From Desulfuromonadales bacterium (lineage in GTDB: Bacteria; Desulfobacterota; Desulfuromonadia; Desulfuromonadales; JACZKF01), in contig JACZKF010000283.1 in the NCBI GenBank assembly GCA_014860175.1, forward strand, positions 1-41,690: a DNA stretch of 41,690 bases. Reading direction: 5' to 3'. This document shows, piece after piece, positions 1 to 41,690 of this stretch. The notes under the pieces were generated by a model that saw only the letters and a list, made by a program, of their open reading frames with translations, was not told the DNA's origin and searched no databases. The position numbers and the translations under genes are program-made. The number at the start of each line of letters is the position of its first letter. Within the stretch, counting starts at the first letter, position 1.

Positions 1-407
1 CCCTCGGTTTTCTGGTCGGCATCGGCGCCCCCCTGGGCGGGCTGGCCAGTTCCGTCGCCTCCTCTCCCTACCACACCCTGGTCCTCGGCAGCCGGGACGA
101 AGACATGGCGCTCGCCTACAACCGCATGGTCGGACTCGGCGGGGGGCTGGTGGCGGTGCAGCAGGGAAGGATCGTGGCGGAACTGCCGCTGCCGGTCGGC
201 GGCTTCATCTCCGATGCGCCGCTGCCGGCGGTCGCCGAGGGGATCGCCCGGATCAACGGATGGGCCCGGGACCTCGGCAGCCCGGTGGACGACCTCTTCC
301 TCGTCCAGCGCTACTTCACCTACACCGGGGTGCCGTTCTTCCGGTTGACACCGTGGGGGATCTACGACGTCAAGGAACACGTCTTCCTCCCCTCCGCTAT
401 CGACTGA
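1..407 (+). CDS. adenine deaminase-like protein, C-terminal part (5' end lies outside the window)
   Basis: The frame stays open from nt 3. The translation ...GFLVGIGAPLGGLASSVASSPYHTLVLGSRDEDMALAYNRMVGLGGGLVAVQQGRIVAELPLPVGGFISD...FFRLTPWGIYDV resembles the C-terminal domain of adenine deaminases. The usual SSVAHDSHN-type segment reads SSVASSPYH here. Confidence 0.65.
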   Translation, partial: LGFLVGIGAPLGGLASSVASSPYHTLVLGSRDEDMALAYNRMVGLGGGLVAVQQGRIVAELPLPVGGFISDAPLPAVAEGIARINGWARDLGSPVDDLFLVQRYFTYTGVPFFRLTPWGIYDVKEHVFLPSAID

Positions 408-437
408 GCGCCGGTTGGCTCACCGGCCGGCGCTCAG
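404..437. terminator. inverted repeat CTGAGCGCCGG / CCGGCGCTCAG between convergent genes; candidate bidirectional terminator
   Basis: Perfect 11-bp arms at 404-414 and 427-437 overlap both stop codons (TGA 405-407 on +, TGA 434-436 on -). There is no clear U-tract. Confidence 0.35.
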
Positions 438-1957
438 CGACGCCGGAAATCGAAAAAGCTGTTCCCTTTCTGCACCTGCAGGCGGCTGATGTCCTGGTCC
501 TTGCTCAGTTCCTTGAGGAGCAGCGTCAGCGGGTGTGCCCCCGTAGAGTAGGTTTTCGGCGGGCCGATCTTCTTGATCTCGCTGTCGCCGCGCATGATGT
601 GGTAGAGCATGAACTCCTCGTCCGTGGCGTTGGTCAAGCCGTAGCTCGCCCGCAGCTTGTCGACGTTTCCTTCTTCCGCCTCGATCTCCTGCTTGCGCTG
701 ATATCTGGCCGCCAGAGACTTGGTATTGGGGTGATTGAGGAACCGGTCCTTGACCTCGGGCTTCATCCATGGCACCCCGGCATCCTCCCAGCCCCAGACG
801 CCTAGCGCCGTTTCGATCATGCAGTCGAGCACTTCCTTGTACCGCTCGCCGGTCGCCACGTTGACCGCCGCCTGCGACACGATGAACTGGGAGGCGGGGG
901 TGATCATGATCGGGTGGCCGAGATCCTCGATGATCCGCACCACCTCCGCCAGGACCTCATCGAGCTTGTGGGCGATCCCCAGCTGCCCCAACTGGTTGCG
1001 CAGGTTCGAGATCACCCCCCCGGGGATCTGGTGCAGATAGACCCCGTGATCGTATTCCAGAGGGACGCCGATCGGCAGGTTTTCCAGCTTGGCGATGCGG
1101 GTCAGCCGCTCCTCGACGACTCTGAGGGCGTCCACGTCGGTGATATTGTGGGGAATCCCGAGTACTTTGGCGTTGTGCATGGCATTGAAGATCGACACAT
1201 GCGAGGACCCGGAGGCGAGGGGGGGGACGCAGGTGTGAATACGCTCGACTCCCAACTGCATCGCCTCCACCACCACCCGCCCCTGATTGGTGCTCATGCC
1301 GTGCGTGTGCAGTTCGACCGGCACCCCCCTCGCTTCCTTCCGAATCGCCGGCAGCAGCGTCCTGATCCGCTCCACCGTCAGCAGGCCGCCGGCGTCCTTG
1401 AGCATGAGCGCGTCCGGCCGGTAGGCCATGATCCGCCGGGTCAGGTCGGCGTAATGGGCATCGGTGGTCCGCGGCGAAGGGTAGTAGCAGATGGCCGGCA
1501 TGATTTCCATTGCCATCTCCCTGGCCATCGGGATCAGCCAGGGGAAGTACCGGTCCAGCTCGTTCCTGGTATTGGCCAGGGTAGTAAAGCGGCGGGCGCC
1601 CGAATTTCTTGCCGCCATACCGTAATACATCTTGACCATCGAACGGGTTTCGGACTCCCCGAGCAGATCAAGGCAGTTCAGGAACATGATGGTTTTCTTG
1701 GTCCGGGTGATTTTTTCCTTGAAGACCCGGGTGATCTCCCACGGATTCTCCCTGAGAAAGCGTGCCTGAAACTTGAAATTGACGGCATTCACCGGAACTT
1801 CGATCGAGTCATAGCCGGCCTGGTCCAGCTCTGCCGCCACGGCATCGTGCATGCCATGCGTCATGCGCATGGCCCAGAGACTCTGAGCCCCGTCGCGGAG
1901 CGTGACGTCTGAGAACATGATCTTTCTGCCGCTGCCGGTTCCGCGTTCCTCGACCAT
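434..1957 (-). CDS. carboxyltransferase subunit, 5S/OadA/PycB-type TIM barrel, no biotinyl domain (paralogue CT1)
   Basis: Motifs FSDVTLRDGAQS, LKDAGGLL and LHTHGMST match the metal/carbamyl-Lys signature of pyruvate-carboxylase-type CT domains. The start is set at ATG 1957 (MVEERGTGSGRKIMFSD...) because it has an AGGGGA SD and aligns with the N-termini of the three paralogues. The track ORF extends to 2014. Confidence 0.85.
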   Translation of the reverse strand: MVEERGTGSGRKIMFSDVTLRDGAQSLWAMRMTHGMHDAVAAELDQAGYDSIEVPVNAVNFKFQARFLRENPWEITRVFKEKITRTKKTIMFLNCLDLLGESETRSMVKMYYGMAARNSGARRFTTLANTRNELDRYFPWLIPMAREMAMEIMPAICYYPSPRTTDAHYADLTRRIMAYRPDALMLKDAGGLLTVERIRTLLPAIRKEARGVPVELHTHGMSTNQGRVVVEAMQLGVERIHTCVPPLASGSSHVSIFNAMHNAKVLGIPHNITDVDALRVVEERLTRIAKLENLPIGVPLEYDHGVYLHQIPGGVISNLRNQLGQLGIAHKLDEVLAEVVRIIEDLGHPIMITPASQFIVSQAAVNVATGERYKEVLDCMIETALGVWGWEDAGVPWMKPEVKDRFLNHPNTKSLAARYQRKQEIEAEEGNVDKLRASYGLTNATDEEFMLYHIMRGDSEIKKIGPPKTYSTGAHPLTLLLKELSKDQDISRLQVQKGNSFFDFRRR

Positions 1958-2002
1958 CTCAGATTCCCCTTTCGGTCGCCTGCAGGGAGAGCTCTCCCCG
2001 AG

Positions 2003-2048
2003 AAAAAAAAACATCCTCCCGAGCCCCCGGTGGGCCCTCGGGAGGATG
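2003..2048 (-). terminator. strong Rho-independent terminator between the DapB-like gene and CT1
   Basis: On the minus strand: CATCCTCCCGAG-N13-CTCGGGAGGATG (12-bp perfect stem, 2012-2023 / 2037-2048) followed by 9 U (A-run 2003-2011 on +). Confidence 0.75.
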
Positions 2049-2114
2049 CTCCGTCCTCTTCAGCCGGGCAGTGGCGCAACCCGGCACATCTTCATGATGC
2101 GGCCACGCTCCCTG

Positions 2115-3218
2115 CTACTTGGCAACCAGGTTACGATAGTCTTTGGTGTAGTGGGCAAAGGTCTTCGGGTAAACGATGCCGGGAGCGGCTTCGCAGACGA
2201 TCGGAATGGCCTGCACCATCGGCATCGCCGTCGCGTAGTAGCCCGGGGTGGTGTTGTCCCCCTCGCGGTAATGCTGATCTTTTTCCACCGACGCCATCAG
2301 GTCCATCTTCACGTTGACCGAAACGGGTCTCCCCTCGATCTGGATCCGGTAGTGATCCCCCTTGGTTTCGACCGGGCAGTACTCCTGGCCGAGAAAGAAG
2401 ATCTCATCCAGGTAGAAGAAGGGCTTGCCGTCGACGATACCGGTCCAGGTGTGCTGCCAGCAGGCGACCTCCCCCTTGCGGATCGTGACCCCGGAGGCCG
2501 GCAGGTAGAAATCCTCCCGGGCCGGGGTGAAGGTCGATTTCACCTCGATCCGCTCGACGTCATGCCCGAGGATATGGCAGGTTTGCGCGACCGTCGAATG
2601 GTAGTAGTTTTCTGACCCTTTCTCGATGCGGCCGATAATGCTGTGGGCTTTCTCCAGGGTCATGCCGAAGGTGCAGGCCCTCAGCATGCGAACCGCCTCG
2701 ACGTTTTTCAGGTCGAAGTACTCCTGGCAGCGGATGTAGTCGATCTCGTTCACCATGCCGGTCAGGGTCACGGCCAGCCGCTCGGCGAAAAAACCCGGGT
2801 TGATGCCGGTTCCATGCAGGCTCACCCCCCCCTTGCGGCAGGCGGTCTCCAGCAGGTCGACGAATCCCGCCCCGTGGATCTGCGGAAAATGATAGGAGGG
2901 GGCGGCGATGACGTTTTTCCCCGACTCCAGGATGCGGACCACTTCCTCATTGCGTGGGGTGTGATCCATGATGTTGGTGCCGCAATGGAGAACGCAGTCG
3001 GCCTCCATCTTGAGGATCTTCTCCTGATCGGTGGTGACCGGGACGCCGACCGGGCCGATTCCTGCCACCTCCCCGGCATCCTTGCCGTTCTTGCTCTCGC
3101 TGTAGGCGAGCACGCCGACCAGTTGGTATTCCGGGCGCTTGAGAACTTCCCGGATACAGGCGGCTCCTAAATAGCCGGGCGCCCAAACGATGACCTTGTA
3201 GGGAGTCTCTCTCCGCAT
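2115..3218 (-). CDS. NAD(P)-dependent oxidoreductase, DapB-N / 2,4-diaminopentanoate dehydrogenase (native amine dehydrogenase)-like family
   Basis: 367 aa. The N-terminal Rossmann-like segment KVIVWAPGYLGAACIREVLKRPEYQLVGVLAY and the overall length and pattern are typical of the dihydrodipicolinate-reductase-like family. GGAGGA SD lies upstream of ATG 3218. Confidence 0.6.
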   Translation of the reverse strand: MRRETPYKVIVWAPGYLGAACIREVLKRPEYQLVGVLAYSESKNGKDAGEVAGIGPVGVPVTTDQEKILKMEADCVLHCGTNIMDHTPRNEEVVRILESGKNVIAAPSYHFPQIHGAGFVDLLETACRKGGVSLHGTGINPGFFAERLAVTLTGMVNEIDYIRCQEYFDLKNVEAVRMLRACTFGMTLEKAHSIIGRIEKGSENYYHSTVAQTCHILGHDVERIEVKSTFTPAREDFYLPASGVTIRKGEVACWQHTWTGIVDGKPFFYLDEIFFLGQEYCPVETKGDHYRIQIEGRPVSVNVKMDLMASVEKDQHYREGDNTTPGYYATAMPMVQAIPIVCEAAPGIVYPKTFAHYTKDYRNLVAK

Positions 3219-3281
3219 GATTTCCTCCGTAACCTCTCTGTAGTAAATCGACCGGTACCGATCAGGCGCTCGGCCTTCGCA

Positions 3282-4055
3282 TCAGGCCAGCATGCCGCCA
3301 TCCACCCACAAGACCGATCCGGTGACATAGCGTGAGGCGTCGGCGGCAAGGAAGAGCGCCGCCCCCTTGAAATCGTCCTTCTCGCCAAGGCGCCCGAGCG
3401 GCACCGCGGCCTCCATGATCGCCCGCTGCGGCCCGACCATCAAGGTCTTGCTGATCTCGGTCGGGAAGATCCCGGGGGCGATGGCATTGACGCGGATGTT
3501 GTACTTGGCCCAGTTCCTCGACAGATGCCGGGTCAGGGCGATGATCGACCCCTTGGTCGAGGCATAGGCGGGGAAGGTCACCACTTCGGGATCGGTGGCC
3601 CGCACCCCGCCGATGGAGACGATGTTGATGATGTTCCCGCCGCCGGCGGCCATCATGTGGGGAACGACCTCGGTGGTGCAGAAGTAGTTGCCCCGGACGT
3701 TGGTGTTGTAGAGCTGATCCCATTTCTTGAGGGGGGTGTCCTGCAGCTCGCCCCCCCAGGAGATGCCGGCATTGTTGACCAGGATGTCAATCTTGCCGAA
3801 GCGCTTCATGGCGTGGGCCACCACCGCCTTGACTTCGTCCTGCTCGCTGATATCGCAGCGCAGGGCCTCGCATTCCCCCCCGATCGCCCGAATGCTCTCG
3901 GCCGCTTCCTCGCATTGGTCGATTTTGCGGGAGCAGAGCACCAGACTCGCCCCGGCCTCGGCAAACCCCTCGGCCATCATCAGGCCGAGCCCCCTCGAGC
4001 TGCCGGTGATGATGGCGACCTTCCCCTGCAAACTGAACAGCTGATTGACATGCAT
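3282..4055 (-). CDS. short-chain dehydrogenase/reductase (SDR)
   Basis: TGSSRGLG cofactor motif, NNAG, and catalytic YASTK. The start is moved to ATG 4055 (MHVNQLFSLQGKVAIITG) with a GGAGG SD. The upstream part of the track ORF lacks homology. Confidence 0.9.
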   Translation of the reverse strand: MHVNQLFSLQGKVAIITGSSRGLGLMMAEGFAEAGASLVLCSRKIDQCEEAAESIRAIGGECEALRCDISEQDEVKAVVAHAMKRFGKIDILVNNAGISWGGELQDTPLKKWDQLYNTNVRGNYFCTTEVVPHMMAAGGGNIINIVSIGGVRATDPEVVTFPAYASTKGSIIALTRHLSRNWAKYNIRVNAIAPGIFPTEISKTLMVGPQRAIMEAAVPLGRLGEKDDFKGAALFLAADASRYVTGSVLWVDGGMLA

Positions 4056-4220
4056 CGGTAAACCTCCGGAAAAGTTATCCATTGGCGCTTGCCAGCAGGA
4101 CGCTGAAAAATGTCCAGATGCAGGGCAAACGACATCCTGCGGCCATAAGGCGTACCCGGAGGGTACGTCGTTGACGAAAGGTGAGGACAACGCCGCAGAC
4201 GGGCGTTTTTCATCAGCCTC

Positions 4221-4997
4221 CTAGTACGGCACCACCCCTTCGGTGATCGACGCCGTGTTGTCGATGACGAACTCGGCGCCGCTGACGAATTTCGATTCAT
4301 CCGAAGCGAGATAGACGACCATATGGGCAACATCCTCCGGTTCGCCGAGCTTGGAGAAGAGCTTGGCCGCCGACTCCTCGGTGCCGCTGGTGACGGTCGC
4401 CGCCCCTTTGATGAATCCCTGCACCATCGGCGTGGCGATCCCCCCCGGGTGGACGGAGTTGCAGCGGATGTTGTAGCGGTTCTGGGCGCAGTGCACGGCG
4501 ATCGATTTGCTCATCGCCCGGATCGCCCCCTTGGAGGCGGCGTAGGCAAAAACAAGCGGATAGCCGCCGATACCGGCCAGGGAGGACATGTTGATGATGG
4601 AGCCGCCACCCGATTTGCGCATGGCGGCGATCCCGTGTTTGCAACCGAAGAAGGTGCCGTCGGTCCCCACCTCGTTGACGAAGCGCCAGTCCTCCAGCGA
4701 AGTATGTTCCACGTCGGCGACGACGACCACCCCGGCGTTGTTCACCAGCACGTCGAGCCGGCCGAAGCGGGCGAGGATCCGATTGATAATGGCGATCCAC
4801 TGCCCCTCGTCCCGGACGTCGTGTTTCATGAAAACCGCATTCTCCCCCAGGGAGTCGGCAACCTCCTTGCCCCTCGTCTCGTTGATGTCGGTCAGCACCA
4901 CCCTGGCTCCCTCGCGCACCAGCAGTCGGGCGCTCGCCTCGCCGAGACCGGATGCCGCACCTGTGACGATCGCGACCTTTCCTGCTACCCTGCCCAT
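4221..4997 (-). CDS. short-chain dehydrogenase/reductase (SDR), hydroxysteroid-dehydrogenase-like
   Basis: TGAASGLG, NNAG and YAASKGAIR motifs. AAAGGAGAAG SD lies upstream of ATG 4997. Confidence 0.9.
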   Translation of the reverse strand: MGRVAGKVAIVTGAASGLGEASARLLVREGARVVLTDINETRGKEVADSLGENAVFMKHDVRDEGQWIAIINRILARFGRLDVLVNNAGVVVVADVEHTSLEDWRFVNEVGTDGTFFGCKHGIAAMRKSGGGSIINMSSLAGIGGYPLVFAYAASKGAIRAMSKSIAVHCAQNRYNIRCNSVHPGGIATPMVQGFIKGAATVTSGTEESAAKLFSKLGEPEDVAHMVVYLASDESKFVSGAEFVIDNTASITEGVVPY

Positions 4998-5032
4998 TCA
5001 ACTTCTCCTTTCATTCCCAAATGCGCTTCCAT

Positions 5033-6634
5033 TTACCGGCAGACGTCATGCGCGGCGCGGTAGGCAAACACGCACCCCTGCCCGAGGGTCGCGCCCGCCC
5101 CCGGGTAATAGTTGCCGAAACAGGAGGCGGCCGCATTGCCGGCCGCATAGAGGCCGCCGACGGTGCGTCCGTCTTCGAGCCGGGTACGGCCGTAGTGGTC
5201 GGTGAGCGGCCCCATCTTGGTACCGAGAGTCCCCGGATAGAGGCGCACCGCCTGGAAAGGGGCCTCGACTTTTTCCAGATTGGGATGTCCCTTGCGGAAA
5301 TTGTCCCCCATATAGTTGTCGTACGGGCTTTCACCGCGGCGGAAATCCTCGTCCTTGCCGTGGGCCGCCATGGTATTCCAGCGCTCCAGGGTCGCTTTCA
5401 GGTTGTCGGCCGGAACGCCGATCTTCTCGGCCAGCTCCGCCACCGATTTCGACTTGTTCATGTAACTTTTCGCCGGCTGCAGATAAGAGACGGTCCCGCG
5501 AACGTAGTTCCTGACGTAGTAATCCCCCCAGATCAGCCAGACACGGTCGAGAGCTGGGTCTTTGCCCTGGGCCAGGAGGCCGCCGACGGTGTTGTAACAG
5601 GCCGATTCATTGGTAAAGCGGCGGCCTTCGGCGTCGACCATGATGCCGCCCGGCCAGCAGCGATCGTACAGGGCGCTGTGATAGGCCCACAGGTCGGGTC
5701 CGGGCTTCTCCTCCGTGCGGTCGTCGTACATCTTGAAGATCGGCGACCACCAGCAGTTCGGATTGCCGACCTTCAGGCCGGCCGCGAGGGCCAGGGCCAG
5801 GCCTCCCCCCCCGCTGTCGCATTCCTCGGGGGAGACCGACAGGACCGGCCGCTCGGCGGCAATCCGCGTCATCAGTTCCGGATGGTGGGAAAAGCCGCCG
5901 CAGGCCAGCATCACCGCCGGGGCGCTCACCCGCTGGCCGTTGATGATGGCGCCGGTTACCGTATTCCCCTGGACCTCCAGCTTCTCGGTGTTGCTGTTCA
6001 GAACGAGGTCGACCCCCGCCTCCAGGCACGCCTCGAGAAGGAAGGCCATGTACGCCTTGCCCATCGTCAGGTGCCCGGCGATCGCCCTCTTGGTCAGCAG
6101 CGTCTTGTTCCAGTGGCCGAAGCGGTGAACGCCCCAGGTCATCGCCTCATTCAAGGTGAAGGGGACGTAGTAGGCCGGTGTCTTGCGGATGAGCGAACGG
6201 TATTTTCGCGGGCCGGTGTAGACCCCGGGAAAGACCGACCTCCCCCTGGCCGCCCCGTCGATCTCCATGTAGTAGTCGGGATAGCTGATGGAGGCTTCCA
6301 TCCGGACGCCCCTGGCGAGATAGAAGTCGAGCAGCTTGGGCGCATCGGCAAGGAACCCGTCGAGCGAGGCCGGATCGATCTCCGGGTAGACGTTTTCGAG
6401 GTAGTGCCGTGCCCGCGCCGAATCGGCGGCCGGATTTTCCAGGAACCGGTGGCCGGGGAGCCAGACCCCGCCGCCGCTGTAGGCGGTGCAGCCGCCGACG
6501 CTCTCGGTCTTTTCCGCCACCTGGACCTGCAGGCGGGGGTTGAGATGTTTCACCGTCAGGGCGAAGGTGAGCCCCGCCGCCCCGGAACCGAGGACGAGAA
6601 CATCGCAGGTTTTTGCCAGCTTCTTGTTCAGCAT
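5033..6634 (-). CDS. FAD-dependent oxidoreductase, 3-oxosteroid 1-dehydrogenase (KstD)/fumarate-reductase-flavoprotein-like
   Basis: The N-terminal dinucleotide fold is CDVLVLGSGAAGLTFAL...AEKTESVGGCTAYSGGGVW, and the C-terminal GLYAAGNAA motif is present. The start is set at ATG 6634 (MLNKKLAKT) with a GGAGAAGG SD, 24 nt after the upstream stop. Confidence 0.85.
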   Translation of the reverse strand: MLNKKLAKTCDVLVLGSGAAGLTFALTVKHLNPRLQVQVAEKTESVGGCTAYSGGGVWLPGHRFLENPAADSARARHYLENVYPEIDPASLDGFLADAPKLLDFYLARGVRMEASISYPDYYMEIDGAARGRSVFPGVYTGPRKYRSLIRKTPAYYVPFTLNEAMTWGVHRFGHWNKTLLTKRAIAGHLTMGKAYMAFLLEACLEAGVDLVLNSNTEKLEVQGNTVTGAIINGQRVSAPAVMLACGGFSHHPELMTRIAAERPVLSVSPEECDSGGGGLALALAAGLKVGNPNCWWSPIFKMYDDRTEEKPGPDLWAYHSALYDRCWPGGIMVDAEGRRFTNESACYNTVGGLLAQGKDPALDRVWLIWGDYYVRNYVRGTVSYLQPAKSYMNKSKSVAELAEKIGVPADNLKATLERWNTMAAHGKDEDFRRGESPYDNYMGDNFRKGHPNLEKVEAPFQAVRLYPGTLGTKMGPLTDHYGRTRLEDGRTVGGLYAAGNAAASCFGNYYPGAGATLGQGCVFAYRAAHDVCR

Positions 6635-6657
6635 GAGCCTTCTCCTCGCGGCGATCC

Positions 6658-7440
6658 CTATTTGAAAACGACCGGCCGCTTCTCCGCGAACGCCTGGATG
6701 GCGTTGTTCGCATCCTCGGTCCCCAGGAGCAGGCACTGGGCGAGCTCCTCGTGCTTGAGAGCGGCGTCCAGGTCGAGTTCCAGGCCGGCGTAGATTGCCC
6801 ATTTGGCCATCCGGTAGGCCTGCCGCGGCCCCTTGGCCAGATTGGTGGCGTAGGCGATCGAAGCCGAGCGCATGTCGACGCTCGGGAAGACTTTGCTCAC
6901 CAGGCCGATCCGCAGCGCTTCCTGCGCATCAACCTTCTCGCCGGTCAGAATCAGTTCCATGGCGCGCCCAAGGCCGATGATTCTCGGCAGGAAATAGCTC
7001 CCCCCCATGTCGGTCATCAGGCCAGCCTTGATGAAGGATTCGGTGAAAAAAGCGTCCTCCGCCGCGAGGCGGATGTCGCAGGCCAGGGCGAGGTTGAAAC
7101 CGGCTCCGGAGGCGACGCCGTTCACCCCGGCAATCACCGGCTTCGGCATGTGATGGATCAGCGAGACGATCCGGTGCGATTCCCGGATGTATCCCTCGCG
7201 CACCAACGGGTCTCTGGTCTCGAAGCTCGGATGCCCCTTGAGATCCCCGCCGGCGCAGAATCCCTTGCCGTTGCCGGTCAGCAGCACGACTTTCACCGCC
7301 TCGTCGCCGGCCACCTCCTCAAGCGCCTGGTACAGTTCCAGAATCAGCGTCCGGTTGAGAGCGTTCATCCGCTCCGGCCGGTTCATGGTGATGATGCCTA
7401 CCGCCTCTGTTTTCTCCAGGATCAGTTCTTGAAAGGCCAC
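6658..7440 (-). CDS. enoyl-CoA hydratase/isomerase (crotonase) family protein
   Basis: ITMNRPERMNAL and the GVASGAGFNLALACD...FTESFIKAGL crotonase core. The first catalytic Glu position reads Asn. GTG 7440 (VAFQELILEK..., AAGGAA SD) is preferred. ATG 7500 is the alternative start and would swallow the palindrome at 7477-7488. Confidence 0.85.
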   Translation of the reverse strand: MAFQELILEKTEAVGIITMNRPERMNALNRTLILELYQALEEVAGDEAVKVVLLTGNGKGFCAGGDLKGHPSFETRDPLVREGYIRESHRIVSLIHHMPKPVIAGVNGVASGAGFNLALACDIRLAAEDAFFTESFIKAGLMTDMGGSYFLPRIIGLGRAMELILTGEKVDAQEALRIGLVSKVFPSVDMRSASIAYATNLAKGPRQAYRMAKWAIYAGLELDLDAALKHEELAQCLLLGTEDANNAIQAFAEKRPVVFK

Positions 7441-7476
7441 GGGTGTTTTCCTTTCGGGTGAAGTGCCGGTGCTATT

Positions 7477-7488
7477 TCGACCGGTCGA
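7477..7488. promoter_or_regulatory. perfect 12-bp palindrome TCGACCGGTCGA; candidate operator
   Basis: Located in the YkgJ-crotonase intergenic region. Related copies occur at 10564, 16974, 20226 and 26062. Confidence 0.4.
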
Positions 7489-7587
7489 TTTAGACGACAA
7501 ATGAACGGATCCCTTCGCTTCCGCAGCTGCCGGATACGACAGGCTTCCTTTTCGGTCAGCCTGCGGAACGGTTCCCGCCGTAAAAGT

Positions 7588-8301
7588 TTACCTGGCCAAC
7601 CCCGTCAGCACAGGCGAAGAACCCTCATGGAGCAGAGTGTAAACCATGACCGGCAAGGTGAGCTCATAGAGCACCAGACGAGGATCGACCAGCCGCATGA
7701 TCGCCATCAGGTCTTCATCTTGCGGCACCAGATTGTGCACGACCGGCTCCTGCGGCGATCCGGGCGCACACCATCCCGGAGGGCTGGCGGCGCAATGCCC
7801 CGAACAGACCAGGGGGCGGACTTCGTAGATCGAGCACCTGCTGCCGACCAGGAACGGACACGGGATGTTCCTTTCAAAGTAGCGGCTGGCCAGCGGCCGG
7901 GTCACGTTCACCACTTCGGGCATCGGCTTGGCGGCGGCCAGGGCCTCGTTCCGTATCCGATCGATGTCGGCGCCGATCGCCGCGCCTTTAGCCTGCCACT
8001 TCTCATAGTGCTGCAGAAAAAGGAGCAGCAGATCCTTTCTCTGGTACAGGTGCTCGACAATGGCGATGCCATGCGCCGCCGACACGGTCACATAATGATG
8101 GCAGCAGTAGGTGCACCCCTCCCGGCAGGTGATCCTTTCCCCCTGCAGCGCCAGCGTGGCGGCCAGAGTCTCCTGGGTGTTGCTGCGGATGCGGGAGAGA
8201 ACCTGGAGGTAGTGCCGGCAAAACTCCTTGCGCCAGGCTCCGTGCGACCCTTTGTTCTCCCTACTCTCGATGGTCCTGATTTTCGCTGGTACCTGCTTCA
8301 C
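7588..8301 (-). CDS. YkgJ-family cysteine-cluster protein (CxxCxxCC putative Zn/Fe-chelating domain)
   Basis: CREGCTYCC plus a distal CPFL...RCSIYEVRPLVCSGHC motif. GTG start 8301 is preceded by AGGAGTGAGGA. Confidence 0.7.
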   Translation of the reverse strand: MKQVPAKIRTIESRENKGSHGAWRKEFCRHYLQVLSRIRSNTQETLAATLALQGERITCREGCTYCCHHYVTVSAAHGIAIVEHLYQRKDLLLLFLQHYEKWQAKGAAIGADIDRIRNEALAAAKPMPEVVNVTRPLASRYFERNIPCPFLVGSRCSIYEVRPLVCSGHCAASPPGWCAPGSPQEPVVHNLVPQDEDLMAIMRLVDPRLVLYELTLPVMVYTLLHEGSSPVLTGLAR

Positions 8302-8390
8302 CGGTCCTCACTCCTGGTCGTGGCGGATTCAGCGAAGAGTACCACGGATCGGCACCCCGCTGCCACGCCAGGCGAGCCTCCGCTCGTCAC

Positions 8391-8915
8391 TCAGTCAGGC
8401 CGGATCAGGAACATGACGGTGCCGGCGTGCACCAGGTCGCTGCTCTCCACGCAGACCTTCTCCACCCGCCCGCGCACATCGGCCGTCACCTGGCGGAAGC
8501 ACTTCATCACTTCCAGCAGGCAGACGACGGTGTCTTCCTGGACCAAGTCGCCGACTTCGACGAAGGACGGCTCCTCCGGGCTCGGCCGGCGGTAGAAGAC
8601 GCTGGTGACGTTCGCCTTGATCGGGATGAGCCCCTCTTCGGCCACCGCCGAAACCTTGTCCGCCGCCGGGGCGGCGACCGCTTTCGGCTCGGCAGCCCTC
8701 GGCGCTGCCACGGCCGCTGCGCTCGGGGCGGCAGGGGCGGCCGGGCTGGTCTGGCAGGCGACCCCGGAGGAGTTCACCAGGGTGCGGCTATTGTCACCGA
8801 CTTCCCCCTTGAACAGGGACAACTTCAGCTCGCCGGTATCGATATGCAGTTCAGCGTCCTTGCATTCTTTGACGATTTTCAACGCGTCAAGGACATCCTC
8901 GATGGTGAAGCCCAT
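8391..8915 (-). CDS. biotin carboxyl carrier protein, AccB-type (BCCP1)
   Basis: C-terminal biotinyl domain with LLEVMKCF (E-V-M-K biotinylation motif) and an Ala/Pro-rich linker. The start is taken at the second ATG (8915, MGFTIEDV), which has proper spacing to AAGGGAGA and matches BCCP2. The first ATG is at 8921. Confidence 0.9.
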   Translation of the reverse strand: MGFTIEDVLDALKIVKECKDAELHIDTGELKLSLFKGEVGDNSRTLVNSSGVACQTSPAAPAAPSAAAVAAPRAAEPKAVAAPAADKVSAVAEEGLIPIKANVTSVFYRRPSPEEPSFVEVGDLVQEDTVVCLLEVMKCFRQVTADVRGRVEKVCVESSDLVHAGTVMFLIRPD

Positions 8916-8943
8916 TCTCATTCTCCCTTTGCGCCTGGACGGA

Positions 8944-10473
8944 TCAAGCCGATCTGGTCTGTTTGAAATCGAAGAAGCTGTCCCCCTTCTGCAACTGCAG
9001 ACGGCTCACATCCCGGTGCTTGCTCAGCTCCTTGAGCAGCAGCGTCAGCGGTTCCTTGCCGGTGTAATAGGTCTTGGGCGGCTGGATCTTCTTGATTTCC
9101 GCATCGCCGCGCATGATGTGGTAGAGCATGAACTCCTCGTCCGAGGCGTTGGTCAGGCCGTAGCTGGCGCGCAGCTTGGAGACCGACCCCTCTTCCGCCT
9201 CGATCTCCTGCCGCCGTCGATAGCTTTCAGCGATATTCTTGGCGTTGGGGTGGCTGAGGAACCGGTCTTTCACCTCGGGTTTCATCCAGGGGACGCCGGC
9301 ATCTTCCCAGCCCCAGACGCCGAGGGCGGTCTCGATCATGCAATCGAGGACTTCTTTGTACCGCTGGCCGGTCGCCACGTTAACGGCGGCCTGGGAGACG
9401 ATGAACTGGGAACTCGGGGTGATCATGATCGGATGACCGAGATCTTCGATGATCCGCACCACCTCATGCAGCACTTCGTCCAGCTTGTGAGCGATCCCCA
9501 GCTGTCCCAGCTGACTCACCAGATTCGAGATCACCCCCCCCGGCACCTGGTGGGAATAGACCCCGTGGTCGTACTCCAGGGGGACGCCGATCGGCAGCCC
9601 TTCGAGCTTGGCGATCCGGGTCAGCCGTTCCTCGGCCACTTTGAGCGCCTCGACGTCGGTGATGTTGTGCTGCAGGCCGAGAACCTTGGCGTTGTGCATG
9701 GCGTTGAAGATCGACACGTGCGAGGAGCCGGAGGCGAGCGGCGGCACACAGGTGTGAATGCAATTGATGCCGAGCTTCATCGCTTCCACCACGACCCGCC
9801 CTTGGTTGGTGCTCATGCCGTGCGTATGCAGATCGATCGGCACCCCCTTCGCCTCCGCCTGAATCGCCGGCAGCAGCGTCTTCAGGCGCTCGACCGTCAA
9901 CAGGCCGCCGGCGTCTTTGAGGCACAGCGCCTCCGGCTTGTACTCCATGACCCGCCGGGTCAGGTTGGCATAATACTCATCGGTGGTGCGGGGTGAGGGA
10001 TAGTAGGCGATCCAGGGCTGGAACTCGAGCCCGATCTCCCGGGCCATCGGCACCACCCAGGGGAAGGCCCGGTCGAGCTCGTTGCGCGTGTTCGCCATGA
10101 AATAAAAGCGGGAGGCCCCGGAGGCCCGGGCCGTCAACTCGTGAAACAGCCGCACCACCGACCGGGGCTCAGCATTTTCGACGAGATTCAGTCGATCCAG
10201 GATGGCGATCTGTTTTGGGGTCTTGCGGATCTTATCCCGGAACAGATGGGCGATCTGCCACGGGTCTTCCTTGAAAAAGCGCACGACCATCTTGAAGTAA
10301 ATCGAAAAAACCGGCAGATCTATATGGTCATAGCCGGCCTTGTCCAGTTGTTCGACCACGGCATCGTGCTTGCCGTAGGTCATGTTCATGGCCCACAGAC
10401 TCTGCGCTCCGTCGCGCAGGGTCGTATCCGAGAACAGCACCCTGTTTTCGCTCCCCGTATTGCCTTTGGCCAT
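8944..10473 (-). CDS. carboxyltransferase subunit, 5S/OadA/PycB-type, no biotinyl domain (paralogue CT2)
   Basis: FSDTTLRDGAQS, LKDAGGLL and LHTHGMST motifs. AGGAGG SD lies upstream of ATG 10473. Confidence 0.88.
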   Translation of the reverse strand: MAKGNTGSENRVLFSDTTLRDGAQSLWAMNMTYGKHDAVVEQLDKAGYDHIDLPVFSIYFKMVVRFFKEDPWQIAHLFRDKIRKTPKQIAILDRLNLVENAEPRSVVRLFHELTARASGASRFYFMANTRNELDRAFPWVVPMAREIGLEFQPWIAYYPSPRTTDEYYANLTRRVMEYKPEALCLKDAGGLLTVERLKTLLPAIQAEAKGVPIDLHTHGMSTNQGRVVVEAMKLGINCIHTCVPPLASGSSHVSIFNAMHNAKVLGLQHNITDVEALKVAEERLTRIAKLEGLPIGVPLEYDHGVYSHQVPGGVISNLVSQLGQLGIAHKLDEVLHEVVRIIEDLGHPIMITPSSQFIVSQAAVNVATGQRYKEVLDCMIETALGVWGWEDAGVPWMKPEVKDRFLSHPNAKNIAESYRRRQEIEAEEGSVSKLRASYGLTNASDEEFMLYHIMRGDAEIKKIQPPKTYYTGKEPLTLLLKELSKHRDVSRLQLQKGDSFFDFKQTRSA

Positions 10474-10563
10474 CTCCGCCTCCTGTCCTCAAGCGCCTGC
10501 CAACAACCTGGTTCCGGGTGAATCGGAGCGAGCAGGACCGGAGGCGCGCAGCCTTCCTACTGA

Positions 10564-10609
10564 TCGACCGTTCGTGAACTATGGTAGTCGGCCTCGGAAC
10601 CCCTGTCAA
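10564..10609 (-). promoter_or_regulatory. candidate internal sigma70 promoter plus operator-like site upstream of CT2
   Basis: The minus strand reads TTTTTTATTTGACA-N17-TACCAT (-35 at 10604-10609, -10 at 10581-10586). It is followed by CGAACGGTCGA (10564-10574), a one-mismatch copy of the TCGACCGGTCGA palindrome. Confidence 0.4.
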
Positions 10610-10728
10610 ATAAAAAAGTGTTTTACTTGCTGCGGGCAGGGAGACGGAAAATCCGCGACGGAAAAGGAGGAGGGTCATCGGGAAAAGACGGCGACCGAGG
10701 GACCGGCCGCCGGGGGATCGGCATAGGC

Positions 10729-12255
10729 TCATCTCCGGCCGAACTGGAAGACGCTATTCCCCTTTTTCATTTCCAGGCGCCGGAGGTCGTGATCTTTGCT
10801 CAATTCCTTGAGCAGCAGGAGCAGCGGTTCCTTTCCCGTGTAGTAGCTGCGGGGGGGCTGGACCTGCTTGATCTCACTGTCCCCCTTCATGATCACCTGC
10901 AGCATGAAATCTTCGTCCGAGGCGCCGGTCAGACCGTAGCTTTCGCGGATCTTGGCGAGCGATCCTTCTTCGGCCTCGATCTCCTGCTTCCGCTGGTACT
11001 TATCCCGCAGGTACTTGGCATTCGGGGCGCTGAGGAAGCGGTCCCGGACGTTCGGATCCATCCAGGGGACACCGGCATCTTCCCAGCCCCAGACGCCGAG
11101 GGCGGTCTCGATCATCGAGTCGAGGACCTCCTTGTAGCGCTCCCCGGTGGCGACGTTGACGGCGGCCTGCGAGACGATGAACTGGGAGGCCGGAGTGATC
11201 ATGATCGGGTTGCCGAGATCTTCGATGATCCGCACCACCTCTTCGAGAACCTCATCGAGCTTCTCGGCAATGCCGATCTGCCGCAACTGCTCTTTCAGGT
11301 TGGTGATCACCCCCCCGGGCACCTGATGCCGGTAGACGCTGTGATCGTATTCCAGCGGCGTGAAGTCGACCGGCAGGTTTTCGATCCGACCGATGATCCT
11401 GAGCCGCCTCTCGACCTCCCTGAGCGCCGCGACGTCGGTGATATTGTGGTCGACGCCGAGAATCCTGGCGTTGTGCATGGCATTGAAGATCGAGACGTGG
11501 GAAGAACCGAAGGCCAGGGGCGGAACGCAGGTGTGAATCCCGTCGATCCCCAGTTTCATCGCCTCTACCACCACCTGCCCCTGGTTGGTACTCATGCCGT
11601 GGGTATGCAGGTCGACCGGCACCCCCTTCGCCTCCTTCTGGATGGCCGGCAGCAGGGTCCGCAGCCGCTCCGCCGTCAGCAGGCCGCCGGCATCCTTCAG
11701 CCAGAGCGTATGCGGCTCATAGGCCATGAGCTTGCGGGTCAGGTCGGCGTAGTAGTCGTCGCTGAGCCGGGGCGACGGGTAGTAACAGATGCACGGATTG
11801 AAGTCGAGGCCGAGGCTTTTGCCGAAAGGGACCAGCCAGGGGCAATGGCGGTCGAGCTCGTTGCGGGTATTGACCATGTAGAAGAAGCGTTCGGCGCCGG
11901 TGGCTCTGAAGGTCAGCTGGTAAAACAGCTTGATGATCGAGCGCGGCTGGCCGTAATCGAGCAGGTCGAGGCATTCCATCAGGACCTGGTTTTTCCGGGT
12001 CCGGGTTATTTTTCTCCCGAGCAGATGCGCAATGTCCCAGGGGTTTTCTTTCATAAACCGGACCTGGTGTTTGGCCGTCATCGCATTCACCGGTAGTTCG
12101 ATATAGCTGTAGCCGGCCTGGTCGAGTTCGCCGGCGATCGCATCGATGGTGCCGTGGCGCATTTCCATCGCCCAGTTGCTCTGGGCGCCGTCGCGCAGGG
12201 AGGTGTCGTAGAACTGCACCGACTTTTTCGCTCTGGTCTGGTTCTCTCTTTCCAT
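10729..12255 (-). CDS. carboxyltransferase subunit, 5S/OadA/PycB-type, no biotinyl domain (paralogue CT3)
   Basis: FYDTSLRDGAQS, LKDAGGLL and LHTHGMST motifs. AGAGGGA SD lies upstream of ATG 12255. Confidence 0.88.
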   Translation of the reverse strand: MERENQTRAKKSVQFYDTSLRDGAQSNWAMEMRHGTIDAIAGELDQAGYSYIELPVNAMTAKHQVRFMKENPWDIAHLLGRKITRTRKNQVLMECLDLLDYGQPRSIIKLFYQLTFRATGAERFFYMVNTRNELDRHCPWLVPFGKSLGLDFNPCICYYPSPRLSDDYYADLTRKLMAYEPHTLWLKDAGGLLTAERLRTLLPAIQKEAKGVPVDLHTHGMSTNQGQVVVEAMKLGIDGIHTCVPPLAFGSSHVSIFNAMHNARILGVDHNITDVAALREVERRLRIIGRIENLPVDFTPLEYDHSVYRHQVPGGVITNLKEQLRQIGIAEKLDEVLEEVVRIIEDLGNPIMITPASQFIVSQAAVNVATGERYKEVLDSMIETALGVWGWEDAGVPWMDPNVRDRFLSAPNAKYLRDKYQRKQEIEAEEGSLAKIRESYGLTGASDEDFMLQVIMKGDSEIKQVQPPRSYYTGKEPLLLLLKELSKDHDLRRLEMKKGNSVFQFGRR

Positions 12256-12343
12256 GCCTGGTCCCTCTTGATGGTTGCCGACGAAAATCGAGCCGCCGAG
12301 AAGCGCGAGGTCACCCGGCGGCTGCGCTCACCGCCAGAAACGC

Positions 12344-12403
12344 CGACGGCAGCACCCGTCTCGGTGGGCAAAATACCTGCCCACCGACGCAGTGCTGCCG
12401 TCG
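12344..12403 (-). other. nested 60-nt stem-loop in the BC-CT3 intergenic region
   Basis: The outer arms CGACGGCAGCAC (12344-12355) and GTGCTGCCGTCG (12392-12403) are a perfect 12-bp inverted repeat. They enclose an inner 8-bp hairpin, GGTGGGCA (12363-12370) / TGCCCACC (12378-12385). Confidence 0.5.
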
Positions 12404-12444
12404 CCGTGATCTCACTCAGCCTCTCCCGAGGTCTGCATAACGAG

Positions 12445-13812
12445 CTACTTCATGGCTGCCAGAAATTTGGGCATCACGGTGTTTTCGATCCATTTGACAT
12501 GAATCTCCCCGGTGGCGAACTCAGGCTGGGCGATGAGGAACTGGAGAAACGGAATGTTGGTCTCCACACCGCTGATCTGAAAGCTGGCCAGGGCGCTTTT
12601 CAGGTTTTGCAGGGCGCTGTCGCGGGTCTCACCGGTGGCAATGACCTTGGCCATCAGAGAATCGTAGTAGGGGCTGATGGTGTAGCCCTGGTAGCAGTGC
12701 GTGTCGACCCGGATGTTGTCCCCGTACGGGACGACGAAGCGGGAGATCTGGCCCGGGGTCGGCATGAAATCGTTCCTGCTGTCTTCGGCGGTGATGCGGC
12801 ACTCGATGGCGTGCCCCTTAAACTTCACCTCGGACTGATTCAGCGCCAGAGGATGGCCGAAGGCGATCCGGATCTGTTCCTTGACCAGATCGACCCCGGT
12901 CACTTCTTCGGTGACCGGATGCTCCACCTGGATCCGCGTGTTCACTTCCATGAAGTAGAACTGCTGGCGGTCCATGTCGACCAGGAACTCCACCGTGGCG
13001 GCATTGTTGTAATTGATCCCTTTGGCCAGAGCCACGGCCGCCGCCGAAATCCTGTCGGTCAGCTCCTCAGGGAGACCGATCGGCCGGGCCTCTTCGATCA
13101 CCTTCTGATACCGGCGCTGGGAAGAGCAGTCCCGCTGCCCGAGATGAATGACCCGGCCGAAATTATCGCCGAGAATCTGGACTTCGACATGTCGCGCATT
13201 CTGCACATAGCGCTCCATGAACAGGGTCGGATCGCCGAAGGCTTTCTGGGCTTCGTTGGACGCCATGTCGAAGGCGTTTTTTAACTCCTTCAACTCCCGG
13301 ACGATGCGCATCCCGCGCCCGCCACCGCCGGCCGAGGCCTTAAAGAGGATCGGAAATCCGAGCTCCTGGGCGATCGCTTCCGCCACCTTGTAATCGCTCA
13401 GGCCGTCACTCCCCTGGTTGATGGGAACGCCGCACTCGGTGGCGATCTTCCGGGCCCGGATCTTGTCGCCCAGCTGCCGCATGGTCTCGGAGCGAGGGCC
13501 GATAAAAATGATGCCGTTCTTTTCGCAGGCGAGGGGCAGCTCGGGATTCTCGGCAAGAAACCCGTACCCCGGATGAATGGCATCGCAGCCGGTCCCCTGG
13601 GCCGTGGCGATGAGCATCGGGATGTTCAGGTAACTCTGGCCGGCCGGGGCCGGGCCGATACAGACCACCTTGTCCGCCAGCCGGGCCGGCAGACTCTCCT
13701 TGTCGGCTTCCGAAACCACCAGCACGGTCTCGACATTGCTCTGTTCGCAGGCCCGGATGATCCGAACGGCGATCTCGCCGCGGTTGGCGATCAAAATTCG
13801 CTTTTTTCTCAT
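12445..13812 (-). CDS. biotin carboxylase (ATP-grasp), AccC-like
   Basis: 455 aa, MRKKRILIANRGEIAVRIIRA..., ATP-grasp core and C-terminal biotin-carboxylase domain, collinear with AccC and the PC BC domain. Confidence 0.93.
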   Translation of the reverse strand: MRKKRILIANRGEIAVRIIRACEQSNVETVLVVSEADKESLPARLADKVVCIGPAPAGQSYLNIPMLIATAQGTGCDAIHPGYGFLAENPELPLACEKNGIIFIGPRSETMRQLGDKIRARKIATECGVPINQGSDGLSDYKVAEAIAQELGFPILFKASAGGGGRGMRIVRELKELKNAFDMASNEAQKAFGDPTLFMERYVQNARHVEVQILGDNFGRVIHLGQRDCSSQRRYQKVIEEARPIGLPEELTDRISAAAVALAKGINYNNAATVEFLVDMDRQQFYFMEVNTRIQVEHPVTEEVTGVDLVKEQIRIAFGHPLALNQSEVKFKGHAIECRITAEDSRNDFMPTPGQISRFVVPYGDNIRVDTHCYQGYTISPYYDSLMAKVIATGETRDSALQNLKSALASFQISGVETNIPFLQFLIAQPEFATGEIHVKWIENTVMPKFLAAMK

Positions 13813-13898
13813 CTTTTGCGTCGCTCCTTCATCACGGCATGGTCACCGCGCATCTCGGGGAAGGGCTGAGGCCAGGGGCGCAGCCGACCCGCCTTGCC

Positions 13899-14423
13899 TC
13901 ACTCGGGGCGAATCAGGAACATGACGGTGCCGGCCTGCACCAGGTCGCTGCTCTCCACGCAGATCTTCTCCACCCGCCCGCGCACATCGGCCGTCACCTG
14001 GCGGAAGCACTTCATCACTTCCAGCAGGCAGCCGACGGTGTCTTCCTGGACCAAGTCGCCGACTTCGACGAACGACGGCTCCTCCGGGCTCGGCCGGCGG
14101 TAGAAGACGCTGGTGACGTTCGCCTTGATCGGGATGAGCCCCTCTTCGGCCACTGCCGAAGTCTTGTCCGCCGCCGGGGCGGCGACCGCTTTCGGCTCGG
14201 CAGCCCTCGGCGCTGCCAAGGCCGCTGCGCTCGGGGCGGCAGGGGCGGCCGGGCTGGTCTGGCAGGCGACCCCGGAGAAGTTCACCAGGGTGCGGCTATT
14301 GTCACCGACTTCCCCCTTGAACAGGGACATCTTCAGCTCGCCGGTATCGATATGCAGTTCAGCGTCTTTGCACTCCTTGACGATTTTCAACGCCTCGATG
14401 ACATCATCCATGCTGAAACCCAT
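13899..14423 (-). CDS. biotin carboxyl carrier protein, AccB-type (BCCP2)
   Basis: 174 aa, about 92% identical to BCCP1, with the same EVMK motif and Ala/Pro linker. AGGAAGG SD lies upstream of ATG 14423. Confidence 0.9.
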   Translation of the reverse strand: MGFSMDDVIEALKIVKECKDAELHIDTGELKMSLFKGEVGDNSRTLVNFSGVACQTSPAAPAAPSAAALAAPRAAEPKAVAAPAADKTSAVAEEGLIPIKANVTSVFYRRPSPEEPSFVEVGDLVQEDTVGCLLEVMKCFRQVTADVRGRVEKICVESSDLVQAGTVMFLIRPE

Positions 14424-14455
14424 AATCTGCCTTCCTTTCGTCGCGGTTTGACCGG

Positions 14456-15979
14456 TTATTTTTGCCGGAAATCAAAAAAGCTGCTGCCTTTTTGCATCTG
14501 CAGGCGGCTGATGTCCCGATCTTTACTCAATTCGTGGAGCAGCAGCATCAGGGGTTCCTTGCCCGTGTAGTAGCTTTTCGGCGGTTTGATCTTCTTGATC
14601 TCGGAGTCGCCGCGCATGATATGGTAGAGCATGAAATCCTCATCCGAGGCGTTGGTCATGCCGTAGCTGGAGCGCAGTTTGTTCACGTTCCCCTCTTCGG
14701 CTTCCATCTCCTGCCTCCGTTTGTATTTTTCGCCCAGCGGCTTGGCGTTGGGATGGCTGAGGAAGCGGTCCTTGATCTCGGGTTTCATCCAGGGGACGCC
14801 CGCATCTTCCCACCCCCAGACGCCGAGGGCGGTTTCGATCATGCAGTCGAGAACCTCCTTGTAGCGCTCCCCGGTGGCGACGTTGACCGCCGCCTGCGAG
14901 ACGATGAACTGGGAGGCCGGGGTGATCATGATCGGATGTCCGAGGTCTTCGATGATGCGTACCACCTCGTCCAGAACCTCGTCGAGCTTGTGCCCGATCC
15001 CCAGCTGGGCCAACTGGCTCCTCAGGTTCGAAATGACCCCCCCGGGAATCTGGTGCGAGTAAATGCCGTGATCGTATTCCAGGGGGGCGCCGAGCGGGAG
15101 GTTCTCCAGCTTGGCGATCCGGTTCAGACGCTCTTCGGCCAGCTTGAGCGCCTCGATGTTGGTGATGTTGTGGCTCATGCGCAGCACCTTGGCGTTGTGC
15201 ATAGCGTTGAAGATCGACACGTGGGAGGAGCCGGAGGCGAGCGGCGGGACACAGGTGTGGACGCGATCGATGCCGAGTTTCATCGCTTCCACCACGACCA
15301 GCCCCTGAAACGTACTCATGCCATGGGTGTGGAGTTCGATCGGGACGCCCTTGGCTTCCTTCTGGATGGCCGGCAGGAGGGTCCGGATGCGATCCAGGGT
15401 CAGCAGCCCCCCGGCATCCTTGAGCATGATGGCATCCGGCTTGTACGCCATGATCTTTTTGGTCAGGTTGGCGTAGTAGGCGTCCGTCGTCCGGGGCGAG
15501 GGGTAGTAGCAGACCGCCGGCATGATTTCCATTCCGAGGTTTCGGGCGATCGGGATCAGCCAAGGGAAGTAGCGATCGAGCTCGTTCCTCGTATTGGCCA
15601 GGGTAAAAAACCGGCCCAGTCCGGCGCTTCTTGCCGCCAGTTCATAGTAGAGGCGAACGACCGAACGCGCTTCGGACTCACCGAGCAGGTCCAGGCAATC
15701 CATGATCACCGCACTCTTCTTGGTCTTGGTGATCTTTTCCTTGAAGACACGGGCGATCTGCCACGGATCTTCCTGCAGGAAGCGGACCTGGAACTTGAAG
15801 TTGACGGCGTTCATCGGCAGTTCGATCGAATCGTATCCGGCATCATCCAGTTCGGCGGCAACAGCATCAATCATGCCGTGGGTCATTTTCATGGCCCACA
15901 TGCTCTGAGCGCCATCGCGGAGCGTCACGTCCGTGAAGGTGATCTTGTTTTCAGTCGTTGCCTTGCTTTCCTTACCCAT
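14456..15979 (-). CDS. carboxyltransferase subunit, 5S/OadA/PycB-type, no biotinyl domain (paralogue CT4)
   Basis: FTDVTLRDGAQS, LKDAGGLL and LHTHGMST motifs. GAAGGAG SD lies upstream of ATG 15979. Confidence 0.88.
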   Translation of the reverse strand: MGKESKATTENKITFTDVTLRDGAQSMWAMKMTHGMIDAVAAELDDAGYDSIELPMNAVNFKFQVRFLQEDPWQIARVFKEKITKTKKSAVIMDCLDLLGESEARSVVRLYYELAARSAGLGRFFTLANTRNELDRYFPWLIPIARNLGMEIMPAVCYYPSPRTTDAYYANLTKKIMAYKPDAIMLKDAGGLLTLDRIRTLLPAIQKEAKGVPIELHTHGMSTFQGLVVVEAMKLGIDRVHTCVPPLASGSSHVSIFNAMHNAKVLRMSHNITNIEALKLAEERLNRIAKLENLPLGAPLEYDHGIYSHQIPGGVISNLRSQLAQLGIGHKLDEVLDEVVRIIEDLGHPIMITPASQFIVSQAAVNVATGERYKEVLDCMIETALGVWGWEDAGVPWMKPEIKDRFLSHPNAKPLGEKYKRRQEMEAEEGNVNKLRSSYGMTNASDEDFMLYHIMRGDSEIKKIKPPKSYYTGKEPLMLLLHELSKDRDISRLQMQKGSSFFDFRQK

Positions 15980-16128
15980 ATGTACTCCTTCTCAAGAAGC
16001 TGCAGAAGCTGAAGCGGGCGCAAGTCCTTCTCTCTGAACCGACCGGAGATGCCGTTTTCGATTGCCGGGGCGGGTTGCCTCCCCTTCCCCGCACCTCTGC
16101 CGGAAAGGGGAGGGTTCAACTGATTGGC

Positions 16129-16896
16129 CTAAAAAGCCGTCCAGCCGCCATCGACGGCGATCGTCTCGCCGGTCATGTAACTGGCGGCCTCGGAAGCCAT
16201 GAACACGCAGACGTCGCCGATTTCCCGCGGCTCGCCACCACGTTTCATCGGGATTTTGAGCAGGTTCTGCTCCAGGATCTTCGGATTCGATTCGATGTCC
16301 CGTTTGGCCATCTCGGTGACGATATACCCGGGGGCGATGCAGTTGACGCGCACACCTTTGCGCGCCCACTCGACGGCGAGGGCCCGGGTCAACTGCACAA
16401 CTCCGCCCTTGCTGGCGATGTAGGCGGCGATATTGGGGAAGCCTCTCAGGCCGAAGACGGAGGCGTTGTTGATCATGCAGCCGCTCTTGCGGGCGACCAT
16501 TTCCCGGCCGACGATCTTGCTGCAGAGAAAGTAGCCCTTCAGGTTGGTATCGAGCACGTGGTCCCACTCTTCCTCGGTGACATCGATCGTCGGCTTGACC
16601 AGGTTGATGCCGGCGTTGTTCACCAGAATGTCGATCTGACCAAACTCGGCCAGGGTCTTCTGCACCATCGCCTCGATGTCACTCGACTTCAGCACGTCGG
16701 TTTTGACCTTGATGCACTTCACCCCTTTGGCGGCGACCTCGGCGACCACCTTTTCCAGGCTCGCCTCGTTGCGGGCGGCCAGAACCAGATTCGCCCCCGC
16801 CTCGGCCATGCTGATGGCGATCGCTTCCCCCAGACCCTGACTTGCGCCCGTGATGATCGCTGTTTTCCCTTGCAAACTGAACCGTTCCAATGCCAT
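16129..16896 (-). CDS. short-chain dehydrogenase/reductase (SDR); first gene of the carboxylase operon
   Basis: TGASQGLG, NNAG and YIASKGGV motifs. The start is moved to ATG 16896 (MALERFSLQGK) with a GGGAGG SD. Confidence 0.9.
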   Translation of the reverse strand: MALERFSLQGKTAIITGASQGLGEAIAISMAEAGANLVLAARNEASLEKVVAEVAAKGVKCIKVKTDVLKSSDIEAMVQKTLAEFGQIDILVNNAGINLVKPTIDVTEEEWDHVLDTNLKGYFLCSKIVGREMVARKSGCMINNASVFGLRGFPNIAAYIASKGGVVQLTRALAVEWARKGVRVNCIAPGYIVTEMAKRDIESNPKILEQNLLKIPMKRGGEPREIGDVCVFMASEAASYMTGETIAVDGGWTAF

Positions 16897-16974
16897 GACA
16901 ATTACCTCCCGCTGGATGTGTGTAGGTCGAATCGGATTTTCTGCGGAGACCGCCGGCGCCGTTTCCGGCCTGCA

Positions 16975-16984
16975 CGACCGGTCG
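16975..16984. promoter_or_regulatory. perfect 10-bp palindrome CGACCGGTCG in the long 5' leader of the carboxylase operon
   Basis: Same core as 7477-7488 and 20226-20237. It lies about 80 nt upstream of the SDR start codon. Confidence 0.35.
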
Positions 16985-17094
16985 TTCAAGGCGGCGCTGG
17001 CACTCCCCCATTTTGATCGGCGAAAGCTCTCCCCAGAAGGTCCGTTTCCCCAGAAAAGATTAGAAACTGGAGGTGAAATCCCCCAAATTTATTA

Positions 17095-17156
17095 TGACCC
17101 ACAGTCTGACTTACGGTCACAATAGACAGGAGTAGATGCCTTGTCAAGAAAAAAAC
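17095..17156 (-). promoter_or_regulatory. sigma70-type promoter P1 plus 25-bp dyad operator for the SDR-carboxylase operon
   Basis: The minus strand reads TTTTTTTCTTGACA-N17-TATTGT (-35 at 17142-17147, -10 at 17119-17124). It is followed directly by TGACCnnnnGTCnGACnnnnGGTCA (17095-17119). Confidence 0.6.
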
Positions 17157-17356
17157 AGTGTCTCATTCTGCTCAGGATCTACTTTTTATCCAGGCGAAAA
17201 TACAGTCAAGATCCTTATGTTCTAGTTGGTTTGAGGCGCCAAAAATTGTTTTGACAATCTATTTTTTTCGGCAAGTCTGGACAGGACAGCGGGACAGGAA
17301 GGGGGGTTTTTCGGCTCGCTCAGCGGCGACGTGCTCGGTCGGCGCGCCGGGAAACA

Positions 17357-17390
17357 GGGCGGGCGGATGCAGCAAGGCACCAGCCCGCCC
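17357..17390 (-). terminator. candidate terminator hairpin after the SRPBCC gene
   Basis: GGGCGGGC / GCCCGCCC 8-bp arms with an 18-nt loop. The weak U-tract TGTTT follows on the minus strand. Confidence 0.3.
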
Positions 17391-17438
17391 GGCAGAATGG
17401 CCAGACTTCGCGGGAACCGAAGTGATGAGAGAAGCTGA

Positions 17439-17879
17439 TCAGCGTTCCGCCGCGGCTTTCAGCCCTCTGAACATCAGGGCGTACGCCGCGCGGAGAAATC
17501 CGTCCACGGCCGCTGCGCTCTCCTGGTCGGTGCTGTAGACGCCCTTGTAGTCGATGCGGCAGCTGGCCGGTCCGGTTTCGGTGAGGGTGCCGATGGCGTT
17601 GTACGAGTTCATTCCCGGGGGGAGTTCCCCGACGATCGAGAGTTTCCAGGTTTTGGTCTGCGCATCGAGATGGTCCAGGCGCTCACTGATCGGCTTGGGA
17701 AAGCCTTCGTTGTAAATGTGACGGATCATCCCGACCCCCTGCCCCTCGTTCTTCACTCGGGCGATTCTTACCGGCCCATCCTTGGGCCACCAGGCCTGGA
17801 TATTGCCGTAGTCTGCCAGCAGGGACCAAACCGCGGCGGCGGGAGCATTGACATCCTGGGATGTGGTAATTTCGGCCAT
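17439..17879 (-). CDS. SRPBCC (START/polyketide-cyclase-like) ligand-binding protein
   Basis: 146 aa. The N-terminal ...VNAPAAAVWSLLADYGNIQAWWP pattern is typical of SRPBCC proteins. GGAGGA SD is present. Confidence 0.7.
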   Translation of the reverse strand: MAEITTSQDVNAPAAAVWSLLADYGNIQAWWPKDGPVRIARVKNEGQGVGMIRHIYNEGFPKPISERLDHLDAQTKTWKLSIVGELPPGMNSYNAIGTLTETGPASCRIDYKGVYSTDQESAAAVDGFLRAAYALMFRGLKAAAER

Positions 17880-17955
17880 GATCGATTTCCTCCAGCGTTA
17901 GGGTGAGCGGATGACGGTTCCCGAAACCAGGGAAACCGTGCCAGCCGCCTGTGTG

Positions 17956-18729
17956 TCAACGGCCGGTAAATTTGGGCTTTCTTTTCTCCTTGAAGGCCTG
18001 GCGTCCCTCCTTCACGTCCTGCATGAGGAGCAGGCCCGGGCTTAAAAGGTCCTCCCAGCGGTAATCGTCATCCATGCCGCGGTGCATCATCCGCCGGATC
18101 ACCTCGATAGGGAGTTGCGGGCAAGCCGCAATCTGATTGGCGACCCGCAGAGCTTCGGTCAGGACCTGGTCGGGGGGGACCACCGTATTGACGATGCCGA
18201 ACTTCTCGGCCTGATGGGCGTCGATCATCTGGCCGGTGAGCAGAAGCTGGGCCAGCCGCTTCCTTCCGACCACCTCCCTGGCCCGACCGAGCATGATCAC
18301 GTGGACCGCGCCGAAGGTCGCCCCCGGCAGAGAAAACTTGGCCTTTTCCGAGGCGATGGTGATGTCGCTGACAATCGCCACTTTGCAGCCGTAGCCGATC
18401 GCCGCTCCGTTCACCGCCGCGATGACCGGCTGGCGGATATTCTCCAGACGTCGGAACGCCGTGGCGTCGATGCGGATGTAATCGGTCGACTGCTTCAGAT
18501 CGTCGAAATCAAGCTCCTCCAGATCGGCCCCGGCGCTGAACGCCTTCTCCCCTGAGCCGGTAATGACGACCGCGCGGATCTCGTCATCCGCGTCGATGCG
18601 GCCGAGCAGCCGATCCAGCTCCTTGTACATGGTGGTGTTGCAGGCGTTGAGTTTGTCCGGCCGGTTCATCGTAATGACGGCAACCGCGTCTTTTCTCTCA
18701 TAGAGAAGCGTCTCGAATTCTTCCTTCAT
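17956..18729 (-). CDS. crotonase-superfamily protein (enoyl-CoA hydratase/isomerase family, non-canonical active site)
   Basis: ITMNRPDKLNA and GAAIGYGCKVAIVSD...FSLPGATFG. Both canonical catalytic Glu positions appear substituted (Lys, Gly). AGGAGG SD is present. Confidence 0.85.
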   Translation of the reverse strand: MKEEFETLLYERKDAVAVITMNRPDKLNACNTTMYKELDRLLGRIDADDEIRAVVITGSGEKAFSAGADLEELDFDDLKQSTDYIRIDATAFRRLENIRQPVIAAVNGAAIGYGCKVAIVSDITIASEKAKFSLPGATFGAVHVIMLGRAREVVGRKRLAQLLLTGQMIDAHQAEKFGIVNTVVPPDQVLTEALRVANQIAACPQLPIEVIRRMMHRGMDDDYRWEDLLSPGLLLMQDVKEGRQAFKEKRKPKFTGR

Positions 18730-18822
18730 CGGGTGAACCTCCTGAAAGTCTTGGCAGATGCGGGCCTTTTGGCCGGCACGGGGGAACGTTCAAGACGAGG
18801 CGGAATACACCTCAATCTATTA

Positions 18823-18885
18823 TGACCAGCGGTCGGACTAGTGGTCAAAATAGGTCCGGGGCATTCAGTCTGTCAAGAAAAAAAC
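18823..18885 (-). promoter_or_regulatory. sigma70-type promoter P2 plus 25-bp dyad operator (near-duplicate of P1)
   Basis: The minus strand reads TTTTTTTCTTGACA-N18-TATTTT (-35 at 18871-18876, -10 at 18847-18852). It is followed by TGACCagcgGTCgGACtagtGGTCA (18823-18847). Confidence 0.6.
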
Positions 18886-19180
18886 GGTGTCTTTTTTTAG
18901 CGAAGAGGGGCTGCTGGGCAATCGTCAGGAGGGGTGAAGATCCACTATCTACTTATTCGGGAATGGAAATTTGAATTGCCGGCTGCCGCCTTGAGAGTGC
19001 TAAGGATCGCGACCGGGAGCGCAACCCGCCTTAAACAAATGAAGGAAAATGGGATATTTTTCCAGGAATTAAACAGGGTACTACCTGAACAGAGTGGGAA
19101 AGCTGAGAAGCTGACGCCGGGAACCGCCACGGCCGTGCGTCGCGCCAGCCGGCAGCCGCGACCCGGGGAATAACCACACC

Positions 19181-19822
19181 TTATGCCATCTGGACCTTCC
19201 CGGGGACTCTGATTCCGAAATCGGGAACGCATTCTTTGTCCAGCATGCGTTCCAAGATATGCTGGATCGTGGAATGGATCCGCATTTTCCTGGCCGGGTT
19301 TGCTTCACAGCAGATCTGTTTTGCATACAGATCCAGAAGGATGACCAGTGCTTCGGCCATTTCCGAGGCGTGCGGGACATCCAAAAGACCTTTGGCCGAC
19401 CCTTCTTCCAGAACCCCCGCCAGCAAGGGGCTCATTTTTTCCATGGCCGTTTTGATCAGTTGGTTATACAGAGTCAGGTTGTTCTCATGGTAGACGAATT
19501 TCCAGATCTTTTCGTTTTTGTTCACATCATGGTTGATCGCGCTTAGCATCGTCTTTATGCGGGCATAGACGTCCTCTCCTTTGGCGTCATGGGCGCTTTG
19601 CAAATCGCCCTGCGTATCGCTCAGGAGTTTTTCGCTGACGGCAACCAGAAGCGCTTCCTTCGATCGAAAATGGTAATAGAAGGTCCCCTTGGCCAGCTCA
19701 AGCCGATTCACGATGTCGCTGATGGTGGTATTGTCATAGCCATGCATCAGAAACATCTCCTCGGCGACGGCAATCAGTTTGTTGCGCCGCTCGATCTCGA
19801 CCTGCCTGGACACCCTGGGCAT
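19181..19822 (-). CDS. TetR/AcrR-family transcriptional regulator (TetR1)
   Basis: N-terminal HTH RRNKLIAVAEEMFLMHGYDNTTISDIVNRLELAKGTFYYHFRSKE. The start is moved to ATG 19822 with a GAGGGGA SD. Confidence 0.9.
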   Translation of the reverse strand: MPRVSRQVEIERRNKLIAVAEEMFLMHGYDNTTISDIVNRLELAKGTFYYHFRSKEALLVAVSEKLLSDTQGDLQSAHDAKGEDVYARIKTMLSAINHDVNKNEKIWKFVYHENNLTLYNQLIKTAMEKMSPLLAGVLEEGSAKGLLDVPHASEMAEALVILLDLYAKQICCEANPARKMRIHSTIQHILERMLDKECVPDFGIRVPGKVQMA

Positions 19823-19936
19823 AGAGTTTTCCCCTCGATTGTTTAAGTCAATGGGTGAACAGGAATCCACCACCCTGCCAGGATAACGCACTGTCGAGCG
19901 GGTGGCCTCCACCCGGACGGCCAAGCCGAAGCATCC

Positions 19937-19975
19937 TGACCACGAGTCATAATATGCCGGTCGGTTCCAAGTCAA
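19937..19975 (-). promoter_or_regulatory. candidate tetR1 promoter with a single TGACC-N4-GTC half-operator
   Basis: + strand TGACCACGAGTC at 19937-19948. On the minus strand there is TTGACT (19970-19975) and an A/T-rich -10 region (TATTAT/TTATGA, 19947-19954). Confidence 0.35.
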
Positions 19976-20182
19976 GCAGAAATGTTGCTTGTCTTATCCT
20001 TCATCCCACCGCGCCCACACCTCCGACCGGAAGAAAAAACCGCTCCGCGACTTGACCATGACTCGCACGAGTCCCTATCCTGGAAGAAGGCAAAGCGCAC
20101 CTCTCACCGACTCGACCGAAAACCGGGGGGAGGGAATCGACGGTGTAGACCCAGCGGGTTTCACGCCTAAGCTGTTTATCCC

Positions 20183-20243
20183 TTGACATGACCGGAGGAC
20201 ATGCGATATTAAAAGACATGATGTAACGACCGGTCGATTGGTC
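20183..20243 (+). promoter_or_regulatory. candidate promoter and operators of the thiolase operon
   Basis: TTGACA (20183-20188)-N18-TATTAA (20207-20212). TGACCGGAGGAC abuts the -35 (20189-20200). ACGACCGGTCGA palindrome at 20226-20237. Confidence 0.45.
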
Positions 20244-20327
20244 CCCTCCGGCCGATATTGTCCGTTTGAAGGGTCGGCTCGACGCCGGGTTCCCCAGGGG
20301 AAACAAACCAGGAAAGGGTAAATTGCT

Positions 20328-21536
20328 ATGGCACGCGAAGCCTACATCTTCGACGCAATTCGAACTCCCCGCGGCAAAGGAAAGAAAGACGGCTCCCTGT
20401 ACGAAGTCAAGCCGGTTACGCTGCTGAGCAACGTTCTGTGCGACCTGCAGGAACGCAATCGCCTTGACACCTCGCAGGTCGAGGACCTGATTATCGGTTG
20501 CGTCACCCCGATTGGCGAGCAGGGGGGGAACATTGCCAAAACGGCAGCCCTGGCGGCCGGGTGGGACGAGATTGTCGCCGCCTTCCAGCTCAACCGCTAC
20601 TGCGCCTCGGGGCTGGAGGCGGTGAACCTCGCGGCGATGAAGGTGCGCTCCGGCTGGGAGGAACTGGTCGTCGCCGGCGGCGTCGAATCGATGTCCCGGG
20701 TCGCCATGGGCTCGGACGGCAGCCCCAACGCCTTGGATCCGGAGACGAGCATCAACACGGCGTTCATCCCCCAGGGCGTGTCTGCCGACCTGATCGCCAC
20801 CCTGGAGGGGTTTTCCCGCGAAGACGTCGACCGCTTCGCCCTCGAATCGCAGCGAAAAGCGGCCGCGGCTTCGGAAAAGGGTTACTTTGCCAAATCGCTG
20901 GTTCCGGTCAGGGATCGCAACGGCCTGACCATCCTCGCCCATGATGAATTCATCCGCAAGGACGCCACCATGGACGGCATGCGGCAGCTCAAGCCCTCTT
21001 TCGAGGCGATGGGCGCCGCCGGCTTCGATGCCATCGCGCTGACCAAATATCCCCAGCTCAAGGCGATCAACCATGTCCATTCTCCGGCCAACTCCTCCGG
21101 CATCGTCGATGGCGCCGCGGTTATCCTGATCGGCTCCGAGGCCAAAGGGAAGGCCCTTGGGCTCAAACCCCGCGCCCGCATCGTCGCCGGGGCGGTGACC
21201 AGCACCGAGCCGACGATCATGCTGACCGGGCCGACCGCCGCTACCCGCAAAGTCCTCGCTATTGCCGGCATGAGCCTTGACGACATCGATCTTTTCGAGG
21301 TCAACGAGGCCTTCGCCGCCGTGGTCATGAAGTTCCAGCGCGACCTGAATGTCCCGGACGAGAAGGTCAATGTCAACGGCGGCGCCATCGCCATGGGTCA
21401 CCCCCTGGGCGCCACCGGGGCGGTGATCCTCAGTACCGTTCTCGATGAGCTCGAGCGCCGGAATCAACGCTATGGCCTGGCGACGCTCTGCGTCGGCGGC
21501 GGCATGGGGATCGCGACCATCATCGAGCGGCTGTAA
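20328..21536 (+). CDS. acetyl-CoA C-acyltransferase (thiolase)
   Basis: 402 aa, [20 protein letters not shown]..., [11 protein letters not shown] (active-site Cys) and C-terminal CVGGGMG motif. Confidence 0.93.
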
Positions 21537-21577
21537 ACGACACTTGAATACCAACCAATAATCGACAGGTGGGACCT

Positions 21578-22429
21578 ATGAGCGGATTTCGCTATGAAAA
21601 AGACGGTGACAAAATCGTAACCATCTCCCTGGATCTGCCGGCGGGCCCGGTCTCCAGCGAAACCATCTCCCGCAGTCTCGATGAAGTGATCGCCCGTCTG
21701 GAAAGCGACGATGTCGCCGGGGTGGTCATCGCCTCCGGCAAGGAACCGTTTTCCTCCAGGGCGAGCGCCCGGGAGCTGCTGAACTTCCCGAAGCTGAGCC
21801 GCAAGGACGTTTATGACCGGCTGGCCGCCCTCAAGGTCCGGTTGCGGCGGCTGGAGAGCCTCGGCAAACCGGTGGTGGCAGCGATCGGCGACAATGCCCT
21901 GGGCGCGGAGTTCGAGATTTTTCTCGCCGCCCACCACCGGGTCGCCGTCAACCGGCCCGACCTGCTGATCGGTCTTCCCGATGTCGCGGCCGGCCTGCTC
22001 CCCAGTCTCGGCGGCCTGGTGCGGCTCGTCTACCTGCTGGGTCTGGAAAAGGCCCTCCCCCTGCTGCAGGACGGGGTGCGTCTGAGCCCGGAGAAGGCGT
22101 GTGAAGTCGGCCTGATCAATGAACTGGTCGCCGATGCCGACGATCTCCTTTCCCGAGCGAAAACCTGGATCAAGGCGAACCCGGCCGCCGCCCAGGCGTG
22201 GGACAAAAAAGGCTACCAGATCCCGGGCGGGACGCCGGCGCACCCGCGCATTGCCCAGATGATCATCACCGCCCCGGCGATTTTGAGAAAGAAGAACGAT
22301 CCGACTCGCCCCACCCAGGAAGCGATCCTCTGCGCGGCGGTGGAAGGCGCCCAGGTCGATCTCGACTCGGCCCTGCGCATCGAGTCGCGTTATCTGGTGG
22401 AGCTCCTGTTCTCGGGGGCGAAGGCGTAG
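21578..22429 (+). CDS. stand-alone FadB/FadJ N-terminal-like crotonase-fold protein (no 3-hydroxyacyl-CoA dehydrogenase domain)
   Basis: GDNALGAEFEIFLAAHHR...IGLPDVAAGLLPSLGGLVRL resembles the hydratase domain of multifunctional FadB. ATG 21578 has an AGGTGG SD 5 nt upstream. The track start at 21569 is a GTG. Confidence 0.7.
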   Translation: MSGFRYEKDGDKIVTISLDLPAGPVSSETISRSLDEVIARLESDDVAGVVIASGKEPFSSRASARELLNFPKLSRKDVYDRLAALKVRLRRLESLGKPVVAAIGDNALGAEFEIFLAAHHRVAVNRPDLLIGLPDVAAGLLPSLGGLVRLVYLLGLEKALPLLQDGVRLSPEKACEVGLINELVADADDLLSRAKTWIKANPAAAQAWDKKGYQIPGGTPAHPRIAQMIITAPAILRKKNDPTRPTQEAILCAAVEGAQVDLDSALRIESRYLVELLFSGAKA

Positions 22430-22479
22430 TCATCATCCGCCGAACCGCCCCCCGGGCCGCATCCGCAACCGGAGTTCCC

Positions 22480-23493
22480 ATGAGTCAAAACCGACAGATT
22501 ATCCTGAAACAACGGCCCCAGGGGGCGATCAGGGAAGCCGACTTCGCGGTGCGGGAAGCCGCCGTTCCGCTCCTCGAACCGGGTCAGTTTCTGGTACAGA
22601 ACAGCCATTTCTCTCTCGATGCCGGCTTTCGTAAATGGATGAACGAGGGGGCGGATGACAACTACCTGACCGCCATGCCCCTCGATGCCCCGGTGCAGAG
22701 CATTGTGCTGGGCCGGGTGGTGGAATCGCACCACTCGTCTTACCCTGCCGACACCCTCGTCCTGGGGCGCTCGGCATGGGAATCGTACAGCGTTTTCAGC
22801 GACGCCGATTTCGTGCAGAAACTCGCCGTCGACTCTTCCTTTCCCCTCCATGAATACCTCGCCACTCTCGGCCCGACCGGACTGACCGCCTATTTCGGCC
22901 TGCTCGACATCGGCCGGCCGAAGGCGGGGGAGACGGTACTGGTCAGCGCCGCCGGCGGCGCCGTCGGCTCGGTCGTCGGACAGATCGCCAAAATTCTCGG
23001 CTGCCGCACCGTCGGCATCGCCAGCTCGGCGGAGAAGTGTCTCTGGTTGAAAGAACAGCTGGGCTACGACGCCACCATCAACCACCAGGCACCGGAAGGG
23101 CTGGAGCCCCAGCTCCGGCGTGAATTGCCGGAGGGATTTGACATCTACTTCGACAATGTCGGCGGCCGGATGCTCGACCTAGCCCTGCTGCACATGAAGG
23201 AGCGCGCCCGCGTCGTCCTTTGCGGGGCAATTTCCGAATACGACAAGACCGGTGAACATACCGGCATCCATCACCTGTGGGAGTTCATCACCAAGCGGGC
23301 AATGGCGGCCGGATTCATGTTCAGCGACTACGTCGAGGAATATCCGGCGGCAATTCAGCAGATGGCCGCCTGGATCGGCCAGGGGAAGCTGAAGAGCGTG
23401 GTCGAAATATACCAGGGTATCGAGGCGACACCGAGGGCGTTTTGCGACATGATGGAAGGGAGAAACCGCGGCAAATGCATTGTCAGGCTCTAG
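22480..23493 (+). CDS. NADP-dependent medium-chain oxidoreductase, alkenal/one (enone) reductase-like (YncB/CurA/PTGR1 family)
   Basis: MSQNRQIILKQRPQGAIREADF..., AAGGAVGSVVGQIAK cofactor motif, and the C-terminal ...GKCIVRL family ending. ATG 22480 has a GGAG SD. The long 5' extension in the track overlaps the previous gene. Confidence 0.85.
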   Translation: MSQNRQIILKQRPQGAIREADFAVREAAVPLLEPGQFLVQNSHFSLDAGFRKWMNEGADDNYLTAMPLDAPVQSIVLGRVVESHHSSYPADTLVLGRSAWESYSVFSDADFVQKLAVDSSFPLHEYLATLGPTGLTAYFGLLDIGRPKAGETVLVSAAGGAVGSVVGQIAKILGCRTVGIASSAEKCLWLKEQLGYDATINHQAPEGLEPQLRRELPEGFDIYFDNVGGRMLDLALLHMKERARVVLCGAISEYDKTGEHTGIHHLWEFITKRAMAAGFMFSDYVEEYPAAIQQMAAWIGQGKLKSVVEIYQGIEATPRAFCDMMEGRNRGKCIVRL

Positions 23494-23680
23494 CCGGGTG
23501 CAGCGATCCGGCAATTGACAAGCAGGCGATCACCGAGGTGATCTATCGGTACCCGGGCATCGGATTCTGATCAGAGAACGGGCCGGGAGCGACTACTCCT
23601 ACCAGGTTGTGGCCAATCTTCTGCGCAGAGCTGCGCTCCCGAGAAAAACCGGGACCCTTCGACGCACACCGACCTCCGAC

Positions 23681-24121
23681 TCACAGCGGCACTGCCGCGG
23701 GCTTCTGCAGGAAGGCTTTGAAGGTCTCCGGAACTCTCTCCAACCGCCTCTGGTCGTAATCGAAGAAGAGCATAGTCATTTTGGCTCGTGCCGCTTCCTT
23801 TCCGGAGCTCTCCTTGACCAGGCGGAAGATGAGGTCGAACCCGTAAGGTCCGTTTTCGAAGAGCGCCAGGTCGACCCGCAAACTTTCGCCGTACAGGGTC
23901 TCGGCCGTGACCAGCACAGAGAATTCCGGATTGATGAAGCCCGGCTTTTCGATATATCCGGAGAAACCATGCTCGCGCAGGAAATGGAAAAAAGCTTCGT
24001 TCAGGTAAGCGACCAGCATGTGGTTGCCCAGATGCAGCCCCCCCCCTAATTCGCTCAGGCGGACCTGCAGCCGGGTAGAATAGCTGAAAGTCTCTGGTAG
24101 ATCGATCTGAAGCCTGGCCAT
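23681..24121 (-). CDS. hotdog-fold acyl-CoA thioesterase (4HBT-like)
   Basis: 146 aa from ATG 24121 (MARLQIDLPETF...), GGAGGAG SD, with size and pattern of 4HBT-type thioesterases. It begins 14 nt after the MBL stop. Confidence 0.65.
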   Translation of the reverse strand: MARLQIDLPETFSYSTRLQVRLSELGGGLHLGNHMLVAYLNEAFFHFLREHGFSGYIEKPGFINPEFSVLVTAETLYGESLRVDLALFENGPYGFDLIFRLVKESSGKEAARAKMTMLFFDYDQRRLERVPETFKAFLQKPAAVPL

Positions 24122-24135
24122 GGTCTCCTCCTGTG

Positions 24136-25107
24136 CTAGCTGAGCCGGAAGAAAATCCTGCCGTCCACGATCTCCCTTCGCACCAACCCCTGCTCCTGCA
24201 CGTATTTCAAATGAGCGATCGCCTCGCCGGTTGCAAACCATCGCTGGGCGACATGCAGACGTTCCCAGGAGGAAAACCGGATATCCCAGCTCATGCGGGC
24301 GGCCACCTGGTAAGCGTCCTGCCCGCCAGCGGCCAGGATTGTCAGGACCTCCTCGGCCCGTTGCCGGTGGTGTTCCTTGAGTTCGGCGATCCTCTGCCGA
24401 TGGTTGCCGAAGAGCCGGCGATGCCCCGGCAGAACGAGATCGATCTCGAGGCCGGCGATCTTGTCGAGGCTGGCGAGATAATCGCCCAGGGCATTTTCCG
24501 TGTCGGACCAGAGCTGGATGTTGGGGCTGATATCGATGAAAAGATGGTCACCGGCCACGAGCAGTCTCTTGCGCGGCTCGTAAAGGCAGATATGCCCCTT
24601 GGTGTGCCCCGGGGTTTCGACGCACCGGAACTCGTAACCGCCGACCGCCAGCAGATCCCCCTCGGCCATCAGCCGCAAGTCCGGCTTCCATTGGCCGCCG
24701 AAGCGGATGCCGGGGTGGAAACTCAGGCCGTTCCGCAGTTCCTCGGCGGGGAATCCCGACAGGATGGCGTATCGGAGCATGGCGCCGATGCCGAGATCAC
24801 CCTCGATCAGTTCCGCTTCCGGCCGGTTGAAATAGATCCTAGAGACGCCCGGCTTGGCGAAACTGGAGATCTGGCTGAAGTGGTCGGCATGCAGGTGGGT
24901 GATGAAGAAATCGGTCTGCCAGAGGTCTATCCCGAGCTGCCGCAGCCCTGAACGCAGCGCCCGGCGACAATCGGGATGATTGAGACCGGTATCGATGATC
25001 AGGTTACGATCTTGCCCCCGGACCACATACGAGTTTAAACTCCTGAGGGGCGTCGCCGGCAGCGGGATCTCTATCCGGAAAAGGTCTGCGGCGATCTCTT
25101 CGGCCAT
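24136..25107 (-). CDS. MBL-fold metallo-hydrolase
   Basis: ITHLHADHF (HxHxDH) motif and downstream His/Asp ligands (TPGHTKGH, AGDHLF). Confidence 0.88.
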   Translation of the reverse strand: MAEEIAADLFRIEIPLPATPLRSLNSYVVRGQDRNLIIDTGLNHPDCRRALRSGLRQLGIDLWQTDFFITHLHADHFSQISSFAKPGVSRIYFNRPEAELIEGDLGIGAMLRYAILSGFPAEELRNGLSFHPGIRFGGQWKPDLRLMAEGDLLAVGGYEFRCVETPGHTKGHICLYEPRKRLLVAGDHLFIDISPNIQLWSDTENALGDYLASLDKIAGLEIDLVLPGHRRLFGNHRQRIAELKEHHRQRAEEVLTILAAGGQDAYQVAARMSWDIRFSSWERLHVAQRWFATGEAIAHLKYVQEQGLVRREIVDGRIFFRLS

Positions 25108-25270
25108 GATTCCCTAAGGATGCAAACCCGGCCCGCCGGTTATCGACAGACCCGGCCTGGAGTGTTGCGGGAGGCCGTCGCGCCGGGCTGGCGGCATGAA
25201 CCGGGTCGGCATAGTTCAACTCGGATCGGTTGTCGCCGGCAAGCCGTCGGCACCGAGCGATCCGTAGGCG

Positions 25271-25303
25271 GTTGGAAAAATTTGGGGGGCAGAATCGCCC
25301 CCC
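25271..25303 (-). terminator. Rho-independent terminator after tetR2
   Basis: GGGGGGC-N6-GCCCCCC (25284-25303) starts right after the stop codon and is followed on the minus strand by AAATTTTT. Confidence 0.55.
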
Positions 25304-25305
25304 AT

Positions 25306-25941
25306 TCAGGAGGAGAGCTGTGAGCCGGGCCCGTTAGCGGAAGGACGCGGCCTTTGAAACCTGCGGTCGATCTTTTCCCTGGCGGTCAGAACCCCGAAGA
25401 ACTGGTTGGCGATCTCCGAAATCGAGAGCAGCCCGCCTTTTTTGTACCAGATGGTCGGCGAATTGCACATCCCCATGATCGCCTTGGCCGCCACATGGGT
25501 GTCGATGTTCTTGAACAGACAGTCATCTTCTTTTTTGATCTGGTCGACGATCTTGACCAGCATGTTCTCGTACTCACGCTGGTAGTTTTCGATGATCCGT
25601 CGGCTTTCGGTGCTGAGGTAGCGTGCCTCCCGGATATTCAGGGTGTAGACATCCCCAGACTTGGCGATGATCTGCAGATGGAAGCAGATGAACTGCCGCA
25701 GCTTTTCGACCCCTTTCAGACTCCGGTCGTTCACCACCGGGCTGAACTCGGCGATCGCCGAGGGTATGAAATTCCCCAAAATGGCGAGCAGAATCCCTTC
25801 CTTGCTCTTGAAATAGTGAATGACCGTGCTTTTCGAAACCTTGACCTTTTCGGCAATCATTTGCACCGAAGTTCCGCTATAACCGTTTTGCATCATAATC
25901 TCGGTTGCATCTTTTATCAGCTTTTCATAGGTGCTGATCAT
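25306..25941 (-). CDS. TetR/AcrR-family transcriptional regulator (TetR2)
   Basis: HTH region ATEIMMQNGYSGTSVQMIAEKVKVSKSTVIHYFKSKE. The start is moved to ATG 25941 (MISTYEKL) with an AGGGGA SD. Confidence 0.9.
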   Translation of the reverse strand: MISTYEKLIKDATEIMMQNGYSGTSVQMIAEKVKVSKSTVIHYFKSKEGILLAILGNFIPSAIAEFSPVVNDRSLKGVEKLRQFICFHLQIIAKSGDVYTLNIREARYLSTESRRIIENYQREYENMLVKIVDQIKKEDDCLFKNIDTHVAAKAIMGMCNSPTIWYKKGGLLSISEIANQFFGVLTAREKIDRRFQRPRPSANGPGSQLSS

Positions 25942-26061
25942 GTGGGGTCCCCTGGTGCTAGAAGGAGGAAGTCGTCCTACCCTGCCATGGCAGCGGGTCC
26001 CGGCAGCACACACTTAGTTGATGTGCAGGGATGTTGCAATCGGGTCGACCTCATTACTAGA

Positions 26062-26106
26062 TCGAACGGTTGGTATATTTATAACTATGTTTTAAATACT
26101 TGTCAA
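26062..26106 (-). promoter_or_regulatory. candidate tetR2 promoter with degenerate palindrome
   Basis: The minus strand reads TTGACA (26101-26106)-N17-TATAAA (26078-26083). It is followed by CCAACCGTTCGA (26062-26073), which resembles TCGACCGGTCGA. Confidence 0.45.
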
Positions 26107-26570
26107 CAAGAGAGTTGTGCGAGAGGCATTCTGTTTTGCGGCCCGTTTTGGAGCGGCCGCGCAGACGCCCCATCCTTGACATGAGGTAGTCGGGTAAGTT
26201 GTCCCATTGAATTTCGCCAGACACCTAGCAGCCAATCTCCTCGCACCTTAGCAGCCCTGCCCCTGCGAAAAAGGGCCACCCCATCCCATAGATGAAATCG
26301 CTCTTTCTTTTTGTCTGAAAAGTCCGGTACCGAGACCGCAGGAAAATTGAGCTGCCCACCGGTGATTTGTGGGACGGGGGTCGACTCCGGAGACGAAAGC
26401 TAACTTTCTGCGAAAGAATGGCATCGCCTGACAAAAGGCGCTCGGACCCTCTGAAGGCCCTCCTCCCGTTCCACCAGTTCCTGTCCCCCAGGGGCCGGGA
26501 CCAGGGCTTTGGTTTTCGGTGTTAGGGGCGAAACCCGGTTCCAACGATTCTGAAAAGATAGACGGGGGTT

Positions 26571-26990
26571 TCAAAACAACTCCCCACCCGTGGTGGTCAT
26601 GACCAGCTTCCCGTGTCTGACCCCTTTGACGCCGATCAGCTCGTCGGCGATCTGCTTGATCACCCGCGACGGCCCGCGCACCACCAGGACTTCCAGGCAG
26701 TTGTGCGCGTCCAAATGGACATGAAGGGCGGAGATGATCCGATCGTGATAGGTGTGCTGATGTTCGGTCAGTCGGTCGGAGAGGTCGCGGATGTGATGAT
26801 TGTAGACCAGAGTGATGGTGCCGACCGTATCTTCTTCGCCGGCTTCCCACTTCGACTCGACGAGTGACGAGCGGATCAGATCACGGATTGCCTCGGACCT
26901 GTTCATGTACCCCTTCTGTTCGATCAGCCGATCGAAACACACCAGCAATTTCTCATCGAGCGAAATGCCGAATCTGACGGTCTGGCCCAT
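26571..26990 (-). CDS. nikR: nickel-responsive transcriptional regulator NikR
   Basis: 139 aa. It has an N-terminal ribbon-helix-helix ([13 protein letters not shown]) and a C-terminal metal-binding domain with His/Cys ligands ([23 protein letters not shown]). AAGGAG SD is present. Confidence 0.88.
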
Positions 26991-27078
26991 TGTCGGCTAC
27001 TCCTTGCCCGGGTTAATATCAGACCAGAGATGATAAGCTATTTTGCCGCCGGATCAACCTGTTTTCCGTCGCGGCCGG

Positions 27079-27912
27079 CTACTCCTCACGGGTCTCCGGT
27101 TCGTGACGGTGAAAGAGGAAGTGGCCATGACGGTGGCGGTGCAGGCTTTCTCCATGGCGATGCAGGTGCTCATGGATGAGGTTGGTTCTGAGCAGCAGCT
27201 CCTCGTCGGCCAGGATGTCCGCGGCCAAGCCGATCTTTTCCACCCGGTGCTCTTCGGACAGGAGCGCAACGGTCATTTCCAGATCGGCCACCAGCGTGAG
27301 ATCATGGGTGGCGACGACAATTGTCTTGCCGGCCGCGTTCAGGGAGTGGAGAAGGTCGATGAAAAACGCCGCCGACCGGGGGTCGAGACCGTTGGTCGGC
27401 TCATCGAGGAGCAGCACCTCGGGGTTCATGGTGAGGATCGAGCCGATGGCCACCCGTTTCTTCTCCCCGCCCGAGAGCATATAGGTCGGGCGGTCGGTGT
27501 GGTGCTCCAGGCCGATGATTTGCAGCACCTCGTGCGCCCGGTCCAGGGCCTCCGCTTCGGAGATGGCGAGTTGCAGAGGTCCGTACATCAGCTCGTCGAG
27601 GACGGTCGGACAGAAGAGCTGCACGTCCGAATCCTGGAACACATACCCCACCCGCTCCCGGAAATAGCGCAGGAAGCCAGCATCGCGCAGGGTCCGCTCG
27701 CTCACCTCCCGGCCGTGAAAGCGGATCGTTCCGGAGCGGGGGAAGATGAGCCCGTCAAGGAGCTGGAGCAGGGTCGATTTGCCGCTGCCGTTGGCGCCGA
27801 TGATGGCGAAGCGCTCGCCCGCCCCGATGGCGAGGTCGGCCCCGGCGAGGGCCGGGATTTTGCCGAAATAGTCATAGTGGACCTGCTCCACCGAAAAAAG
27901 AGGGACCATCAT
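27079..27912 (-). CDS. ECF-type Ni/Co transporter ATPase (NikO/CbiO) with His-rich C-terminal tail
   Basis: Walker A GANGSGKST, signature LSGGEKKR, Walker B LLLDEPT. The tail reads HEHLHRHGESLHRHRHGHFLFHRHE. Confidence 0.9.
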   Translation of the reverse strand: MMVPLFSVEQVHYDYFGKIPALAGADLAIGAGERFAIIGANGSGKSTLLQLLDGLIFPRSGTIRFHGREVSERTLRDAGFLRYFRERVGYVFQDSDVQLFCPTVLDELMYGPLQLAISEAEALDRAHEVLQIIGLEHHTDRPTYMLSGGEKKRVAIGSILTMNPEVLLLDEPTNGLDPRSAAFFIDLLHSLNAAGKTIVVATHDLTLVADLEMTVALLSEEHRVEKIGLAADILADEELLLRTNLIHEHLHRHGESLHRHRHGHFLFHRHEPETREE

Positions 27913-27916
27913 CTCC

Positions 27917-28837
27917 TCACCAGTAGAAAAAAAGAAGCCACACGGTTGCCGCTGTCAGGACGGCGCCCCAGTCTGCCGACTTCAGCTTCCGGAAGGTGTA
28001 CCCGGGCACCTGGTGCTCGAAACCCCGGGAGCGCATCGCCTTGAAAATTTCATCGCAGCGCCCTTGCGTCTTGTGGAAGAAAAATGCCATCCGTTCGGCG
28101 GCCCAGCCTCTCGTCCTAGCCGCATCGAGGGAGCCCAGGAGCCGACTTTTTTTGGCCAGGTGCATCTCCTCCAGGGTGCGGGCAAAGATGAATACATACT
28201 TGTAGGCGAGAGCGATGACGGCGATGAAGCTCTCCGGGACGCGCAGGACGCGCAGAGCCTTGAGCAACTCGGGGAACCCGGTCGTATGCAACACGAGCAG
28301 GGAAAAGGAGACGGAGTTGGCGATCCGCAGCGTCAGCAGGGCCAGGCCATGGAGCCCTTCCCGGGTGATGCCGATCGTCTGCGGGATATGATAGAGCCAG
28401 AGGTGGTAATCCCGCCGCAAGTGCAGCAGCGGCAGGATAGGTTCACCTCCGGTGAAGAGGTTCAGGACGGACGGCAGCGGCACCAGGACACCGAACAGGA
28501 ACGCTGCCCCGAGAATGCGGCGGTAAAGGGGAGCGAGATCGACCCGCGAGCCGAGGAACAGCAGCAGAATCAGGAGGGCGATCCCCAGTTGGGGTGCGAG
28601 CATCCTTTTAAGGCTGACCAGCACCAGGAAGGAGGCCAGGAGCAGGAGCTTGACCCGCGGGTCCACCCGCTGGAGCAGGCCGTCGCGGCGGGAGGACTCC
28701 CATTGCAGGTAGCTCTCCCTGGTGATCCGGGCGAGGTGGTGGATTCCCCTCTCTAGAAACGGGGTGCGGACGGCCAGGCCGGAAAGGGGCGGCGGCGGGC
28801 GATGCGCGTTCTGGTTAAGAAAGGGGGGGAGGTCCAT
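27917..28837 (-). CDS. ECF transporter T component (NikQ/CbiQ)
   Basis: Polytopic membrane protein with the VDPRVKLLLL... start of the CbiQ fold, immediately upstream of and coupled to the ATPase. The N-terminal ~55 aa extension is uncertain. Confidence 0.8.
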   Translation of the reverse strand: MDLPPFLNQNAHRPPPPLSGLAVRTPFLERGIHHLARITRESYLQWESSRRDGLLQRVDPRVKLLLLASFLVLVSLKRMLAPQLGIALLILLLFLGSRVDLAPLYRRILGAAFLFGVLVPLPSVLNLFTGGEPILPLLHLRRDYHLWLYHIPQTIGITREGLHGLALLTLRIANSVSFSLLVLHTTGFPELLKALRVLRVPESFIAVIALAYKYVFIFARTLEEMHLAKKSRLLGSLDAARTRGWAAERMAFFFHKTQGRCDEIFKAMRSRGFEHQVPGYTFRKLKSADWGAVLTAATVWLLFFYW

Positions 28838-28926
28838 GGAGTTCCGTCGTTTCGGGCGACCACCATGTGACCTCCGGGGGATGAAGCCCCGGAAGCCGGA
28901 AGCCTTCCGTCGGTGTAAGCGCCGAA

Positions 28927-29888
28927 TCAGAAACAGAAGGAGACGGTCGTGATCAGCCGGTACTTCTCCAGCCCCTCGGCTCCCTGCTGATCGCTCTCCT
29001 CGTTCAGGCTTTTCCAGACCGGCAGTTTGACCAGCATCCTGAGGTTGGCGTTGCCGGGGAGAGCGAACCGCAGGCCGGGGGAGACGTAGAGGATGTCTCC
29101 GCCGGTGCCGTCCAAACCTTCACCGTCTTCGCGGTCCCGGCCGAGATGCAGGTAGTTCAGCTCCAGGATGCAGGCGACCTTGGAGATGGCGCTGCTGGTA
29201 TTGCCGTAGAGTTTGTAAACCCCTGCCAGATTCCCACGCAGTTCGGAGCCGAACTGAAAATTGTCCCGCTCGGTGAAGAAGTCGGCGCTGACCTCGGCGT
29301 TGATCGTGAGAGGACCGAACGCCCGGGCGGCGGTGAGTCCCAGCGTATAGGCCGGAGCGCCGAAGCCGGGCTGCATGCCCGGGTCCACCGACCCGTCATC
29401 CAGTCTCTGTCGGTGGTCGCCACTCGGAATGCTCAGCATCGCCGATGCCGCCAGGTACGTCCGCTCCTTTCCTTCCAGGGTAATGGCGGTGTCCTCCGCC
29501 GTGTTGCGGGAAAAGCCGGTGCCCGGATCTAAATGGAAACCGTAAGTGAGCTGGAGCTTTACATCGGACAGCCCCTCGTTCGAGCCGATCCCTTCGGTCC
29601 GCTTGATGTAGTAGGGGACAACCAGCGTCCCGGTCAGAGCCGGGTGAAGCCGTAGCTCAGGTTGGCATTGAAAAAGGTAAAAGAGGACTTGTCTCCAGGA
29701 TCGTGGACCTTTTGCCACTCCACATGCTCGGCCCGCAGCCCCGTCACGAGTCCGACCTCGGGCAGGGTCATGGGGGAATTGGTATCGAGGGGTGTTCCCG
29801 GCCCGAAAGCCAGGGTGACGCCACCGTGGTGGGCCAAGGCGCTCACCGGGGCAAGAAGGAGAACCAGCGCGACAATAGCATTCTTCAT
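28927..29888 (-). pseudogene. outer-membrane beta-barrel protein (MetA-pathway/phenol-degradation-like transporter family), interrupted by a frameshift near 29634-29650
   Basis: The N-terminal ORF (signal peptide MKNAIVALVLLLAPVSALA ... NANLSYGFTRL*) and the C-terminal ORF (...ALTGTLVVPYYIKR ... TTVSFCF with terminal Phe) are collinear but lie in different frames. Confidence 0.6.
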
Positions 29889-29925
29889 GTACAACCTGAT
29901 TGAAAAAAAGACGAAGACGCTCTTC

Positions 29926-30402
29926 CTACGGCTTCTCCGGCTTGCGTGCGTCATTGCGGCGGGTCACCCATAGGGCGTAGGCGCCGAAAAGACCGAAGAT
30001 AAGACTGATGCCGGTGACGAATTTCGTGTAGGTCGCTACCAGCGGCTTCTTGAAGCCCTCCAGCCCCAAGGTCTGATCGATGGTGATCTCGGTGGTGACG
30101 CCATGGAAGCCGTGGGACGACTCCCCCCAGACCTGGAGCCTCCAGACACCGGGGCGATCGGGGACGAAGCCGAGATAGCCGTTCTTGTCGGTCCGGCCGA
30201 CTTGGTGCGGCTCCTGATCGCCGGGGCCGAACAGCTCGTACTGGGAGTAGGCGGCGGGATCGGTCTCCGAGTAGAAGGCTCGCACCGCCATCCCCTTCTG
30301 CTCCACCTGGTAGTTGGTGGAATGGGCATGCGCCCCCAGCGGCGCCCCTGCCAGAAACGCCAGCAGCAGCCTGAAACCTAGGCGTCCGGCAAGCCGAGTC
30401 AT
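29926..30402 (-). CDS. periplasmic Ig/transthyretin-like protein with signal peptide and C-terminal TM anchor (NikL-like accessory candidate)
   Basis: MTRLAGRLGFRLLLAFLAGAPLGAHA signal, GRTDKNGYLGFVPDRPGVWRLQVW beta-sandwich-like core, and C-terminal helix ISLIFGLFGAYALWV. Its ATG overlaps the upstream stop (ATGA). Confidence 0.5.
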   Translation of the reverse strand: MTRLAGRLGFRLLLAFLAGAPLGAHAHSTNYQVEQKGMAVRAFYSETDPAAYSQYELFGPGDQEPHQVGRTDKNGYLGFVPDRPGVWRLQVWGESSHGFHGVTTEITIDQTLGLEGFKKPLVATYTKFVTGISLIFGLFGAYALWVTRRNDARKPEKP

Positions 30403-31772
30403 TGGGGCACCTCGAAGGTCAGCGTTGCGGTCACGACGACGAAATTCGCGTCCGGATCACCCGTGAGCGGCTCCCGGCGCTCCACGGTGATAAGCTGGCG
30501 ACAAGGCGTAGGGGCCACCTTGACGGTTCCCTCGCGGTCGGTCATCCCGATTTGGTCGTGGTCCAGCTCGACTTTGGCATCTGCCAAGGGTGCCCCGTCG
30601 AAAAGGACCCTGACCGGGAGGGATTCACCCGCCTTGAGATCGAGCGGGTTCATCAGCGGGACGATGTCGAGCTTCATCCCTTCCAGCGGCTTGCCGGCGG
30701 CGGCCCCCCACGCCACGATTGACTTGGAGTGATGGTAGGCGCGAAAGGCTTCCACGACCCGGGAGGCCTTCCGCTTGGGGAGGTTCTTCATGCCGTAGAT
30801 GGTTTTGGACCAGTAGCCGCTGTCCAAGTCGGCTAGGATGAGCGCGGCGGCGCCCGCCGGCCGGATGATGATGGCCTTGCCCTGCACCTCCCTGCTGAAG
30901 TCGAGCGATTCCCCCGCGGCGTTCAGCACGGTGATTTTTTTGATCGCGGCCGGGTCGTACTCCAGCCGTTGCTCGCGATGGCCGTAGACGACCGCATAGT
31001 CGGCCCCCCTTTTTTCGATCCAGTAATCGTGCGCCGATACGGCCGTCGGACCCAGGACGGCCGCGACGACCAGGACCCACGGAACCATCTTCGTGCCGTA
31101 CTTCATTGGGGCTCCTTTCTGCCTAAGAAGAAAGAGCACCAGGGCGGTCACCGTCCCTTCGAGCGCCCCGACCACCGTGAGGTGGGGAAACATGGTGGCC
31201 GGGATGGCGACTTCGAGCGGAAACGGGAAATAGCCCGAACCGCCCTCCGTGCCGTAGATCGCTGCCTGCAGGCCGAGCATGCAGGCGGTGGAGAGGGCGC
31301 CGACGTTGATGGCCAGGTACGCGGCAACGGCACCGGCGGCGGCGCAGAGGGTCGCCGACGGCTCCCCGCCCCGACGCGCGATGGCGACGATCAGCCGGTA
31401 GCTGCACGCGCCCACGAGCGCCCCGATCACCGCGATGTTGCAGCAGTTCGCCCCGATGGCGGTGATGCCGCCGACCCCCAGAACCGTCGCCTGGATGACA
31501 AGGGCGACAGAAACGGCCACGATCGCCGGCCATGGGCCGAGCAGGATGGCAACCAGGGCGGTACCGGAGATGTGTCCGGTGGTTCCGCCGGGGACAGGAA
31601 GGACGAACATCATCGCCACCAGGCTGAATACCGCTCCCATGGCTAGGTGAGGCACCTGCGCCGTCCCCAATTTTTGCTTCACCTTTCTGGAAGCGACGCC
31701 CCAGATCGGCACCATGACGGCCCAAAGAGAGCCGTATGTCGCCGGTCCCAAATACCCTTCAGGTATGTGCAT
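30399..31772 (-). CDS. NikM/CbiM substrate-capture component continuous in frame with a DUF4198/NikK-like periplasmic domain
   Basis: The N-terminus MHIPEGYLGP is the CbiM/NikM hallmark (222 aa). The frame then continues without a stop into MKYGTKMVPWVLVVAAVLGPTAVSAHDYWIEKRG.... The internal ATG at 31106 has its own AAGGAG SD. AGGAGA SD lies upstream of ATG 31772. Confidence 0.8.
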   Translation of the reverse strand: MHIPEGYLGPATYGSLWAVMVPIWGVASRKVKQKLGTAQVPHLAMGAVFSLVAMMFVLPVPGGTTGHISGTALVAILLGPWPAIVAVSVALVIQATVLGVGGITAIGANCCNIAVIGALVGACSYRLIVAIARRGGEPSATLCAAAGAVAAYLAINVGALSTACMLGLQAAIYGTEGGSGYFPFPLEVAIPATMFPHLTVVGALEGTVTALVLFLLRQKGAPMKYGTKMVPWVLVVAAVLGPTAVSAHDYWIEKRGADYAVVYGHREQRLEYDPAAIKKITVLNAAGESLDFSREVQGKAIIIRPAGAAALILADLDSGYWSKTIYGMKNLPKRKASRVVEAFRAYHHSKSIVAWGAAAGKPLEGMKLDIVPLMNPLDLKAGESLPVRVLFDGAPLADAKVELDHDQIGMTDREGTVKVAPTPCRQLITVERREPLTGDPDANFVVVTATLTFEVPQ

Positions 31773-31813
31773 GGGTGTTCTCCTGGAAAAGGAACGATCA
31801 GGGATAGGCCCGA

Positions 31814-31872
31814 GTGTAGTACGAACAAGAGGAACATAACACAAAGTTACACGAAATTTTAAATTATAACAC
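31814..31872 (-). promoter_or_regulatory. candidate nik promoter (extended -10 TGTTATAAT) with repeated GTGTTAT/GTGTAAC boxes (possible NikR operator)
   Basis: The minus strand reads GTGTTATAAT...GTGTAAC..GTGTTAT-N15-ACTACAC. Boxes lie at 31866-31872, 31846-31852, 31836-31842 and 31814-31820. Confidence 0.35.
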
Positions 31873-32063
31873 CGAAAACTCGCCCCTTGGCTTCGGGATG
31901 GATCTGTCTCCCCACGTGGAGAGCGGCACCGCTCTCGTCCGGCACGTCAATCCTGCGGAACTGTCGGTAGAAGTCGGTTCCCGTCCTATTTCTTGTTTAC
32001 GATGTTGTTCGAACCGGCGTCATCCCCGAATTTTCAAGTGTCCTGTTTCTCCTGCCTCAAGAG

Positions 32064-32103
32064 AAAAGGGGTCATTCAATCCGAGGATTAAATGACCCCT
32101 TTT
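32064..32103. terminator. bidirectional Rho-independent terminator
   Basis: AAAAGGGGTCATT-N14-AATGACCCCTTTT, a perfect 13-bp inverted repeat whose arms end in A/T runs. It lies downstream of the minus-strand antitoxin gene. Confidence 0.75.
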
Positions 32104-32136
32104 CATTCCACGGGGGATCGGGCAACGGAACCCCAA

Positions 32137-32433
32137 TTAAGACCGCGAAGGGTCCTCGATAAGGATGCGCAGCCGTTTTCCCAATGCAGTGGCTGCCTGC
32201 TCCAGGGTGTTAAGGGTGACGGCGGTGTTCTGGGGGTCTAGCAGTCGGTTGACTGCCGCCCGGGAGGTATGCATTTTAACCGCCATTTCGGTTTTTGTCA
32301 GGCGCTGGTTTTCCATCTCCTGTTGGATCTGGTAGGCCAAAACTCGCTTGGCCCCAGTCGCCTCGACGTCAGCAAGAATGCCTTCCTCGACGAGGAAGCT
32401 ACCAAAATCGCTGCCAATATTTTTAGTTCCCAT
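32137..32433 (-). CDS. XRE-family HTH antitoxin (HigA-like)
   Basis: LTKTEMAVKMHTSRAAVNRLL HTH. The start is taken at ATG 32433 (MGTKNIGSDF). It overlaps the stop of the upstream toxin-like ORF by 11 nt. Confidence 0.7.
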   Translation of the reverse strand: MGTKNIGSDFGSFLVEEGILADVEATGAKRVLAYQIQQEMENQRLTKTEMAVKMHTSRAAVNRLLDPQNTAVTLNTLEQAATALGKRLRILIEDPSRS

Positions 32434-32704
32434 CGATTTCAGCCTTTCTCTTTTTCGCAAGTCTCATGTCGTCATCAGGAATTTCCTGAGTTTTCATTAT
32501 GAAGCCATGTAGGAGGATGATCTGCGGACCATGTGTGCAAAAAATCACGCGAGCAACGCGGTTTGCGAGCTTTGAGCGCACCTCTGTCAATCGGCATTGA
32601 AAATTGACCCACCATCGGCGCCCAATTTTGACCCGCCTCAGAGGGTCAGTGTTGGTCGGAACTCCTGGTTTTGATCCTCCAGCTTTCGTTCCCGGTTTCG
32701 ACAA
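32423..32704 (-). pseudogene. RelE/ParE-superfamily (HigB / Gp49-like) toxin, apparently 5'-truncated
   Basis: The C-terminal LTEVRSKLANRVARVIFCTHGPQIILLHGFIMKTQEIPDDDMRLAKKRK matches the Gp49-like toxin core. The N-terminal ~40 aa are unrelated, Pro/Gly-rich sequence abutting the IS fragment. Confidence 0.5.
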
Positions 32705-33332
32705 TTTCGCAGTGGTGAGTGACTCGGTCGAGCAGCGCCGTGAGTGGGAACGGCGGCGAGAATGCCGACGAACTGCCGATCTCCATCGCAGCGGTCGCTG
32801 AGCAGGGTGCGCGTTTGCTGGAGGGGGACGGGCAGATCCCAGGACACAAAGGGGGCGCCATTGCGTAGCGCCCCGGGCTTGTACTTGAGCACATCCAGAT
32901 AGTGCCAGGGATCGAAGACCGTCTTGTCCCGGCCGAACTGACGTCGATGCGTGCCGACCACCTCTGCGTTATGGATGAAGCTCAGCCGGTCGGCGTAGGC
33001 CCGCACCATCACTGTCTTGCCGGCACAGGTGGCCTGCACGCTTTAGCGGTTGCGATCGAAACAGACCAGCGCGGTGGGCGAGACGCGGACGGCGCTTTCC
33101 TGATACCCGTCGACGGGACCCGGACGGCCACCAGAGAGGGCTTCTCCCTGGCCGCAACCTCAGCGACCGTCTGCTCCGGGAACTCGGGATGCTTCTGGCT
33201 TGCCGCCAATTGCCGGCATTCGTCCCGCAGCCACCGGTTCAACTCGTCCAGATCGGCGAACTTGCGGCGTTTGGCAAACACTTTTGTCGGCGGTTGCACC
33301 ACCGGGCTGTTGCTGACCGACTCATTCAGCAA
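32638..33332 (-). mobile_element. IS21-family transposase (istA) remnant, two frameshifted fragments; no DDE N-terminus, no istB
   Basis: FADLDELNRWL... (33009-33332) and [53 protein letters not shown] (32638-33039) are collinear with the C-terminal half of IstA but lie in different frames. Confidence 0.7.
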
Positions 33333-33905
33333 GGAATCGGTTCGCTATACCGACGATGTCGACCTGATTATCAACGTTGTCGGTTATGCCAGGTGGGCGG
33401 CCTTTCAGGAGCGGCTGCGCGCCCGCGGGTTCCGGGAGGTTATGAACGAAGAGGTGAACTGCCGCATGCGCCTGGGGAACTCCAAGTCGACTTCATGCCC
33501 GACGACGAGAGAATTCTGGGATTCAGTAATCGCTGGTACGCGGCCGGGCTTGCCGCTGCCCAGCCCTATGAGTTGGCCGAGGACCTGACGATCCGGCTAC
33601 TCACCCCCCCTTTTTTCGTTGCGACGAAATTGGAAGCCTATCTCGGCCGGGGCAATGACGATCCCCAAGGTAGCCATGACATGGAGGACATCCTTACCCT
33701 CTTTGATGGGCGCGAGGAGGTCATCCGGGAGATTGCAGCCGCAGATCTGGATCTGCAGACCTTCATTGCTCACCAGATCGACCTGCTTCTGGCCAATGAC
33801 GACTTCGATTACGCGGTTCAGGCGGCCGCCAGAGGGAACCGAGATCGGCAGATGCTCATCTATGAGCGATTGGAAGCGGTCAGCGACTTGGCCAAGGAGG
33901 CTTGA
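33310..33905 (+). pseudogene. nucleotidyltransferase-like gene, 5'-truncated and frameshifted near 33475
   Basis: ...VRYTDDVDLIINVVGYARWAAFQERLRARGF...CRMRLGN is in one frame and continues as LQVDFMPDDERILGFSNRWY...DMEDILTLFDGREE in another. Confidence 0.45.
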
Positions 33906-34045
33906 CCCGCGGTGGAATAAATGAGGATAAAGTCTGTTGGGGTATATTTGGGGGTATTTCAACCAACTTTATTATAAGCATCTCTGTCAAAACGGATACT
34001 TGATTACACTATTAGAGTCCGGCCTTCGACCAGAAAATCGATCAA

Positions 34046-34080
34046 GGGCACAGCTGTAATCGGCTGTGCCCTTTTTCTTT
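34046..34080 (+). terminator. Rho-independent terminator
   Basis: GGGCACAGC-N8-GCTGTGCCC followed by TTTTTCTTTT. Confidence 0.7.
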
Positions 34081-34147
34081 TACAGGCCGGTGCGGATCAG
34101 CAGGGGGTTGGTACTGCGGCGGCAGGGGTATGGATTTTTGCAGTAGG

Positions 34148-34378
34148 TTAAGCCGATTCCATTGGCGACTTTTTCTGCTTGCAAAGACGATTGCTTGCCA
34201 AATTTTTAAGTTTCTTGACAATCCTTGGCAGATAAGGAAAGAGCATTAACGTCAAAATGAAAGTTATCCCGATCCAGAACGAGAGCATAAACATTTTATG
34301 CGTGGCGAAATATGCTAAAGAGCCGGCCATCGTTGATAAAAGCAACACAGTCAGGATCCAGGATGGAACCATGGGCAT
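34148..34378 (-). CDS. hypothetical small membrane protein (two predicted TM helices)
   Basis: 76-aa ORF in an AT-richer island with hydrophobic segments WILTVLLLSTMAGSLAYF and LSFWIGITFILTLMLFPYL. The SD is weak. Confidence 0.35.
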   Translation of the reverse strand: MPMVPSWILTVLLLSTMAGSLAYFATHKMFMLSFWIGITFILTLMLFPYLPRIVKKLKNLASNRLCKQKKSPMESA

Positions 34379-34557
34379 GATGAAAACCTTTCTGCTAACT
34401 CCGGGTAGACGGGGTGATGCGCCGGCCGCTGGGCGCTTTGATGAAATAAGTTTAACTAATTATTTGTTTTTTTCTGAAGTGTCAATTGTTATTTTTTCCG
34501 ACGCTTTAACCGGGAAGTTAGAGGTAGGCGGGGTGGTGCATCGAGACCGAACTGGTG

Positions 34558-34749
34558 TCACGAAATCTTTTTGAATATTTCAGGAAGTAGGCCCACCGGT
34601 GACATCTCAGGTTCCCAGTTAATCAACCGTTCGCACCTGGAACGCAGTCCTCCAAGGCAGTAAGTACTGATCAGTAGTCGGAAAACCTTCCCCTTCTTGT
34701 TCGCATTCATTTGAAAGAATGGGCAACGTTCCATGTAGTCACAACCCAT
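34558..34749 (-). CDS. hypothetical small Cys-rich protein
   Basis: 63-aa ORF with a strong AGGAGGAG SD 4 nt upstream of the ATG. Cys pattern C-x5-C...C-x7-C (MGCDYMERCPFF...YCLGGLRSRC). Confidence 0.45.
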   Translation of the reverse strand: MGCDYMERCPFFQMNANKKGKVFRLLISTYCLGGLRSRCERLINWEPEMSPVGLLPEIFKKIS

Positions 34750-35075
34750 ACACTCCTCCTGGTTCCGGCATGTCTTTCGGCTGCGTCAGAGAGCAGCGCT
34801 CTCCTTGGCAGATCCGAGCTCTGCCCCTTAGACGGCTCCAGCACCAGAAAGTTTGCCTTTATTAATTTTTTTCCCCATTCGGCCGGCACGCATTTTCCCT
34901 CTTGCGTGACCAACGAAGTGACCCTCTACCGGGTGCTCGGGCATTAATCCTTATTTCCTCCACAATTGTTCCTCAATTGGACGCTATCTTTCTCCATAAC
35001 GAGCAACAGCTTTTCTGCCCACAAACAGGCAGGGGACGAAACAATGGCACTGCCCCGGCCCATCAGGAGGTCGTC

Positions 35076-36494
35076 ATGAAGAAAGCGGCCACTTTCCATC
35101 CGCCCCGCGCACTGTTGATCCTTGCCATTTTTGTCTTCTCCCTGGTCTTGTCCCCTCGGCAGGCGCCGGCCCAGCAGTACGAAGACAGATATTCCCGGGA
35201 GGAGATCTCCCAGATGCTGGCCCCCGTTGCCCTCTACCCTGATCCTCTGCTGGCCCAGATCCTGATGGCCGCGACCTATCCCCTCGAGCTGATCGAGGCC
35301 GACCGCTGGGTTAAGAGAAATCCGCAGGTGCAAGGCGACGCCCTGGATGCGGCGCTTCTGTACCAGGACTGGGACCCGAGCGTCAAAGCGCTCAGTCACT
35401 TCCCCTCGATCCTGGCGCTGATGAGCGAGCGGATCACCGAGACGACCCATCTGGGCAACGCCTTTCTGGCCCAGGAACCCGAAGTCATGGAGGTGGTCCA
35501 GAACCTGCGGGCCAGAGCCCATGCCCGAGGCAACCTGGTCACCACCTCCCAGCAGAAGATTATCGTCCAACAAGAGACGATCATCATCCAACCGGCCAAC
35601 CCCAGGGTCATTTTCGTGCCGTACTATGATCCGCTCCACGTCTACGGTCCCTGGTGGTATGCGGCCTACCCCCCCTATTACTGGGGTCCGTCGGGAGTCA
35701 GGCTGGGACTCGGGATTTCATACTGGCCCGGCATTCATTTCGGCTTCACTTTCGGCAACTGGAGCTACTTCGACTGGCACCGCCACTATATTCACATCGA
35801 TGTCTACCAGCGGCCGAGATTCGTCCGGCAAGAGCGGTGGATAAGCACCTCCGGCCGCTGGCACCACCACCCCGTCCATCGGCGCGGCGTCGCCTACCAC
35901 CACCCGGCCACCGCCGTCAAATACGGGCAACCCCCCCAGCGCGCCACCGGGATCCGGCGCGACAGCCACAACCTTTCGAATCGAAGCGATCGGGGGCGCA
36001 GTCCAGGCTTGGGGGTCGAGCGGATCAGGGTTGAGCGGGACCGGCGCGGCGACGACCGCTCCAGGCACGAGCGCGAGCGCGAGCGCCAGGACCGGGATCG
36101 CCTGGAGCGCGACTGGCAACAGCGACAAATGGTCGAGCGTGACCAGCAGGTACGGGAACGTACCGCTCGTGACCAGCAGGCACGGGAACGCGCCGAGCGC
36201 GAGAAGCAGGTGAGCGACCGTGCCGCCCCGGGTCAGCAGATACGGGAACGCGCCGAGCGCGAGAAGCAGGTGCGGGAAAAGGCGAACCGCGATCAGAAGG
36301 AACGCGACCGCTCCGACCAGATCGAAGAGGGAAAGGGAGAACGCTCACCCGGCGAACGCGGCCAGCCCGGCCAGAGAAGGGTTGACCAAGGCGCCGGCGA
36401 GCGGGGTAGCAACCGGCAGGGGGCGCAACCCAAGGCGAAGAGTCCCCGGCCGGAGCGCGACGCCGATGCCCGAACGGCAAGGCAGCAGCGCTGA
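35076..36494 (+). CDS. DUF3300-family secreted protein with Arg/Glu/Gln-rich repetitive C-terminal tail
   Basis: Signal-like N-terminus and LAPVALYPDPLLAQILMAATYPLELIEADRW, the DUF3300 hallmark. AGGAGG SD lies upstream of ATG 35076. The track ORF starts further upstream. Confidence 0.8.
   Translation: MKKAATFHPPRALLILAIFVFSLVLSPRQAPAQQYEDRYSREEISQMLAPVALYPDPLLAQILMAATYPLELIEADRWVKRNPQVQGDALDAALLYQDWDPSVKALSHFPSILALMSERITETTHLGNAFLAQEPEVMEVVQNLRARAHARGNLVTTSQQKIIVQQETIIIQPANPRVIFVPYYDPLHVYGPWWYAAYPPYYWGPSGVRLGLGISYWPGIHFGFTFGNWSYFDWHRHYIHIDVYQRPRFVRQERWISTSGRWHHHPVHRRGVAYHHPATAVKYGQPPQRATGIRRDSHNLSNRSDRGRSPGLGVERIRVERDRRGDDRSRHERERERQDRDRLERDWQQRQMVERDQQVRERTARDQQARERAEREKQVSDRAAPGQQIRERAEREKQVREKANRDQKERDRSDQIEEGKGERSPGERGQPGQRRVDQGAGERGSNRQGAQPKAKSPRPERDADARTARQQR
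36141..36272 (+). repeat. imperfect tandem repeat inside the DUF3300 gene
   Basis: The 31-nt block ACGGGAACGCGCCGAGCGCGAGAAGCAGGTG occurs identically at 36182-36212 and 36242-36272 (60-nt period). A partial copy lies at 36141-36170. It encodes the RERAEREKQV repeats. Confidence 0.8.
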
Positions 36495-36531
36495 TTTTAC
36501 TAACCGGGAGCTGCCTCCCAGGGAAAGGAAA

Positions 36532-36696
36532 TCAAAGTCCCTTCCCACCTCTCGACGGCATGTCGGCCTGATACAGCCGTTTCGGGATGCCAGCCATGCT
36601 GGCCAGCATCATGGTGATCATCTCCCGAATCATCGGCTCATCTTCGGCCAACAGGATGCGGGCGAGGGTATTTTCTCTCCCGAGGTATTTGTGCTG
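36532..36696 (-). pseudogene. receiver-domain remnant in frame behind the histidine kinase stop codon
   Basis: Directly after the kinase TGA, the same frame reads QHKYLGRENTLARILLAEDEPMIREMITMMLASMAG... (response-regulator beta1-alpha1 signature) and stops after 54 codons. Confidence 0.45.
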
Positions 36697-37992
36697 TCAT
36701 AGAGTCGGCTCCCCACCCAACGCACGGGGGTGTTTTCCTGCCTCCCGCCGGGGGAGGGTGAAGGTGAAGACGCTCCCCTTCCCTTCCCGGCTCCGGACGG
36801 AGATCTCCCCTCCCATCAGATCGATCAACCCTTTGGAGATCGCCAGCCCCAGGCCGGTCCCGCCGAACCTGCGGGAGAAAGAGCTGTCCACCTGGCTGAA
36901 GCTCTGAAAGAGCCGATGGCGCTTCTCCTCGGGGATGCCGATGCCGGTATCGGCGACGGCGAACTCGACAGTGTCGCCGCGGGGCCGCACGCAGACGCGG
37001 ACCTCCCCCGCAGAGGTGAACTTGACGGCATTGCCGATGAGATTGATCAACACCTGCCCCAGGCGGTCGGGATCGCCAACCAGCAGAGCCGGCGTCTCAG
37101 GCGCCACCTCCAGCTCGAGCCGAAGGTTCTTTTCCCGGGCCGCCAGGGAGAACAGGTCGACGGCGCTGCGCAGGCAGCTCTGCAGCTCGAAGGGCTCTTC
37201 GTCCAATTCGACCCGGCGCGCTTCGATGCGGGAGAAGTCGAGAATATCGTCGATGAGCGCCCGCAGCCGCCGGGCCGACTGATCCGCCAGGTCGAGCAGA
37301 TGGCGCCGATCGGGGTTGCGGTCGATTTGCAGCAGATGTTCGACGGCAGCCATGAAGACGGTCATGGGCGTACGGATCTCGTGGCTCATGTTGGCCAGAA
37401 ATTCGCTCTTGGCGCGATTGGCCGCGTCGGCCGTCTCTTTCGCCTGGCGCAGCGCTTCTTCGGTCCGCTTGCGTTCGGTGGTTTCGAAAAGGGAAAGAAC
37501 CAGGCCGGTGACCACGCCATCCCGGTCCTTGACCGGCGCCAGGGTCCAGTCCCAGTAAGTCACTCCGCGCTCGGGCTGATCCGGAAATTCGAACGGTTTG
37601 TCGTGATACTCCACCGGCATGCCGGTGTCCCGTACCCCGGCGAAGATCGCTTCATTTTCCGGGTGCGGATACAGGGTGAAGTGGTTCTTGCCGATCATTT
37701 CTTCCGGCGAGTAGCCGCAGGCCGCGGCATAAGTGACATTCACGCGGACAAAGTTGAAATCGAGGTCAAGGTAAGCCAGATGGGAGTTTTTGACACTGTC
37801 CATCACCGACTGCAGAATGTCTCTTTCGCGCTCCAGGAGATTCTCCTTCTTCTCCTGGTCCTGGCTGATATCAGGACGGTTCCCTGCCAGATCCGGAAAC
37901 GCACCGGCTTCCCCTTCCAAAATGCGGATCTTTTCTCTTAATCGCCGGATCTCAACCTGCAGTGCCTCTGCCCCGGACGGCAACTCTTTCAT
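36697..37992 (-). CDS. soluble sensor histidine kinase (coiled coil + PAS + HisKA + HATPase_c)
   Basis: H-box FLANMSHEIRTPM, N/G boxes NLIGNAVKFT and DTGIGIP...GGTGLGLAI, and a PAS-like segment before the H-box. No TM segments were seen. The start is taken at ATG 37992 (MKELPSG). Confidence 0.88.
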   Translation of the reverse strand: MKELPSGAEALQVEIRRLREKIRILEGEAGAFPDLAGNRPDISQDQEKKENLLERERDILQSVMDSVKNSHLAYLDLDFNFVRVNVTYAAACGYSPEEMIGKNHFTLYPHPENEAIFAGVRDTGMPVEYHDKPFEFPDQPERGVTYWDWTLAPVKDRDGVVTGLVLSLFETTERKRTEEALRQAKETADAANRAKSEFLANMSHEIRTPMTVFMAAVEHLLQIDRNPDRRHLLDLADQSARRLRALIDDILDFSRIEARRVELDEEPFELQSCLRSAVDLFSLAAREKNLRLELEVAPETPALLVGDPDRLGQVLINLIGNAVKFTSAGEVRVCVRPRGDTVEFAVADTGIGIPEEKRHRLFQSFSQVDSSFSRRFGGTGLGLAISKGLIDLMGGEISVRSREGKGSVFTFTLPRREAGKHPRALGGEPTL

Positions 37993-38149
37993 CTTTTTTC
38001 CCTTCGAGCTTTGACCCAAAATTCTCCCGCATTGTAGAAAGACGGGCGGCAATGAACAAGAACTTTAATACATTATTGGGGGAGCCAGGCGGGGCGCGAA
38101 AGAAATCCTCTTGACTCCGGCGGCATTTTGCGTCAACTTTGGCGACCAT

Positions 38150-38315
38150 ATCATTCAGGCGCTCGCCAGAGCTTAAAAGGGAATCCCGTGTGAATCGGGA
38201 ACGGGCCCGCCGCTGTAATCGGGGACGAAAGCCGCACGAAGTCACTGTCCGAGGGAATCGGATGGGAAGGCGCGGCCGGTAGGATGAGCCGAGAGTCAGA
38301 AGACCTGCCTGAATA
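38150..38315 (+). ncRNA. cobalamin (B12) riboswitch
   Basis: AAAAGGGAATCCCGTGTGAATCGGGAACGGGCCCGCCGCTGTAA...GTCACTG...GGGAAGG...AGTCAGAAGACCTGCC matches the conserved cores and B12 box. P1 is CAGGC (38156-38160) / GCCTG (38307-38311). It lies upstream of a TonB-dependent receptor. Confidence 0.9.
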
Positions 38316-38365
38316 AGAAGCGGCCCCCGTGGACCGGGGCGTGCAGATCTCGTGGATAAAAAGGG

Positions 38366-38404
38366 AATCCTCGGATCGATACTCTATCGGTCCGGGGATT
38401 TTTC
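38366..38404 (+). terminator. intrinsic terminator of the riboswitch expression platform
   Basis: 15-bp stem AATCCTCGGATCGAT / ATCGGTCCGGGGATT (two G-U pairs). The 3' arm runs into a U-tract (5 T at 38399-38403), 35 nt before the start codon. Confidence 0.6.
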
Positions 38405-38437
38405 AGTTTCCCGGGCCTCCTTCAGGGAGGAAACAGA

Positions 38438-40423
38438 ATGAACAGGAATTTCGGTAGCTTAACCATTGGCTTGGGCTTGACGCTGCTCCTGGCGGCGCCG
38501 GCCGGCGGCGAACAGGCGGTGATGCTGGAGGAAGTGGTGGTCACCGCCAGCCGCATGGCCGAAGAGACGGCCACCGTGCCGGCCAGCGTCACCGTCATCG
38601 GCGCCGACGAGATCGCCGGCAGCACGGCGCAGACCGTCCCCGAACTGCTCAAGGGGATCGCCGGCATCGACGTCGCCGACTTCACCGGTACCGGCCGCAC
38701 CACCCGGGTCGACATCCGCGGCTTCGGCGAGACCGCTGGCGCCAATACGCTGGTGCTGGTCGACGGGCGGCGGATCAACAGCCCCGACCTGAGCGGCACC
38801 GACTGGACCAGCATCCCGCTCAACCGCATCGAGCGCATCGAAATCGTGCGCGGCGGCGGCAGCGTCCTCTACGGCAACAACGCCACCGGCGGCGTGATCA
38901 ACATCCTCACCCGGCAGGGGGCGCCGCAGCCGACTCTGAGCGTCGAGACGACCTTCGGCAGCTACGGCTATGCCAAGCAGGCGCTGGGGCTCGCCGGCCG
39001 CCAGGGGAACTGGTCGCTGCAGCTCGATGGTTCATATACCGACACCGACGGCTACCGGGACAACGGCGAGTTCCGCAACAAGACGACGGGGGCGAGCCTC
39101 GCCTACGACGCGGACCGCTACGGAATGCGGCTCTCCGCCGGCTACAAAGACGACCGCTACGGCCTCCCCGGCGCCATCGCGCAGGGGGAGCGGCGCCGCA
39201 GCACCACCTCCCCGGACAATTTCGCCGAAACCCGGGAGCGCTACGTCCAGCTGACCCCCTACCTCCTTTTCCCCGACGATTCCGAGTTCTCTGTCGCCCT
39301 GCGGGGGCGCAAGGCCGATTCGATCACTGAATACGCTGGCATTGCTTTTGGTGAGCCATGGCAGTCGACCTTCGCCTACGACCTCGACGATTACGGCATC
39401 TCCCCCCAGTACCGCCGGGAGCTGACCCTGTTCACCCTCCCCCATACCCTGGTGGCCGGGGTCGACTATCAGGACAGCGACTTGCATTACAAAGAGGGAT
39501 TTCTGGTCGGCCAGGACCGCCAGCGGCGCGAGACCGGGGTCTTCATCCATGACAAGATCGCCCTGCACGAGCAGCTCTTTCTCAGCCTCGGCTACCGCAA
39601 CACCCGCACCCGGTATGAAATCGACGGCGGCGCCAGCGACACCTTCCACACCGACGCGGCCACCCTCGGCCTGGCCTGGAACTACGCCCCGGGGAGCAAG
39701 CTGTTTGCCTCCTACGATCGGGCCTTCCGCACCGTCCTGCTCGATGAGCTGGGAGGGGCCGGCTTCAACGAGATCCTCGCCCCCCAGATCAGCCGCCACT
39801 ACCAGGCCGGGATCAGCCATCGTTTTGACGACCGGCTGCAGGGCGGGATCACCCTTTTTCACATCGATACCCGCGACGAGATCTTCTTCAATCCGGAGGT
39901 CACCGAGTTTTTCGGGGCCTGGCTGGGGGAGAACGTCAATTACGGCCGGACCCGGCGCCAGGGGGTGGAGTTGATGGCGCAGGTGACCCCGCACGAGAAG
40001 ATAAAGCTGGCGTTCAACTATACTTTCATGGACCATGAACTGCGCGGCGGCCCCTACGACGGCAACGAGATCCCCGGCGTCGCCCGCCACAGCGCCGCCG
40101 CCCGGGCGACCATCACCCCGATGGCCGATCTCACCGTTGATCTGCGCGCCCGCTGGGTCGGCGACAAAAACATGATCGGCGACTGGAATAACGTGATCGA
40201 AGACGATTGGGACGGGGGCGACTACCTGGTGACCGACCTGATGGCGAGCTATAAATACCGTCCATTCACCTTCTACGCCGGGGTGAATAACCTGTTCGAC
40301 GAAAAGTATTCGGAAAATGGGACCTTTGCCTTCGACTGGGACGCCTTCGACTACTACCGGGCGATCTACCCCTCCCCCGAACGCAACGTGGTCGGCGGCA
40401 TCTTGCTGACCCACTCCTTCTGA
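38438..40423 (+). CDS. btuB: TonB-dependent outer-membrane receptor, cobalamin-type (BtuB-like)
   Basis: Signal peptide, TonB box/plug (EEVVVTASR, IEIVRGGGSVLYG), and C-terminal barrel ending in ...LTHSF. It is preceded by the B12 riboswitch. Confidence 0.85.
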   Translation: MNRNFGSLTIGLGLTLLLAAPAGGEQAVMLEEVVVTASRMAEETATVPASVTVIGADEIAGSTAQTVPELLKGIAGIDVADFTGTGRTTRVDIRGFGETAGANTLVLVDGRRINSPDLSGTDWTSIPLNRIERIEIVRGGGSVLYGNNATGGVINILTRQGAPQPTLSVETTFGSYGYAKQALGLAGRQGNWSLQLDGSYTDTDGYRDNGEFRNKTTGASLAYDADRYGMRLSAGYKDDRYGLPGAIAQGERRRSTTSPDNFAETRERYVQLTPYLLFPDDSEFSVALRGRKADSITEYAGIAFGEPWQSTFAYDLDDYGISPQYRRELTLFTLPHTLVAGVDYQDSDLHYKEGFLVGQDRQRRETGVFIHDKIALHEQLFLSLGYRNTRTRYEIDGGASDTFHTDAATLGLAWNYAPGSKLFASYDRAFRTVLLDELGGAGFNEILAPQISRHYQAGISHRFDDRLQGGITLFHIDTRDEIFFNPEVTEFFGAWLGENVNYGRTRRQGVELMAQVTPHEKIKLAFNYTFMDHELRGGPYDGNEIPGVARHSAAARATITPMADLTVDLRARWVGDKNMIGDWNNVIEDDWDGGDYLVTDLMASYKYRPFTFYAGVNNLFDEKYSENGTFAFDWDAFDYYRAIYPSPERNVVGGILLTHSF

Positions 40424-40475
40424 CCCGAAACGCCGGCGCGGCGGCTCGCCGCCGCGCCAGAAAGAAGCAACAACC

Positions 40476-41411
40476 TTGAACCGTTCGGCTCATCCGCTCC
40501 GCGGCGTTATCGCCGGCAGCCTGCTCCTGCTTCTCCTGATTCTGGGGGGGCTGCCGGCTTCCGCCACGGCCACGGCCACGACCCGGGAGCTGATCGATCT
40601 GACCGGCCGGACGGTGCGGCTGCCGGCCGAGCCGCAGCGGGTCGTTTCGCTGGCCCCCAGCATCACCGAACTGGTCTTCGCCCTCGGGCGCCAGGGGCTG
40701 CTCCAGGGGACGACCCAGTACAGCAGCCACCCACCGGCCGCCAGGGAACTGCCGGTGGTCGGCTCCTACATCCATCCCGACCTCGAACGCATCGTCGCCC
40801 TGCGCCCCGACCTGGTCCTGGCCACCCGCGACGGCAACCCGAAACAGACCATCGTCCAGCTCGAGCGGCTGGGGATTCCCGTCTTCGCCGTCGATCCGCG
40901 CACCCTGGCGGAGATCATGCAGACCATCACCGCCCTTGGCGAAGTGCTCAATGCCCAGCCGCAGGCGGCAGCCCTGGTCACCGGGATGAGCGAGCGCATC
41001 GACCGGGTGCGGCGTACCGTCGCTGGCGCCGACTCCCGTCCGTCGGTCTTTTTCCAGGTCGATGCCGCCCCCATCGTCAGCGTCGGGGAACAGACCTTCA
41101 TCCATGAGCTGATCGTCCTGGCCGGGGGGCGCAATGCCACCGCCGGCCTCTCCCCCTACCCCCGCCTTGGCTGGGAAGAGATTTTGCACCTGCAGCCGGA
41201 GATCGTCATCATCACCTCCATGGCCGGCGGCCACACCCCGCAGGGGCTGCTGGAGGCCTGGCAGCGCTGGCCCCAACTGCAGGCGGTGCGCAACGGGCGG
41301 CTGCACGTGGTCGAAGCCGATCTTTTCGACCGGCCGACCGATCGGCTGGTGAGCGGCCTGGAGATCCTGGCCCGGATCATCCACCCCGACCTGTTTCCGG
41401 CCCGGCCATGA
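40476..41411 (+). CDS. btuF: periplasmic cobalamin/siderophore-type ABC substrate-binding protein (BtuF-like)
   Basis: The signal peptide followed by RVVSLAPSITELVFALG is typical of the BtuF/FhuD fold. It has a TTG start per the ORF track with a weak SD, so the start is uncertain. Confidence 0.75.
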   Translation: MNRSAHPLRGVIAGSLLLLLLILGGLPASATATATTRELIDLTGRTVRLPAEPQRVVSLAPSITELVFALGRQGLLQGTTQYSSHPPAARELPVVGSYIHPDLERIVALRPDLVLATRDGNPKQTIVQLERLGIPVFAVDPRTLAEIMQTITALGEVLNAQPQAAALVTGMSERIDRVRRTVAGADSRPSVFFQVDAAPIVSVGEQTFIHELIVLAGGRNATAGLSPYPRLGWEEILHLQPEIVIITSMAGGHTPQGLLEAWQRWPQLQAVRNGRLHVVEADLFDRPTDRLVSGLEILARIIHPDLFPARP

Positions 41412-41690
41412 CCAGCCGATTCCCCCCGCTGTTGCCCCGGCTGCTCCTGCTGGTCGGCTCGCTGACGCTGGCGCTGGCCGTGGCCGCCCTCCTCGGCCTG
41501 GCGGTCGGCTCCTCCGGCCCCTCGTGGCGCCTGCTGCAAGGGGTCCTCACCGGCGGCAGCGACGCCGATCCGGTGGCCGCCGCCATCGTCTGGCAGATCC
41601 GGCTGCCGCGGGTCGTCCTCGCCGCCGTGGTCGGGGGGACTCTGGCCCTGGGGGGGCTGGTCTTTCAGGCGCTGCTGCGCAATCCACTGG
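41408..41690 (+). CDS. btuC: FecCD/BtuC-family ABC permease, N-terminal part (3' end outside window)
   Basis: ATG 41408 overlaps the btuF stop (ATGA). My translation is MTSRFPPLLPRLLLLVGSLTLALAV...IRLPRVVLAAVVGGTLALGGLVFQALLRNPL, the FecCD signature. The ORF is open to the window end and so is absent from the track. Confidence 0.8.
   Translation, partial: MTSRFPPLLPRLLLLVGSLTLALAVAALLGLAVGSSGPSWRLLQGVLTGGSDADPVAAAIVWQIRLPRVVLAAVVGGTLALGGLVFQALLRNPL

Follow-up and report, generated by a model that had tools for sequence, protein, structure and literature searches.

Three-separate-component ketone carboxylases are known from several bacteria, and carboxylation of aryl methyl ketones has been shown for two of them, HpeCBA (PMC9618137) and AcvCDE (bioRxiv 10.1101/2022.04.28.489975). 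The purified HpeCBA of Rhodococcus carboxylates 4-phospho-acetophenone and 4-phospho-acetovanillone (PMC9618137), and in AcvCDE of Sphingobium the carboxyltransferase (CT) is 26% identical to PycB, and the BCCP and the biotin carboxylase (BC) are AccB/AccC-like (bioRxiv 10.1101/2022.04.28.489975). The same three separate parts, i.e., a BC, a free BCCP, and a stand-alone CT, make up HpeCBA, AcvCDE, and XccABC of Aromatoleum, and they recur in the window considered here, the whole 41,690-nucleotide stretch of DNA, from an uncultured anaerobe, that was analysed. A sequence-only reading of this DNA had held the architecture to be without a match among characterised carboxylases, which the three systems refute. 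It also took AccA/AccD to be the normal partners of free AccB-type BCCPs, a view that proved too narrow because of these systems and of the many plasmid and metagenome loci that pair accB/accC-like genes with CTs: BCCP-less CTs of ∼490 aa are frequent neighbours of such genes on plasmids and in metagenomes, and similar BCCP-BC-CT loci lie on Rhodococcus, Sphingobium, and Burkholderia plasmids. In contrast to the acetophenone-type ketone carboxylases, the window has four alternative CTs and an extra cysteine-rich partner.

Architecture of the locus

One strand of the window, the minus strand, carries one BC, two free AccB-type BCCPs, and four BCCP-less CTs of the PycB/OadA fold, with dehydrogenase, enone, and crotonase genes around them. 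The order, SDR-CT4-BCCP2-BC-CT3-CT2-BCCP1 in the first half and YkgJ-crotonase-KstD-like-SDR-SDR-DapB-like-terminator-CT1 in the second, matches exactly, strand included, the one claimed earlier. The ORFs scanned in this dense gene map include neither a Carboxyl_trans (AccA/AccD) nor an OadB-type gene.

The single BC (12445–13812, minus strand) is an ATP-grasp protein with the Pfam domains Biotin_carb_N, CPSase_L_D2, and Biotin_carb_C, and scores 634 bits with NF006367, above the cut-off of 597. BCCP1 (8391–8921) and BCCP2 (13899–14423), both on the minus strand, are free AccB-type proteins with a Pfam Biotin_lipoyl domain; the former has the biotinylation motif EVMKC and reaches 80 bits with TIGR00531, against a cut-off of 115. 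Between the BCCPs, identity is 92.5% at the protein level and 95.4% at the DNA level, and among the CT proteins it is 67–79%, values that exclude a chance pattern. Paralogous BCCPs cluster by genome and paralogous CTs do not; the BCCPs have been homogenised within genomes, and the CTs diverge in their substrate-side loops.

An intrinsic terminator (about 2002–2048, minus strand), with a 12-bp GC-rich stem followed by ∼10 T, was found by direct reading of the sequence and missed by the consensus scan. CT1 was reassigned a start at ATG 1957, preceded by an RBS, which gives 507 aa; the ATG at 2014 was rejected, as it sits within that terminator's T-run. Between CT3 and CT2, a gap of 255 nt holds a terminator-like hairpin (10712–10689) of 10 bp, 8 of them GC, followed by TCTTTT, and also a sigma-70-like promoter (10609–10581), both on the minus strand and each a consensus match only. 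Together with the CT1 terminator, these two sites make it probable that the predicted “super-operon” is divided into three or more transcription units. Upstream, the functional cluster continues with an SRPBCC gene, a second crotonase, and a TetR gene, and probably also includes a divergent thiolase/crotonase/enone-reductase unit at 20328–23493.

The carboxyltransferases and their clade

All four CTs are encoded on the minus strand and are of the BCCP-less PC type. CT4 (14456–15979, 507 aa) holds the canonical cassette position (SDR-CT-BCCP-BC); CT1 (434–1957), alone beyond the terminator, is 79% identical to it; CT2 (8944–10473) has 509 aa, and CT3 (10729–12255, 508 aa) is the most divergent, with ∼67% identity to the other three. 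Their domain content was observed directly: HMGL-like and PYC_OADA are present in each (PYC_OADA E = 2.5e-22 to 5e-21), and the Pfam scan found Biotin_lipoyl in none. The motifs LRDGAQS, LKDAGGLL, and LHTHGMST were found in all four, as claimed, along with the catalytic set R21, D22, Q25 (RDGAQS), K187 (KD), H217, H219, and T353 (ITPASQ), which is invariant across 38 members of the window CT family; the metal residues, the carbamyl-lysine, and the catalytic Thr are thus all retained.

The substrate side departs from that of the pyruvate enzymes. Whereas PycB, OadA, and PC carry the pyruvate-carboxylate-binding Arg in “LRGxNxxGY”, the window CT family has “MDCLDLLGE” there and lacks the Arg, a replacement seen in phmmer and MAFFT alignments alike, at a variable loop placed by sequence alignment only. 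In addition, the Met of KDMAG is replaced by Ala. The AF2 model of CT4, in which several active-site loops have low confidence, gives a TM-score of ∼0.7 with the PC CT domain, 5S, and OadA, and all NCBIfam models for PycB, OadA, and 5S score the CTs at ∼190–230 bits, against cut-offs of 402–1182.

Trees, all neighbour-joining, recover the window CT family as monophyletic in 99 of 100 bootstraps, and joined with its nearest outgroups (P0121, P0123, P0124, P0126) in 100 of 100; CT subclades are weakly supported. The clade, whose other members all come from MAGs or metagenomes, falls outside the PycB/OadA clade, the latter's own support being weaker (61/100). Sub-cut-off NCBIfam scores and this directly observed clade membership bear out the proposal of a distinct subfamily outside characterised PycB/OadA/5S. 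The suggested hallmark, RDGAQS in place of RDxHQS, did not hold, as A, Q, N, P, S, and T all occur at this position in the stand-alone CT radiation as a whole. The window CTs appear to be neither PycB/OadA nor Hpe/Acv orthologues, in a comparison where plasmid homologues recognised by gene context stood for the Hpe/Acv side.

Related loci and neighbouring genes

In other MAGs the canonical cassette has a single CT and reads crotonase(ECH)-SDR-CT-BCCP-BC-YkgJ-SDR; compared with it, the window has CT3 and CT2-BCCP1 inserted between BC and YkgJ, and CT1 appended beyond the terminator. One Desulfobacterales MAG has 8 CT paralogues, with BC and BCCP seen at the core locus only. Conserved linkage, again a direct observation, extends to the YkgJ/CxxCxxCC cysteine-cluster protein (7588–8301, minus strand; Pfam CxxCxxCC), which follows BC in 8 of the 9 BC-containing loci. 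It belongs to a narrow subfamily with nine conserved cysteines (28, 59, 63, 66, 67, 148, 156, 166, and 178), and its AF2 model (pLDDT 86) had no fold match in the PDB. This protein is a candidate for a fourth carboxylase subunit or for an accessory role, and possibly binds a metal or Fe-S cluster.

The remaining minus-strand genes were assigned by Pfam. The cassette-linked SDR_a (16129–16896, start ATG 16896) has homologues of 71–77% identity adjoining the core in related loci L027 and L033. SDR_b (4221–4997) resembles secondary alcohol dehydrogenases, its best NCBIfam models, both below cut-off, being (R)-specific alcohol dehydrogenase and 4-hydroxycyclohexanecarboxylate dehydrogenase, and a homologue (64% identity) lies immediately after YkgJ in L033. 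SDR_c (3282–4055; adh_short) probably starts at ATG 4055, with a GGAGG RBS. The KstD-like FAD-dependent ketone (enone-forming) dehydrogenase (5033–6634, probable start ATG 6634; FAD_binding_2) has its best PDB matches in the 3-ketosteroid dehydrogenases 4c3x and 7p18 (E ∼1e-48). The DapB_N/2,4-diaminopentanoate-dehydrogenase-like NAD(P) oxidoreductase (2115–3218; DapB_N and DAP_DH_C) falls in a family of native amine dehydrogenases (best PDB matches 6g1h and 6g1m; 6iau and 7qzl deposited as amine dehydrogenases), scores 107 bits with NCBIfam ornith_Ord, under cut-off, and has a homologue (65% identity) adjoining the core in L015.

Both minus-strand crotonase-fold proteins match ECH_1. ECH_a (6658–7440) keeps one of the two hydratase glutamates, the first being N (GAGFNL) and the second present (FTESF). 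The cassette-linked ECH_b (17956–18729) lacks both in a motif check, which makes it a candidate hydrolase, decarboxylase, or isomerase; its homologues (71–77% identity) lie within the cassettes of L027, L033, and L034. Further upstream are an SRPBCC/Polyketide_cyc2 protein, a hydrophobic-ligand binder (17439–17879, E = 2.9e-16), and a TetR-family regulator (19181–19822; TetR_N), a probable repressor of the cluster, with TetR genes also beside the cassettes in L027 and L031. The divergent plus-strand unit encodes a thiolase (20328–21536; NCBIfam 679 bits, above cut-off), an atypical crotonase (21569–22429), and a CurA/PGR-like enone reductase (ORF 22198–23493; curcumin-reductase model 299 bits, under cut-off), likewise assigned by Pfam.

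SDR, crotonase, and thiolase are generic neighbours. KstD-like genes (window, L008, L009, L011), a 3beta-HSD gene (L031), OYE genes (L027, L033), and the CurA-like reductase and SRPBCC protein of the cluster all hint at a ketone or enone as substrate. A beta-keto acid product is hinted at by BKACE genes (L034, L006), CoA ligases (L015, L027, L033), two PTA genes and a kinase beside solitary CTs, and thiolases in the window and related loci; the window itself has no CoA ligase, CoA transferase, or BKACE gene for beta-keto acid activation. As the earlier reading held, this context points to ketone/enone chemistry and not to central pyruvate metabolism.

Proposed function

The first reading already suggested an ATP-dependent carboxylase that acts on a non-classical enolisable ketone, and this remains the best explanation. 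We give somewhat better than even chances to an ATP-, bicarbonate-, and biotin-dependent carboxylase of the HpeCBA/AcvCDE/XccABC type, in which a BC/BCCP hub serves several CTs of differing ketone specificity. Its ketone substrate, the division of labour among CTs, the YkgJ role, and the downstream chemistry are what we infer. BC would carboxylate biotin on a free AccB-type BCCP, and carboxy-BCCP would dock on a stand-alone, metal-dependent TIM-barrel CT of the PC type, which would enolise a bound carbonyl compound and pass CO2 to its alpha-carbon, so that a beta-keto acid forms. In this hub-and-spokes arrangement the four paralogues would share a single BC and two near-identical BCCPs, with the nine-cysteine YkgJ-type protein as a fourth, accessory component.

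Invariant columns among the four CTs make up 30–34% of residues 51–150 versus 92% of residues 351–400; the catalytic and BCCP-facing parts are conserved while the substrate-side barrel loops differ, and therefore each CT probably has a ketone or pathway intermediate of its own. Alternatively, the four CTs could assemble into hetero-oligomers of one enzyme. A multi-substrate transcarboxylase shuttling CO2 among CT sites, also raised earlier, found no support, as a complete BC is present here and canonical cassettes elsewhere have one CT.

A neutral, hydrophobic ketone, aliphatic or alicyclic, is the likeliest substrate of the ketone carboxylase, in preference to pyruvate, 2-oxoglutarate, or a phospho-aryl ketone; neither a kinase nor a phosphatase was found as a partner of the window CTs. 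The SDRs, the KstD-like dehydrogenase, and the enone reductase would convert alcohols or enones into the saturated ketone, and the crotonase-fold proteins and thiolase would process the beta-keto acid once CoA-activated, possibly by retro-Claisen C–C or ring cleavage. The three-separate-component architecture was thus known already, and what differs here is four CTs in a distinct clade and their linkage to YkgJ, in a cluster that probably adds CO2 to non-pyruvate ketones.

The carboxylase cluster and its relatives

The cluster lies on the minus strand of the 41,690-bp window, a contig from a Desulfuromonadales MAG (NCBI locus tags IH614_08540–08600), in the gene order that the sequence-only reading had given for positions 434–16,896. 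In the direction of transcription, a short-chain dehydrogenase (SDR_a, 16129–16896) is followed by the carboxyltransferase (CT) CT4 (14456–15979), the free biotin carrier protein BCCP2 (13899–14423), the biotin carboxylase BC (12445–13812), CT3 (10729–12255), CT2 (8944–10473), the second carrier BCCP1 (8391–8921), a YkgJ-like protein of the CxxCxxCC type (7588–8301), the crotonase ECH_a (6658–7440), a KstD-like flavoprotein (5033–6634), two further short-chain dehydrogenases (SDR_b, 4221–4997, and one at 3282–4055), a DapB_N/DAP_DH_C oxidoreductase (2115–3218), a strong intrinsic terminator (~2002–2048) and, beyond it, CT1 (434–1957). The four CTs, all deposited as “hypothetical protein”, match the Pfam families HMGL-like and PYC_OADA above gathering scores and have no Pfam Biotin_lipoyl domain; both BCCPs possess that domain, with an EVMKC biotinylation motif inside it, and BC has its three canonical domains, so that the profile searches bear out the domain make-up first proposed. 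BC scores above the cut-off of the subfamily NF006367 (634 vs 597) and below that of the accC equivalog TIGR00514 (601 vs 626.5), and both BCCPs reach 77–80 bits against TIGR00531, whose cut-off is 115. Among the scanned ORFs of the window there is neither an AccA/AccD-type CT nor an OadB-type pump subunit, as had been stated, and no 12S-type gene; the lack of a crotonase-fold AccA/AccD partner distinguishes the system from the acetyl-CoA carboxylase AccABCD.

The term “super-operon”, originally applied to this region, holds for the genes and their strand but probably not for a single unit. In addition to the terminator before CT1, the 255-nt gap between CT3 and CT2 contains a terminator-like hairpin and a sigma-70-like promoter-like site (within 10581–10712, minus strand), and the cluster therefore probably comprises several transcription units; the signals in the gap would cut it at the edge of an inserted CT2–BCCP1 module. 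A start for CT1 at 2014 was dropped, as it lies inside the T-run of the terminator, and the ATG at 1957 is the real start. Upstream, the cluster extends to a gene for an SRPBCC ligand-binding protein (17439–17879), a second crotonase gene (ECH_b, 17956–18729, minus strand) and a TetR regulator gene, and a divergent unit (20328–23493) encodes a thiolase, a crotonase and a CurA-like enone reductase.

Elsewhere on the contig, a cobalamin riboswitch (RF00174, 112.9 bits; 38140–38326, plus strand) lies directly 5' of genes for a TonB-dependent receptor and a periplasmic binding protein (38438–40423 and 40476–41411). These B12-uptake genes had been considered as carboxylase-linked; the riboswitch accounts for them, and the unit is unrelated to the carboxylase. 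About 10 kb from the cluster, genes for a CbiM-DUF4198 fusion, CbiQ and an ABC ATPase (27079–31844, minus strand) specify a Co/Ni ECF-type transporter. CTs of the pyruvate carboxylase (PC) type require a divalent metal, and the transcarboxylase subunit 5S uses Co2+; the idea of this CbiMQO-type transporter as a partner of the carboxylase was downgraded. The stretch 32000–36500 has a GC content of 0.55–0.57 (vs ~0.62) and holds ORFs without a Pfam match, a weak AbiEii-like match (E = 0.004) and a DUF3300 protein (34902–36494); it may be acquired DNA.

Close relatives are confined to MAGs and metagenomes of Desulfobacterales, Desulfosarcina, Syntrophales, Steroidobacteraceae, other Gammaproteobacteria and Ignavibacteria. 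A scan of genome contigs gave MAGs alone, with no cultured host of the clade, and CT4 itself had no exact match in the contig index. The fullest canonical cassette among the homologous loci (designated by L numbers) is that of L033, which reads ECH_b–SDR_a–CT–BCCP–BC–YkgJ–SDR_b, with identities to the window proteins of 72% for ECH_b, 71% for SDR_a, 68% for the CT, 77% for BC, 56% for the YkgJ-like protein and 64% for SDR_b. Compared with it, the window has CT3 and CT2–BCCP1 between BC and the YkgJ-like gene, ECH_a and the KstD-like gene after the latter, and CT1 after the terminator. ECH_b is 71–77% identical to cassette-linked homologues in MAGs of other lineages, one of them gammaproteobacterial, a similarity that hints at horizontal transfer of the cassette. 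In a Syntrophales MAG (L003/L023), a DDE_3 transposase gene lies between two CT–BCCP pairs (~10001–16251 of L003) with other IS genes near, an arrangement that resembles the outcome of a recent module duplication associated with IS elements.

The YkgJ-like protein has nine conserved cysteines and belongs to a narrow subfamily (22 clusters at an identity of at least 48%, the next level being 36%). Its gene adjoins the carboxylase genes, usually directly 3' of BC, in eight of the nine clade loci that contain BC, namely the window, L015, L016, L024, L027, L031, L033 and L034, the exception being L018. Of these, L031 is informative because its CT is so divergent: it is just 40% identical to CT4 and nearest to the outgroup representative P0126, yet the locus has a YkgJ-like gene. 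No such gene was present in the Hpe/Acv-like loci (plasmid homologues recognised by gene context) or the Burkholderia loci that were examined. The confident AlphaFold model of the protein (pLDDT 86, pTM 0.86) found no fold match in the PDB, the best E-value being 5.7, and its sequence found no PDB match either.

Family, fold and active site of the carboxyltransferases

The fold assignment of the CTs is secure because PDB sequence matches and structure prediction agree: the best sequence matches are PycB (5ks8, E = 1.6e-43), OadA (2nx9) and 5S (1rqb), and the AlphaFold model of CT4 (pLDDT 76.5) reaches a TM-score of ~0.7 to 5ks8, 1rqb and 2nx9 in Foldseek. No NCBIfam model for PycB, OadA, 5S or PC reaches its curated cut-off with the window CTs, all being far below it; the best match is NF006761, with 209–232 bits against 402, and the oadA and 5S models give 189–221 (cut-off 756.5) and 123–165 (cut-off 827), respectively. 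In a neighbour-joining tree of 96 sequences with 100 bootstraps, the four window CTs group tightly with their relatives at 65% identity or more (99/100), and this clade joins the nearest outgroup representatives, P0121, P0123, P0124 and P0126, at 100/100. A separate clade (61/100) unites the PycB/OadA/PC proteins, in which KDMAG and RDxHQS occur and the BCCP is fused, and the window CTs do not nest inside it, the placement that the sequence-only reading had named beforehand as refuting. The Hpe-like CTs of Rhodococcus and the Acv-like CTs of Sphingobium take other positions in the same tree, and identity between the window CTs and these plasmid homologues is 29–34%; judged against these homologues, the window CTs would not be Hpe/Acv orthologues either.

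The view that the CTs are a distinct subfamily is thus upheld by the NCBIfam cut-offs and by the tree. The motif RDGAQS, offered as its marker, proved not to be diagnostic, since the position is variable throughout the large radiation of stand-alone CTs that a scan of 1.84 billion representative proteins revealed between the query and PycB/OadA-type proteins. A division into three stable subclades (A, B and C), paired as alpha and beta subunits, was rejected at a bootstrap support of just 0–41%. Relatives are automatically annotated as “oxaloacetate decarboxylase alpha subunit”, and the names of cluster members of 10 outgroup representatives held nothing beyond automatic annotations. The literature on ketone carboxylation with biotin in sulfate reducers and on steroids, monoterpenes, BKACE and YkgJ yielded no paper on the window clade, and the “pyruvate carboxylase subunit B” in a paper on ketones in Desulfosarcina cetonica, a constitutive protein of 63.7 kDa, is unrelated.

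The three signature motifs claimed for all CTs, LRDGAQS, LKDAGGLL and LHTHGMST, are indeed present in each of the four. Residues R21, D22, Q25, K187, H217, H219 and T353 are kept in all window CTs and are invariant across 38 family members; from the PC literature we take them to be the Arg and Asp of RD, the Gln of QS, the Lys of KD (carbamylated in PC), the His-x-His of the metal site and the catalytic Thr. The Thr of (V/I)TPxSQ corresponds to T882 of R. etli PC and to T908 of the S. aureus enzyme, and the presence of PDB entries with T908A and M186I changes among the fold matches is consistent with the roles so assigned. Where PycB, OadA and PC read “LRGxNxxGY”, the window CTs have “MDCLDLLGE”, as seen in alignments of this loop made with phmmer to 5ks8 and with MAFFT. 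The Arg and Tyr of the former motif we take to be the pyruvate-carboxylate-binding R621 and Y628 of R. etli PC, in agreement with their +7 spacing, and the Arg is retained in Hpe-like and Burkholderia-type CTs. KDMAG has likewise become KDAGG in the window clade, its Met, which is Met186 of 5S (the M186I variant being PDB 1u5j), having been replaced by Ala. From the kept catalytic set, together with the lost carboxylate Arg and the Met change, we infer a ketone rather than a 2-oxo acid, that is, a substrate that would be enolised likewise but would have no alpha-carboxylate and would maybe be bulkier.

Neighbouring genes and the proposed pathway

Enzymes for the formation or use of ketones and enones recur among the products of neighbouring genes. 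The SDRs among them resemble secondary-alcohol or hydroxycyclohexane-carboxylate dehydrogenases. Genes for KstD-like flavoproteins are found in the window, L008, L009 and L011, a 3beta-HSD-family gene in L031, and genes for OYE enoate reductases in L027 and L033; the enone reductase of the divergent unit in the window is CurA/PGR-like. SRPBCC proteins and uptake proteins (TonB or DUF1302/DUF1329) are also encoded nearby and hint that the substrate is hydrophobic. BKACE genes occur in L034 and L006, and CoA ligases and thiolases in clade or related loci. BKACE converts a beta-keto acid and acetyl-CoA into an acyl-CoA and acetoacetate, and the BKACE, CoA-ligase, thiolase and ECH_b genes, together with a group of two PTA genes and a kinase gene, would suit a beta-keto acid as product. 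ECH_b lacks both hydratase glutamates and ECH_a lacks one; neither is probably a simple hydratase, and ECH_b could be of a hydrolase or decarboxylase type. No obvious CoA-activating enzyme is encoded within the window, and the SDRs, crotonases, KstD-like protein and thiolase gave no match that names a pathway, their NCBIfam and PDB matches being generic or below cut-off.

Two gene groups in other genomes are recorded here. In two different MAGs, two PTA_PTB genes and an acetate/butyrate-kinase-like gene lie a few genes or less downstream of a CT (L001, 11609–14633; L003, 17697–20709), which is solitary in L001 and belongs to the second CT–BCCP pair in L003; they may provide an acyl-phosphate route from the carboxylated acid to CoA. 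In L002/L010, of a Desulfobacterales MAG, a solitary CT lies near genes for an aldehyde:ferredoxin oxidoreductase, a molybdopterin oxidoreductase with its Fer4_11 subunit, a MlaDEF-like transporter and a zinc alcohol dehydrogenase, a set reminiscent of pathways that hydroxylate hydrocarbons or sterols without O2 and so yield alcohols and ketones.

The window system is probably a ketone carboxylase. In the pathway that we propose, an alcohol or enone would be converted to a saturated ketone, CT-catalysed alpha-carboxylation would turn this ketone into a beta-keto acid, and the acid would become a CoA ester that would undergo thiolytic or hydrolytic C–C cleavage, possibly ring cleavage. A tentative extension, which we consider possible rather than probable, is that CT, BCCP, BC and the YkgJ-type protein constitute a distinct four-component class of biotin carboxylase acting on unactivated, non-phosphorylated aliphatic or alicyclic ketones (e.g., of the terpenoid, steroid or cyclohexanone type), with the YkgJ-type protein as an essential new subunit. 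The CTs would then be interchangeable “cartridges” on one BC/BCCP hub, each with a ketone of its own, and the beta-keto acids an O2-free handle for thiolytic or hydrolytic C–C cleavage, including ring opening. If true, this would be an alternative, in anaerobes, to Baeyer–Villiger oxygenation and to carboxylases of the acetone/acetophenone type.

The notion of one hub with several transferases draws on the paralogues themselves. A 4.6-Mb Desulfobacterales MAG has eight CT paralogues, with BC and BCCP seen at the core locus alone (CT-BCCP-BC-CT-BCCP-YkgJ); the remaining six stand alone, and among their neighbours are KstD-like, SDR and thiolase genes, two PTA genes with a kinase gene, and AOR/molybdoenzyme genes. 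In the window, BCCP1 and BCCP2 share 95.4% DNA identity, the CT genes 73–79%. BCCP paralogues cluster by genome, also in other MAGs, while CT paralogues are old and intermixed across genomes; this pattern suggests that the homogeneity of the BCCPs may be due to gene conversion or concerted evolution, or to constraint by a single BC. Invariant columns among the four window CTs amount to 30–34% at residues 51–150 (barrel loops, including the R621-equivalent loop), 74% at 201–250 and 301–350, and 92% at 351–400, the last three regions being those of the metal ligands, the catalytic Thr and the funnel. Conserved catalytic regions, variable 51–150 loops and homogeneous BCCPs would together fit a shared carrier and a shared chemistry with divergent substrate pockets. 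In mycobacterial and actinobacterial acyl-CoA carboxylases, one AccA3 (BC-BCCP) serves several AccD subunits (AccD4, AccD5 and AccD6), and the design proposed for the window, one biotin-carboxylating hub with several CTs of different specificity, would be analogous. The AccD proteins, however, are crotonase-fold CTs that act on acyl-CoA, with the BCCP fused to BC, whereas the window CTs are TIM-barrel proteins of the PC type and the BCCP is free.

The four CTs might instead be subunits of one hetero-oligomeric carboxyltransferase, paired in an alpha/beta-like manner, which would make them one enzyme with one substrate. CT domains of the PC type dimerise, CT–CT dimers are present in solved PC structures such as 7zz6, and CTs are adjacent in several loci (L016, CT-BCCP-BC-CT-BCCP-YkgJ; L017, CT-CT-BCCP-CT; and CT3 beside CT2 in the window). 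We consider this arrangement unlikely, because canonical cassettes with a single CT exist (L015, L024, L027, L031 and L033) and many CTs are solitary and distant from the core within the same genome. Against it stand also the complete catalytic set in every window CT, the terminator-like sites that part CT1 and CT2 from the core, and CT subclades that are not consistently paired.

Characterised systems and competing readings

The sequence-only reading held that no characterised carboxylase joins an ACC-type BC and BCCP to a separate PC-type CT; two enzymes already have such an architecture. HpeCBA of Rhodococcus rhodochrous GD02 was purified as a biotin-containing enzyme of three subunits, a BCCP of 17.4 kDa and others of 57.4 and 49.3 kDa, and it carboxylates 4-phospho-acetophenone and 4-phospho-acetovanillone with one ATP hydrolysed per turnover (PMC9618137). 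AcvCDE of Sphingobium sp. SYK-6 combines a BCCP like AccB and a BC like AccC with a CT 26% identical to Methanothermobacter PycB, and XccABC of Aromatoleum aromaticum EbN1, for which ketone carboxylation is just predicted, is its homologue (bioRxiv 10.1101/2022.04.28.489975). The supposed lack of precedent therefore falls, while a distinct subfamily, probably of ketone carboxylases, survives from the earlier interpretation.

Like HpeCBA, AcvCDE and XccABC, the window encodes together a separate AccB-like BCCP (~17 kDa), an AccC-like BC and a BCCP-less PycB-like CT (~500 aa), and thiolase or CoA-activation genes lie near Hpe/Acv-related loci as they do around the window clade. HpeCBA and AcvCDE catalyse the ATP- and bicarbonate-dependent alpha-carboxylation of a ketone to a beta-keto acid, which for the window is proposed only. 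Searching with CT4 (tblastn) yielded BCCP-less CTs of ~490 aa beside BCCP and BC genes on plasmids, accompanied in Rhodococcus by a PPDK-like kinase, a thiolase and a phosphatase, in Sphingobium by a HAD hydrolase and a BKACE gene, and in Burkholderia by acetoacetate decarboxylase and carbonic anhydrase. In L007, on a plasmid of Burkholderia sp. THE68 (1067–13533), CT-accB-accC of a different stand-alone clade are flanked by genes for acetoacetate decarboxylase, an acetate symporter, carbonic anhydrase and biotin synthesis; this is a further uncharacterised three-component system, possibly with acetone or acetoacetate as substrate.

The shared three-component architecture, of which Hpe/Acv/Xcc are the sole characterised representatives, and an SRPBCC gene common to the window and the Rhodococcus Hpe-like loci might indicate a carboxylase of this very type, acting on a phosphorylated hydroxyaryl methyl ketone (4-phospho-acetophenone or 4-phospho-acetovanillone), with the kinase and phosphatase encoded elsewhere in the genome. 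Such an identity is distinctly doubtful. The kinase and phosphatase genes that accompany the CT in Rhodococcus and Sphingobium have no counterpart in the window, and no PEP-utilising or phenylphosphate-synthase-type kinase, HAD phosphatase or tyrosine phosphatase was found in it or in any examined clade locus. The window CTs belong to another clade than the plasmid Hpe/Acv-like CTs, at the low identity noted, and by sequence alignment lack the Arg that Hpe-like CTs keep. The window also adds several CT paralogues, duplicated BCCPs and the YkgJ-type protein, which is absent from Hpe/Acv-like loci; the hosts of its clade are uncultured and of mostly anaerobic lineages; and its neighbours, which are KstD-like, enone-reductase and SDR genes with no aromatic-acid catabolism genes, point away from aryl ketones and towards aliphatic or alicyclic ones.

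Operation in the decarboxylating or transcarboxylating direction, in which beta-keto or oxo-dicarboxylic acids would carboxylate biotin, the CO2 would then be lost or handed on to a second CT site, and BC would have a minor or anaplerotic part, is improbable. OadA and the 5S transcarboxylase subunit, which work that way, are among the closest solved relatives, and several CTs with two BCCPs per locus would in principle permit transfer from CT to CT, but the cassette includes a complete typical BC that is conserved in every core locus, its canonical forms have a single CT, the scanned ORFs of the window include no OadB/GcdB-type membrane pump and no 12S-type partner, and HpeCBA spends one ATP per carboxylation (PMC9618137).

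With PycA/PycB (5ks8), OadA (2nx9) and 5S (1rqb), the window CTs share the TIM barrel with PYC_OADA, the Asp/carbamyl-Lys/His-x-His metal site, the Arg/Gln pair and the catalytic Thr; they differ by the missing fused biotinyl domain, scores below curated cut-offs and the altered “LRGxNxxGY” and “KDMAG” motifs, and the system differs from those of OadA and 5S by having no membrane pump (OadB/OadG) or 12S partner and a catabolic, not central-metabolic, gene context. That the CTs are ordinary duplicated paralogues of a two-subunit pyruvate carboxylase, 2-oxoglutarate carboxylase or oxaloacetate decarboxylase acting on 2-oxo acids, as their HMGL-like and PYC_OADA domains, best named matches (PycB, OadA and 5S) and the automatic annotation of relatives might imply, is highly improbable given scores far under all equivalog cut-offs, a position outside the PycB/OadA clade, the lack of a fused BCCP domain, the replaced Arg, Tyr and Met, and genes set within a TetR-controlled catabolic island.

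Acetone and acetophenone carboxylases convert a ketone, with bicarbonate and ATP, into a beta-keto acid and thereby activate ketones independently of O2 (PMC5214803, PMC7888143). They share the reaction and the ecological role proposed for the window system but are unrelated proteins of the hydantoinase/oxoprolinase type, without biotin and with another ATP stoichiometry. To our knowledge, O2-free attack on ketones by anaerobes is known in few cases, namely these carboxylases, a TPP-dependent route in Desulfococcus and the Hpe/Acv carboxylases of phospho-aryl ketones. What the window would add is an uncharacterised, uncultured clade of the Hpe/Acv-type architecture with no phosphorylation module and with a predicted change of the substrate pocket, together with a conserved cysteine-rich fourth protein that has no PDB fold match and several CT “cartridges” around one BC/BCCP hub.

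Hundreds of such proteins bear the label “oxaloacetate decarboxylase alpha subunit” or “hypothetical protein”; this skews metabolic reconstructions of anaerobic degraders of hydrocarbons and lipids, and CTs of this kind could serve as C–C bond-forming biocatalysts. The clade is widespread and wholly uncultured; its members come from Desulfobacterales, Desulfosarcina, Syntrophales, Desulfuromonadales, Steroidobacteraceae and further Gammaproteobacteria. With it, the biotin-dependent carboxylation of ketones would reach new substrates, probably aliphatic or alicyclic, and an enzyme class that has been studied very well would gain a conserved component rich in cysteine. The clade would also be a PC-type case of the design of one hub and many transferases, known hitherto from actinobacterial acyl-CoA carboxylases.
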